Assembly: GCF_004010195.1 (NCBI RefSeq)
Contig: NC_057719.1
Location: forward strand, 42,869,925 to 42,933,924
Length of the DNA: 64,000 nt
Direction of reading: 5' to 3'
Origin: Chiloscyllium plagiosum
Taxonomy: Eukaryota
Shown piece by piece: positions 1 through 64,000 of the stretch. The first letter of the stretch is position 1. Each line of letters opens with the position of its first letter. Below the pieces are notes generated by a model that saw only the letters and a program-made list of their open reading frames with translations, made no database searches and was not told the origin of the DNA. A program made the position numbers and the translations under genes.

Positions 1-1116
1 AAACGGCAAGTTCAGGTTTAGGCATGGACACATCAACAGCCACCTTCCCTTTCATTTTTGGCATTTCAATATTAATTGCAGGTTTCTCATTTTCAGGCAT
101 TTTTAGACTGACATTAGGACCTTTCAGATCAATGCCCCCAATATTAAGATCACTTCCCAGTTTGGCTGGCTTGATATCTGCATTTGTTAATTTGATATCC
201 ACATCAGCTTTTGAAAGTGAGACATCAACCTCAGGGAGATTTCCTTCAAAATCCTTCTGGGCAGTATGTTTATCATGAGCAGAAAATCCAAGTTTTGGAA
301 GTTTGAATTTTGGAAACATTATTTTTCCTCTTTTTCCATCAATCTCAACATCTGGTGCCGGCAAGTCAGTTTCAACTTCTGGAGCTCCAGCATCAATTTT
401 GGAATGGTGAATATGTACCTCTGGTTTTTCAACTGAAATATCAACATCTGGCTTGCTCACACTCACATCAATGTCAGGTTCTTTGAACTTTGGAAGAGAA
501 ATACCAAATGATGGCATTTTCATGGATGGCATTTTCAACTTTGCACCCTCACCTTTCCCCTTCAGACCTGCTGAGACTAAATCTACATCAACTGCTGACA
601 ACTGAACGTCAGCTGATGGAGCTTTAATGTCCACTGACATTCCTGGAGCTGAAACATCAATTTTAGGTTGACGCATGGACACATCGACATCCAACATCCC
701 TTTCACTTTTGGCATTTCAACATCGAATTTTGGTTTTTCCACTTCAGGCAGTTTTAGACCGACATCAGGCCCTTTGATGTCCATCTTCCCAACACAAAGA
801 TCACCTTCCATCTTGCCTGCTGTGAAATCGACACTCGGTACTTTGATATCCACCTCAGGTTTCTCTAGTGAGACATCAACTTTGGGGAGATCTACATTCA
901 GGTCCACTTTTGGAGCTTTTATATCGGGAGTGGAAAATCCAAATTTGGGAGTTTTGAATTTGGGCAGTTTCATTTTTCCCCCTTTAACTTCAATGTCAAC
1001 ATCCGGTGCCTGCAGATCACCTTCAGGTTTTGGAGTTTCTACGTCAATTTTAGGACCTTTAATGTCTATCTCTGGTTTTTGAACTGAAATATCAACATCT
1101 GGCTTGCTCACACTCA
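1..1116 (-). CDS. AHNAK2: AHNAK2-like giant exon, repeat region downstream of the assembly gap (runs off window edge)
   Basis: Same AHNAK-type repeat peptides as 1617-3200 (VSVSKPDVDISV, KLPKFKTPKFGFS, KLKMPSMKMPSFGISLPK, SMPKPEL). Codons at 1112-1114 and 23-25 are in the same frame. The ORF track misses it because the fixed-length gap shifts the frame. Confidence 0.9.
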
Positions 1117-3200
1117 NNNNNNNNNNNNNNNNNNNNNNNNNNNNNNNNNNNNNNNNNNNNNNNNNNNNNNNNNNNNNNNNNNNNNNNNNNNNNNNNNNNN
1201 NNNNNNNNNNNNNNNNNNNNNNNNNNNNNNNNNNNNNNNNNNNNNNNNNNNNNNNNNNNNNNNNNNNNNNNNNNNNNNNNNNNNNNNNNNNNNNNNNNNN
1301 NNNNNNNNNNNNNNNNNNNNNNNNNNNNNNNNNNNNNNNNNNNNNNNNNNNNNNNNNNNNNNNNNNNNNNNNNNNNNNNNNNNNNNNNNNNNNNNNNNNN
1401 NNNNNNNNNNNNNNNNNNNNNNNNNNNNNNNNNNNNNNNNNNNNNNNNNNNNNNNNNNNNNNNNNNNNNNNNNNNNNNNNNNNNNNNNNNNNNNNNNNNN
1501 NNNNNNNNNNNNNNNNNNNNNNNNNNNNNNNNNNNNNNNNNNNNNNNNNNNNNNNNNNNNNNNNNNNNNNNNNNNNNNNNNNNNNNNNNNNNNNNNNNNN
1601 NNNNNNNNNNNNNNNNATCAACTGCTGGCACATCAATGTCAGCTGTTGGAGGGTTAATGTCCACTGACATTCCTGGGGCTGAAACATCAATTTCAGGTTG
1701 AGGCATGGACACATCGGCATCCAACTTCCCTTTCACCTTTGGCATTTCAACATCGACTTTTGGTTTTTCCACTTCAGGCAGTTTTAGACCGACATCAGGA
1801 CCTTTAATGTTGATCTTCCCAAGACTATGATCACCTTCCATCTTGCCTGCTGTGACATCGACACTCGGTGCTTTGATATCCACGTCAGGTTTCTCTAGTG
1901 AGACATCAACTTTGGGGAGATTGACATTCGGGTCCACATTTGGAGCTTTTATATCGGGAGTGGAAAATCCAAATTTTGGAGTTTTGAATTTGGGCAGTTT
2001 CATTTTTCCACGTTTAACTTCAATGTCAACATCCAGTGCCTGCAGATCATCATCATGTTTTGGTGTTTCTAAGTCAATTTTAGGACCTTTAATGTCTATC
2101 TCTGTTCTTTCAACCGAAATATCAACATCTGGCTTGCTCACACTCACATCAACATCCGGTCCTTTGAACTTTGGAAGAGAAATACTAAATGATGGCATTT
2201 TCATGGATGGCATTTTGAACTTTGCTCCCTCACCTTTCAACTTCAGACCTGCTGAATCTAAATCGATATCAACTGCTGGCACATCAATGTCAGCTGATGG
2301 AGGTTTAATGTCCACTGACATTCCTGGAGCTGAAACATCAATTTCAGGTTTTGACATGGACACATCGACATCCAACATTCTTTTCACTTTTGGGATGTCA
2401 ACATCGACTTTTGGTTTTTCCACTTCAGGCTGTTTTAGAGCGACATGAAGACCTTTGATATCGATTTTCCCAAGACTAAGATCACCTTCCATCTTGCCTG
2501 TCATGACATCAACACTCGGTACTTTGATATCCACCACAGGTTTCTTGAGGGAGACATCGACTTTGGGGAGATTTACATCCTGGTCCACTTTTGGAGCTTT
2601 TATATCGGGAGTGGAAAATCCAAATTTTGGAGTTTTGAATTTGGTCAGATTCATTTTTCCGCCTCTAACTTCAATATCGTCATCCGGTGCCTGCAGATCA
2701 CCTTCAGGTTTTGGTGTTTCTATGTCAATGCTGGGACCTTCAACCTCGACCTCTGGCTTTTCAACTGAAATATCAACATTGGGCTTGCTCACACTCACAT
2801 CAACTTCAGGTCTTTTATTCCTTGGAAGAGAAATACCAAATGATGGCATTTTCATGGATGGCATTTTGAACTTTGCTCCCTCACCTTTCACCTTCAGATC
2901 TGCTGAATCTAAACCTACATCAACTGTAGGCAAATCCGCATTGGTTGATGTAGCTTTAATATCTACTGACATACCTAGAGCTGAAACATGTTCAGGTTTC
3001 GGCATGGACACATTGACATCCAACTTCCCTTTCACTTTTCTCATTTCAATAGCGACTTTTGTTTTTTCCACTTCAGGCTTTTTTAGACCGACATCAGGAT
3101 CTTTGATGTCAACCTTCCCAAGACTAAGATCACCTTCCATCTTGCCTGTTTGCAAATTTACATTTGAAACATTGCCATCCACATCGGTATTTTTTTTTGA
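430..3200 (-). repeat. Coding tandem repeat array, unit ~651 bp / 217 aa
   Basis: Marker cttgcctg (GKMEGD) recurs at 3141, 2493, 1842 and 812, with spacings of 648 and 651 bp where no gap intervenes. Confidence 0.93.
1117..1616. other. Assembly gap (500 N) inside the coding repeat array
   Basis: Run of exactly 500 N; both flanks are repeat-unit sequence. Confidence 0.99.
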
Positions 3201-4703
3201 GAGAGCGACTGTGGGGAGGCTGGCATGAACATTCATTTTTCCATGTTTAATCTCAGGTCTAGATAATCCAAATGCTTGTCCTTGTGTTTTTGACTTTCTC
3301 ATTTTCTTTTCTTCTTTTATTTCCATCCTTGGAATTTCCATATTTACCTCAGTTATTGATGGATATGAATCACACTCTTGCTCCCTCTGATGTGTTTGAT
3401 ATTTCATGCCCGAACTTTCAATTGCCTGCTGCCCCTTGCTGTTCTCCAAGATTGAGTCTGCCTCTTCAGGCTCAGTGAATGTTGTTGTGAGATTACCCAG
3501 TAACCTGCCTGGTAGCACTTCTCCTCCTTGTTCTGTGATATCTCTATCAGTGTTTGTACCTTTGGCATCAATTTTCATTAAGCTAACATCTATTGCAAGT
3601 GTTGAAGACTTACTTGCTTGCTCAGAAGTCTTATCTTTGTCTTCCTTAGTTTTGGTTTTTCTAATTTTTCCTGGCTTATCTGTCTTGGATTTCTTTGTTT
3701 TTTTCTCAGATTTTGGGAGTGGTTTCTCAGCAACCTGCTTGCTCATACTTGATTCTTGTCCCTCATCTAATGGCAATATAACATCAGCTTTTACATGTAC
3801 ACTACTAGGTTCTTTATGTGAGACAACCTGTTGCCTTTGTTGGACAGTTATTTTATCATATTTCTTCCTTACTTGTAATTTAGGTTCGGATAGTCCACTG
3901 CCTGTTTTCAATTTACCTTCTGAAGCAGTGGTCAGAATAGCTGATTGTGCGTTACTGTCTCTTTTTGAATCATTAATTTCAATTTTCTGCTGTTCCATGT
4001 TTGTAGCTGATGTTGGCAAGTGTGATTGTTTGTCTGGTAATTTTGTTTCAATATCAATTGTGGGTTGAATTGGTTCTGAAAGGATAAACTTTGCTATTTT
4101 CAGTTTTGGCATTTTCAGTTTGGAGTCTATATTAATATTGTCCGGTTCCATTGCATTGCTCTGATTCTCCAGCTTTGAATCAGATTGCTTTATTATTGTT
4201 TTTGTGATGCCATTTGTGCTTTGTGGTATACTATCTGCATGTGTTTTGAATTTCTCATATTTCAAAGTTGATGACTCCTTGCTGCCTGGTGACGGTTCTT
4301 GTCTTTTCTGCTCAGAGTTTTCTGTTTTCCCCATTTTAATTCCTCCTGCACCAATATGTGGAAGTTTTATTTTTCTTCTACGTTTTTTTAGCTTTTGAGG
4401 GGTTTCTGCTGTTTTTAAATGGGACTCTATATCTGTGCTTGTTGCAGTTACATCGTGTTGTTCACATTCCTCCGTTTCTGATAGGCTGTGTGATCTGTCC
4501 AGTTTGTATGTCTTTGTTTTTTTGAAAGCTGGAAACTTGGGGCAAGAAAAAGTTACATCAGGTACTTCAGCCGCCTTTGTCCTTCCCTTCTGTGTTGCTT
4601 CTTGCGTTTGTGTTTCTGTTGGTGTGCTCATTTCTTCAGAAGCACGTCTTGCTATTTTTGCTTTACTTCCATAAAGTTTTGAAAAAAACTCTTCTTCTGC
4701 TCC
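1617..4703 (-). CDS. AHNAK2: AHNAK2-like giant exon, 5' part (unique N-terminal region plus first repeat units)
   Basis: Acceptor tgcatactttctcatag|GGA GCA GAA at 4703 (phase 0), with an in-frame TAG immediately upstream. Encodes GAEEEFFSKLY...FSCPKFPAFKKTKTYKLDRSHSLSETEECEQHDVTATSTDIESHL, resembling the human AHNAK2 segment as I recall it (LSWPKFQSIK...[28 protein letters not shown]). Followed by KFKMPSMKMPSFG/EGDLSL repeats. Confidence 0.92.
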
Positions 4704-5465
4704 CTATGAGAAAGTATGCACTGTTATTTCATCAGGTTTTGTATAACATAAACCTATAAGCTTGCAATATTGATAGAGAGAGACAAGTAGAATGATTAAC
4801 CATGGTGCATATGTTTGAATGCAAAACCTAACTCACTTGTAAGGTTGACCTGTGTAACACATTTGTATATCTTAGTTATTTAAACTGCTTTGTAAATGGC
4901 CTGGATTTTTGCACAATGTCTAAATGGTAAACCTATATACTCATTTTTGTAGAATACCAATGTGAGCTTCTTTTGATTATCTGATTACACTGCAATCAGT
5001 CTGATTTCCATGTCCTTTTCTTGTGTTCATTGCAGAATTCAGCTTTCCATAAACTGCAGTTTCATCCCATGTGTAATATCCTATCTGTTATAATTCTGAT
5101 GCAGAATGAAAACTGAACTTGTTTGCCAGTATGTTATAGACTCGAAATAAAATGCTCCAGAAACGTAACTTCTCCCGAAGAACTTCATCAATGCTAGCCT
5201 TTGGCCCTTCACTTATTATGATAGTTAGGAACTGCCAATCTGTTTGATTACATTCTCATGATTAATTTTAATGTCAATGTCCCCATTAAAATGATCACTC
5301 TTGTTGTGTTTGCATTGTATCTTATCATGTAGGTTGTGATTGAATCGTGTTTCCATCTGCATTGTGTTTTGTGTATCTCTGGGGAGAGTTTATTTCGCCG
5401 AGTGTGCTGGTATGTGGGTTTCCTTTTATGCACTTTTTTGACTGTTCACTGTGTGTTTTTATTTG

Positions 5466-5858
5466 GTTAAAAATCAGACAACACCAGGTTTTAGTCCAAC
5501 ATGTTTATTTGGAAGTACTAGCTTTCAGAGCGCTGCTCCTTCATCAGGTAGCTGTGAGACAGGATCATAAGACACAGAATTTATAGCAAAAAATTACAAT
5601 GTCATGCAACTGAAATGATATATTGAACAAACCAAGATAACAGCAATCTAGGTTTGCTCAATATATCATTTCAGTTGCATGACACTGTCATCTTTTGCTA
5701 TAAATTCTGTGTCTTATGATCCTGTCCCACACCTACTTGATGAAGGAGCAGCAGCGCAAAAGCTAGTGCTTCCAAATTAACCTGCTAGGACCATGACCTG
5801 GAGTTGTGTGATTTTTAACTTTGTGCAGCCCAATCCAACACCAGCTCCTTCACATCAT
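5466..5858. mobile_element. Fold-back Penelope-like terminal-repeat element (family B)
   Basis: Inverted arms of ~170 bp around a centre near 5640. Sequence matches the 3' terminal repeat of the GIY-YIG element at 61913-63257. Confidence 0.8.
5516..5550 (-). ncRNA. Minimal hammerhead-ribozyme motif (family B)
   Basis: Minus strand reads TAC-CTGATGA-A-GGAGC-agc-GCTCT-GAAA-GCTA-GTA. Confidence 0.65.
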
Positions 5859-6149
5859 TTTATTATTTGGAGGATTGTGATGTGGTTTACTTTGTTGGTT
5901 CTGAGTATTGCCTTACCTGTTGGTTATAGTGAGACTTGAGGCACTTGTTTTCAGGACCCCATTTCTTAGTGGGATTTTTTTACTGTTAACTGTTAGTGTG
6001 TCATGTGTTTGTCAATTTGTATGACGTTGAATAAAAAAAACTAAATAAAACAATCACGTTTGTACCTCTTGGTAAAGCCCTCATTTTCACTTCATTAAGT
6101 AAAAAGGGCTGGAGACGAGAATGATTAAAACTGGCTTACCCATTCATTG

Positions 6150-6340
6150 TCGATCTCAGAAGATCAGTCATTGGCTATATTCAGACAGAGATTGACAAAT
6201 ACCTAGCCATTAAATATTTCAAGGGATGTGGGAAAGGTGTGCCCAAAAGGTGTTGATTTTGACCATCAGGCATACTCTAGTTGAATTGCAGAATAAGCTC
6301 AAGGGTCTGAAAACCCAATCCTACTCCTATTTTTCTATTT
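6150..6340 (+). mobile_element. Old CR1-like LINE 3' end
   Basis: Degenerate match to CR1 3' ends elsewhere in the window (gacagagattgac...ctactcctattttt). Confidence 0.55.
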
Positions 6341-6419
6341 GCAGCTGTGTGATTGCCAAATCACATCTACTGCTGTAACTCTTCTTTATACTAATTTCAC
6401 CAGTAGAATCACCAGTTCC

Positions 6420-6830
6420 ATGCCTTCACAGCAGCCTTCCTATATAAACTTGAACTTTCCAGAATTCTGTTGACTGTGTCTTAAATTCTCCAAGTCCAGT
6501 TCACCCATCACCCAGAGCTCACTACATACATTGGCTCAGCAAGACCTCAATTTTCAAAGTCTCTTCATTTTTTAAATCTCTTGCAAGGCCTTGTCTCTCC
6601 CTATTTCTGTAACATTCTTTGGCTCCCCAGAGCCCTCTGTAGCTCATATCCAATGTGCAACCCCAACATCAGTCCCTCCAGCATTGGTGAGTTAGCCTTA
6701 AGCTGCTAAAGCGAATAGCGCTGGATTCTATCCCAAACCCATTCCCCTCCCACCCACAGTCTACTTCTTTAAGACCATCTTCAAAACCTATTTCATTAAC
6801 CACTTTTTTTTTGGCTATCTAACTGATAAC
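6420..6830 (+). mobile_element. Degenerate L2-like LINE 3' fragment
   Basis: cacccatcaccc...ctacattggct...tttcaaagtctc...aaaacctatttc pattern typical of L2 ORF2 ends. Confidence 0.5.
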
Positions 6831-7825
6831 CTTTTATGTGACTCAGAGGCAAATTTCAATGAATATTCTCTTTTGAATCATCTGGGGACTTTTATTGACT
6901 TAAAAGGACAACATTAATGTAATTTATGTGCTCCAGACTTTTTCAAAGCTGCAGAAAATGCCACAGCAGACCACAGCCACAATAGTGGGTTCCATAGTGA
7001 CACTGCTGTTGCTGTTTGAAGGCCCAGGAATCCCATTTGCAGGCAATATCACATCTGAATTACTCAATTACGTCTACCTTCATGGTAACCTCATGGAAAT
7101 ACTGAAACTTGTTTTTCAATGTTTTCTAAGGATCTGATGGCACAACCATTAACTAGCTATGGAAGCTGTGCTTGCAGTAGCTCTGGGACTTTAACTTGAT
7201 CGACAAATGACTAATGGTTAAAAAACTAATAAGGAGGGAGAAAATTGGTTGTGGAAGTAAATTGGCAAGCACTATAAAAACAGTCAGCAAGAGCTAGAGC
7301 TATATTCTATGAGCATTTAAATAGAAATGGAGCAACTAAATTAAGTGTGGGACTCATTGGAAATTAAACTAGGGAATTGATAATTGGGAACAGGGAAATG
7401 GCAGATAAATAAGACCAATATTTTGCATTGATCTTTCTAGTGGGATACACTATAAACATCCCAAAGATAACAGGTATGCAAGGTGCTAATGGGGGGGAAA
7501 CATCATGTAATAGTCTCTATCATGAGGGACAAAGTATTTGAAAAACTGAAGGCAGACAAGACACCAGATCTAAAGGCCTGGATCCAAGGTTTTAAAGGGA
7601 AGTGCTGCAGAGATAGTGGAAGCACTGATCAAAATGTTTCAGAGCTCTTTGGATTCTGGAAAGGTTTCAGTCGATTGGAAAACTGTCCATATAACGTCCC
7701 TGCTATTGAAGAGAGGGAAAGAGAAAGCAGGATACTACAGACCAGTTCGCTTAACATATGTCATTGAGAAAATGCTGAAGTCCATTATTAAGGAAGAACT
7801 AGCAAGACGCTTAGTGCAATCAAAC

Positions 7826-8965
7826 AGAGTCAACATGGCTTTGTGCATGGGAAATCATGTCTCACAAACTTGATTGAGTTTTTTGAGGAAGTAACAAAGA
7901 TAACATATGTCATTGAGAAAATGCTGAAGTCCATTATTAAGGAAGAACTAGCAAGATGCTTAGTGCAATCAAACAGAGTCAACATGGCTTTGTGCGTGGG
8001 AAATCATGTCTCATAAACTTGATTGAGTTTTTTGAGGAAGTAACAAAGAGGACTGATGAGGGCAGAGCAGTAGATGTGATCTGTATGGACTTCAGTAAGG
8101 CGTTTGACAAGGTTCCCCATGGGAGACTGATTAGCAAGGTTAGATCTCACGGAATACAGGGAGAACTAGCCATTTGGATACAGAACTGGCTCAAAGGTAG
8201 AAGACAGAGGGTAGTGATGGAGGGTTTTTTTCAGACTGGAGGCCTGTGACCAGTGGAGTGCCACAAGAATCGGTGCTGGGTCCACTACTTTTTGTCATTT
8301 ACATAAATGATTTGGATGCGAGCATAAGAGGTACAGTTAGTAAGTTTGCAGATGACACCAAAATTGGGGGTGTAGGTGGACAGAAAAGAGGGTTACCTCA
8401 GATTACAACAGGATCTTGACCAGATGGGCCAAATGGGCTGAGAAGTGGCAGATGGTGTTTAATTCAGATAAATGTGAGGTGCTGCATTTTGGGAGAGCAA
8501 ATCTTAGCAGGACTTATACACTTAATGGTAAAGTCATAGGGAATGTTGCTGAACAAAGAGACCTTGGAGTGCACGTTCATAGCTCCGTGAAAGTGGAGTC
8601 GCAGGTAGATAGGATAGTGAAGAAGGTGTTTGGTATGCTTTCCTTTATTGGTCAGAGTATTGAGTACAGGAGTTCATAGGTTTAGGGTGAGAGGGGAAAG
8701 ATATAAAAGAGACCTACTGGGCAACATTTTCACACAGAGGATGGTACGTGTATGTAATGAGCTGCCAGAGGAAATGGTGGAGGCTGGTATAATTGCAACA
8801 TTTAAGAGGCATTTGGATGGGTATATAAATAAGAAGGGTTTGGAGGGATATGGGCCGAGTGCTGGCAGGTGTGACTAGATTGAGTTGGGATATCCGGTCG
8901 GCACAGGCGGGTTGGACCGAAGGGTCTGTTTCCATGCTGTACACCTCTATGACTCTATGATTCTA
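7826..8965 (+). mobile_element. Younger 5'-truncated CR1 (HER1-like) LINE with internal deletion near 8672
   Basis: QHGFVRGKSCLINLIEFFEEVTK...DFSKAFDKVPHGRLISKV, FADDTK motif, and tail ctctatgactctatgattctatg. Confidence 0.9.
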
Positions 8966-9970
8966 TGAAACTGAAATCATGTTTGACAAATTTGCCAGAG
9001 TTAGTATTTTTCTCACTGGAATTTTTTTTAACAAGTGGAATGCCTCAAGGATCTGTCCTACAGCCTCAATTATTTACTATCAATATTAATGTCTTGGAGG
9101 AGGGGGCAGAGTGTAATGTATCCAGATTTGCTGACAGTACAAAAAAGAAGGAAGGGCATGTCGTGATGAAGACATAAGCAAGGAGACACTTCCGAACACT
9201 TGCGTTTATGAACGAAATCCCATATTACAATTAATTTTAAGGATCCAACATGCAAAGATTCACTCATACAAATGAGTATATTATACAGTACTGTATTGTG
9301 TTCTGATTTGCATACAAACTGACTTATGAATGAAATCAGCAAAGGAATGCATTTGTGACCTAGGGACTGCCTGTAGGACAAGGTTTAGTGAATGGCAACA
9401 AGTTGCTAGATGGTGTTTAATGTAGGAAAATGTGAGGTCAACTCTTTGGTAAGTATTACCAAAAGGCAGAGTATTATTTAAATAGAGAAAGACTTCAAAA
9501 AGAAGTGTTCTTGTGCATGAAACACAAAAGGTTAGCATGCAGGTGCAGCAGATTTAAGACGACAAATGGAATTGGCTGTTAGGCGGTTGGAATTAAAAAA
9601 AAAAGGAAGATCTTGTTACAACAGTACAGGGTATTGGTGAGGCCACTCCTGGAGTATTGTGTACAGTTTTGGTCTTGTATTTACAAAAGGGTATAAAAAA
9701 GTGCAGTTAAAAAGCGATTCACCCATTGTTTCCTGGTATGACACGGTTGACTTATCAAGAGCAGCTTAACAGGTTAGACCTTTATTAATTACAATTCAAA
9801 AAAAAAAGGGGCAATCTTAATGAAGTACACAAGATTCTGGAGCAGCTTAATAGGATGGACAATGGGATGATGTTTCCATTAGTGGGGGAAAGTCAAACAG
9901 CGGACATAGTTACAAAAGAAGGGATACTCATTTAAAACTGAGATGCGAATGAATTTCTTCTTCCAGAGAT

Positions 9971-10299
9971 GGGTGGCACGGTGGCACGGTGGCTCAGTGG
10001 TTAGCACTGCAGCCTCACAGCACCAGGGACCCGGGTTCGATTCCAGCCTTGGACGATTATCTGTGTGGAGTTTATACATTCTCCCAGTGACTGCATAGGT
10101 TTCCTCCCACAATACAAAGATTTGCAGGCTAGGTGAGTTGGCCATGCTAAATTGCCTATAGTGTTCAGGATGTGTAGGTTAGGTGCATAAGTCAGGAGTA
10201 AATGTAGAGTAATAGGGTATGGGTCTGGGTGGGTTACTCTTCGGAGGGTTGGTGTGGACTTGTTGATCAGAAGAGCCTATTTCCACACTGTAGGGATTC
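9971..10299 (+). mobile_element. tRNA-derived SINE (HE1-like)
   Basis: Pol III A box tggctcagtgg, B box ggttcgattcc, CR1-like tail ccacactgtagggattc; inserted in the old CR1. Confidence 0.88.
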
Positions 10300-11242
10300 C
10301 ATGAGATATTGAAAGCCTGGAATTGTCAAATAGTTGTGGAGGCTAGATTACTGAAGATACTTAAAGAGGAGATATTTAGAATTTTAAAATATCAGGGAGT
10401 TGCCAACTATGCTGAGCTGGAATGAAGGAGGAATTGAGGCCTTGAGCAGATCAGCCATCATCTTGTTGAATGACAGGGACAGTTTGAGGGGCCAAATGGC
10501 TTGCTCCTGCTCCTATTTCTTATGTACTAACAAGACGAGCAAAGCCTGATAAGAGGAGAAATCTGTGAAGAGTAAGGAGGAACAGAGTTCTTCACAGAAG
10601 GCTGTGCCACCATATGTTCTCAAGCTTCATTTAATCCTATGGAAATGCATGAGCTGAATCTGATTCAACAAGGAGCTTATTTGTATCACCTCCTTCAATA
10701 CAACATGAGGCCTCACACAATGACAAGGATGGGTCTGCCAGCATTTGTAAGGTTACAGTGGGGTTGAATTTCAAAATATCTGGACTTATCATGTGGGGGA
10801 GGATGACATAACCAACCTCTGCCCATATACCATCCAAGGATGCTTCCAGAATGTGATGAAAATGGGCTATATTAGGAGTGGTACATATATCAGGACCTGA
10901 GGAATCCAGCCATTGCTAAATAAGCTGCATGGATAAAGCTACCTTCATTTTGAAGCAGTCTGCTATTCCTGCAGTCTTTGTAACTCCACAGAGAACCATA
11001 GCATGGCTAATTGGACACAAAACATATCAGTGCAGATGACCACTGATTTCCCTCTGCCCATGCACGGGAATTGCCTATAATGAAAACTATAGAGTGATCA
11101 GAACCATCATGGAGGAGACTGTTGGCACGCTGGAGAAACACTTCTCGTACCTGGTTCAACCACACAGTGCCCACAAGTAAACATTAAAATATGTTGAACT
11201 CAGCGGCAGTCTGCTGCAATCTCCATACGTCATCACAATGCT

Positions 11243-11386
11243 ACAGAATTCTGATGAAGAGCTTATGCTCAAAACGTTGACTCTCCTGGTCCTCGGCTGC
11301 TGCCTGACTGGCTGTGCTTTTCCAGCACTACACGTTTTGACTCTGATCTCCAGCATATGCAGTCCTCACTTTCTCCACAGAATTCT
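11243..11386 (+). mobile_element. Short PLE-derived element (family A) with degenerate hammerhead
   Basis: CTGATGA-A-GAGC-ttat-GCTC-aAAAC; flanked by acagaattct (11243-11252 and 11377-11386). Confidence 0.75.
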
Positions 11387-12328
11387 CAGTCAAGTATCTG
11401 AATGCCAGCTCATGAGGAGACAGAGGAAGAGTTGAGGCAGAGCATAGTACTACTGACTTTGTCATCTTCCGACTCGCCGATAAGTCCACAAAGCTATTGA
11501 ATTTCTCCCCAAGTATAGCCCCGTTGAATAATGGAAATCGATGATGTCATAACACATTAAAGGGAAAAATGTACTAGAGAGTATACGAAATAAGTATTGC
11601 AGGCATTCAAACTAAATTTGCTTCAGCAAAAATGAACTTTATAGAGATGAGACCAGATTAAGTGGTTTTAGGTGCCTTTATAAAATTGACCAGCCTACTA
11701 ACAGATGTCACATGTTCAATTCTCTACTCTCCTAGAGCGGCCTGGCATATAATGTACAATTTTGGCAATTAAAAGCCTGAATCATATAAACTACCTTTGT
11801 TCATTCAGTATATCATCTTTGAAGAGTTCCCTATTCTAGAATGTGCATGTGAGAAAGAGATTTAAAATATATGGCTGTGATTTTATTTTTTTTTTAAATA
11901 TCAAAGCAGGCTAGATAAACTGAATAGGCTACCAATGTTCCAATGATCTTATGTGATAAATGTCAAGATCTGTCTGAAAACAGTAACCAGTGAAATATTA
12001 CAGAGAATTATTCCTCTAAAGAGATTTCAACAATTATCATCTTCTGGAAGCTGAACTTAAAAGTACATTTATCCTCTAGTGAACTAAAATAAAGACAAAT
12101 AACAAACTTTATTTTAGGAGTGAGTGGAATTTAAATGGTAATCTTTCTCTCACTGTGAATGTGCCCCCTTAGTGTCCTCTTACTGTATGAGGCAGAAACA
12201 ACATTATAATTCATAATAAGAACTGCCAACAGAATATACTTAATTATGTATTTTTAAGTAATTTCTAAGGAAATGACATTAACAGTAGAAGCAGTGAACA
12301 ACTGATATTTAACAGAAAATAGACCCAC

Positions 12329-12498
12329 CACGATAGGTTTACTTCCTTTTACTTCAACTGCCTCTGATCCTAGTGTATTAGATATTGTTCGTTTCAGGCA
12401 GTATTTCATTTTGTATGGTTCTGAGTACTGCAAAATCTTGAGTGCGTCCTCATATTTGACATTATCAAAATAAATTGTAGCACTGATAAGTTGGTCAC
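12329..12498 (-). CDS. AHNAK2: AHNAK2-like exon, C-terminal half of PDZ domain
   Basis: Acceptor ttgttttcatcag|GT GAC CAA (phase 1). Encodes (G)[37 protein letters not shown]..., matching AHNAK2 [30 protein letters not shown]. Best phase-0 donor is GTG|gtgggt at 12328; this exon end is less certain. Confidence 0.92.
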
Positions 12499-14126
12499 CT
12501 GATGAAAACAAAATCATACACAAGTTTAAATAGTGATCAGACCTCAAATGATTTTAAGTCTTTTCACTTTATTTGGCAAACTTACTTAATTAAGGTGCTA
12601 TATGGAACAGTAAGTCCTGCTGCATTTGGCACAACCAGAATGAAAACATACCTTTCATGAAAAGCAAGAATAGGGACTATTGTATTTGGGTCTGAAAGAG
12701 TGAATACAGAGGAGAGCCTTGCACACCACCCATAATGATGATGTCATTTGGACATGTGGATATACGGCTTGGGAGTAAGAGTTAATACCTGATCCTCTTT
12801 GTAATCTCTTTAACAATATCTATCACATCAGTATAATCTGTGCGATGTATATTTTATTTATGTTGTTTATTTTTGATCATTGAATTTTTAATTTTGAACT
12901 AGCATAGAATGTGGATTTTCCCAAATTCCCTGCTTGAAAGGCTATAATGATTAACTTGTGACTATTTCTGAACACCCAGTAATTTCTTTTAATATATAGC
13001 CTGATAGAAAGACTTCCTCGAGAGTATTGGAAATTTGTTGACATTGAGAGAATTTATGAGTGAACCGAGTAAACAGTTACATTTTCAGAAAGAAGATTCT
13101 AGAATTGTTTTAGACTTAGGGGTAACACCCATAGCTTGAAGAAAAAGGCTTTTTTAAATTTCAGTATGAGATGCTATGCAGGATTCTTAGTGTAGTTTGG
13201 ATATATAAAGCAATTTCTCCTGAGCGAGGCAGAAGTTAGTTTAGAATTTTTAACCTAGATTAAGGAGCTTAGTTTGAAAATCCCAGAACAGAAATATTTG
13301 GTTAAAACCTTGAAGGGGTTATGTGAAGCTTAGAATGTTTAAGCTCAATTACATGATGAATCAAGAAGAGGCTATCAGATTCACATGATTAGGAATTGAA
13401 GCCACAGCTAAGTCAAGCATTATGTGGAACTGAAAAGAACACCTCTCCCGTGTTTGTGAGCTACAATTAGATACCATGGGGACTAATGGGCATATATTTT
13501 TACTGTGTGTTTCAAAATGTTTAAACGTGTTACATTTCAGTGTTTTGGTTAATTCTAGCTTAATTTCTTTCTGCATAACAAACTTCTTTTTTTGTTAAAA
13601 CTAAGTCTGCAATATCACATGCTTGTATTTCAGTCAGAGATGACCTTGTTAAAAAAGGAAAAAACAAATAAAACAAAATGTCATCTATCAAATTTAATTT
13701 TAGTCTGGGATCGCACTTCTCCAGTAATAACATCAACTGTCATAATAACACCTGTATCTCAGTTGCTACCATGCAATCAACTACTCCTTGTTCAACATAA
13801 GAATTGCTTGTAGTTAGGCCAATACTTGATCTACTATTCTGGACTAAATACCCATTAAAAGAGGATTATGGCAGCAAACTTACTACATGATGAGATATAG
13901 ACATAGTTTAGTTGCACGTAGAACAGCAACCTGTGAACATGGTCTTGTTTCTATAGGTAATGGAAATGTTTAAGTCTCTTGCCTATATATTAGCTTGGCC
14001 TCTTACTCAAAGGATAGTCAATTCAGGCCAATACCATGGTTTGAACACATAATTTAAGCAGTACAGTATGGAGGGGCATACTGCATTGTCAGATGCGTGA
14101 TCTTTTGGATTAGACATTTAGCTGAA

Positions 14127-14538
14127 CTAGCATGAGAAGATGCTGGTGGAAGTCTTTCTGAAGAAGGGCTCATGCCCAAAACATCGATTCTCCGGCTCCT
14201 TGGATGCTGCCTGACCTGCTGCGCTTTTCCAGCAACACATTTTCAGCTCTGATCTCCAGCATCTGCAGTCCTCACTTTCTCCTCGAAGAGTGTGGCCAAT
14301 GCCAGGACACTGAATAAATTTGAGGGGATAGACAGATAGATAGGTTTTAACTAGTCATGGGTTAAAGGGTTCTGGGAAGTGGACAGTTATGTGGAGTTAA
14401 GGCCAAGATAAAATCAGCCATGTTAGTATTAAATGGTGGAGCAGTCTCAAGGGCTCACTTGCTTACTCCTGCTCTTAGTTCTTATGTTTGTATGTTCTTA
14501 TTGCCTATTCTCAGCTAGCATGAGAAGGTGCTGGTGGA
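14127..14538 (+). mobile_element. CR1 3' end plus family A element, bracketed by a 24-bp direct repeat
   Basis: ctagcatgagaag(a/g)tgctggtgga at 14127-14150 and 14515-14538; family A copy at 14155-14285. Confidence 0.72.
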
Positions 14539-15896
14539 CTTTCTTTTTTTACAGCTGAGTAATTGTTATGTCACTCATCGGGTAGTTAAGATTGACAAGG
14601 TTGAAGTTGGACAGGAGCCATATAAAAGCATGGTCAGGTAAGCCAGGATGTAAAGATTTCCTTATCGTAAAGGACATAATGAACCAACAGTATCACTTTT
14701 GCTGTCAATATCTATTAAGATTAAGGCTGTTTTTTTCTTTAGGCTGAACTAAAATTCTCAAATGGCTATTCTGAAATTTCATGTTCTCTAACTATTAGTT
14801 CAGGATTTCTAGTTCAGTCAAATAACCATGACTCAGTGTCATTTACATATCTACAAAGATTGCATGTGAAAAGCTGTTCGTTGGAGGCAAAACAACTGAG
14901 AATACAAGATATAATAAATTGCATTCCCTCCACAAATGCAAATAGAATGAATAAACATAGTTATAACTGAAGAGAAGAAGATTTAATTTTACACTTTGTA
15001 AATCATAATTCAGGTACTTTTATAAATAAAAACATTGTCAGAAAACTTATGGCATAAATGGAGTGTTATTGAAGAAAGTTTACCAAGTGTAATATTGCTC
15101 TAACAGAGTCTGTTTTTTTCTGGTGTTAATGTTCAAAGAGATCTTTGATCTTCAGTGAGTTTTTTTTTATGTGAATTGAAATTAATTTGCTTAATATAAA
15201 TAATTGATAAAATGAACTTATTTACTCTTTCATAAAGATTTGTATAAGTGCAATCAATATGCTTAGAGATTGCTATGGAATCAAATTGTGGCTCAGATAT
15301 GATTAGTGGTAAAGTGGTGGCCTCAAAGAAAACTACCTACAAATATCTAATGATCTCTGTAACACAGATTTCTCTTTTCTCATATTAGTTTGAATTTGTT
15401 GCCATGTTAAGAAGATCTCCAGAGGTCCAGAAACAATGCTGTCATTCAGTAGAGCAAGCAACCAATCATATTAACATATTCTTATTGTCAGCAAACCAAG
15501 ATATAAAATGTACTCATTATTCTGAATTATCTTGTATAACATAAAATGGCTGTTTGGTATGCACACATTAGAAGTAGAAATACCATAAACATTTTTAAAA
15601 TTGTGTCAAAAATGCAAATATTTTTCAGGGTGCAGAATGTTTACCTTATACATACATGAAATTAATGTTCATGGACCCAAGTGAATCTTCAGCATCAGTT
15701 ATAAAATTAAAACCCAATTACATTTAATTAGGAATGTATAATTCTTGAAGAATGTTGTAATTATGAGTACGAAAAGGAAAGTTCATGTCAGTTAAGTAAT
15801 TTCTAGAGGGTTACAATGAGGGTAGAGTGCAATAAATTACCTTATGGAGAACTCCTGATAGTAATTTCCAGATTGCCACAGTTAACTGTGCATGTA

Positions 15897-16260
15897 TGAA
15901 ACAGAGAAATATAGAAACTAGAAGCAGGAGTAGGGCATTCAACCCTTCAACCCTGCTCCACTGTTCAAGGCTGATCCTCTACCTCAAACACCTTATTTCC
16001 ACTTTCTCTCCATACTCCTTGAAGCCTTTAATATTTAAAAATGTATCAATTTCTTTCTTAAATACGCTCAGTGACTCAACCTTCACAGCCTCCTTTGGTA
16101 GTAAGTTCCATAGATTGACCTAACTCTGGGTGAATAAATGTTTCTGTAACTTAGTCCGAAATGGCCTTCTCTGTATACCGAGACTGTGACTCTTGGTTCT
16201 AGACAACCCAATGAGGGAAGCATCCTCCCTGCATCTAGTCTGTCTAGCCCTGGTAGAATT
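15897..16260 (-). mobile_element. CR1-like LINE 3' fragment
   Basis: Reverse complement of CR1 3' end (gaagcaggagtaggg...ccttcacagcctc...ttctagac). Confidence 0.7.
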
Positions 16261-16982
16261 AAGCATAGATTTCAGAAATTGTTGTCAGTTTCAAAGAACT
16301 AGTGATTATAAATGTTTTTCCATATTGTTACTACCACATGGTCAAGACCTCAACCTTGTTTTCAATAATACTTGTATTAATGTATTATTTCTATATAACT
16401 TAGCTGTTATTAAACTGACATTAAGTGATATTCATTGCATTACAAATATTTGCCTTTTCTTTTGCCAATGTGACACCAGTTGTTCTGTGCAAATATGCTG
16501 ATATGCACAAGTAAGCTCATTTTTCATACTTAGACTGTGTAGAACTGCATCTTGAGGGATAAGAATTATTCCATGTACAGAAAGCAATCTATTGGATTCA
16601 ACATAGCTGCATAACATGCTTTCAGATTCTCTTCAAAATGATAGATATCATCATACAAATCAAAGTATTACAGACTAAAGTCAGGAATAACTTTGTTGTA
16701 ATATTTTATAAAGCTCTAATAATTGTATTATGTTTTAATAATAATGTTATATTTCCTGTCAGCCATACACTAGAAAATTCAGACCTAATGAAACTTCTGG
16801 GATTTTTCATAGTAAAATACTGCAGATTCTGCATTATCCCTTAAAGTATTCAATTAAATTCTTTCTTCTGTTTTTCAGCAGAGATATTAATCTGCTTAAA
16901 ATTAAAAAAAACAATGAAATATAGATGAGTTAGTTAAATGGAATGATTGGTAATTATATGAGAAGATGGACAGTATGTTTGA

Positions 16983-17297
16983 TTAGATTAGATTATTAGA
17001 TTACTTACAGTGTGGAAACAGGCCCTTCGGCCCAACAAGTCCACACCGACCCGCAACCCACCCAGACCCATTCTCCTACATTTACCCCTTCACCTAACAC
17101 TACGGGCAATTTAGCATGGCCAATTCACCTAATCTGCATATTTTTGGACTGTGGGAGGAAACCGGAGCACCCGGAGGAAACCCACGCAGACACGGGGAGA
17201 ATGTGCAAACTCCACACAGAGAGTCGCCTGAGGCAGGAATTGAACCTGGGTCTCTGGCGCTGTGAGGCAGCAGTGCTAACCACTGTGCCACCGTGTC
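16983..17297 (-). mobile_element. tRNA-derived SINE (HE1-like)
   Basis: Reverse complement of the 9971-10299 family with a (ttaga)n tail. Confidence 0.9.
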
Positions 17298-18001
17298 AAC
17301 CACCACGATTGGATGATGTTGTCTTGTTAATTATTTTTCTACAGATGATAAGTTATGCCTGGTCTGAAAAATGTCAACCCAATGCATTAGTGACTTACTT
17401 ATTCATATTTCTAGGCTAATAATCTGTCAATTCCACTGAATAACAGAATATGGTCATTTAGTACTTTCTTCTCTTTTGTCATGTCCTTCCTTAAAAATGA
17501 TTGCTTTTAAAGATGAAACAAATTTTCTCAGGGTTCTCCTGATTACTATCAGTAGAAGATTGGTGAAAGCCCCATTTAGATGTGTATCAGGTACCAGCTA
17601 ACTCTCTTTGTGAATCAGGAACACCCCAGAGGATATTCCCAGCAGTTTCACTAAGTTTCTAAAATGCATGCTGGCCTCCAAGGTGCTTGCTGCACAAATC
17701 AAAGTATTTGAACATCAGGACATAGCTGGATTCTATCCAGCAGAGATCACCAAGTTGTGACAGTTAAAGCAAAAGGAACACTGATTGATTTAGCTCTTGT
17801 CTGGCTCAGGGGAAATTGAGGTCAATTTTTGTTGTTTCAAGCAGTGCTCCAGCTGTGATCAGCTGAATCAGTGGATATTAAGTATTAAACCAGGAATCTA
17901 CACAGTCTATAGGCCTCTTTTTAGCAAGTTAGGTAACCACTTTAATTCTTCTGGGTTTAAACTTTCACGTAATATTCAGTGACTATCTGGATATGCTTTA
18001 C

Positions 18002-18158
18002 CTTCTCTCATTCGTAGCTGTTTTGCAGCAGGAGAATCCTTCAGAACATGTTTGATGAATATGCCATCTTTTTCTCCACTTTTAACACTGAAACCAGTTG
18101 CACCTACTTCAGCCTCTGTGTTCACAAATACTTCCACAACATCCTTTTCCTTTTCTTC
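18002..18158 (-). CDS. AHNAK2: AHNAK2-like exon, N-terminal half of PDZ domain
   Basis: Acceptor tttctttacag|GAA and donor GAA G|gtaaag (157 nt, phase 0 to 1, compatible with next exon). Encodes EEKEKDVVEVFVNTEAEVGATGFSVKSGEKDGIFIKHVLKDSPAAKQLRMRE, like AHNAK2 [44 protein letters not shown]. Confidence 0.94.
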
Positions 18159-18279
18159 CTGTAAAGAAATAAGAAGAAAATGCAAATAAGGCAGCAGGTA
18201 GTTTTAATATTATTTTGTTCTATTTGTCTCCAAATTATGAACAATTTTTTAAATCCCATAAGTAGCAAAAAAAACCTAC

Positions 18280-18387
18280 CACTTTGTGACTCATCTTTGC
18301 AGATAATTGTTTCTTAGACAAAATTTCTAACTCCTTTTTCTGGTCTGTGATGTCGCCAAGTTCTTCATGTGGTAGCTGCCCCAGTAG
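18280..18387 (-). CDS. AHNAK2: AHNAK2-like N-terminal exon (36 codons)
   Basis: Acceptor actttcgtatgcag|CTA and donor GTG|gtaggt; 108 nt, phase 0-0, open (LLGQLPHEELGDITDQKKELEILSKKQLSAKMSHKV). A 121-nt intron separates it from the PDZ exon. Its end (KMSHKV) loosely resembles human RMSRPE. Confidence 0.7.
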
Positions 18388-19659
18388 CTGCATACGAAAG
18401 TTCAGAAATTGGTTGAAATGAGTGCGAATCTTCAAGGTTCTGATCACAAAATGTAATACTTGCATTGAAGTAAATCTGTGTTAAACAATCCTGTAGCTGG
18501 GTTTGAGGCAGATAATTGAAGCTAGACCTTTCTGTCAGCACTATCAGAACAAGTGGCAGCTTTATTCCACTGGGAGTGATACCTCATTGGCGTCCTAAAT
18601 ATAGAATGGGACCTTAGTTGCAAATTGTGTGGGCTGACCTCTTCTGACCTCTTCTGATGAGAGTGCTGCTTCTCTGTTTCTCAGCCTGTTTTAAATTGTC
18701 AAACATCAGTGGGACTAGGGTTATACATGCACATCATCGTCTTAAACCCAGTACCTCCAAATACCCCTTTGAAAACATGAACAAAAATCATCTGCCATGA
18801 TTTTGTGCAATTTTGCCCAGTGCATTGTGAATTTAAATTCCTATATTTCTGTGAAAAATGTAAATCGCTGGATTCTACCTCTACAGTGTTTGACCTCACC
18901 TTTTAAAAAAGTACATAGAAAGATGGTAGAACATATATACCCAACAGAATAGGCATTTAGTATTTTGGAGTGTGAGGAGCAAAACTAATGTAGTCTGTGG
19001 ATTTTGGACACATTCATGAGTGAGCAGGATGCTGGTATTTGGCAGGGGTTAGTTGTGAAATTTAGCCAAGAGGGATTAGCAATATTGGGCACAAAGTCCT
19101 ACAAGTCAGGTCTAACTACACCCGGTCCTGGAGTATGGAAATACTGCAGAAAGGACTTTTGGCTGAACAGGAAGTTATAATGTAGATATTAGCTGTCCTT
19201 GTGACTTAGTTATGATGGTGAATCCTAGATTCCCGTAGCCCCAGCTGAAGGATACCAGCAAGTAGCAGCATTGTGTGAGTCAAATGCCAATATTGCTCAG
19301 TATTGTGAGAGCATCTGAGTTTGATAATTCTGGAGAACATCCTGGGATCTGTAAACTTCGGAGTCAATGGTCCTAGAGGTTGGAAGTGCTAAAAATTAAT
19401 AGAATCATAGAATCATTGACTGATTACAGTCTAGAAGGTGGCCCATCATAGCCCATTATGTTTATGCTGGCTCTCTGCAGCCTCAATTCATTAAGTCCCA
19501 TTCTCTGTGGTCCTTTAAAGTTTCTCTAATAAATTGTCATTTGAAAGTCCTGATTGCAACTGACTCCACCACATTCTTTACAAAGTGCATTGAAGATTCT
19601 AACCCCAGGCAGGATGTCAAAGTATCTCTCAGGTAGGGAAAGAGTTAAAACAGGGATGA

Positions 19660-19950
19660 AGTGAGGACTGCAGATACTAGATATTAGAGTCGAGAGTGTG
19701 ATGCTGGAAAAGCATGCAGGTCAGGTAGCATCTGGGGAGCAGGAGAATCAATGATTCAGGTATAAGCCCTTCATCAGGAATGAAGCTTATGGGTTGGGTG
19801 GCAGAGAGAAAAATGGGAGGGGGTTGGGGCTGGGGGGAAGGTAGCTGAGAATGCAATAGGCAGATGAAAGTGGGGGAAAAGGTGATAGATCAGAGAGGAA
19901 GGTGGAGTGGATAGGTGGGAAAGACAATGGACAGGTCAAGAAGGCAATTT
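19660..19950 (-). mobile_element. Family A PLE-derived element with purine-rich extension
   Basis: gtgaggactgcagat...aagcccttcatcaggaatga followed by a GA-rich tract like 57280-57365. Confidence 0.7.
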
Positions 19951-20192
19951 ACATGTGAAAGAACTGAAACCAACATGTTCATTCTAAAACATGAGAGACT
20001 TAACAAACAATCCAGGTCTTTTTCAATATATAATTTCAGTTTCATCACAATGTAAGCTTTTGCTATAAATTCTGTGTCTTATGATCTTATTCTCCACAAC
20101 CACCTGATGAAGGGGCAGCGTTCCGAAAGCTAGTGCTTCCAAATAAACCTATTGGTCTGTAACCTGGTATTGTGTGATTTTTAACTTTGTAC
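19950..20192 (+). mobile_element. Family B PLE 3' terminal repeat with hammerhead at 20101-20135
   Basis: Matches 63015-63257; CAC-CTGATGA-A-GGGGC-agc-GTTCC-GAAA-GCTA-GTG. Confidence 0.8.
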
Positions 20193-20894
20193 ATCCATTA
20201 ACATTTTACAACTATAACTTTTGAAGTGTAGTCACTGTCTTGATGTTAGTCAATTTTAGTAGGTTCACATAAGAAACAAACAGCTGAGTGTCCATATAAT
20301 TTGTTCTGTTAGGGACGATGGTTGGTCAGGACACCAAGAGTTAAATGATCTTTTACAACCATCTGAATCAGGAACAGGTTTTGAAAAGCAGGACACCCTG
20401 AATATTGTATTGAAAAGTCATAGCAGATTACACTACATTCTGCTACAGAACCCATAAATGTTTGATTTCCAGTTGGAAGTGCTGCTAACTGATGCATGTG
20501 TTCACACTTGAGACGCAATCAAAACTGAAGCTAAATATTTTTTTCCTATGTTTTACAATTTTCTTGCTACTTTGCTTAGCTTCTTGAGAAAATAGAAAGA
20601 GGAAAAGACAAACAAATTGTAGTGCAGAGCTGGGTGTGATCTAGAACAGGTGAGGTTGTTGAGTGCAATTAGCCTGAAGCATTTTCTGACATTTTGCAAA
20701 GGTTACATCAAGTATAATTACATAGAATAAAATGAACTCAACAGGTGGTTGCAGCTTTTACATTTTAATCTTTCAGAGCAATTCTAGATACTGATCATAG
20801 TTTTATTGTGAAAAGTCAAAAGGAGATAGTATTTTTGCATTTTTTTTTGTTGGACATGAATTACAACCTACCCATCAACATTGATTTTGATCAA

Positions 20895-21100
20895 GCAACA
20901 CACCCAGACCTACACCCCATCCCATCCCCATAACCCCACATGGAGTTTAACCATGGAAAACCTACCAACACTGCACATCCCTGGACACCACAGGGCAATT
21001 GTTAACATGGCCAATCCACCTAACCTGGCACACCTTTGGAGGAAACTGGAGGACCCAGAGGAAGCACCGAAGACTGGAATTGAACCTGGTCCTTGGCGCT
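20895..21100 (-). mobile_element. Degenerate HE1-like SINE fragment
   Basis: gggcaattgttaacatggccaatccacctaacctg...ggaattgaacctgg. Confidence 0.7.
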
Positions 21101-22609
21101 CCAGAGAAGATGTTAGATGCTCATCTGAATTACAGCTCTTAAGAGAGTGAAAACAGGACCACTAAGGTGATAGCATAGTCAGATCTAAATCCAAAGAAGC
21201 TGATTGTTACAAGACAGTTAGTTATCTTTTAATTCAAGATAATCTGGAGTCATTCAGAGAGGGTGATTTAATCTCATACAAATATACCATGAGACAAGCC
21301 CACGTGAACTATTTGTTATGGAAACAGAAACTCAAATCAATGTTTATTAAAAGTGATATGTGAGTTTTAACACATTAACACAACAGAGGCAGCTGGAATC
21401 TTGTTGAGGGGTTGGGGGTCTCACCTGTTGACTGAAGAGCTGGAGAGACACCCAAGATGCCACTGGAAAGGCCCTCCAAACCACAGGTCAGTCAACCAGT
21501 GTGAGGCTAACGGAGGGTCTCCCACTGGACTTAAGACCCAGGGGGTCAGGGTTTTGTCTACTCGGAGCTGGAAGCTGATCAAGTGTAGTAGCTCTTGTTT
21601 TAAGAAAATACAGCTGCCAGTAAGTTTGAAAGCACACTGTAGTTACCATGCCCTCAGCTGTTTATCCCTTTGTGGATTCTGTACTCCCTTGGTTGCTTAT
21701 TGTCTGCACTTATGTTCTTGTAGGCTGCACTGGCTTATTAGACTGTGACTCTTCTGAGTTCCAAGCATCCCTAATTTGTCTTATAAGAGATTTAAGCCGT
21801 CTCACAACTTCTGTACTGTAAACTCCTTATTTGCACTTTGACAGTGCAGTATTGAATGCTGCTCTCTCGTACAGTGTTTCATTCCTGCTCCATTACATTC
21901 TTCTCTTTCACCTGCCCTCTTCTGCTCTTCTGAAGTCAGAGTTGTATCATCATCATCATCATTATCTATTTGCATTCTAATTAAAACAGCCCTTGTGCTC
22001 TGCAGCGTAACAGGGCAGATCAGGTGGAACACTCCTTGCAGGCACAGGATTGTAGAGATACACAGGACACAGTAAAGTGGGAATGGATGAGGTTTCCAGG
22101 GTTGAAAGTGGTGTGTGCAGGGGTCGGTTCAAGGGCAGGGGTCTGGCTCTCAACACGCACCCCCTCTCTATTGTCCAGTCCCTCAATTGATGTCCAGTCT
22201 CTTTTTCTGAAGAAGACCTATTGGTTTGGAAGAGTTCTATACAGATGCTGACTGAGCTGCTGCATTTGTCTGGCACTTTCTGATTTTATTTCCCATTTCC
22301 AGTATCTGCAGTTATTTGTTTTTATCAAATTTTAAGCTGTACACATTTATTTTCCAATGTCTACCTTTGTTCCTAAACATGAAAGGCAGTAGTGGCACTT
22401 TACAGCCTTCCAGACTCAAGAATGAGTTCAACAATCTTAGATCATAATAAGCACTTTCACTTCATAGGATGACAGCTGTTGGTAACCATTCTGCTATTGC
22501 CATTTACACATCCAAGACCCACCTTTTGTTTCTTTATTTATCCCATTACATTCCTGTTCGGCCCTGCAGTCCTGTCTTCCTCTTTGCCATTTGACTAGAA
22601 TTCTTTAGA

Positions 22610-22946
22610 AGTAGAATCCCTACAGTATGGAAACAGGCCCTTCAGCCCAACAATTCCACACCCGACCCTCCAAAGACTATCCCACCCAAACAATTATTCT
22701 ACATTTATCTCTGATTAATGCACCTAACCAACATGTTCCTGAACACTACGGGCAATTTAGCATGGCCAATTCACCTAAACTGCACATCTTTGGATGGTGG
22801 AAGAAAACAGGAGCACCCGGAGAAAACCCATGCAGACACGGGGAGAATGTGCAAACTCCACACAGACAGTCACCCGAGGCTGAAATCAAACCTGGTCTCT
22901 GGTGCTGTGAGGCTACAATGCTAACCACTGAGCCACCGTGCTGCCC
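22610..22946 (-). mobile_element. tRNA-derived SINE (HE1-like)
   Basis: gaatccctacagtatggaaacagg...ctaaccactgagccaccgtgctgccc. Confidence 0.88.
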
Positions 22947-24429
22947 GTAATTGGTTGAACTAAAAAAATTAATGGATGAAAGAATCAGTTGAATCCTAAG
23001 GGGAGGCAGGCAGTGACTTAAGGTGAAATATTGTCTGTATTCTAGAAACTTTGAACAACAGTTTGAAGTCTTGTCACAGCAGGAACCTGCTGACATAAAT
23101 ATCAGGAGTTAGCATTTGTACTGCACTTTTAATTTAGCAAAATATCACATGATGCTTATCAGTAGTATCAATAAATGCAATTTTTGTCGCTGAGCAACAT
23201 AAAGGTGTCAGGACAGATGATCACAAACTTGGTCAGAGAGGTAAGTTATAAGGTATTTTTGGAGGAGGGAGAACTTGGTCGGCATGGATGAGTTGGACCG
23301 AAGGGTCTGTTTCCGTACTGTACATAACTAACTTTCATCGTATTACAGAGCTTCCTTTTCGCACATTCCTCCCCTCTCCTTTCCCTGCCTCTGCACATTC
23401 TTAAAATCTACTGCATCTCATTGGCCAACATGTAAACTCTGTCCTTCTCCATAACTGCTGCCTCCACTGCTGCGTATTTCCACAATTTCTGTTGCTGTTG
23501 CAGTATATTGAAGTTACTGTCAATTAATGCAAAAAAGACAATATCATGAGACCACTTTCAGGAAAAATGATACTGCTGTGTGACAATTCATTACTTCACA
23601 AGGAGTACCTTTACAGATCTTTTGTGGATTATTTCAAATTTCTATGCCTCATGCTCAGAATTAAAAGCTTTCATATTTACGTGACAAAATCTAACAGAAA
23701 TATGATGGGAATCTTCACCATGTTCAAACAGCGGATTTCCATCATATTTGTTTTGTCAGCAGTTGTACTCTACCAGATTTCTCTTTATTTTTCAATCTGT
23801 TTAGAATTCGGATGCATCCACATGCTACTTCGACAGATTTTTATTTCAGAATTACACAGAATTTGCAGCTCAGAAACAGGTTATTTGGCCCAGTTGACCC
23901 TGTTTCATTAAACCCGATGCACAAATGTTTCCTTCTGTCTCAGGTTCTTATCTGACATTCCCTTGACACTATTTACATTAATTGCAGTATGTGGTTGAAA
24001 GTTCCACATCCCAACCAATCTCTGGGTAAAACTATTTCGCCTGAACGTTTTATTGAAGTTGTTGTTGTCAATCTTATATTTATGACTAGTCATAAGTATG
24101 AAAACCTACAGGTATTGGTCATTCAAAAACAGAGGTTCACTGCCCAGTTTTTGTGCTTACTTGTTAGAATGCCTCTTGCTGTCATTCACATTACCTACCC
24201 GCGTTGCTTCTGTGTCTCACTTCAACTTTCTGTCTGCCAGGGTTGTAGTCAAGAACTCTTTCCTCTTTTTCATAATTAACTTTAACTGAAACTGCTGATG
24301 CAGCTCAGCTATTGTAAGTAATTTTATAATTATGTGTATAATTCTCTTAGGTTTTAACATTCAGCTGTGAAGTTCAGTCATCATCCTCACAGCCCCAGTT
24401 CTGGTTTCCTCACCTAAGGAACAGTGTGG

Positions 24430-24785
24430 TTATGAAAGACGGAGTGCAATGGAGGCTTATCAGGCTGGTTCTTGGGATGTTGGGCTGTCCTTTGAAAAGC
24501 AATTGAGAGCCTGAAAGGATGTGTACCAGACAGGTTCAGCCATTAAGTAAGTTGAAGACAGAGATGATAAAGATTATTTTAAGTGAATCTTTTTTATATT
24601 TTGCAATGGAATAGCAATAACTGATACAATCTTTGACATTACTCTGCCACTTGCCAGTTAGGAATTGCCTCAAGAGATATGGGCGTAGCACAAGATTATG
24701 ACGGTGAATTAGATATCAACCATGATCTTTATTGGTGGAGCTGGTTCAAGGGGTTGAGTAGCCTCCTCCCACTTGTATGTTGCAT
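24430..24785 (+). mobile_element. Degenerate CR1 3' fragment carrying a templated insertion
   Basis: ggagtgcaatggaggcttatcagg...catgatcttttattggtggagctggttcaagggg. Confidence 0.6.
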
Positions 24786-26063
24786 TCCAGAGTACTGTAT
24801 TTACACAGTCTAATTGTAGCAACCTGCTTGTAAATGTGCCAATAAAAGTAGCATTGATGCTGTTAAATATCCAGGTCCTCCTCTATTAGAACAATTGCGT
24901 TCTGTTTTCAGAAAACTTTTAACTTTAATTCTACCTGTTTGATTAGCTTGAAAAACAAAATCAACTTGCATAAGATGTTGTTCCCTTCGGACTCCATAGA
25001 TCCCAGAAAAATGATGGGCGGAACCCAGATACATAAGACTCGACAGATCTAATTGTTACCAGCAGAATAAGGGCTGAGGCTGTGAGTCTCACAAGATGGA
25101 AGTCCATACTCAACTAGTGCTGACCCCAACCAGATCCCATGTTAATTTACACAAGGGCTTAATCCTTGGTGTGAGATGGACAGATTGATGGAGTAGGCAT
25201 TCGTACTTTGAAGGATGGTCAGCAACTTTTCTAAGTGTCATGATCTTAAGTTCTTAAATCTTCTGCTTTTTAAATATTAAAAGAGGAAGTTGACATTGAG
25301 ATGGCAGCATGGGAAGGTGGGATGGGGAGAGTGGAGGTGGGGGTTGGTGGGGTGTGGTACATAGGGCCGTGAATGTTGATTAACGGTTTGAGAGGTGACG
25401 GGTGAAAGGTGTGTCCACATCTAAACACCTGCGACAATGTCCCAGAGGACTGAGCTGAGCCTTCTCACCAGCCTGTCTCAGCACTTGCCCATCTCTATGT
25501 CTGCGTTGGATCTGCTTCAGGAATCAGCAAGTCAGAAATGATCCCAAGTCTCCCAGAGCAAATTAGTTCAAACAAGGACCCTTTGAAATGGAATGGGTCT
25601 GCCAAATCTGGAAATTTCTGGATATGAGCTAACACATCTAAGGCAAAATTCATTGTTTTGAAGTGGACATCCCATGTATCCAAAAATGTGACTTCAGCAC
25701 ATTTAAAACCATGACTTCTCCTGCTCCTACTTACATTTCTTAGACTAAGGTAAACATGCATATCAGAAAAGGATAAGACCAAGTGGTCAAATTTAGTAGA
25801 ATAGTTGTTTGAACAAAAGTGAGGGACTGAACTTCATTTTCAAATCAACAAACACAACAGTGCAGAATACTTTCAGGATTCACCTTTTGGGGTGGGGGTG
25901 GTTATGTCAAATTTCTTAATCTGCCATTCCGAGAAGGGAGTGGCATTCATACTCAGGGATTGTTAGTCAGACAATCTACAATTTTTCATCCAAGGCTGAA
26001 TTACAGATCATCCTTGATTTTAGCTGTTTTGTTGTAATTTCCACTTCATACTTGTTTACGTAC

Positions 26064-26168
26064 CCTCTTTCCTTTGTATTCCTCTGCTAATGAATAGTCA
26101 TATACTGGTGAAGATCCCTGAGGCCTTGGTCTAACAGTTTCTACAAATTCTGTTGGCAGCTCACACAC
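26064..26168 (-). CDS. AHNAK2: AHNAK2-like N-terminal exon with RPRPQGSSPVY motif (below ORF-track length)
   Basis: Acceptor attctctcatag|GTG and donor AGG|gtacgt; 105 nt, phase 0-0. Encodes VCELPTEFVETVRPRPQGSSPVYDYSLAEEYKGKR, matching human AHNAK2 IRPRPQGSSPVYEY as recalled. Confidence 0.9.
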
Positions 26169-26631
26169 CTATGAGAGAATGAATTGCAAATAAAATCCAT
26201 TCCTTTAAAACATTAGCTTATTCTCAAAATATTATATCAAAATTATAATGAGCGTGTAAAAGATTATTTTAAATGAATCTTTTTAATATTTTGCAATGGA
26301 GTAGCAATAACTGATACAATCATTGACATTACTCTGCCACTTGCTAGCTCAGCAGTTTGTATGAAGATCTAAGCATTGCTGGTACAACTTCAAATATTTA
26401 TCAGACTAAAAGCTGAAAATAGCACAAAAAGCAACAGTATTTTGTGTAAGTGCATATTTGTTCAATGAATGTGATAAAACCAAATTAGAAATGTTTATTT
26501 AACTGATATTGCATTTAATAAATTCTGTTTTTTTTTTAAGTTGTACTTTAAAACACCAGTGCATAATAAAATTAACGTAAAGAAGTATTTCACAAAATGA
26601 CTTTACAGATTTAAAAAAATATATTACTTAC

Positions 26632-26684
26632 AGAATCACGATCCCCAGGGTCTACCTCAGCCTCTTTTAAACACTGGACAGAAC
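26632..26684 (-). CDS. AHNAK2: AHNAK2-like small N-terminal exon (likely second coding exon)
   Basis: Acceptor cacttttatag|GT TCT and consensus donor TCT|gtaagt; 53 nt, phase 1 to 0. Encodes (G)SVQCLKEAEVDPGDRDS, in phase with 26064-26168. Confidence 0.78.
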
Positions 26685-27149
26685 CTATAAAAGTGTTGAG
26701 ATAAATGACACTTAGTAATTGAATAACATACAGCAACAACTGCGCACATACTCCAGAGTTCTTGTTACATATGTTCTGATAACACATGCAAGCATTTCAT
26801 TTAGTCCTGTTTCTAAAATGGTCACTGATTCCCACATCAGAAATTTAATAGACGAGAATAAGCATCGTATTTAGAACAATAAGATCAAATCTCTTCCTAA
26901 CATCATACATTGAAAGATCTCTGATTGTTGAAAACTACTTCTAATTATTACAAAAGTAATTATTTTTGAACCTCACAACAAAAGGCTTAACTTCAGGATA
27001 ATCGTAAAATAATACATCAGCAGAGAAGCGATACATTTTATCATCAGAGATAAAGGGTGCACTTTGTTTTACAGTATAATCAGTTTGCACAATCACACAG
27101 TTCAGCACAATAACACAAAAATGAATCTAAATCAATGAGTTGGGCTGTT

Positions 27150-27375
27150 CAAAACATAAACTGAAAAAACTGCAGATGCTGTAAATCGGAAAGAAAAACA
27201 GAAATTGCTGGAAAAGCTCAGCAGGTCTAGCAGCATCTGTGGAGAGAAATGTGAGTTAACATTTTGGGTTGAGTGCCTCTTCCTCAGAACACAGACCTGA
27301 AACATTAACTCTGATTTCTCTCTACAGATACTACCAGACCTGCTGAGCTTTTTCCAGCAATTACTGTTTTTTTTG
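27150..27375. mobile_element. Fold-back PLE-derived element (family A-related, older)
   Basis: aaacagaaattgctggaaaagctcagcaggtct is inverted as agacctgctgagctttttccagcaattactgttt. Confidence 0.72.
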
Positions 27376-28509
27376 TTGAAAGCATGTATTTTACAAAAGT
27401 GAACAAGGCATGATTTTTGTTATAAAGCCTTTGTAAATGAGTCAATTGCTTTTATAATGCCCAGAGAGCAGAAAGAGAGAGAGAGATCCTTAACGTGTAT
27501 TTTTTTAATTACTGTATTTTAAATTACTGTTCCTTTAATCAACTGTTGTCAACATGAGTATCATTATTCATATGATACCAGCTGACTACAATTTCTGGAA
27601 AATTAAGATAAGTTGTAACCAGGGAAAAAAGCATGTATCATCCTCCTGGACTGTCACATTATATAGACATTACAGCCAAGCTAATACAATGAAACAATAG
27701 ATGAGATATCCACACCAGCCAGTTCCTAACAAAGCAAAGCATTGAAATACATTATGTTGGAGATAATGCTACAAAATGCATGGTTATCTGGTACACAATG
27801 GATTTTAATGATACACCTCAAATCATCTCATTCACTAAAATATCTCAATCTGAAATCCTAGTCATGTAAATAAATTTGAGGACTCTAAAACAGTTTTAAT
27901 TTTAGAACTTTGACTTATGTAATAATTTTGTTTGTTACAGCAGAACACATCACTTCAGGTCCAGACTTAGCTACCGCCTGCTACTGGCTTCAATCTCTTT
28001 CAAAAGTCTGATGCCTGGAGTCCTTTCCCTGTGAACTGAGCCAATTTCCTGTTTACAACTGCTGCGCTCTCACCAGCAATTTGACAATATCTGACTCCTG
28101 CTGATTTCTACTTGACTGAAAGGACCACTTATTGAACACTGAATTATTAGACAGTCTAATTCACATGAACCAATACCAATATATTTGATATTGCCATTTG
28201 TGGTGTGTTACTCCTTTTCTTTCTGTCCCTTGGATACTTGTGAGCATGCGTTCTGAATCGTTTCCCTGGGTTTTGAATGTATGAGAAAACCCAACATTGT
28301 TTTAATTCAAAAGATATTGGGTCATGGGTCATCCTTAAATTGGACTTCAATAACATGGATGAGCAAACACACTACCTCTTGCTTTTTGAGAAAAGGAAAA
28401 GGAGAATAAAAGAAATTAAAACCCACCCATAGTAAGGACAGATGAGGGGAACAGTAAAAATGCTTCAATTCACCTCTCCCTCCCATCCTTAACATTCCAT
28501 TAAAGCATT

Positions 28510-28830
28510 CATAGAATATAGAACAGTACAGCATTGGAATGGGCCCTTCAGCCCACGATGTTGTGCTGAACATGACACCAAATTAAACTAAGCTCTTCTG
28601 CCTGCACTTGGCCCATAACCCTCCATTCTTTGCATATGCATGTGCTCATCTAAAAGCCCCTTTAATGCCCCCATATTATCTGCCTTCACCATCATCTGTA
28701 CGCATTCCAGATTCCTACCACTCTGTGTAAAAACAACTTGCCCCTCATATCTCTTTTGAACTTCCCCCTCACGCTAAATGCATGCCCCAATATTAGACAT
28801 TTCAATTGTATGAAAAAGAGTTTGAAGTAA
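28510..28830 (-). mobile_element. CR1-like LINE 3' end
   Basis: catagaatatagaacagtacagc...ggcccttcagcccacgatgttgtgc. Confidence 0.75.
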
Positions 28831-29424
28831 ATTTTATTGCAAGGATGGTAAACAATGATTTAACCCTGCATATTTTGACATAGCTTTTACTCGATCAAAT
28901 TGGCCATATTTTATAAATTGTGAGAACATATTGATACGTTTGTCAAACACATTTCATCATAGTTGCTTTATAATAACCTGGTGCAAACATTTGCACTTGG
29001 TACCTTTTGAATAGCAATAGACCATATTCTAGAATTCTACTCTGATAAACTGCTCAGAGTGTGCAGGCAAGTTGCTAAGTGTGTGGAATCAAGAACAGGA
29101 TATGAAATTTGGCTTCAGAGCAACTTCCTTGAGTGAGAGGTAACAGCTGTGCACAACAAAACACTCACCCAAAGGAACTGTGCTTATGAAGTCAACTGTG
29201 TTGGCTTTCCAAGATCTCTGCCAGGTTCAGAATTAAATTGTATATGTGCTACTTTTGCCTACACTTCATAAGGCAAATAATGGGCAGTGCAATCGGCCAA
29301 GATCTGAAGCTCTATGAACTGAGAGTTTGTGGTCCAAATAATTGTGGGATTCTGGATATTAGTGTTGGCCAGCAGATAGAAAGAACGAACATAGGAACAT
29401 TTCCAAAGAGCCTTTCATGATACT

Positions 29425-29715
29425 AAGGTATCGCAAAGCACTTTACAGTCAATGAAAAACAGTTGGATTGTAGTTATTAAATAATGGAGGAACAATGGCA
29501 CCATCATAAAGTCCTTCTCACAGCAATGAGGCAGTGATCAAATGTTAGTTAAGGAATAAATATTGATAGGACCCGGAGAAAAATTCTCCTGTTCTTTGAA
29601 TAGTCATTGTAATCACTTCTGTCCATCGGAGAGGACATATAGGGGCTTGGTTTAATGTCTTATTCAAAATATGGCACCTCTAACAGTGCAACACTTAAAG
29701 CACTGCACCATACTG
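29425..29715 (-). mobile_element. Ancient Deu-domain SINE (AmnSINE1/SacSINE1-like)
   Basis: Minus strand gaggtgccatattttgaataagacattaaaccaagcccc...aatatttattccttaactaacat resembles the Deu core as I recall it. Confidence 0.62.
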
Positions 29716-29919
29716 ACCAAACCGTGGTTAATGAGCCAAAAAGAGTGATGTGTCCAGGTTCAGCTGGTAGACGGTGTCAAGACCCTGGGAGATATTCAGA
29801 GGAAGCCATTAAATTGAGACTTAGCTGAAAGGACTTTAGTTAGAAAAAATGTCTTGAAAACTATTATTTTCCAATAAAAAAATCACAGACTTAGAAAGAT
29901 TCAATTGCAAAAAGATCAT

Positions 29920-30750
29920 CTCCACACCAACCCTATAGAGACTCCTCGGTGTCTTATATGTTTCAATCAAGTTGCCTTTTACTCTTCTAAACTCAAGCGA
30001 ATACAAGCCTAGCCTGTGCAATTTTTCTTTATGAGGAAACCCACTATTCAAGTTATTAGTCCAGTAAATTATAGCCAGACTGAATTGCATGCTGGTACAT
30101 CTGGGGAGTTCAGTAGGTCTAACCAAATATGAGCATAACAAGCTACAGGCTCAACAGCAGAAGACAACATAATTAACCAACGTAATGAGATCTTGTCTGA
30201 TGAGATAAACATCAGGAGATAATCTGATCAACTGAAATAATGAGATTATGTCTCCTGAAACAATACGATTTAGTGGCTTGCTGCATGCAGGAATGCAGGT
30301 ATTGAGTCACACATGCCTTTGAGAAATAATCCATACATATACTGGTGAACAGAACACTAGAGCAACAACCCAGGAACAACCTATCACAAGAAGACAGAGG
30401 AACCCTGAGCTAGAAGCCATAAAGCCTGTGAGCTTGGAGCAGAGAGACCACAACACCGGTAGTCAACCTCTGTTGGTGCCTAGCCAGTGTGACTCAGACT
30501 TGACTCATTGATCTTGCTTGGGAAGATAAGTATTGTTTATTTTTGGGGAATAGATTGTAGCACTTTAGAACAGAAGATAGTCACTTGCATTTTGGCAAAT
30601 ATTGATTTTGATTGAATGAAGTCAGAGTTTGTGAGTTTGTGTTCACTAAATAGACTTAGCAGCAGAGCCTCAGTCAACGCAACCTTCTCTGAACTCTATC
30701 CAATACATTTACATCTTACTTAAATAAAGTGACCGATGCTGTGCCCAGTA
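29920..30750 (-). mobile_element. CR1 fragment split by a ~615-bp unclassified insertion
   Basis: LHRLGLYSLEFRRVKGNLIETYK peptide; CR1 stops near 30068 and resumes near 30683. Confidence 0.65.
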
Positions 30751-30810
30751 CATCAGAGGTCATAGTGTCATGGAGATGTACAGCACAGAAGGCTGTGCAA
30801 TTAGATAATA

Positions 30811-31028
30811 CAGTCAGTTCTGCTATAATGCAATAGTTCCATTCTTGGGCAATCCTGTGTTACAAGAAAATCTTGTAATAGCAGCACCATTTAAACTAAT
30901 GGGGCCAAATTGTATCATAACCAGAACACACTTTAAAACTTCATGCTTTAAAAACAGTGTCCCCAATGTTTCAATCGTGTTATAGTGAATTTGTGTTAAC
31001 AAAATGCATGTTACAGCAAAACAACCTA
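30811..31028. mobile_element. Tigger/pogo-like MITE
   Basis: TA-flanked, imperfect TIRs cagtcagttctgctataa / ttacagcaaaacaaccta; a related copy in opposite orientation is at 53492-53710. Confidence 0.7.
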
Positions 31029-31325
31029 TATGCTTCCATTTTTTCATTATTCCTTCCAAAATAGGCAATTTCACATTTTCCCAGGCTAGGCAAACAAAGC
31101 TAATCAGTGGCCAGCACAGCAGTTTTGCTTTCACCTCTATATGTTATAAATCGTGGAAAAAGTTCCAGTTGTATAAGCTTAAAAGCTATTAAACATGTCA
31201 ACGCAAATATGTTGCTGATGCATAATACAACACCGATGTTCTACAAAGTTTCCTTTTCATTATAACTATGTTAGAAGATCAGGAAATGACCTATGGAGTT
31301 CTGATTTGTTAGTCTTGTTGAAAGT

Positions 31326-31680
31326 GTACTGACTTGCATCTTCCTGTAGTAATACACATAAAGGCAAAAAACTATGGATGCTGGAAATCTGAAAAAAACC
31401 AGAATGATGGAGAAACCCAGCAGATCTGGCAGCATCTGACTCATTCTGAAGAAGTGTCATACTGGTCTCAGCAAGTCTGGTAGCATCTATGGTGAGAGAA
31501 ACAGAGTTAACTCTTTGAGACAGGTATGACTCTTCTTCATAATGATTCAGATGCTGCCAGATCTGCTGAGTTCTCTACCATTCTCTGTGTTTGTTTTTCA
31601 GATTTCCAGCATCCATAGTATTTTGCCTTTAATTGAGTATACATATTTGTGTATTACTACAGGAAGATACAAGTAAATAC
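31326..31680. repeat. Large inverted repeat built from an older PLE-derived element plus flank
   Basis: acttgcatcttcctgtagtaatacaca...cagatctggcagcatctga is mirrored by tcagatgctgccagatctg...tgtgtattactacaggaagatacaagt. Confidence 0.8.
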
Positions 31681-31834
31681 AGGTAAATTAAAATAAATTT
31701 GCATTGGCGGATATCAGAAATTTTAAACACATTTGAAGGAACCACATCATCCAGTGTGAAATTTCTTGAATTAAAATGGAAGATGACAGCATTGATGCAT
31801 TACAATAATGTATATAAATAATGCCTCTCATAGA

Positions 31835-32172
31835 GGAAGCAATGGTCTAGTGATATTATCACTAGACTATTAGTCCAATAACTCAGTTAATATTCTGAGG
31901 ATCTGGGTTCATCATGACAGATAGTGGAATTCGAATTCAATGAAGATTCTGGGAGTAAGAGTGTAATGATGATCATGAAACCTCATTGTTGATTGTCAGG
32001 AAAAACCTACCTGGTCTGCTAGTGTCCTGTAGGCAAGGAAATTTGCCATCCTTACCTGGTCTGGCCTACATCTGACTCCATGCTCACAGTAGCATGGTTG
32101 ACTCTTAACAATTAGGGATAGGCTTAAGTGTTGGCTTAATCAGAGACTCCCACATCCCTTACGTGAATAACA
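31835..32172 (+). mobile_element. Older tRNA-headed SINE with cccacatccc...gaataa tail
   Basis: A-box-like head aatggtctagtgat. The tail is shared with 33770-33880 and 45840-46030. Confidence 0.55.
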
Positions 32173-32384
32173 GAAAGATGAATTACATTGAACAGCATTC
32201 CTACCGAGTAGGAAAAATGATTGATAAGATAGTTTTAAGGAAGCATTAGTTTTATACAATAATTTCAGGATATTTTTGGTCCTCTTGGAGACTGTGACTC
32301 ATTTGTTGCTGTCTACTTCTGTCTGGTTGGAGGGAGAATGAGAAATTGCATATTAGCGAGATGAAATGTCATAACATGAGCAAA

Positions 32385-33025
32385 GTTGCCACCCAAGTTG
32401 ATAGGGTTGTCAAGAAGACGTATGCATGTTGACTTTCATTAGCAGGGGGATTGAGCCACGAGGTTATGTTGCAACTCTATACAGCCCTGGTTAGAACACA
32501 CTTGGAATATTGTGTTCAGTTCTGGTCGCCTCATTATAGGAAAGATGTGGAACCTTCAGAGAGGGTGGAGAGGAGATTTACCAGAATGCTGCCTGGACTG
32601 GAGGGCATGTCTTATGAAGAAAGTTTGAGAGAGTTAGGGCTTTTCTCATTGGAGCAAAGAAGGATGAGAGGTGACATGATACAAGTGGACAAGATGAATG
32701 AGAAGCATAGATAGACTGGGTAGCCAGTGACTTTTTCCTATAGCAGAAATGTCTATCACGAGGAGGCATAATCTTAAGGTATTTGGAGGAAAGCTTAGGG
32801 GAGATGTCAGTGGTAGGATTTTTTACACAGACAGTGGTGGGTGTGTGGAATGCACTGCCATCAGTGGTAGTAGAATCAGATATATTAGGGATGTTTAAGC
32901 GACACATGGAAGATAGTACAATGAAGGGTGTGTAGGTTAGTCTGATGTTTGAGTAGGATAAAAGGTCAGCACAACTTCGAAAGCCAAAGGGCCTATACTG
33001 TGCTGTACTGTTCTAAGTTCTATGT
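32385..33025 (+). mobile_element. CR1 LINE 3' fragment
   Basis: MLQLYTALVRTHLEYCVQFWSPHYRKDVE...LGLFSLEQRRMRGD peptide and tail gctgtactgttctaagttctatg. Confidence 0.9.
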
Positions 33026-34902
33026 AGTTAATGGTAATGACAAAAATGGTTTAGATTTTGACTACCAAGGTAAGTCGCTCAAATTGTGAACTTTCCGAAT
33101 CTGCCTCAGTAAAAATTATCATGGACGTTTCATTGGGGTATGGGGGTCATTGCAGTTGCTGGATGAAGCAGAACATAGGCAGCCAGAGGGATAGACAAAC
33201 ACCAAGGTGAACTGGTTATAAGGCCTCCTGTAGCTCTCTGGGAATGCATCCCAGTTATTTCAGAAATTGTGAAGTCCTCTATCTGTCATACCAGCTCATG
33301 TCTCTGTCCATGGCCCTTACAACCTCCATGTTAACTCTGTGCCAACTCATGCCCATCTCCCTCCTCCCCATAGTCCCTGATATCTTCCATGCCACTCCTA
33401 TGACACTTGTCAAGTATCCACAAAAGAAGGATCTCAGGGGTCATGTGGAGAAGAAACACAATAAACTTCCAACAATCTACTACAGCTGTCACTCCAAGAT
33501 ACTCACTTTTATTTAGACCCCACATCAAAGAGACTAATTTTTTAACAGTTTCTTCAAGCTGTCAATCAAACTATGAACTCAAACATGTTGAACAAGTGCC
33601 TGTTCCAGTCCATATTGGTATCAATGACATACGGAGTTAGGAAGGAAATTAAAAAGTCAAGAGCAGCCATCTCAGAATTACTCCTGGTCCCACATGCTAG
33701 TGAGCATCAGAGTAAGCGTTTTGATCAAGTTAACATGTTGTGGGAGGTTTGATGTGGAGGAGTAGATGGACTGCAGCAGTTCAAGAAGGCAGCTCATTGC
33801 CACCTTCTCAAAGGTCAATAAGGGATAGGCAATAAATGCTGGCCACCCAGTGATGCCCATGTCCCACGAATGAATAAAAAATAGTTGGGGCTTCAAATTT
33901 CTGAGGCAATGGAACAAGATTGGAGCAGGTGGGACATATTCAATTTGAGTGACACCTGGATTATACCTCAACACGATCAAGACTAATATCCTCACAGAGA
34001 GATTTGCTACTGCTATTGGCAGGGGTAACTAGCTTGTCAGAGGTTTGTGAACTTGAGAGAACTCAGATTGCAAGGACATAAAGCTAGTAACAGGGAATGG
34101 AGGAGTGTCAAGTAAAGTTAGGACACATGTGAAATGACGGTGAGCATCAACTAAGTTTAGAATGCAGTATAATTTTAAAATTAAGGTCACTCTACCTGAA
34201 TACACAAATCATTCACAACAAGGTAGATTACTTAAAGTCACTATTAGAGGTAATTGAGGAAGATTTAATTGCCATTACAGGAACATAGCTGCAGGATGAC
34301 CCAAGCTAGCAACAAAACTTTCAAGAATATTCAAATTTAAGAGGGACAGGCCAAAATGTAAAGGAGATGCTATTGCACCGATAATAAGTACATGAGCATA
34401 TTAACATGAGAGGACATCAAACCAGAAGAACAAAATAAGAATCTGTTTAACTGGAACTAAGAAAATGGAAGGGGCAGCAAACATTGATCAGAGTCACCCA
34501 TAGGCCTTTAAACAATATTAGTTGCATGGGCCATGGTATGATTTGGGGAGATTAGAGAAATGTGTGGCTGGGTAGCACAGAAATCATGGGTAACTGCAAT
34601 CTGCATAGAGACAGAGTAAACCTAATGAACATTAATGCTGTGTTAGGGATGGGTTTGTAGAGCAGTGTGTCTAGCACTGACTACAGAACAGGCTATTTTT
34701 GATATAGGATTGCGTACGAAAAGGTGCTACTTCATAATCCTGTTGCAAAATAATCTATAGGGATGAGTGACGATAAAATGATAGAATATTACAATATGTT
34801 TGAAGTGTGAGGTACTCCAATCAGAAAACATGTATTAAATTTGAGTGATGAGACAGGGAAGTACATGCCTATTAGACTTACACATTGGAGTGAAAGTTTG
34901 AA

Positions 34903-35113
34903 AGTCAAAAAGTGTGGAGCTGGAAAATCACAGCAGGTCAGGCAGCATCCAAGGAGCAGGAGAGTTGACATTTCAGGCATAAACCTTTCATAAACCATTC
35001 CTATTGAAAAGCTTATACCCAAAACATCGGCTCTTCTGCTCCTGACCGGCTGTGCTTTTCCAGCACCACGCTTTTCAACTTTGAACTCCAGCATCTACAG
35101 TCCTCACTTTCTA
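34903..35113. mobile_element. Fold-back family A element
   Basis: Two opposed partial copies of the family A unit. Confidence 0.75.
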
Positions 35114-35114
35114 C

Positions 35115-35975
35115 TAGTCATAGAGTCATAGAGAAGTACAGCATGGAAACAGACCCTTCGGTCCAACTTGTCCATGCTGACCAGATATTCTAAGTTAATC
35201 TCGTCCCACCTGCCAGCACCCGACCCTTATCCCTCCAAACTCTAATATTGCAATTGTACCAGCCTCCACCACTTCCTCTGGCAGCCCATTCCACACACGC
35301 ACCACTCTTTGGCTGAAAAAGTTGCCCGTTAGGTCGCCTTTATATCTTTCCTCTCTCACCCTAAATAATCCCCTCTAATTCTGGACTCCCCCTCCACAGA
35401 GAAAAGACCTTGTCTATTTACCCTATTCATGCCCCTCATGATTTTATAAACCTCTATAAGGTCACCCCTCAGCCTCTGACGCTCCAAGGAAAACAGCCCC
35501 AGCCTATTCAACCTCTCCCTATAGCTCAAATCCTCCTACCCTGGAAATCCTTGTAAGTCTTTTCTGAACCTTTTCAAATTTCACAACATCCTTCCGATAG
35601 GAAGGAGACCAGAATTGCACGCAATATTCCAAAGCAATGTTCTGTACAGTCACAACATGACCTCCCAACTCCTGTACTCAATACTCTGACCAATAAAGGA
35701 AAGCATACCAAATGCCTTCTTCACTATCATATCTACCTGTGACTCTACTTTCAAGAAGCTATGAACTTGCACTCCAAGGTCTCTTTGTTGGACACTGCCT
35801 AGGACTTTACCATTAAGTATATAAGTCCTGCTAAGGTTTGCTTTTCAAAATGCAGCACCTCGCATTTATCTAAATCAAACTTCATCTGCCACTCCTCAGC
35901 CCACTTTCTCATCTGGTCCAAATCCTGTTGTAATCTGAGGTAACCTTCTTCACTATCCACTACACCTCCAATTTT
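35115..35975 (-). mobile_element. Young CR1 (HER1-like) LINE 3' fragment
   Basis: Reverse complement of 8370-8960 and 58277-59000; tail gtcatagagtcatagag. Confidence 0.9.
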
Positions 35976-37199
35976 CGCTGAAAATGTGAAAGGCTGTTAT
36001 AGAGGATTTGATCAACTGGCAATTAAACAATAATGATTTGATTAGGTATTGTCAAAATGGATGTAAATAGGAAATTGATGAATCTGTCAAATTTTTTGAG
36101 ACTGTTACTAACAGAATTAGCAAAGGTGGTGGGCATTGTTAACTTAGATTGTCAGAAGGCTTTTGATATAGCTTCCCTAAGGAGGTTAGTGAGCAAAGTT
36201 AAAGCACGTGAGATAAGGTGTAATGTACTGGCATGGATTATGGATTGTCTAGAAAGCAAAAAACAGGTAAAAATAAATTAGTCGTACTTGTGTGGAACAC
36301 TGTGACTAGTGAGGTATCGCAAGAATCAGTCCTTGGGCATGAATTGTTCACAATATGCATCAATAGTTTGAATGCAGGAATCAAGTGTAATATTTCCCAG
36401 TTTGCAGATGACACAAACTTAGGTTGGCATGTGTGAATGAACAAGAGAATGGCAGGTAGAATATAATGTGAAAATTTGTAAGGTTATTTACTTTGTTAGG
36501 AGGAACAGATGTGCAGAATATATAAGAGATTAGAAAGTGTAGATTTACAAAGGGAGTTGGGAGCTAAGAGTCTTTGTCAATGAGTCACTGAATGCTAACA
36601 CCCAGGTGGAGCAAAGAAGTATGAAGGCTAATGGCATGTAAGAGGATTTGAATACAGGAGTGGTGATGTCTTGCTTCAATTGTATAGAACCCTAGTTAGA
36701 CTGCACCTGGAATACCATGTGCAGTTTTGGTTCGCTTTTCTTAGGAATAATATTATTGCCATTCAGGAAATACAATATAGGTTCACCAGAATTGTTCCTC
36801 GTATAATAGGATTGTCCAATGGACAGAAATTGGGGAAACTCTATTCTCTAGAGTTTTGAACAATAAAAGATGATCTCCCTGAAACCTGCAGAATACTTAA
36901 GGGATAGATAGGGTAGATATAGGTAACATATGTCACCTTGTTAGAGAGCCTAGAGCCATAGACACAGTTTCAAAATAAGGGGAAGCCAAGGTAAAATTAG
37001 AATTCTCAATCTAGAGGAAGCTCAATTATTGGGTATGTTTCAAATAGAATTGACAGATTTCTACATACGATTAAATTAAAGGGACATTGGTACATTGTGG
37101 GGAACGCTGTTGAAATGAATGACCTGACATGATCATATTGAATGGTAATGTGGGCTTGCTGGGCTGAATGGCTTATTCCTGCTTCCATGTCTCTATAAT

Positions 37200-37400
37200 A
37201 AAAAAAAGAAAGTGCTGGAGAAACTCAGCAGGTCTGGCATCATGAGTGGAGAGAGAAACAGAATTGAACGTTTCAAATCCAGTATTATTCGTTACTTTGC
37301 TTCTTTCTCCATAGCTGCTGCAAAATCTGCTGGGTTTCACTCGTACTTTTTGTTTTAATTTCAGATCTCCAGAATCCACACTACTTGGCTTTTATTTCAA
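37200..37400. mobile_element. Older fold-back PLE-derived element
   Basis: gctggagaaactcagcaggtctggcatc...tttcagatctccagaatccac. Confidence 0.6.
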
Positions 37401-40129
37401 TGCTCCTCTATCTGTTTGTATTTATTAGGGTTATTGTTGAAGGACAGAAAATTTGGGATTCCAAAGCTTTTTAAGTTAATAATCCATACAAGAAGGGCAC
37501 AGGGGACCCAATACTTGATTTATCAGCACCCATTGCTTTAAGTGCGCAAGAAAGAAACTTTGTGCAGCGTGCCAATGTCAATAGTTGCAGCATTTAAGCC
37601 AGCACTAACAGTGCTGTTAAGTTGCTGCATGCTTCAGCCAAGAATGCAAAGTCTTGACAGGCTAACATCCTTATCAAAATGGGGTCCAATGTTGGAGCCC
37701 TCCAATATGTGTTAACCTTTACTATTTAAAGGTAGCCTGGACTCCTTAAAATCTCACAGCTCATGACTATAACACTTCCTGTAGCCTTCTGCAACCTGAA
37801 ACAACTTTGGTAAACATCAAACCCTTCTACAATTACATCACGAGCCAGTAGAAATCAATGAGCAAGTAATTTATAAGTTGCTAATGACCCCTTAAAGTAG
37901 TGCTGGTGAAGACTCTTGCTTTTGAATGTATGTTCTGCTTTGCAAGGCTAAAGAGAGTGCAATAGCTGGAGATTTGAGTTCCAGAATGGCAGTCAAATGG
38001 TTAATATGCCATTTCTGCATTCTTCTAGGAAATGAACCCTGCATACCCACTTAACATCCTTACCAAAATAGGGTCCAATGTTGAAGCCCTCCAATATGGT
38101 TTTCACTCCTATCATAAGACCAAAATGGCCCTTAATTAAAATCAAAAGAGACATCCTGTGAGAGCATGCCATCCTTATTAAATGTTTCTCACTATTGTCC
38201 AGTGGGTCAGACAAAAGTCAATTGATTTCTCAGGTATTTATTTGATCATAACCAGAGAATCCCCGCAAGGTCTCCTTTTCCAGCTAAAACACTATTATTT
38301 CTTTTGTGCCTGTGGATTTATCAATGGCTCTCTCTCACTTCTCACCTGTTATAACCCTCATCAATATTATCTAATATTAATTCTCACATGCATGCTGATG
38401 ATACCAACTCTACCTCACCACCAATGTTCCTTATCAGTTGTCTTGCTGCTGTACAGACCCTGACTTCTATGTATGATGGCAGCTTCCAGAAGCAGTACAA
38501 TACATTGGCATACAGGTTGACAAGCACAGAGCTTACCAGCAGCTTGCCACATAGCCACGCAGTTTAGAGACAATGTTGCTCAGCATTACCACTCTCAACT
38601 CCTTCACCGTTTCTAAGTTGTCACTCTTATTACGATCTAAGAGATCATGAATGTTTAAACAGAAATCTGAACACCCGGCAATCAACAAAGAGAATTTCGC
38701 CACAAGATTTCACATTTTCAACCAAAAACAAACTTTATTGTATACAAGAAGAATTAAGCAAAGCAAGTATAACCATTTACAAATGCTGATATTCCTAACA
38801 CTTCCCGAGCAAAATTCAAAGCTAACATTTTACCCAGAATCAGCATAGATTTCTTTGCAATTGTCCACAGATGTGAACATCGTGAATTGTCTTCCCAGTA
38901 AACCAAGCTTGGCCTCAGTGTCCCCACAGAAACCGAGCCACTCAGGCTTGTTTTCAAGCAGGATTTGGAGCATGATCCCTTTCACTAATCTATAAATTAG
39001 AAACAGTGCTAAATTGTAGCAAACTTATAAGCTTCATATTTGTTACAGTTTAATTTGTTAAAGACATATTATAAATACAAATTATAATTGTTGGTTCAAG
39101 AGTCTGAGCCAGTCATCTGCAGTTAGCATTAGTCCTGCTAAATCTGATAACCATAGGTCTATACTTGTCTTTACATCCAAAATCTAAAACAGGGGTCGAG
39201 ACTTAGCTCCAAAACACAAACTCCCTCTCCTACCTTCCCCCCCCCCACCGCCTTCCCCACCGCCACCGAGAACTCTTACACAGTACATTTGCCTCCATAC
39301 CTTCACAGGAACTAACCTGTACACTCATTTAACACTAAGCCAACCCAATTTTTCAAAGAGCTAACTGAAGAGCTTCATTGGGAAACCTGGCTGGTGCCCA
39401 CAGCTCACTGCTTTCATGGAAATAGAGTTCAAACCCAATTGGAAGGGTGTACTCGGCCAACACCTCCCCAGTGCATGTTCCAGGTAAAACCAAACACTCA
39501 GCTATTGATTTGAAATGTGTGACATCTTGACTTGGGTATTCAGTTGGTTAAATACTAGATCAAAGGTAAAAGATTCAGGTCAGATTTTTACAGAGGAGAC
39601 AGGGAGGTTGAATGTAGAAACTTACTGATGTGGCAGACCTGGTTCCTTTAAAACACCCCATCCAATGTATTGTTTTTTTCTGGTGAGACAAAGGCAGATG
39701 GAGTTGGGCCAAGTGCCACTGGAGACAGTTTGGAGAAGGCCATGGAGATGTTCAAGTGCTGCAATTGGATTTTTGTAAGACCCATCTGAATGATGCTTGG
39801 ACCCAGGAATATTTCAGCCTGTTAGACCTTCTGGTCCTCACTCCCCATATCCCATTTCTTCCTACCCATTGCAAATGAATGCAGCATATCTCCCAAAAGA
39901 CCTCAAATCTCCTATCCCCTCTATAACCTCATGCCCTATCCATCCTGCCTCATATCCCCAGACTCCCTTCATCCCCATGCCTCCTGATGTTTCCCAGGCT
40001 AACATTATGTCCCCTCATATCCCCACATACCCACCATCCATTTGCATAGGCCTTCCATAATCCCATTAACCCACATCTTCAATGCTCACTCATTCAATAT
40101 GCACAATGTACAGTTAGTTAGTTATGTTA

Positions 40130-40282
40130 GTTAAAAATCACCATATGTTAGTTAAAAATCGCACAACACCCCGTTATAGTCCAACAGGTTTATTTAGGAG
40201 CTAGTATTTGAATTATAACCGGGTGTTGTGCGATTTTCAACTTTGTCCACCCCAGTCCAACACCAACACCTCCGCATCATGG
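40130..40282. mobile_element. Internally deleted fold-back family B element
   Basis: gttaaaaatcgcacaacaccccgttatag / ttataaccgggtgttgtgcgattttcaac. Confidence 0.72.
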
Positions 40283-41099
40283 CTATATAATAGTGGCATC
40301 TCTTTCAAGGACTAATTAATAATGGGTGGGTGAAATTTTCCTCTCCCTCCTGTTGATTTAGTCATAATGAAAAAGAATTGAAAAATCAGATTCTTGCCAT
40401 CAAGAGAATGTTTTCAGATTTACCCATAAAGCCTTAAGTGAGGACTGCGGAATCTCACTGTTCAGTGACAACTTGTTTTATTTACATTGTCACCTCCCGT
40501 TCTTCTCACCTGCACTGTGAAACTAGATGATGCAAATTCCCAATAAGTAACCATGATGCCTGGTAGCTTCAGCTCAATGAATGCTTTTGCCAACCGTAAA
40601 ACAAGTAATTCTGCACATCTCCCTGCAGGATCCAAGGGCACCATCCTCCTCCACTCTTCTTTCACGTGGGTCAGCATCAACAAACTGCCAGGCTCACCAC
40701 CACATCTTGCCTGATCTCAGACCAACTCTCACTCCACTTTAGGGCTTCAACATTTTCTTTAGAGCTCAGGGACATCTATAATTATTTTACTTCGATATGA
40801 ACAGAGATACATGTGAGCAAAAAGCAAAAGTAGGCCTTTCAGCCCTTTCGGTCTACTCCACCATTCTGTCATAATTGTAATCTCAAATCCGCCTCATGGC
40901 CTACTTCAAATCACCTTTCAGCAAATTGCTTAAGAGTCTATCCATCTCTGCCTTCAAAATATTCAAGGACTCTGCATCCATCACCATTTCAGGAAGACAG
41001 TTTCAAAGACTCATGAGTTTCTGAGAGAAAATAATTCACCAAATCTCTGTTTTAAATAAGTGACCCTCAGTAATCCTTAGCTTTAAATTCTCCCTTCTG

Positions 41100-42420
41100 A
41101 TTTGAGATTTAATTTGATTTATTGTTGTCACATGTACTTAAGTACAGTGAAAAGGTTTGTTTTGCGAACAGTACAGGCAGATCCTAGCAAACAAGGGTAT
41201 ACAGATCATAGGCACTGGGACAGTGTGAGGCATACAAGGTTACAGCTGCACAGGAGGCACCCAAATCAAGATCAACATTAGGTTTGATATTAGAGAGGTC
41301 CATTCAGCAATCTAATAACAGCAGGGAAAAAGATGTTCTTAAACTTGTTGGTGCATGCATTCAAGTTTGTGTATCTTCTGCCTGACAGAAGAGGTTGGAA
41401 GAGAGCATTACCGGGGTGGGAGGGTGTTTGCAAATGTTGGTAGTTTTTCGTGGCAATGAGCTGTGTAAATGGAGTCCATGGTTGAGAGGTTGGCTTCCAT
41501 GATGCTCTGGGCTGTGCACTCAACTTTCTGTACTTTCTTACGGTCCTGGGCAGAGCAGTTGCTGTACCAGGGCATTCTGCACCCGGATTGAATGCTTTCT
41601 ATGATGCATTTGTAAAAGTTGGTGAGGGTCCTTATGGACATGCCACTATTTCTCATCTGCCTGAGGAAGAAGAGGCTTTGTTGTACTTTTTTGATTGTCA
41701 CATCTACATGTGAAATCTAGGACAGATTGTCGATTATCTTAGGAACTTGACGCTCTCGACCCTCTCCACCTCTCCACCTCTGCTCTGTTGATGTTGATGG
41801 GGTGTGTCCTCCTCCTTGCTTCCTGAAGTCAATGATCAGTTCTTTTGTTTTGTTGATATTGAGAGAGAGAGATTATTACCATTGCACCATGACACCAAGC
41901 ATTCTATCTCCTTCCTTATTTTGACTCATCGTTGTTTAATATCCGGCCTGCAATGGTAGTGTCGTAGCCATTGTAGATGGCACTCAGACAGGATTTGGCT
42001 ACACTGTTGTGGATGTACAGGGAGTACAATAGGAGTCTAAGTATGCATCCTTGTGGGGCTTCAGTGTTGAGTATTATCGCACAGAAGATGCAGTTGTCTA
42101 TCTTCACTGGTTGCGGTCTGTGGGTAAGGAAGCTGAGGATCCAGTTGTCAAGGGCGGAGCTGAGACCTAGGTCTCAGAATTTTGAGATCAGTCTGGAGAG
42201 GATAATTGTGTTGAAGGCAGAGCTGTAGACAATGAGTAGGAGCCTGATGTAGGTGTCCTTCTTATCCAGATGTTCCAGAGATGAGTGCAGGTCGGGGGAA
42301 ATGGTGTTTGCTATGGACCTGTTACGTCAGTCGGCAAATTGTCGGGGATCCAGTTAGACTGGGAGGCTAGAGCTGCTGTGGGCCATGACTAACCTCTCAA
42401 AGCACTTTATGATTATGGAG
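41100..42420 (-). mobile_element. Rex1/Babar-like non-LTR retrotransposon RT fragment
   Basis: TEAPQGCILRLLLYSLY, KKVQQSLFFLRQMRNSGMSIRTLTNFYKCIIESI and SHPGNALFQPLLSGRRY peptides; multiple frameshifts. Confidence 0.82.
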
Positions 42421-43419
42421 AGAGAAACATCCTCTTCATATCTACCTTGACAGGACCCCTCAGAATCTTGTATGTTTCAATCAAATAACCTGTTGGTCTT
42501 CCAAACTCCAGCAGTCACAATCCTAGTCTGCCCAACATTCTCACGTAAGAAAGCACTCACCCCACACCCCCATTTCAGGTACTGGTCGAGCAAACCTGTG
42601 AACTGCCCCAATTCATCTATAACTTTCCTTAAAAAAAGATAATCAATACTTAACACAGCTCTTGAGATCCAGTCTCACAAGTGCCCTGTATAACTGAAGT
42701 ATAACCTTTCCACTTACTTTTGCAACGTTGTAACATTCCATTAGCTTTCCTAATTACTTGCTGGATGTACATACAAACCTTTTGTAATTCACTCACAAAG
42801 GCACTCAGGTCGATTTGCATTTCAGAGCTCTACAATTTCTCACCCATTTAGATAATACACTTGTTTTATTTTTCCTGCCAGAATGGACAACTTCACATTT
42901 TCCCACCTATTTACCTGATCTTTGCCTCCTCTTTTAATCTATCTATATCTTTTGGTTTGTCTGGTTCTGTCTTCACAACCTTCCTATATAAATTTATGCC
43001 ATCACCAACTTTGGCAATCACAGTTGAGTTCCCAACACTGATCACTATGGCACACTATTCATTACATCTTTCCAATCTGAAAAAGATCTATTTATGCTGA
43101 ATTTCTGCTTTCTGTTAATAACAAACTTGTAACCATGCCAATACACTACCTCCTATACCACAAGTGTTTAGTTTCTGCAATAATCTTTTGATGAGAAACT
43201 TGTCAAATGCCTTCTAGAAATCTAAGTACAATAAATCACCCCTTTATTCACAGCATGTTATCTTCTCAAAGAGCTCCAGTACACTGGTCAAACATGATTT
43301 CACTTTCACATAACCATGTTGACTTTGCCTGATTACCTTAAATATACCCAAGTGCTCTGCTAAAACTTTTAAAATAATAGTTTTAAACATTTTCCCTGGA
43401 TGTTAAGCCAACTAGCTTA

Positions 43420-43568
43420 CAGTTTCCTACTAGCAGAGGTGGGTACTGCAGATGCTGGAGATTAGAGTCAAGATTAGAGTGGTACTGGAAATGCACAGTT
43501 CAAGCAGCATCCGGGAGCAGGAAAATCGATGTTTCGGACAAAAGCCCTTCATCATGCAGTTTCCTACT
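43420..43568 (-). mobile_element. Family A element with 12-bp TSD
   Basis: cagtttcctact at 43420-43431 and 43557-43568. Confidence 0.8.
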
Positions 43569-44479
43569 GTCTGTTTCCTTCCTTTTCAAATAAAAGTGTT
43601 ATATTTACTGGCTTCCTATCTAATGGGATCATCCCAGAATCAGGAATTTTGGAAAATTAAAAATAATGCATCAAATATCTCACTAGTCACTTCTAATTAG
43701 ACCCTAGGATGAAGTCCATTTGGACCCAGGCACCTGCAAACATTCAACTCCAGCAACTTATTCCGTACCAATCCTCTGGCGATTATGATTTCCCTATGCT
43801 CTTCCCTCCCGATTTTCACTTCCTGACTTATTACTGACTCTGGGATTATACTGATACGCTTCCTAGTGAAGATTGATGCAAAATAATTATTCAATTCCTT
43901 TATTCTTCAATCTCATTTTCTCTCTGACTAATACTCATTTTATTAACTCTCCTTTAAATATTTATAAAATATCTTAGTTGACTTTATATTTATAGCTGGC
44001 TTTCTTTCATACTCTAATTTTCACTTCTTATTAGTTTTTTGATCATTTTTTGCTGTTTTTTATATTCTATCTAATCTTTTCACCTGACACATGTCTTTGC
44101 ACAGTTAAATGCTTTTTCTTTTCATTTGATTATTATTAGTAGTAATAATGTTTTACTTCATTTTTAAATTCTAGTTTTATCTGGTTGTTTATTCTTAGAT
44201 TCATACTCTCTATCCATTCTTGTTGCAGTTTGTGATTTCCTATATTTAATGTCTTTCTCTTTGACCTTGAGTCGAATCTTTGATTTATCACATTTCCCCA
44301 AATTTAATTCCTTGCCCCCACAATTTAGTTTTAAATCCTCTATAGTTCCCTATTTTGCATTTGGCAAGAACACTGCTTCCAGCACCATTCAGGTGGAGAT
44401 GTTCCATCTGGATAGTTCCACTTTTCTCAGTACCAGTACCCCTCAGTCTGGTATCCACTTCTCCACAGCAGTCTCAGAG

Positions 44480-44621
44480 CCATGCATTCCTGATGAAGGG
44501 CTTATGCCCGAAACGCCAATTCTCCTGATCCTCAGATGCTGCCTGACCTGCTGTGCTTTTCCAGCACCACACTCTCGACACTGACCTCCAGCATCTGCAG
44601 TCCCTACTTTCTCCATGCATT
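44480..44621 (+). mobile_element. Family A element with 9-bp TSD and hammerhead motif
   Basis: ccatgcatt at both ends; CTGATGA-A-GGGC-ttat-GCCC-GAAAC at 44490-44514, with the cleavage-site U mutated. Confidence 0.8.
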
Positions 44622-45609
44622 TCTCTGTATAATATGACTTGCCTTTGTCGATTTGCACACAAGACTGGTAATGATGCAGAGATTGACCTTTGAGGTTCTT
44701 CTTCTTAATTTGGCACCTAGTTCTTCATTCTAATTTTGCAGAACTTCCCTCTTTGCCCTGTTGATGTCTTTGATGCTTACATGGATGATGATATCTGAGT
44801 CCTCCCATCCCATCATAAGTTGTTCACTAGCCCTGAAAAGGTATCCTGAACCCTGCTACCAAACAGAATATACAGCCTTTGGACTCATCTCTTTGCTGCA
44901 GAGGATGGTGCCAATCCCCTTCACTACACTGCCCGCTACTAACACCACATTTTTCTTACAATCCCCTATGGTTGAATGGCTTCCTGTACCTACAGTGCCA
45001 TGTTCAGTTAGCTTATAAACCTTGCCGCTCTCACTCTCATCTAGACAAACTGAAAGAACCCTAAATGTGTTGGACAATTGCAAAGGCTGAGGCTCCAGCA
45101 CTCTGGATCTCCTCAGCTCGCTCACTCACAGTCATAGATTTCTGGTCCCTGAACATGAACTAAATCAGGCAAACCAAACCTAAGAGGTATGAATGCCTCC
45201 TGGTACAAAGATTCCAGGTAACTATCCCTCTCCCTGATAAGCATAGTGTCTGTAGTTAAGCCTCCAGCTCACAAACTCTGAGCTGAAGCTGTTTGAACTT
45301 CAACACTTGCTCTAGACAATTTTGCGCTGACCAAGCCATCATCCAAGAACTTCCGCATACTGCAACATCACCTTCCCTGCCATTCTTAATGCATTTTCTT
45401 TAATTACTTAGTTGTGTAATTCACCTATATATGTTGCTTTATATAATATTCTTGCCTTACCATCAACTTATATCCTGTGTTAAAACTTAAAAGACCTTAA
45501 GCACCTTCAAAATCCATGAACATTTCCATCTAGAGGGACAAGGGCAGTAGATACATAGGAACACCATCACCCACAAGTTTCTCTCTAAGTCACGCATCAT
45601 CCTGACTTG

Positions 45610-45830
45610 CCATGATGTGGAGGTGCCACTGTTGGACTGGAGTGGACAAAGTCAGAAGTCACACAACATCAGGTTATAGTCCAACACTTTTATTTAACAT
45701 CACAAGCTGTTGAAGCGCTGTTACTTGGTCAGCTGGAGTATCTACCTGACGAATGAGCATCACTCCAAAAGCTTGTGATTTTAAATAAACCTGTTGGACT
45801 ATAACCTAGTGTCATGTAATTTCTGACTTC
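45610..45830. mobile_element. Older fold-back family B element
   Basis: aagtcagaagtcacacaacatcaggttatagtccaaca / tgttggactataacctagtgtcatgtaatttctgactt. Confidence 0.72.
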
Positions 45831-46059
45831 ATCCTGACTTGGGAATATATTGCCATTCTTTCAGTGTTACTGAGTCAAAATCCTGGAACTCCCTCCCTCC
45901 CAAACAGCACCATCAATGTCCCTGCACCAAATGGACTGCAGCAGTACAAGAAGGCAGCTCACCATTGCTTTCACCATGGCAACTAGGAACAGGTAATAAA
46001 TACTGACCCACATCCATTGAATGAATAAAACAAAACTTTCAGAGACTCACCAACAGCTG

Positions 46060-47040
46060 GCTGCTTTCTTTGGAATAGCATATGGACCAACTTTTCAATT
46101 TATATGTTGACAACCTAGATGAAGGAGCTGAGGGCATTCTGGCTAAGTTTGCAGATGATACAAAGATTGGTAGAGGGGGACAGATAGCATTGAGGAGGTG
46201 GGGAGGCTGCACAAGGATTTGGACAGGTTGGGAGAGTGGGCAAAGTGGCAGATGAAGTACAATGTGGGAAAGTGTGAGATCTTGCACTTTGGTAGGAAGA
46301 ATAAAGGCACAGACTATTTTCTAAATGGGAAGAAAATTCAATGTAAAGAAGCTTGGGAGTTCTCGTCCAGGATTCTCTCATAAACTTGCAGGCTGAGTCA
46401 GTAGCTAGGAAGGCAAATGCAATGTTGGCATTTTTTTATGAGAGGACTCGAACATAAAAGCAGGCATGTACTTCTGAGGGTCTATAAATCTCTGGTCAGA
46501 CCACATTTGGAATATTGTGTGTAGTCTTTGGCCATTATCTCAGGAAGGATGTACTGGCCCTGGAGCGTGTTCAGAGGAGGTTCACGAGAATGTTTCCAGG
46601 AATGAAAAGTTTAACATATGAGGAACGTTTGAGGACTCTGGGTTCATTCTCAATGGAGTTTAGAAGGATAAGGGAGGGATACAATTGAAAATTACAGAAA
46701 ACTGAATGGCCTGGACAGAGTAGATATTTGGAAGTTGTTTCTATTGGTAGGAGAGACTAGAACCCAGGGGCACAATCTTAGAGTAAAGGGAAGACCTTTC
46801 AGAACGGAGCTAAGGAAAACTTCTCCATCTATAGAATTCATTGCTACAGACAGCTGTGGAGGCCAAGTCGTTGAGTATGTTTAAGACAGAGATAGATAGG
46901 TTCTTGAGTATCAAGGGGATTAAAGGTTACAGGGAGAAAGCAGGAGAATGGGGTTGAGAAACTGATCAGCCATGATTGAATGGTGGAGTAGACTCAATGG
47001 ACTTAATGGCCTAATTTCTAATCCTATGTCTTATGGTCTT
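46060..47040 (+). mobile_element. CR1 LINE 3' ~1 kb
   Basis: KFADDTK, LHKDLDRLGEWAKWQMKYNVGKCEILHFGRKN, tail cctatgtcttatggtctt. Confidence 0.9.
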
Positions 47041-47049
47041 AAGTCCAAT

Positions 47050-48900
47050 TAGTTAGAATGAATGTGCCAGATCAATTGGAAGACTTGGGGGTTCATCCCT
47101 GGTTGCTCATGGGCCAAAAGGGTACAGACTTGCTTGGAGTACCCTGTCCACATGCAGGGCTCACACTCCTCAGCTTAGACTGGTGCTGGCTTTGGGATCA
47201 CAGGCTGGGGGAAAAGTCAGGTTCCTGTGGAATGTCTTCAGAAGAAGCTTTGTGGGGGTGCCTTTGTCCACTGCCCTGGAGTAAAGGCACTGGAGTAAGG
47301 TCAACTTCCCTCTGCCTCCTATTGTCTTGCCACTGCTGTAGCTGCAGTGATAGTGTGCAAGTCTGTGCATGTATCTGACAGACACTAAGTTTTGGGTCTG
47401 GCTCTTCATGGTGCTCACTGAACTGTCCAGGAAGGCAGCCAAGCATATGCTTCCACAGCCAGCTCTCCATCATGTATCCAGTTTACAGAACATCTCTGAC
47501 AAACCTGCTCTCAGTTCCTATGCATGTCTGTGCATTTGGCAAAGTCATCCATAGCTGAGACCAGGTGCCCATACTTTGCCTTGTGCTAGGCAGATGCCTG
47601 GTCTCCAGAAGGCTGAGTGTCAGCAGCAGGCAGCACTTCTTCCTCAGCCAACTGTGGAGGTGCAACAATGAGGCATTCACCAGACTGTGGCCCGATGTCT
47701 AATCTGTCAGAGTACCATTGTGGTGAAAGTCTCTGAGCTGGTGAATGGTGTGGATGAAATCTTTGCGCGTGCATTCCCTGAGGCTTCACTGGCTTCCTCC
47801 TCAGGGGTGGCGATGGCATTAATGATCTGTGGCTCTGGCCACTTTGTAAAGTTTTGCTGGGTGCATTAAGTCTTATGTAGGCTACAGTGGTAATGGGAGA
47901 ACAGTACAGCACAATGATCCTTATTGGGTTGATTACCCAGTGAGGCCTCCCTGTCCCCTCAGCTCCTGATGAGGGAGCAGCGCTCCGAAAGCTATTGCTT
48001 CCAAATAAACCTGTTGAACTATAACCTGGTGTTGTGTGATTTTTAACTTTGTCCAGCCCAGTTAACACCAGCTCCTCAACATCATGTCCCCACGTGAGTT
48101 GTCCTGTTCTCCTCTGACCAGATGAATGATTTTCTCTTGGTAAAGAATGAAGAACCTGATGTCCTGCCCCTCCCTATCCTTCCCCACTACCTCGCCCCCT
48201 CATTGCCCTCCCAGTTGTTGAAGAATTTCTCCTGCAATGACACAAATGGAGGGATTGAGAATGATGGAAATGGATGGAATAGCAATTAATGTAGATGCAT
48301 GAGCAGGAGAGATGATCAGGTGTTCCCAGTGAGTAAGTAGGAAGCACAGTGAGCACAAATGGGTAGAACTTGTAGAGGATGGGGTGAGTGGACATGACTC
48401 ATAGAATAATGAGAATTGCCATCCGTGGAGCTTGATAAATTGTATGTTTAATGACAGAGTTAGAGTGAGTGTTGGCCCCGTAAATACTAGGGCATAGATA
48501 GTGGTGCTTATCCTTGCGGATTGCAGAAGGTTATTGACCTTCTTTCTACACTGCTGAGCAGTCTGCTTTAGTTGGGGCACAGCACTGATCCTTGATCTCT
48601 GCCCAGGCTGGTTTGCTCTAGTGGTATGGCCCTCCTGTGGCAGTCACAGGGAAATGGACAGTCCTCCTCTCTACCACTATATCTATGGACACCGTCCCTG
48701 ACTGTGGCACAGAAAGCTCGCTTGTCTTTCTTTAAGGCTATGCCTTCAATGTTTAGTCTCAAGCACCACGGCATAAGGGGCCATTCCTGTGTCTGAAGCA
48801 ATATGCAGCTGCATTTTAAATATGGTTCCAGAGGCACGCAGGCCAGGTGGTCTCACCAGTGGTAAGTCTCAATGCTTCTCTGGCCTCACAGCTCCCCAAG
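47050..48900 (-). mobile_element. Decayed Harbinger-like element, Myb/SANT DNA-binding ORF remnant
   Basis: QTAQQCRKKVNNLLQSAR resembles the Myb/SANT (trihelix) motif of Harbinger accessory proteins. The region is locally GC-richer and frameshifted; no transposase or TIRs identified. Confidence 0.55.
47952..48091 (+). mobile_element. Family B element with hammerhead core and 7-bp TSD
   Basis: tgtcccc at both ends; CTGATGA-G-GGAGC-agc-GCTCC-GAAA-GCTA at 47966-47994. Confidence 0.78.
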
Positions 48901-49205
48901 AAATGTAAACAACAATCCAGTGGCATAATAATTGAGGTAATAAGTGGAGATTTGCATGAGAAAATTCACCCTGAGCCATAGCAGACTGGATGCCATGTTA
49001 TTCTTGCTAAGACACTTTAACTACAAATGGAAAAAATCCACTTGTATTTTCAAATCTCTCCTTTGAAAGTAATTGCTACATTCACAAATCTATAACATTG
49101 CCAGTCAGACACAGTCACTCAGTGTATCAATAATAGAAGGTTTACCTCCTTCATAGCTATTAGCTTTGTCCAAATAAACATATAGACATCTGGTAAACAG
49201 CAATT

Positions 49206-49298
49206 GTATACAGCAATTGTATTAACAGCAATAAATAGCCAGACATCTGGTAAACAGATGTCTGGCTATTTATTGCTGTTAATACAATTGCTGTATAC
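49206..49298. repeat. Perfect 44-bp-arm hairpin
   Basis: Arms 49206-49249 and 49255-49298 are exact reverse complements, with loop gtaaa. Confidence 0.95.
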
Positions 49299-51374
49299 CT
49301 TATTAAAAAGGTTTGACTGATCTCCAAGAATGACTAATGCACTGAACTTAGCAAGGCTTCCATTTCCAAAGGACTGAATTATTAGCTTTCAATGATTGAC
49401 ATCTTTATGAGATTACAATAAGATTTATTTTTCTTGATTTTTCAATTCTTTGTTTGGCCAAGGTTACGAGGTATGATGTGAGGAAACACTTCGGTTATTG
49501 ATAATATGAATAGTTGCGTCCGATTAACACATATAAGTTTGTAAGAATAGCAGTCTTTTCTCAAAGGGGATTTTTGAATTTATTTTTCATGAGCACTTAA
49601 AGGAGTTGCCATTATTGGTAAATACTTCATTGGTTCTGCATGCAAGGCACACTGGGTTAGTGGTACAAAGAGCAATGCGAAAGAGGTATTAGGTCATAGA
49701 AAACATTTGGAAGGGAAATGAGGGACATGGAGGATAAAAGGGATGTCAAAAATATGAGCATATATGGGAACTATGAGGGGAGAGGGGAGTTTGAAGGTGA
49801 CGTGGATGAGGAATGGTAGGCCTGGAAGAGTAAAGGGGATGTGAGGGAGAATGGATAAGACCTCTTAATCTTCTCTGTATAAACATTCCCTATTAGATAC
49901 CATGATTCATGATTCCTTAAAAGAGCTGTGAGCCAGGAATTCTAGAGAAGTTGGTTGAACTCCAAGAAAATTGCAGAGGGTGCAGTGGTATGTGATGCCC
50001 ATCTCCTCCATGGAGCTGAGCAGGTCGTAAGTGCAGACTGCAGATTTGCTACCCATACTCTTTATCCTTCATATGAAGTTGTTAGAAATTGGAATGACGG
50101 TGGTCATTGTGGATTCGGGGCTGGCTACCGTTATAAAAGGCATCCGGAGTCAATTCAACTCATTAAAATGTGGTCCTGGTCTTAGAAAACAGGCTTCTTT
50201 CGCAACTGAACAAGAATTTCCACATTGCTGCAATGGAAAGAGCTTTGAGGGCTGGAAAAATAGATCACTGCTTTATAGATAATGACTTCCTATCCATTTA
50301 TAGTAGTTATAATTTGCCATAGTTACTGAATTCTAAGCATTAAATAGGAGTCTTTTCATTGACATAAAAAGAAAAGCAAATCCTGCTCAAAAAAAGTTGA
50401 AGCATTTCCTGCAGCAATTTTAATAAATCTGAATAGACCATTTAGAAGCCGAGCCAATAGAATCCATATGTCTGTTTGCTGGTGAGTCATGGACAGACTC
50501 TGAAAGTTCAGCATCGCTATTGAAGACATTAAGATGGCTAATACCAAAATCAGTCATTGAAGAAGAGAAAAAAAAGCTGCACTTGGTGTTGTGTGATAAT
50601 TCTGAGATATTGATCTATGAAATATAGGAGTTGGTGTCCCTCTCATTGCTGGAGAGTTTTGCTTCATTTGGTCAATGTGGTTTTCCCCTATGGTGAGAAA
50701 GGAAGAGAGCTAAATCATGGTTGAACTGTTGGTTTCTGACTGAGGTGATTGTGTAAGTTTCATTCCCCGCCACCCCCAACCCCAACCCCCCACCAAGCTT
50801 TAAGTATTGCCTTGCCGGATAATGGAGAGAAAAACTGTGGTGGTGGTTGGGGGGGGATGGGGGAGAGGTTGGGGGTTATCTTGCATTGTTAGAACAGATC
50901 CTGCCCAGTTTTATGTTTTATACTACAGAGCTTGAGAGATTTGTTCAGAATTTTCAGTTTTCATTCAGCCCTCACTAAATCACAATGTCTCATGCTCCAA
51001 ATTGCCAACAGTGACCACAAGTCTCAGTAAGGACATAGGTATAGGAGTAGACTCTTCGGTCCATCACCCACTGTTCCATTTAATCATGGCTGATCTTCTA
51101 TCTCCTTGCCACTAACCTCCATATTCCTTAAAGCCATTAGTTTCCAGAAAGCTTCCACAACCCTCTGGGGTACAGAATTATAAAGATCATGACCCACTAA
51201 TAGAAACATTCCCCTTCATCTCAGTCTTAAATTGGCAACACCTTACTCTGAGATTAAACTCTGTGAAACTAGATTCTCCCACAAAAGGAAACAACCTCTT
51301 CACATGTGAAAGTCCCCTTAGAATCTTGTATGCTTCAAAAAGGCTGCCTCTCATTCTTCTAAACTCCAGTGAGT

Positions 51375-51623
51375 ACACATTCAACCTAGAGGAGAAAGTG
51401 AGGTCTGCAGATGCTGGAGATCAGAGATGGAAATGTGTTGCTGGAAAAGCGCAGCAGGTCAGGCAGCATCTAGGGAACAGGAGAATCGACGTTTCGGGCA
51501 TTAGCCCTTCTTAGCCCTTCTGAAGAAGGGCTAATGCCCGAAACGTCGATTCTCCTGTTCCCTAGATGCTGCCTGACCTGCTGCGCTTTTCCAGCAACAC
51601 ATTTCCATCACACGTTCAACCTA
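51375..51623. mobile_element. Young fold-back family A element with perfect 87-bp arms and 14-bp TSD
   Basis: Arms 51426-51512 and 51523-51609 are exact inverted copies; TSD acac(a/g)ttcaaccta. Confidence 0.9.
51517..51550 (+). ncRNA. Minimal hammerhead-ribozyme motif (family A, intact core)
   Basis: CTGAAGA-A-GGGC-taat-GCCC-GAAA-CGTC-GAT. Confidence 0.65.
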
Positions 51624-53491
51624 CTCAACCTCTCCTCATTAGAAAATCTCTCCATACCTCAGATCAACCTAGTGAACTTCCTCTGTTTTACCTCCAATAC
51701 CAGCATATCCTCCTTAGATTAAGGGGACCAAAATTGTTTACACTCTTCTAGGTACGCCTTGTACAGTTTTAGCAAGACCTCCTATTTTTATACTCCATTT
51801 CCCTTGAAACAAAGGCCAAGAATTCTTTTGCCTTTCCCGTTACACAATGAATTTATATGATGGTATTTTGTGGTCCATGCACAAGGATTTCCGAATCCCT
51901 CTGTGCTGCAGTTTTGTGCAGGCTTTCTCCATTTAGATAATATTCTGTTCCATTATACTTACTGTATAAGTACAACATTTTCGCACATTATATTCCATGT
52001 TTTAAGTATTTGCCCACTCGCTTAACCTGTCCATATCTATCTGTAGATTCTTTGTGTCATCCCTCCCACTTTTGTGTCATCTGCAAACTTGGCAATAGTA
52101 CATTCACTTCTGTCATCTAGGTCATTAATATATATTGTAAATAATTGTGACCCCAGCACTGATCCCGTGATACTCCACTAGTTACAGACTGCCATCCTGA
52201 ACTTTCCTCCTTTATCCCAACTCTCTGTCTTCTATTGGCTAGCCAATCCTCTATCCATTCTACCCATCCTGTCATACACCCCCTCCAATACCATAGATAC
52301 ATACCTTATTAAATAGCCATGTGAGCCGTACATTGTTGTAAGCCTTATAAAAAGCCAAATATATTACATTCACTGGTTCCCCTTTATCTATCCTGTTTAT
52401 TTCATCCTCAAAGTGTTCTAATAAATTTGTCAGGCACAATTTCCTCTTCCTGAACTCATGCTGACTCTGCTTGATTATCTTACATATGTCAAAGTGCTCT
52501 GCTATTACAACCTTTATTATAGACCCTAACATCTTCCCAATAACAGATGCCAACCTAACTGGCCCCTTCCTTATTTAAATAAAGTTGTTACATTAGTAAT
52601 TTCCCAATCCTATGGGACTTTTCCAGTTTATAAAAGTTCTTAGAATACTATTAGTGTTGCATCCATGATTTCTGTAGGTACTTGCATTAAAATCCTGGGA
52701 TGCAAAACATGAGGTCTAGGGACTTAGAATAATTAGTTTCCCTAGTTTGTTTTTGTTAGTGACAGTTATTATATTAATGTGTTTATTTAGTATTTTTGGA
52801 GAATTTTTGTCCTCTACCATGAATGGATTTCCTATAAGTCAAAAAATGTGCAACTCCAAATGTATTGTGCTTGATTTTTGAGCTGCCTTGATCTAGGGCT
52901 CCTTTACAATGGATCTGGGCTCATTCTCTTACCATATGTATCTAGTTATGCAATTAAGGTCCTAACAGTAGCATATGGCCTCAATTAAGTGATTTAAGCA
53001 GCATTCTGCAGTTTTAGTTGGACAGACTGCTTATGCATGTACAGGAGAGCCTGAATATTGTGTCTAAATTCAATGTTTCATGCTTGCAGGCACAAAGCAG
53101 GCTGCTACTTGTTGCGTTCCAGCTCCATAGTATTCATTTAGTTTAAATTCATTTCTTAATGCTATGTTTCCTTTGACAGAACTTATCATTTTGCCAGAAA
53201 ATATTTATTCCCTTGAGCACCTTACTTCACACTCTAATAATCAAGTATATTTGCTTTCTACAATTTACTGCTTTTACAAGGATATAATCTCACTTCTGTA
53301 GTAAAAGAAAACACCACAAAAATAAATAAATGGCATGCACCAATCTTAAATGTAACATTGAGTTAGCAGGTAAGGCCTAAATTTCATTTCTATATTCTTA
53401 AGCCAAAACAGAATTGATTTCACCAAATTCTAGATTCATTTCCTCTTGCAACTATTGTAGATCTCAGCTAATAGTATACCTGATGGGGTTA

Positions 53492-53710
53492 CAGGTCATT
53501 CTGCTATGACACGTGTTTCGTTAACACGAATTTGCTGTCACGCGATTGATGAATTGGTGACACTGTTTCTAAAGCGTGAACTTTGAAAACATGTGTTGGC
53601 TGTAACGCAATTACATTGCCAACACTTTAAACACTGTTTCTAGTGCACAATTTTTCTATAACTTGGGGTTGCACAAGAACACAACTCTCGCTTTATCGAG
53701 GACCTACCTG
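53492..53710. mobile_element. Tigger/pogo-like MITE
   Basis: TA|caggt...acctg|TA; homologous to the reverse complement of 30811-31028. Confidence 0.72.
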
Positions 53711-54539
53711 TACATTACATAGTAAGTAATTCAATTAATTATCAAAACATCTGAAAAACAGACTATATGTAATTAATTCCATTGGTGTTTGAATTTGGCC
53801 TTTCTATCATACTACATTAGTGGTACTACTGGCTATCTGTTAGATCATTTGTATAGTTTACAATAATATAAGGAAACTATTATCTATCATATTTGAAATT
53901 ATAATTTTTCTGGCATCTTACTGTATCACAGCTGATATAAAACAATTTCCTTGTATTATACCATCTTGTAACTCAGCCATTCCACTTTGTATCTAATTCT
54001 AATTGATACTGTAATGACATTAGATTATACAGTTGGAATCTTACTATATTTTTCTTGATTACAAATGAAACACAACATCCCAGTTTCTACACTGTTAAGG
54101 AGTTAAACAAAAATAAGATTGATGGCCATCCAGCTCTGTGTTAGTTCTGACATGATTTTCTAATTGAACCTTTCAACTTGGCTGCCATCCAACTCCAAAA
54201 ACCATCAGAGACTTGGTCAAATTCACCAACCACAAGATTATGACTGCAGCAATTGACCAGTAATCAGTTTTTACCCTTCTTGTCTGAGGCTTTAAAACAT
54301 TTGCATCCTGCATTACTGCCTCTCCTTTATAGTCCACCTCTTTGTGAACACCCTATCATACATCCAACCTACCTCAGTATAGACAGCATATCTTTTGCCA
54401 TTGTTTCTCCTTTAAACTGTATGGGTGCCTCCAACATGCCCAATGGAGACAATCTTTCTCCACTATTATTTTTCTATCAAAAGCTTTCCCTTAAAATAGG
54501 GTCAGCTTGCTTACAGATATCTCTCTTCCATCAATTAAA

Positions 54540-55080
54540 GGATGGTTACAGAAGGAGGTTATTTGGCTTGTCGGTTCTCTGTTACAGCACTTCAGCCAAT
54601 CCCTGATTTTTCCCTCCAGCCCTGCAATTCATTTCTCTTCATGTACCTACTTAATTATCTTCTGAAAACCTCAATTGAATATGCTTCAATCAGTCTTTTA
54701 AGCAGTGATTTTCAAAACTTAACCATGCACTGTGTAAAAGTTTCTTTTCATATGTACTTTGGTTGTTTTTCCAATCACCTTAACTCTCTGTTTTTGTTTC
54801 TCAAACCTTGTGCCTAGAGGAACAGCTTCTCTTCATCTACCCTGTCTAGATCCCTTAAGATTTTGATTAGTTCTATCAAATCATTCCTCAATTTTCTCAC
54901 AGGAGAACAATTCTTCAATCTCACAGCCACTCATCCCTGGAACAATTCTGGTAAATATTTTCTATAGTATATCCATCACAGATATCCTAAAGCGCAGTAG
55001 CCAGGCTTGGACACAATATTATAGTTGAGGCCTAGAAAGAGTTTTTGAAGCTTCATTGTAATTTTATTTTCTCTGTACTC
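54540..55080 (-). mobile_element. Degenerate CR1 3' fragment
   Basis: acagaaggagg...ttttccctccagccctgcaa...tctaccctgtctagatccc. Confidence 0.65.
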
Positions 55081-55154
55081 TGCCTTCTTGCTTCAAAACT
55101 GCTTCTTTAAGTCCAAGGGACGAAAACTTAAATGGATATGGCAGACAATTAGGC

Positions 55155-55283
55155 AAAAGTGAGGACGGCAGAAGCTGGAAACCAGAGTTTAGATTAGAGT
55201 GTTGCTGGAAAAGGACAGCAGGTCAGGCAGCATCCGAGGATCAGGAAAATCGACGTTTTGGGCAAAAGCCCTTCATCAGGAAT
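55155..55283 (-). mobile_element. Family A element
   Basis: Minus strand CTGATGA-A-GGGC-tttt-GCCC-aAAACGTCGA. Confidence 0.78.
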
Positions 55284-55659
55284 AGATCTCCTCCTGTCCT
55301 GATTTAGCATCATCCTTTAGTTTAGGCACAGCAAGAGGGTGATAGTAGAGAAACTAAAGGACGATGCTAAATCAGGACAAGAGGCTGGGGGCTCATGAGG
55401 GAATGTTTAGCTCAGCAGGCCACTTGAAGTGATAAAAATGGCTGAGGCAGTTGGCCTCAATATTAGTGACAAAGTCTAGGAGTTCCTTGTGTCTATTGAT
55501 GGAGGTAAGCAGAAAGGAGACAGGCAAGGGGGTGTTTAAAATGGCAGATTTCTGTAGAAAGAAAGAACTCAGGGGTTACCTTTACATTCCTACTATCTTT
55601 TTCTCTTCAAAGTCTTTGAATATGTCCTCACCTCACAAATCAGTGTTTATCCCTCCACA

Positions 55660-56190
55660 CCATGTTTAAATCCCTCCAATCCAGCTTCCGTTCTTACCAT
55701 TATATTCAGACTGCTCTTATCAAAGTCACAAAAATATCCTCTAATATTCTGACAAAATCACAATTTCTCCCCTCATCTTTCACAGCCTGTCTGCAGTCTT
55801 TGAGCAAGAAACAGATCCACCTTCAAATTTCCTCTGCTGTTATCTCGTTGAGTGAGAGTACTCTCATCATATTCCATTCTTATCTATCTCATAGCAACCA
55901 AATTATCATTTGCCATGACTCTTTTCCTGCCCCTTCAGTTATCTCTAATTACCTCCGAGGATCTATATCACAACTACATGCTGCTCCTAAGTGACATTAT
56001 CTGAAGAAAACAGCATTAGTTTCCACATATATGTTAACGATACCCAAATCTCTCTCACCTCATCTCTCAACTCCTCCACCATTGCTAAAACATCACACTG
56101 CATATCTGACATTCAGTTTGGATGAACAGTAATTTGCTCCAACTAAACATTGTGAAGGCCTAGCCCATTGTCTTTGGTCCCAGTCTCAAA
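55660..56190 (+). mobile_element. L2-like RT fragment
   Basis: LQSSFRSYHYIQTALIKVT peptide and YVNDTQ (YADDTQ-like) region. Confidence 0.7.
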
Positions 56191-57173
56191 TTTGAGGGGG
56201 ATTGAAGTGTGTAAGAGTGATGAACAACCATTCACAATCTACATAACTACTCTGTTTCATATCACCTAACCTGTTTTCAATCTGAGCCACCCAATGTCCA
56301 TATTTCCATCACTTTCAACCTTTCTTGCAGGCCTATTCAGTGGCTCTTTATCAAATCTCTTTATCAAATCGCTTTATCAAGTCTATGACTCTACATAAGC
56401 CACCTTCACCAACCTCCCTGTACCCCAGCAAAAAAAACTTAATTGAGGTGGTTAAACACAATTTTCTTTTCATAAAATTATGTCAATTTTCCTTAACACA
56501 CTTCTGCGTCTTGTTGCTTTCTATCTCTTCCATCGTCTAGAGAACATTCCCCTTATATCTGAAAAACCAGTTCCAATATGGACTTGAATATGTACATGTA
56601 TCCATTAGGAAGTTTGTTTAAAATTAAAAAGCAATTTGACCAATACATTCTTAATTTGACATATGTACTTCAGTGGCACTTAAGTGTGTTGAACACATGT
56701 TACTAGAAAAATAAGCTGATTCACTTAAATCATAATTTTTACAATTGTGGGGCATCTGGATTAAAACATTTTTAAACTTTACACAGTAAATGATTTTTGA
56801 ATTTGTTGTACAGACATGCTAAGTTACATATCATGGACACAAAAAGGCGGCTTCAATTCCTATTATTTTCCCTTAGCTAAACATTATTTTGTTTAAAATT
56901 TTCTGTCTTTATGATCATACACTCACTTTTGCTCTACCACAATAAACAATAAAAGCAAACTGTATGAGAGAAATTATATCTTAATCCTGTCAAGCCTGTT
57001 TCTTTTTGCACATCTATTCAATACATGCAAATAAGATACAATGCACATTTATGAACATGCTTAATGACTCCATTCATTAGTGAGCATTACTAGCTAATCT
57101 TCTGGTTGGTGACCCCTGATTAAGTTTGCTGTCTGTCATTGTATCTACTGATAAGGACTTGGAAACTGTCAAA

Positions 57174-57374
57174 AAGCACAGTGTGGAGCTGAAAAATGTG
57201 TTGCTGGAAAAGCGCAGCAGGTCAGGCAGCATTCAAGGAGCAGGAGAATCAACGTTTCGGGCATAAGCCCTTCTTCAGGAATGAGGAGGGTGTGCCAAGC
57301 AGGCTAAGATAAAAGGTAGGGAGGAGGGACTTGGGGGAGGGGTGTTGGGAATGCGATAGGTGGAAGCACAGTGT
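57174..57374 (-). mobile_element. Family A element with intact hammerhead core and 11-bp TSD
   Basis: aagcacagtgt at both ends; minus strand CTGAAGA-A-GGGC-ttat-GCCC-GAAA-CGTT-GAT at ~57248-57281. Confidence 0.82.
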
Positions 57375-58276
57375 AAAAACATTAATTAAAACCATAATCA
57401 ATCATGTATAGACTATAACATGCTGCAACATGATCTCAAGGGCTCACACAATCCTTATAAATGCTTTAAGATGTTTGTTATACAAATGTTCACAGACAGA
57501 TTATACTCAAAATTTCTTCACCAGCTTTAATAGAAAGTTTCAAATATTTTGAATATTTCCGAGATTTTTGTAGCCTTTTGCTGGTGGAGGCTGAATAATA
57601 TGATGATAGGACTCTCAATTACACTAAGGGAGTTTGGCCATCAGGTAGTACTTGGAAAAAGTTAATGCTGCGATCATCTCAATCATGAACAAACTATTCA
57701 TGATTCATTGTCTCACTTAGGACAATAACTGAACTTCTCAATGGCCTCAATGGTATTATATATTTTCCCCCAGTGGTTTTAATTTAAAATGTCAACATTC
57801 AACAATAGTACAAATTGATTATTAATTGATTAGGAAGGTAATTTCCCAAAAAGGCAGAAATCCCCATTTACGTCATTTCCTTCATTGAGACCTTTATTTT
57901 TATTCCAACTCCATTTCAGACCTAATCCTTCCAGAAATCACATTTCCAAGGTTTGTGCAGGTCTATCATTCTACTATCAAAGTTAAAAAACAAACAACAC
58001 CAGGTTATAGTCCAACAGATTTATTTGGAAGCCCTAGCTTTTTGGAATGCTGCACTTTCATCAGCTAGACGTGGAGGATAAGATCATGATCACAGAATTT
58101 ATAGCCAAAGGAGTCCATGTCACGGAGGTATGATACATTAAATAATTTTAGATTAATTCTTTCATCTTTTAAAATTGGATAAACTGGTTTCTGTTCTTTG
58201 ATATGTAAATGCCAGAACTTCTTTTAAATTACATTCTCAAGATAGTTCAGCTTTTCCAACGATAGCATTTTGAGAA

Positions 58277-59005
58277 AGTAAATCTTAGCAGGACTTATAC
58301 ACTTATTAGTCTGCACCTTGGAGTGCAGGTTCAGAGCTCTTTGAAAGTAGATTTGCAGGTGGATAGGATCGTGAAGAAAGCGTTTGGTATGCTTTCCTGT
58401 ATTGGTCAGAGTTTTGAGTACAGGCGTTGGGAGGTCATGTTGCGGCTGTACAGGACATTGGTTAGGCCACTGTTGGAGTACTGTATGTAATTCTGGTCTC
58501 CTTCCTATCGGAAAGATGTTGTGAAACTTGAAAGAGTTCAGAAAAGATTTACAAGGATGTTGCCAGGGTTGGAGGATTTGAGCTATAGGGAGAGGTTGAA
58601 TAGGCTGGGGCTGTTTTCTTTGGAGCCTCGGAGGCTGAGGGGTGACTTTGTAGAGGTATATAAAATCATGAGGGGCATGGATAGGATAAATAGACAATGT
58701 CTTTTCTCTGGGGCGTGGGAGTCCAGACTAAAGGGAATAGGTTTTGATGAGAGGGGAAAGATATAAAAGAGACCTAAGGGGCAGAATTTTCACACAGAGG
58801 GTGGTACATGTATGGAATGAGTTGCAGAGGAAGTGGTGGAGGCTGGTACGATTGTAACATTTAAAAGGCATCTGGATGAGTATATGATAAGGAAGGGTTT
58901 GGAGGGATATGGGCCAGGTGCTGGTAGGTGGGACTAGATTGGGTTGGAATATCTGGTCGGCATGGACGGGTTGGACCGAAGGTTCTTTTTCAGTGCTGTA
59001 CCATT
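58277..59005 (+). mobile_element. Young CR1 (HER1-like) LINE 3' fragment nested in PLE arm
   Basis: KLERVQKRFTRMLPGLEDLSYRERLNRLGLFSLEPRRLRGD peptide. Confidence 0.9.
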
Positions 59006-60152
59006 CTCTTACCCTGTGACTCTAACAGGTGTGACGTCTCTCTGTGCCCCAATGTTTAATCAGACTTACAAGCCCTCTACATAGTTTTTCAAAGTTAAAA
59101 ATCACACAACATCAGGTTATAGTTAACAGATTTATTTGGAAGCACTAGCTTTCGGAGCACCGCTCCTTCACAGAATTTTTAGCAAAGATTTACAGTGTGA
59201 TCCAACTGAAATTATATATTGAAAAAGACCTAGATTGTTTGTTGAGTCTCTCACCTTTTAGAATGACCATGTTGGTTTCAGTTCTTTCATATGTAAATCC
59301 AAGAACTTTGTTTTAAAATTGCATTCTCAAGTTAACTTTAACAATAGATGCTATGTCGTCTCAGATAATGCATTGAAGGTGTGAGGTACCCTATGTGAGG
59401 CTGTCTGTGCCCCAATGTTCAGACTGATTTTAATCTAAAAATGGGATTTACAGAATCTTACATGGATTCATGCAGTTTTTTGAGCAAAATAAAATATAAA
59501 TCTGGATGTACAAATTTACCCCATAAACATATGTGTGTGTGTATGCATGTGCGTGTGTATGAATGTGTGTGGGGTTGGAGGTGGGGGGCACTGTTGGCAG
59601 TGTGGTATGAGTGTCTGTGAGAGAGTTTGTGTATGTGTATGTGGGGTCAAAGGTGGATTTTGGGACAAGCAACAACACAGAGTGGCTAAGCAGAAGCTGA
59701 TCGCAAAGTTCAGGAATGGCCTCAACTGGGACCTTGCGTTCATGTCACATAACGGGTGATCCCACTGCACGATATACTCTGTCACAGATAAACACACTCC
59801 TACATGCTCACACACCCACGCAGACCCTCTCTCATACACAAGCTCTCTCTCTCATATGCACACACAGACACACCTTCCTCACTCACACTCACACACACAT
59901 AACCAAGCTTACACACATTCTATCTTGTGCACTCATGCCCACATGCACCCACTCACATGCACATTCACTCTGCCACTCCTACAAGCGCACACATATAAGT
60001 TTATGGGGAGAATTTGTTTTTGCAGAATTGCATTTTATTTTGCTCAGTGGCTGCATGAATCCATGTAAAACTCTGTAAAACTATGCAGAGGGCTTGTCAG
60101 TCTGACTCAAGGTTGGGACACAGACAGACTTCACACCTATTGTTAGAAAAGC

Positions 60153-60388
60153 TGAGCTTGAGAAGTGATTTGGAGATGCCAGTGTTGGACTGGGGTGTAC
60201 AAAGTTAAAAATCACACAACACCAGGTTATAGTCCAACAGGTTTAATTGGAAGCACACTAGCTTTCGAAGCGACGCTCCTTCATCATCACTGCCACCCGA
60301 TGAAGGAGCGTCACTCCGAAAGCTAGTGTTTTTTCAATTACACCCGTTGGACTATAACCTGGTGGTGTGTGATTTTGAGCTTGAGAAG
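60153..60388. mobile_element. Fold-back family B mini-element with 13-bp TSD
   Basis: tgagcttgagaag at 60153-60165 and 60376-60388; two opposed, core-mutated hammerhead motifs. Confidence 0.82.
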
Positions 60389-61912
60389 GTAATTTAAAAG
60401 AAGTTCCGGGATTTACATATCAAAGAACAGAAACCATCATATCCCATTATAAAAGATGAAAGATCTAATCTAAAATTGTTTAATGCATCACTGGACTCCT
60501 TTGGCTATAAATTCTGTGATCATGATCTTATCCTCCATAATCACCCGATGAAGCAGTGTCACTCCGAAAGCTAGGGCTATCAAATAAGCCCTTGGGACTA
60601 TAACCTGGTGTTGTGTGACTTTTAACTTTGTCCAGCCCAATCCAAAACTGGCAAGTCCAAGTCATTATACTCTCAAGGTTTCATTAACGTTGCCCTGAAA
60701 CGATGTGTTTAGGTATGTTTAAGCACAAAGATAATTAATCTTGGCCTCAGACTTTTTCATTCCATCTGATGGGAGTACCTTTACCTTATGTCTGTGTGTG
60801 CCACTACAACTCTACTGAGACTGGAATTTCAGGGAATTACATTAAAAAATGAATCTTAGGGAATTACAAAGGTGAAGACTCCTTCAACAAATGCATACAT
60901 AATGGCACTTCAGTGCATTATGATCGCCATCATGACCACCTTATTACTCAATCTAATTTTGCTCAGCAAAGCATAAATAATTACAATTATACCTTATTTA
61001 TTAAACTTTGCTGAAATGCAGTTTGCAAAAATCTTTTCCAGTTTTATAAGCAAATTGGTACAAATCAACACAGTGGTAGCATTATTACTAGAATAAAGGG
61101 GTCTTCAACAAGTTTTCACAAACATACTTGAGAAGTTTGCTATTGTGCATTTAGTTTTCTAATTCAGAGTTGTATGAACTACTGAAATGAATCCCAAGGC
61201 TAAGTCATGGGGGAGTAGCCTGCTGTTCCAAGTGGATCATTGAGCAGGCAAACAGAATTCCAAGCTAAAAATAATTAGCAGTTCATGTGAGTCACATGGT
61301 GTAAGCCCAGACTCTAATTCTACAGCAGCCACATTTGTAAAATGCCTTGGGGTTTCTCCTGCTACATATGAACACAGGAGCATTAGAAATATGCTCAAAA
61401 TGTCAGACATACTCCTGATATTGACATTACTAATGGTCAGGCATTCTAGATTTCAGCCCATTCCGTCATAACTGCCTTTCTGACATTAGCAAATGTGATC
61501 CCTGTCATGCATTTTCATTTACTTTCTTCAGCAGATTGCACATAATACCATGGATGCACTACAGTTTTAAAAACAACTTTTCAATTGGAAATTTCAGAAT
61601 TTGCCCTGATTAAGGAAAGCTTTGAACATTGATTATTGTTTAAATTCTAAAGTTGGTACAGTCATTTTTTCAAGACAAGAAAATAGTTTTGAATAATGAA
61701 ATATTAAAAAGGTGATTACTTACAAACATGAATCTAATTAATTTGTTTTAATTCTTTAAAAAAACAGCTTTTTATAAATTCACCGTTAGTTTAGAGGGAA
61801 TTATATTCATGAATCATCCATCGTATGAATTACAGAGAATACTTCAATTGTAAATCTACACAGCTTTCTCATTTAAATTTTGCATTAACAATGTAATCCA
61901 AACTACTTTCAT

Positions 61913-63257
61913 AGTCCGCCTTGGAGGATGGTCACCCAAAGGTCCGAGGTCGAATATCCTGGACCACTGAAGTGTTCCCCAACTGGGAGGGAACACTCCC
62001 ATCTGTTGATTGTTGTGCGGTGCCCATTCATCCGTTGTTGTAGCCTTTGCTCGGTTTCCCCAATGTACCATGCCTCCGGGCATCCTTGCTTGCAAAGTGT
62101 AAGGTAAACAACGTTGGCTGAGTCACATGAGTACCTGCCATGTACAAGGTGGGAGGTGTCCCCACGTGTAATGGTGGTATCTATGTCCACAATCTGACAC
62201 GTCTTGCAGCGTCCACCGTGACAGGGTTGTATGGAGTTGTCCTGAGAGCCGAGCAGCTTGCTACGAACAACGATCTGTTTGAGATTTGGCAGTTGCTTAA
62301 AGGCAAGTAGTGGAGGTGCGGAGAAGGTCTTGGTGAGGTGCTCATCCTCATTGATAATGTGTTGCAGGTCACGAAGAACATAGCGTAGTTTTTCAGCTCC
62401 TGGGAAATATTGAACAACGAAGGGTGCCCTGTCGGTTGCAGCAAGGGCCTCAACCGGGACCTTGGGTTAATGTCACATTACAGGTGACCACCATTGCACT
62501 ATACACACACACAGATACTCCTACATACACACACACACGCATTCCTATACACACATACACACGGACACGCATATACACAGACACCCACACACACCCTTAC
62601 AGACACATACACTCCCACACTCACACATGCACCCCCTCACAGACTTAAGACACTCTGCACTCACTGCACACACACACATACGCTTTCTCACACTCACAAC
62701 CCTCAACCCAGACAGATACACACATACAGACAGACAAAGACCCACATGCAAACATATATTTTTTGGAGTGAATTTGTACTTGCAGGGTTACATTGTACTT
62801 TGCTCGAAAACTGCATGCATTCATGTAGAACTCTGAGCTCAAAAACTGCATGAATTCATGTAAAACTCCGTTATCTCACTTTTTAGATTAGAATCAATCT
62901 AAACATCATGGCATAGACAGAGAACACAGGAGGCTAACACCTTCAACATATTGTCTAGCTATCACCATTGCTAACAGCTAACCCGAGAGTGCAACTTTTT
63001 AATAAAAGGTTTTGTGATTTACACATGAAAAAAGTGAAACTATCATGATATTCTAACAGATGAAAGGCTGAGCAAACAATCAATTTTTCAATGTATAATT
63101 TCAGTTACATCACACTGTAAATTTTTGCTATAAATTCTTTGTGTTAGGATTGAGCCGTCCACAATCACCTGATGAAGGAGCGTCGCTCCGAAAGCTAGTG
63201 CTTCCAATTAAACCTGTTGGACTATAACCTGGTGTTGTGTGATTTTTAACTTTGTAC
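61913..63257. mobile_element. Penelope-like retroelement with inverted GIY-YIG segment and 3' terminal repeat
   Basis: Minus 61913-62430 encodes YSCDSANVVYLTLCKQGCPEAWYIGETEQRLQQRMNGH...VGEHF (GIY-YIG endonuclease). Plus 62440-63257 has the ORF end (GLNRDLGLMSHYR*), a CA-rich tract and the terminal repeat. Confidence 0.88.
63166..63200 (+). ncRNA. Minimal hammerhead-ribozyme motif (family B, intact)
   Basis: CAC-CTGATGA-A-GGAGC-gtc-GCTCC-GAAA-GCTA-GTG: 3-bp stem I, 5-bp stem II, palindromic AGCT in place of stem III. Confidence 0.75.
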
Positions 63258-63679
63258 AAACTGGGATGGTTGCTTTGCAGAATACCTCTGCTCAGTCTGC
63301 AAGCATTATCCCAACACATCTATTACTGTACTATCAGTCTTTTCCCTACAGCCATTAACTGTCCGTTTACCTTTTGTTCAGTGACACCTGTGATCTGTAA
63401 ACTCCCTCACCCTCTAACCTTCCACCAGCCTTCTCTTCTAGTTCATTTGCTCCATGCAACCTTTTCCAATAGCATGAAACCTGTAACTTTTCAACCTCCC
63501 TTCAGTTTTGGAGAAATGTATAAAACATTAACCCTGTTTCTCTCTCCACAGAATCTGCCAGACCTACTGAGTTTCTCTGGCGCTTGGTCAGTTGCAGTTT
63601 GAAGCACTTTGTTCAGTTTTTGACACCTCAAGAAAAACATATTGGCCGTCTAGAAATGGCAGCTTAGTCACACTATATT

Positions 63680-64000
63680 AGGATGTAAATAGTTAGCTTA
63701 TCAGGGCAGGTTGTATAAAATTGGTTTGCATTTCCTTGATTTTAGACAATTAAAGAGTAATCAAATTGTGGGATTTAAAATAATAAAGACCAACTATTTC
63801 CACTGATGGAGGAATCCAAAACAAGAGGATCTTATAAATAGAATTGAGCAAGCTTGTGAAATCAGGAAGCTCCTTTTAGACAAAGAGAATTGGATATCTG
63901 GAACTAGCTAACCCAAAAGTCGTATGATTCCTTGTCGTAAGATTAATTTCAGTAGACAAGAAGGTAAAGCCATTAAGTGAGAAAAGGAGGACAGATAAAC
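63680..64000 (+). mobile_element. Degenerate CR1 3' fragment
   Basis: aactatttccactgatggaggaatccaaaacaagagg...gtgaaatcaggaagc. Confidence 0.55.

Follow-up and report, generated by a model that had tools for sequence, protein, structure and literature searches.

The short hammerhead-bearing sequences in the analysed window, a stretch of 64,000 nucleotides from Chiloscyllium plagiosum, are the terminal repeats (pLTRs) of two Penelope-like elements (PLEs), families A and B, both reverse transcriptase (RT) plus GIY-YIG retrotransposons with a Neptune/Nematis-type CxxxxCxxC linker. The short copies are insertions that probably represent cDNA run off the 5′ end of uncleaved RNA, and the points at which these stumps start and stop likely record how the element copies its RNA. 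As annotation the result is ordinary, giving two further Penelope-like families with a known ribozyme motif, and minimal PLE hammerheads, tails, and inverted pLTRs have already been published. The stumps also preserve natural traces of PLE reverse transcription in very large numbers, and likely point to in vivo copying of uncleaved RNA, with paired arms taking the two start sites one each and the family B poly(A) site preceding those start sites. With these features, a model in which strand transfer regenerates the pLTRs can be put to a direct test.

Both families follow the plan CUGANGA-A-stem II-GAAA-NN-UH set out in a preliminary description of this DNA, with all 17 positions cited there lying in family A or B copies. 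The extra purine and the ACGU/AGCU palindrome are also present as stated; among copies that cover the purine site, the base is A in 84 of 88 for family A and 34 of 35 for family B. Six of the cited positions mark the minus strand or an inverted arm. Terminal copies in the window number 11 of A type and 14 of B type (Table 1), with an additional match at 27169 belonging to a third family. Taking the strict hammerhead descriptor as the criterion for an intact core, only six of the 25 A and B copies retain the full core (about 5547-, 20104+, 47966+, 51520+, 57278-, and 63169+), the other 19 being decayed or cut. The size range of 130–400 bp previously given holds only in part, with some copies longer, such as the 813 bp of 62448-63260 beside an inverted coding piece. 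An Rfam scan returned no hammerhead match at E ≤ 5, and only sub-threshold miRNA-type hairpins.

Table 1. Family A and family B copies in the window.
Positions	Strand	Family	Copy	Details
11251..11376	+	A	Solo stump, tailed	Compensatory stem II (GAGC/GCUC); 10-bp target duplication
14155..14282	+	A	Solo stump, tailed	
19653..19944	-	A	Older copy	~165 nt 3′ UTR
34908..35112	.	A	Old pair, one tail	
43433..43554	-	A	Solo stump, tailed	12-bp target duplication
44485..44614	+	A	Solo stump from -5, tailed	8-bp target duplication; U16.1 -> C
51391..51604	.	A	Pair joined at hammerhead start, one tail	87 nt identical between arms; 9-bp target duplication; intact core 51520
55151..55284	-	A	Solo stump, tailed	UUUU-loop subfamily
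57186..57366	-	A	Young copy, untailed	88 nt 3′ UTR; intact core 57278
5466..5858	.	B	Head-to-head pair	Left arm untailed, intact core 5547-; right arm tailed; 8-bp target duplication
19947..20196	+	B	5′-truncated copy	3′ UTR; intact core at 20104
40150..40281	.	B	Pair, one tail	Cut downstream of core
45611..45829	.	B	Old pair, one tail	13-bp target duplication
47965..48086	+	B	Solo stump, tailed	5′ start at hammerhead; intact core
57978..58238	-	B	Old truncated copy	Core decayed
59083..60075	.	B	Copy with 5′ inversion	3′ UTR on minus; endonuclease end and 3′ UTR on plus; 5′ half of core lost
60166..60382	.	B	Pair joined at hammerhead start, one tail	9-bp target duplication
60395..60665	+	B	Old truncated copy, tailed	Core decayed
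61909..62447	-	B	Inverted 5′ piece	RT-thumb end, CxxxxCxxC linker, GIY-YIG endonuclease; 185-aa open frame; 48,207 first-look candidates genome-wide
62448..63260	+	B	Copy with untailed end	Last endonuclease codons, ~770-nt 3′ UTR, TATA-like box, intact hammerhead (core 63169-63197, predicted cut after 63197), poly(A) signal

Genome-wide, exact intact motifs number 86,254 for family A and 16,625 for family B, against 0 for reversed-pattern controls, and the strict descriptor finds 47 matches in 600 kb of arbitrarily chosen genome, compared with 0–1 in five Markov controls; these excesses exclude a chance origin of the motifs. Extrapolation places the total of A and B copies at roughly 0.9 million. 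The ~103,000 exact intact motifs exceed by roughly tenfold the numbers given for vertebrates in the available part of the 2014 survey of Cervera and de la Pena (PMC4209133), which by its own descriptor gives ~4,000 for coelacanth and ~9,000 for Xenopus tropicalis, and in which we found no shark among the species named. The original proposal that the locus is dense in minimal type I hammerheads of the Penelope-like kind is upheld.

The accompanying proposal of separate non-autonomous mini-retroelements is not borne out, with A and B instead being the 3′ UTR/pLTR of autonomous-type RT and GIY-YIG elements, to which a continuous ladder of ever longer copies links the short sequences. In family A, RT thumb, linker, endonuclease, 3′ UTR, hammerhead, and tail are continuous in loci L041 and L043, L038 runs from the RT core through to the endonuclease, and all three have the order RT then C-terminal GIY-YIG in one frame. 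Family B adjoins endonuclease sequence in the window (61909-63260) and elsewhere leads into the ORF start, with the succession endonuclease, 3′ UTR, hammerhead, tail, ATG, and RT N-terminus continuous in L162 except for a 9-base N run, and with pLTR-to-ORF continuity in L138, L145, L157, and L164. A partial tandem places a pLTR ahead of the ORF in B loci L138, L140, L145, L157, L162, and L164; for family A our searches found neither such a tandem nor the ORF start with its tail-to-ORF junction. N gaps are present in most A loci spanning RT to hammerhead, and apparent "long open frames" of 1,500–2,000 aa were rejected as such gaps. No intact full-length ORF was seen, and nearly all copies are dead.

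One family B frame (L018) carries both RVT_1, above the Pfam cutoff, and VVY...YIGET. Pfam gave no GIY-YIG match in A or B, the endonuclease being called from motifs, and no match to the B endonuclease piece or the host exon; a PDB sequence search was likewise without a match. The linker is CNRKKCKTC in A and CHGRRCKTC in B, and the endonuclease carries CxxC/CxxxC plus two His, so that the CX2-5CxxC linker and endonuclease CCHH used as the Neptune-clade criterion, and described as common to Neptune and Nematis in the available part of Craig et al. 2021 (PMC8557442), are present in both families. Further likenesses in motif and structure to the Neptune/Nematis-type PLEs of that account are RT followed by C-terminal GIY-YIG, the DKG motif, partial tandems, inverted 5′ copies, and a 30–40 bp tail often on one end only. 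The optional 30–40 bp tail and the inverted 5′ copy, both traits of endonuclease-positive PLEs, are found here. Protein identity between A and B is only 31–35%, and we therefore treat them as separate families.

Target duplications of at least 7 bp flank 53 of 85 insertions, compared with 3% of shuffled flank pairs. Short copies have two fixed 3′ end sites, with or without a 35–40 nt tail, whilst the 5′ edge falls within -10..+5 in 64 of 120 A-type copies (a count taking in ~10 matches of related families and one copy beside an assembly gap) and 15 of 37 B copies, and within +21..+35, around the cut site, in 10 and 5 respectively. The commonest 5′ edge is -4, which is also exactly the top 5′ loose end in independent reads and contigs. 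About half of the copies start at the first hammerhead bases, not at the cleavage site, and about half start away from this pile-up. Palindrome partners were masked in the upstream-extension test, since palindromes match each other. Exactly one tail is present in 46 of 50 head-to-head pairs, compared with a tail on 42 of 82 solo copies (p = 2e-10), and the two arms of a pair carry the same subfamily marks, with differences at 20 of the 283 diagnostic sites, compared with 33% for arms of separate pairs.

The coding linkage, target duplications, two 3′ ends, 5′ pile-up, single tail per pair, and same-subfamily arms are read directly from the copies. In the mechanism that we propose, transcription would start just before the hammerhead, at -4 within an Initiator-like TCATTC in family A and around -8 in family B, where a conserved TATAAA lies 30 nt upstream, with the Inr and TATA calls being motif matches at the right spacing. 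The element protein would cut the target, and reverse transcription would begin at an internal position of the RNA, near +85 or +122/+125, with copying running off the RNA 5′ end. Both target ends may be primed on one template, one per start site, with the two resulting cDNAs joining head to head via 1–3 nt of microhomology, and hammerhead cleavage would not be needed for making stumps. Family B has the order TATA-Inr-hammerhead-poly(A), with its poly(A) reads ending ahead of the reverse-transcription start sites.

Behaviour like that proposed here is described in vitro for Poseidon_Ac of the lizard Anolis in the available part of Frangieh et al. 2024 (PMC11167929): RT starts at two internal sites that flank the tail, both strands are cut, primed, and extended, uncleaved RNA serves as template, and hammerhead cleavage is assisted by protein. 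The ORF of Poseidon_Ac begins in stem II, whereas family B has its ATG where the tail ends (+120). In that part of the account we found no 5′ pile-up, no one-tail statistics, and no poly(A) site between the hammerhead and RT starts. A bolder reading, which we hold only tentatively and think rather unlikely, is that the pLTR works like a real LTR (U3-R-U5), with transcription starting at the hammerhead, polyadenylation ~30 nt past the cut, and a downstream reverse-transcription start on the 5′ repeat yielding a target-primed "strong-stop" cDNA that jumps to the RNA 3′ end; the approximately one million stumps and one-tailed palindromes would then be failed or doubled strong-stop products. If true, this would answer how pLTRs are regenerated.

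On one alternative, in line with the preliminary description, the short solo and palindromic copies would be genuine non-autonomous elements, or RNAs of retrozyme type, that are transcribed and mobilised again as whole units. The sharp edges on the 5′ and 3′ sides and the target duplications suit this view, as does the large excess of short copies over ORF-start copies (for the B N-terminus, a first look gave 550 candidates), yet subfamily sequences are common to short and long copies, and the stumps lack an upstream TATA-like element. Junctions also vary, with a single recurring junction found in three loop subfamilies; identical palindrome junctions repeating in different subfamilies fit fresh formation at each insertion, not the spread of one master mini-element. 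Vertebrate non-LTR retrozymes, which are likewise PLE-derived, hammerhead-bearing, and non-coding, lend the idea a precedent (Li et al. 2026, bioRxiv 10.64898/2026.07.22.740005), however the available part of that work defines them as head-to-tail tandem arrays, whereas A and B copies are solo or head-to-head: no head-to-tail tandem hammerhead units occur in the window, and the close pairs in our sample are head-to-head. We consider remobilised units improbable.

Equally improbable, as an alternative to priming at both target ends, is formation of the palindromes by self-priming or fold-back, whether the first cDNA folds back or an antisense template is involved. Derivation of both arms from one template and the 1–3 nt junction microhomologies are consistent with fold-back, the antisense-template version of which has been proposed for rotifer PLEs (PMC3846280), but the untailed arm is the longer on the 5′ side in 27 of 35 untied pairs, and the tailed arm in 8; with the tailed arm usually the shorter, neither can be a copy of the other, and the further reach of the untailed arm is not expected from fold-back of a tailed first cDNA. 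Very improbable, in our estimation, is a 5′ pile-up caused by RT pausing, RNA processing, or pLTR recombination instead of transcription start, although the start is placed from motifs and RT could be dislodged by a hammerhead that is folded or bound by protein. RT approaches the hammerhead from +28, but copies cross it and end just past it. At the 7 ORF-start loci, moreover, the 5′ limit of the upstream pLTR ranges from -85 to beyond -300, or lies at +37, and is never at -8, so recombination would not yield the observed edge. Our literature search, with most subscription journals outside its scope, found no paper on shark PLE hammerheads or PLE strand transfer.

Folding suggests that self-cleavage is likely only weak, the lowest-energy dimer not being the active fold in two of three sequences and stem I having only 2–4 continuous pairs, and cleavage is predicted to require either dimerisation or assistance from protein. 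PLE hammerheads reportedly cleave as dimers. Read starts and ends show no pile-up at the cleavage site in a poly(A) single-cell library, which is a poor test of cleavage. The excess core conservation over genomic copies put forward as a check in the preliminary description was not seen, however the check is an unfair one because dead copies decay neutrally. Between A subfamilies the hammerhead shows no advantage in conservation, at 0.93 compared with 0.91 for the next 50 nt, across only five clusters, two of them identical.

Metazoan PLE pLTRs carry minimal type I hammerheads, and in the available part of PMC4209133 these share with A and B the core, the unpaired base before stem II, G10.1-C11.1, a palindromic stem III, and a short stem I, and also occur mostly as single truncated copies and opposite-strand pairs; compared with them, stem II here is short (4–5 bp). 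The paired stems covary, with stems I and II differing in sequence and keeping their pairing across families A–D. Additionally, the compensatory stem II variant is present in 358 copies, compared with about 20–65 expected from 1,305 single changes, a count that represents one lineage event and leaves the reciprocal single change outside it.

The A and B copies are truncated terminal repeats of two Penelope-like elements (PLEs), probably of Neptune type. Every site cited in the preliminary description is a copy of one of these repeats, and its assignment to PLEs holds, with both families now tied to coding sequence for a reverse transcriptase (RT) and GIY-YIG endonuclease, but its view of the copies as non-autonomous probably does not, since their parents are coding elements. 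The parent of family B is visible within the window itself, in a copy whose minus-strand frame and plus-strand end mark a 5'-inverted insertion (see table). A genome search with the B coding piece gave 48,207 first-look candidates, with longer copies including an RT that scores over the Pfam RVT_1 cutoff. Among 30 loci with the B N-terminus, six have the terminal repeat (pLTR) running into the ORF, and one B locus, L162, has the order endonuclease end, 3' UTR, hammerhead, tail, ATG, RT N-terminus. For family A, a set of 25 loci retrieved with a young copy makes up a graded series of 5' truncations that extends to a second GIY-YIG and RT thumb, and the RT core is joined to the endonuclease in locus L038. 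No intact full-length ORF was seen among the A and B loci examined, nor was the start of the A ORF found among them. The A and B proteins share 31% identity in the RT and 35% in the endonuclease, and both possess a CxxxxCxxC linker, a type given for Neptune and Nematis, not Penelope/Poseidon, in PMC8557442. In locus L194 the RT N-terminus of the family A ORF is preceded by an Ala/Thr-rich low-complexity stretch, itself duplicated, which recalls the Asn-rich inserts of rotifer PLEs.

Features in the window and in two other loci
Sequence	Feature	Position	Strand	Content
Window	B coding piece	61909-62466	-	185-aa frame with linker cysteines and GIY-YIG triplets
Window	B 3' part	from 62448	+	last codons missing from the minus-strand frame, then 770-nt 3' UTR to hammerhead at 63169
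Window	Third hammerhead repeat (A-related)	27190-27375, 31356-31624, 22241-22325, 37202-37283, 63523-63578		
Window	Giant exon	1-4703	-	~650-bp repeats; 500-N gap at 1117-1616
Window	LINE fragments	8552-8974, 35104-35789, 58239-59024		interspersed with PLE copies
L194	Family A ORF	55-807	+	Ala/Thr-rich stretch
L164	B poly(A) site	2126-2129		B +57/+60

Of the terminal copies in the window (G000:C10:42869925-42933924), 11 belong to A and 14 to B, and six in all pass a strict minimal-hammerhead descriptor. Exact intact patterns number 86,254 (A) and 16,625 (B) across the 3.56-Gb genome, with reversed control patterns giving 0. Sixty 10-kb stretches at fixed round coordinates (600 kb, including 21.6 kb of N) contain 120 A-type copies, counting in about ten matches from related families, and 37 B copies, which extrapolates to ~0.93 million terminal copies genome-wide (0.79-1.09 million, Poisson error only).

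The ribozyme call of the preliminary description stands at the level of the motif, which matches the minimal type I hammerhead as set out in PMC4209133. With zero at the first C of CUGANGA, the predicted cut falls after +27 in A and +28 in B. The motif varies at N7 and loop II among active lineages, and a compensatory stem II variant, which counts as one event, has 358 exact copies, where the single-change rate would give ~20-65. Stems I and II differ in sequence between A, B and two further families yet remain paired, with the palindrome ACGU or AGCU throughout. Extra core conservation was looked for among dead copies and none was seen; between A subfamilies the hammerhead (0.93) is no better kept than the next 50 nt (0.91), with upstream sequence at 0.68. 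Stem I has just 2-4 continuous pairs, and predicted dimers mostly adopt another fold, with the active fold in the minority. These features would count against a functional hammerhead, and activity is best regarded as putative; weak or protein-assisted activity is reported for this minimal PLE class in PMC4209133 and PMC11167929.

A third, older hammerhead repeat, related to A and absent from the preliminary description, has stem II GGGUC/GACCC, GAAACGUU and stem I AGUU/AACU, also occurs as head-to-head pairs, and has 83 exact intact motifs genome-wide. A fourth family, in L084 and L132 of the random sample, differs in its longer stem II (GUUACC...GGUGAC) and in its extra base, which is U.

Target duplications of at least 7 bp flank 53/85 solo and paired insertions, versus 3% of shuffled flank pairs, so the short copies are direct insertions. 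Their 3' ends lie at +80-85 or +125 in A and +86 or ~+122 in B, the two positions reflecting the known optional tail. In the 600-kb sample, 64/120 A-type and 15/37 B copies have 5' ends at -10 to +5, with only 10 A-type and 5 B copies ending at +21 to +35, which argues for an RNA template that still included the entire hammerhead in uncleaved form. In reads and contigs from public runs the commonest 5' edge of family A is exactly -4. This base is the A within TCATTC, an Initiator-like motif, and diverged subfamilies share a TTTATCT ~30 nt further upstream. In B a TATAAA lies at -38 and is retained in young and old copies despite a variable spacer. Judged by these motifs, the sites are probably transcription start sites. 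TATA and Inr-like motifs are described in rotifer PLE pLTRs (PMC3846280), and an internal promoter in the Drosophila Penelope pLTR (PMC2377424).

RNA evidence comes from one single-cell poly(A) run, ~2% read, of an organism that holds family B and may not be the G000 species. Here poly(A) follows position +57 or +60 in 801/3,115 aligned B reads, 15-20 nt past A(A/T)TAAA and ahead of a GU-rich stretch, where the reference is not A-rich; family A has no such ends among the matches listed. As 487 of the B reads share one upstream variant, they may stem from few loci or host transcripts. These ends place the B elements in the order TATA, likely start, hammerhead, poly(A) site, first RT start, tail, and second RT start at the ATG. 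Since the RT starts are missing from the 3' end of an RNA that stops at +57, long B copies would need either read-through RNA, the standard view, or strand transfer, which would be a novel case. The poly(A) site carried by B copies, such as that in locus L164, is in use, and with ~200,000 copies in the genome family B may end host transcripts.

Exactly one arm is tailed in 46/50 head-to-head pairs from the sample and window, with 42/82 solo copies tailed. Arms within a pair differ at 20/283 diagnostic sites versus 33% between pairs, so both derive from one template or source. Fold-back of a single cDNA fits poorly, with the untailed arm extending further 5' in 27/35 untied pairs (45/60 when all loci are counted). 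One-tail pairs with a longer untailed arm fit priming from both target ends, in which two RTs would prime, one at each start site, and the RT starting at the tail would drop off earlier, leaving the tailed arm shorter on its 5' side. Two internal starts and extension of both strands in vitro, with a predicted protein dimer, are described by Frangieh et al. (PMC11167929).

Elsewhere in the window, a giant exon encodes a Lys/Pro/Val-rich repeat protein that gave no Pfam match and that we take to resemble AHNAK or periaxin, and the LINE fragments are presumably CR1-like.
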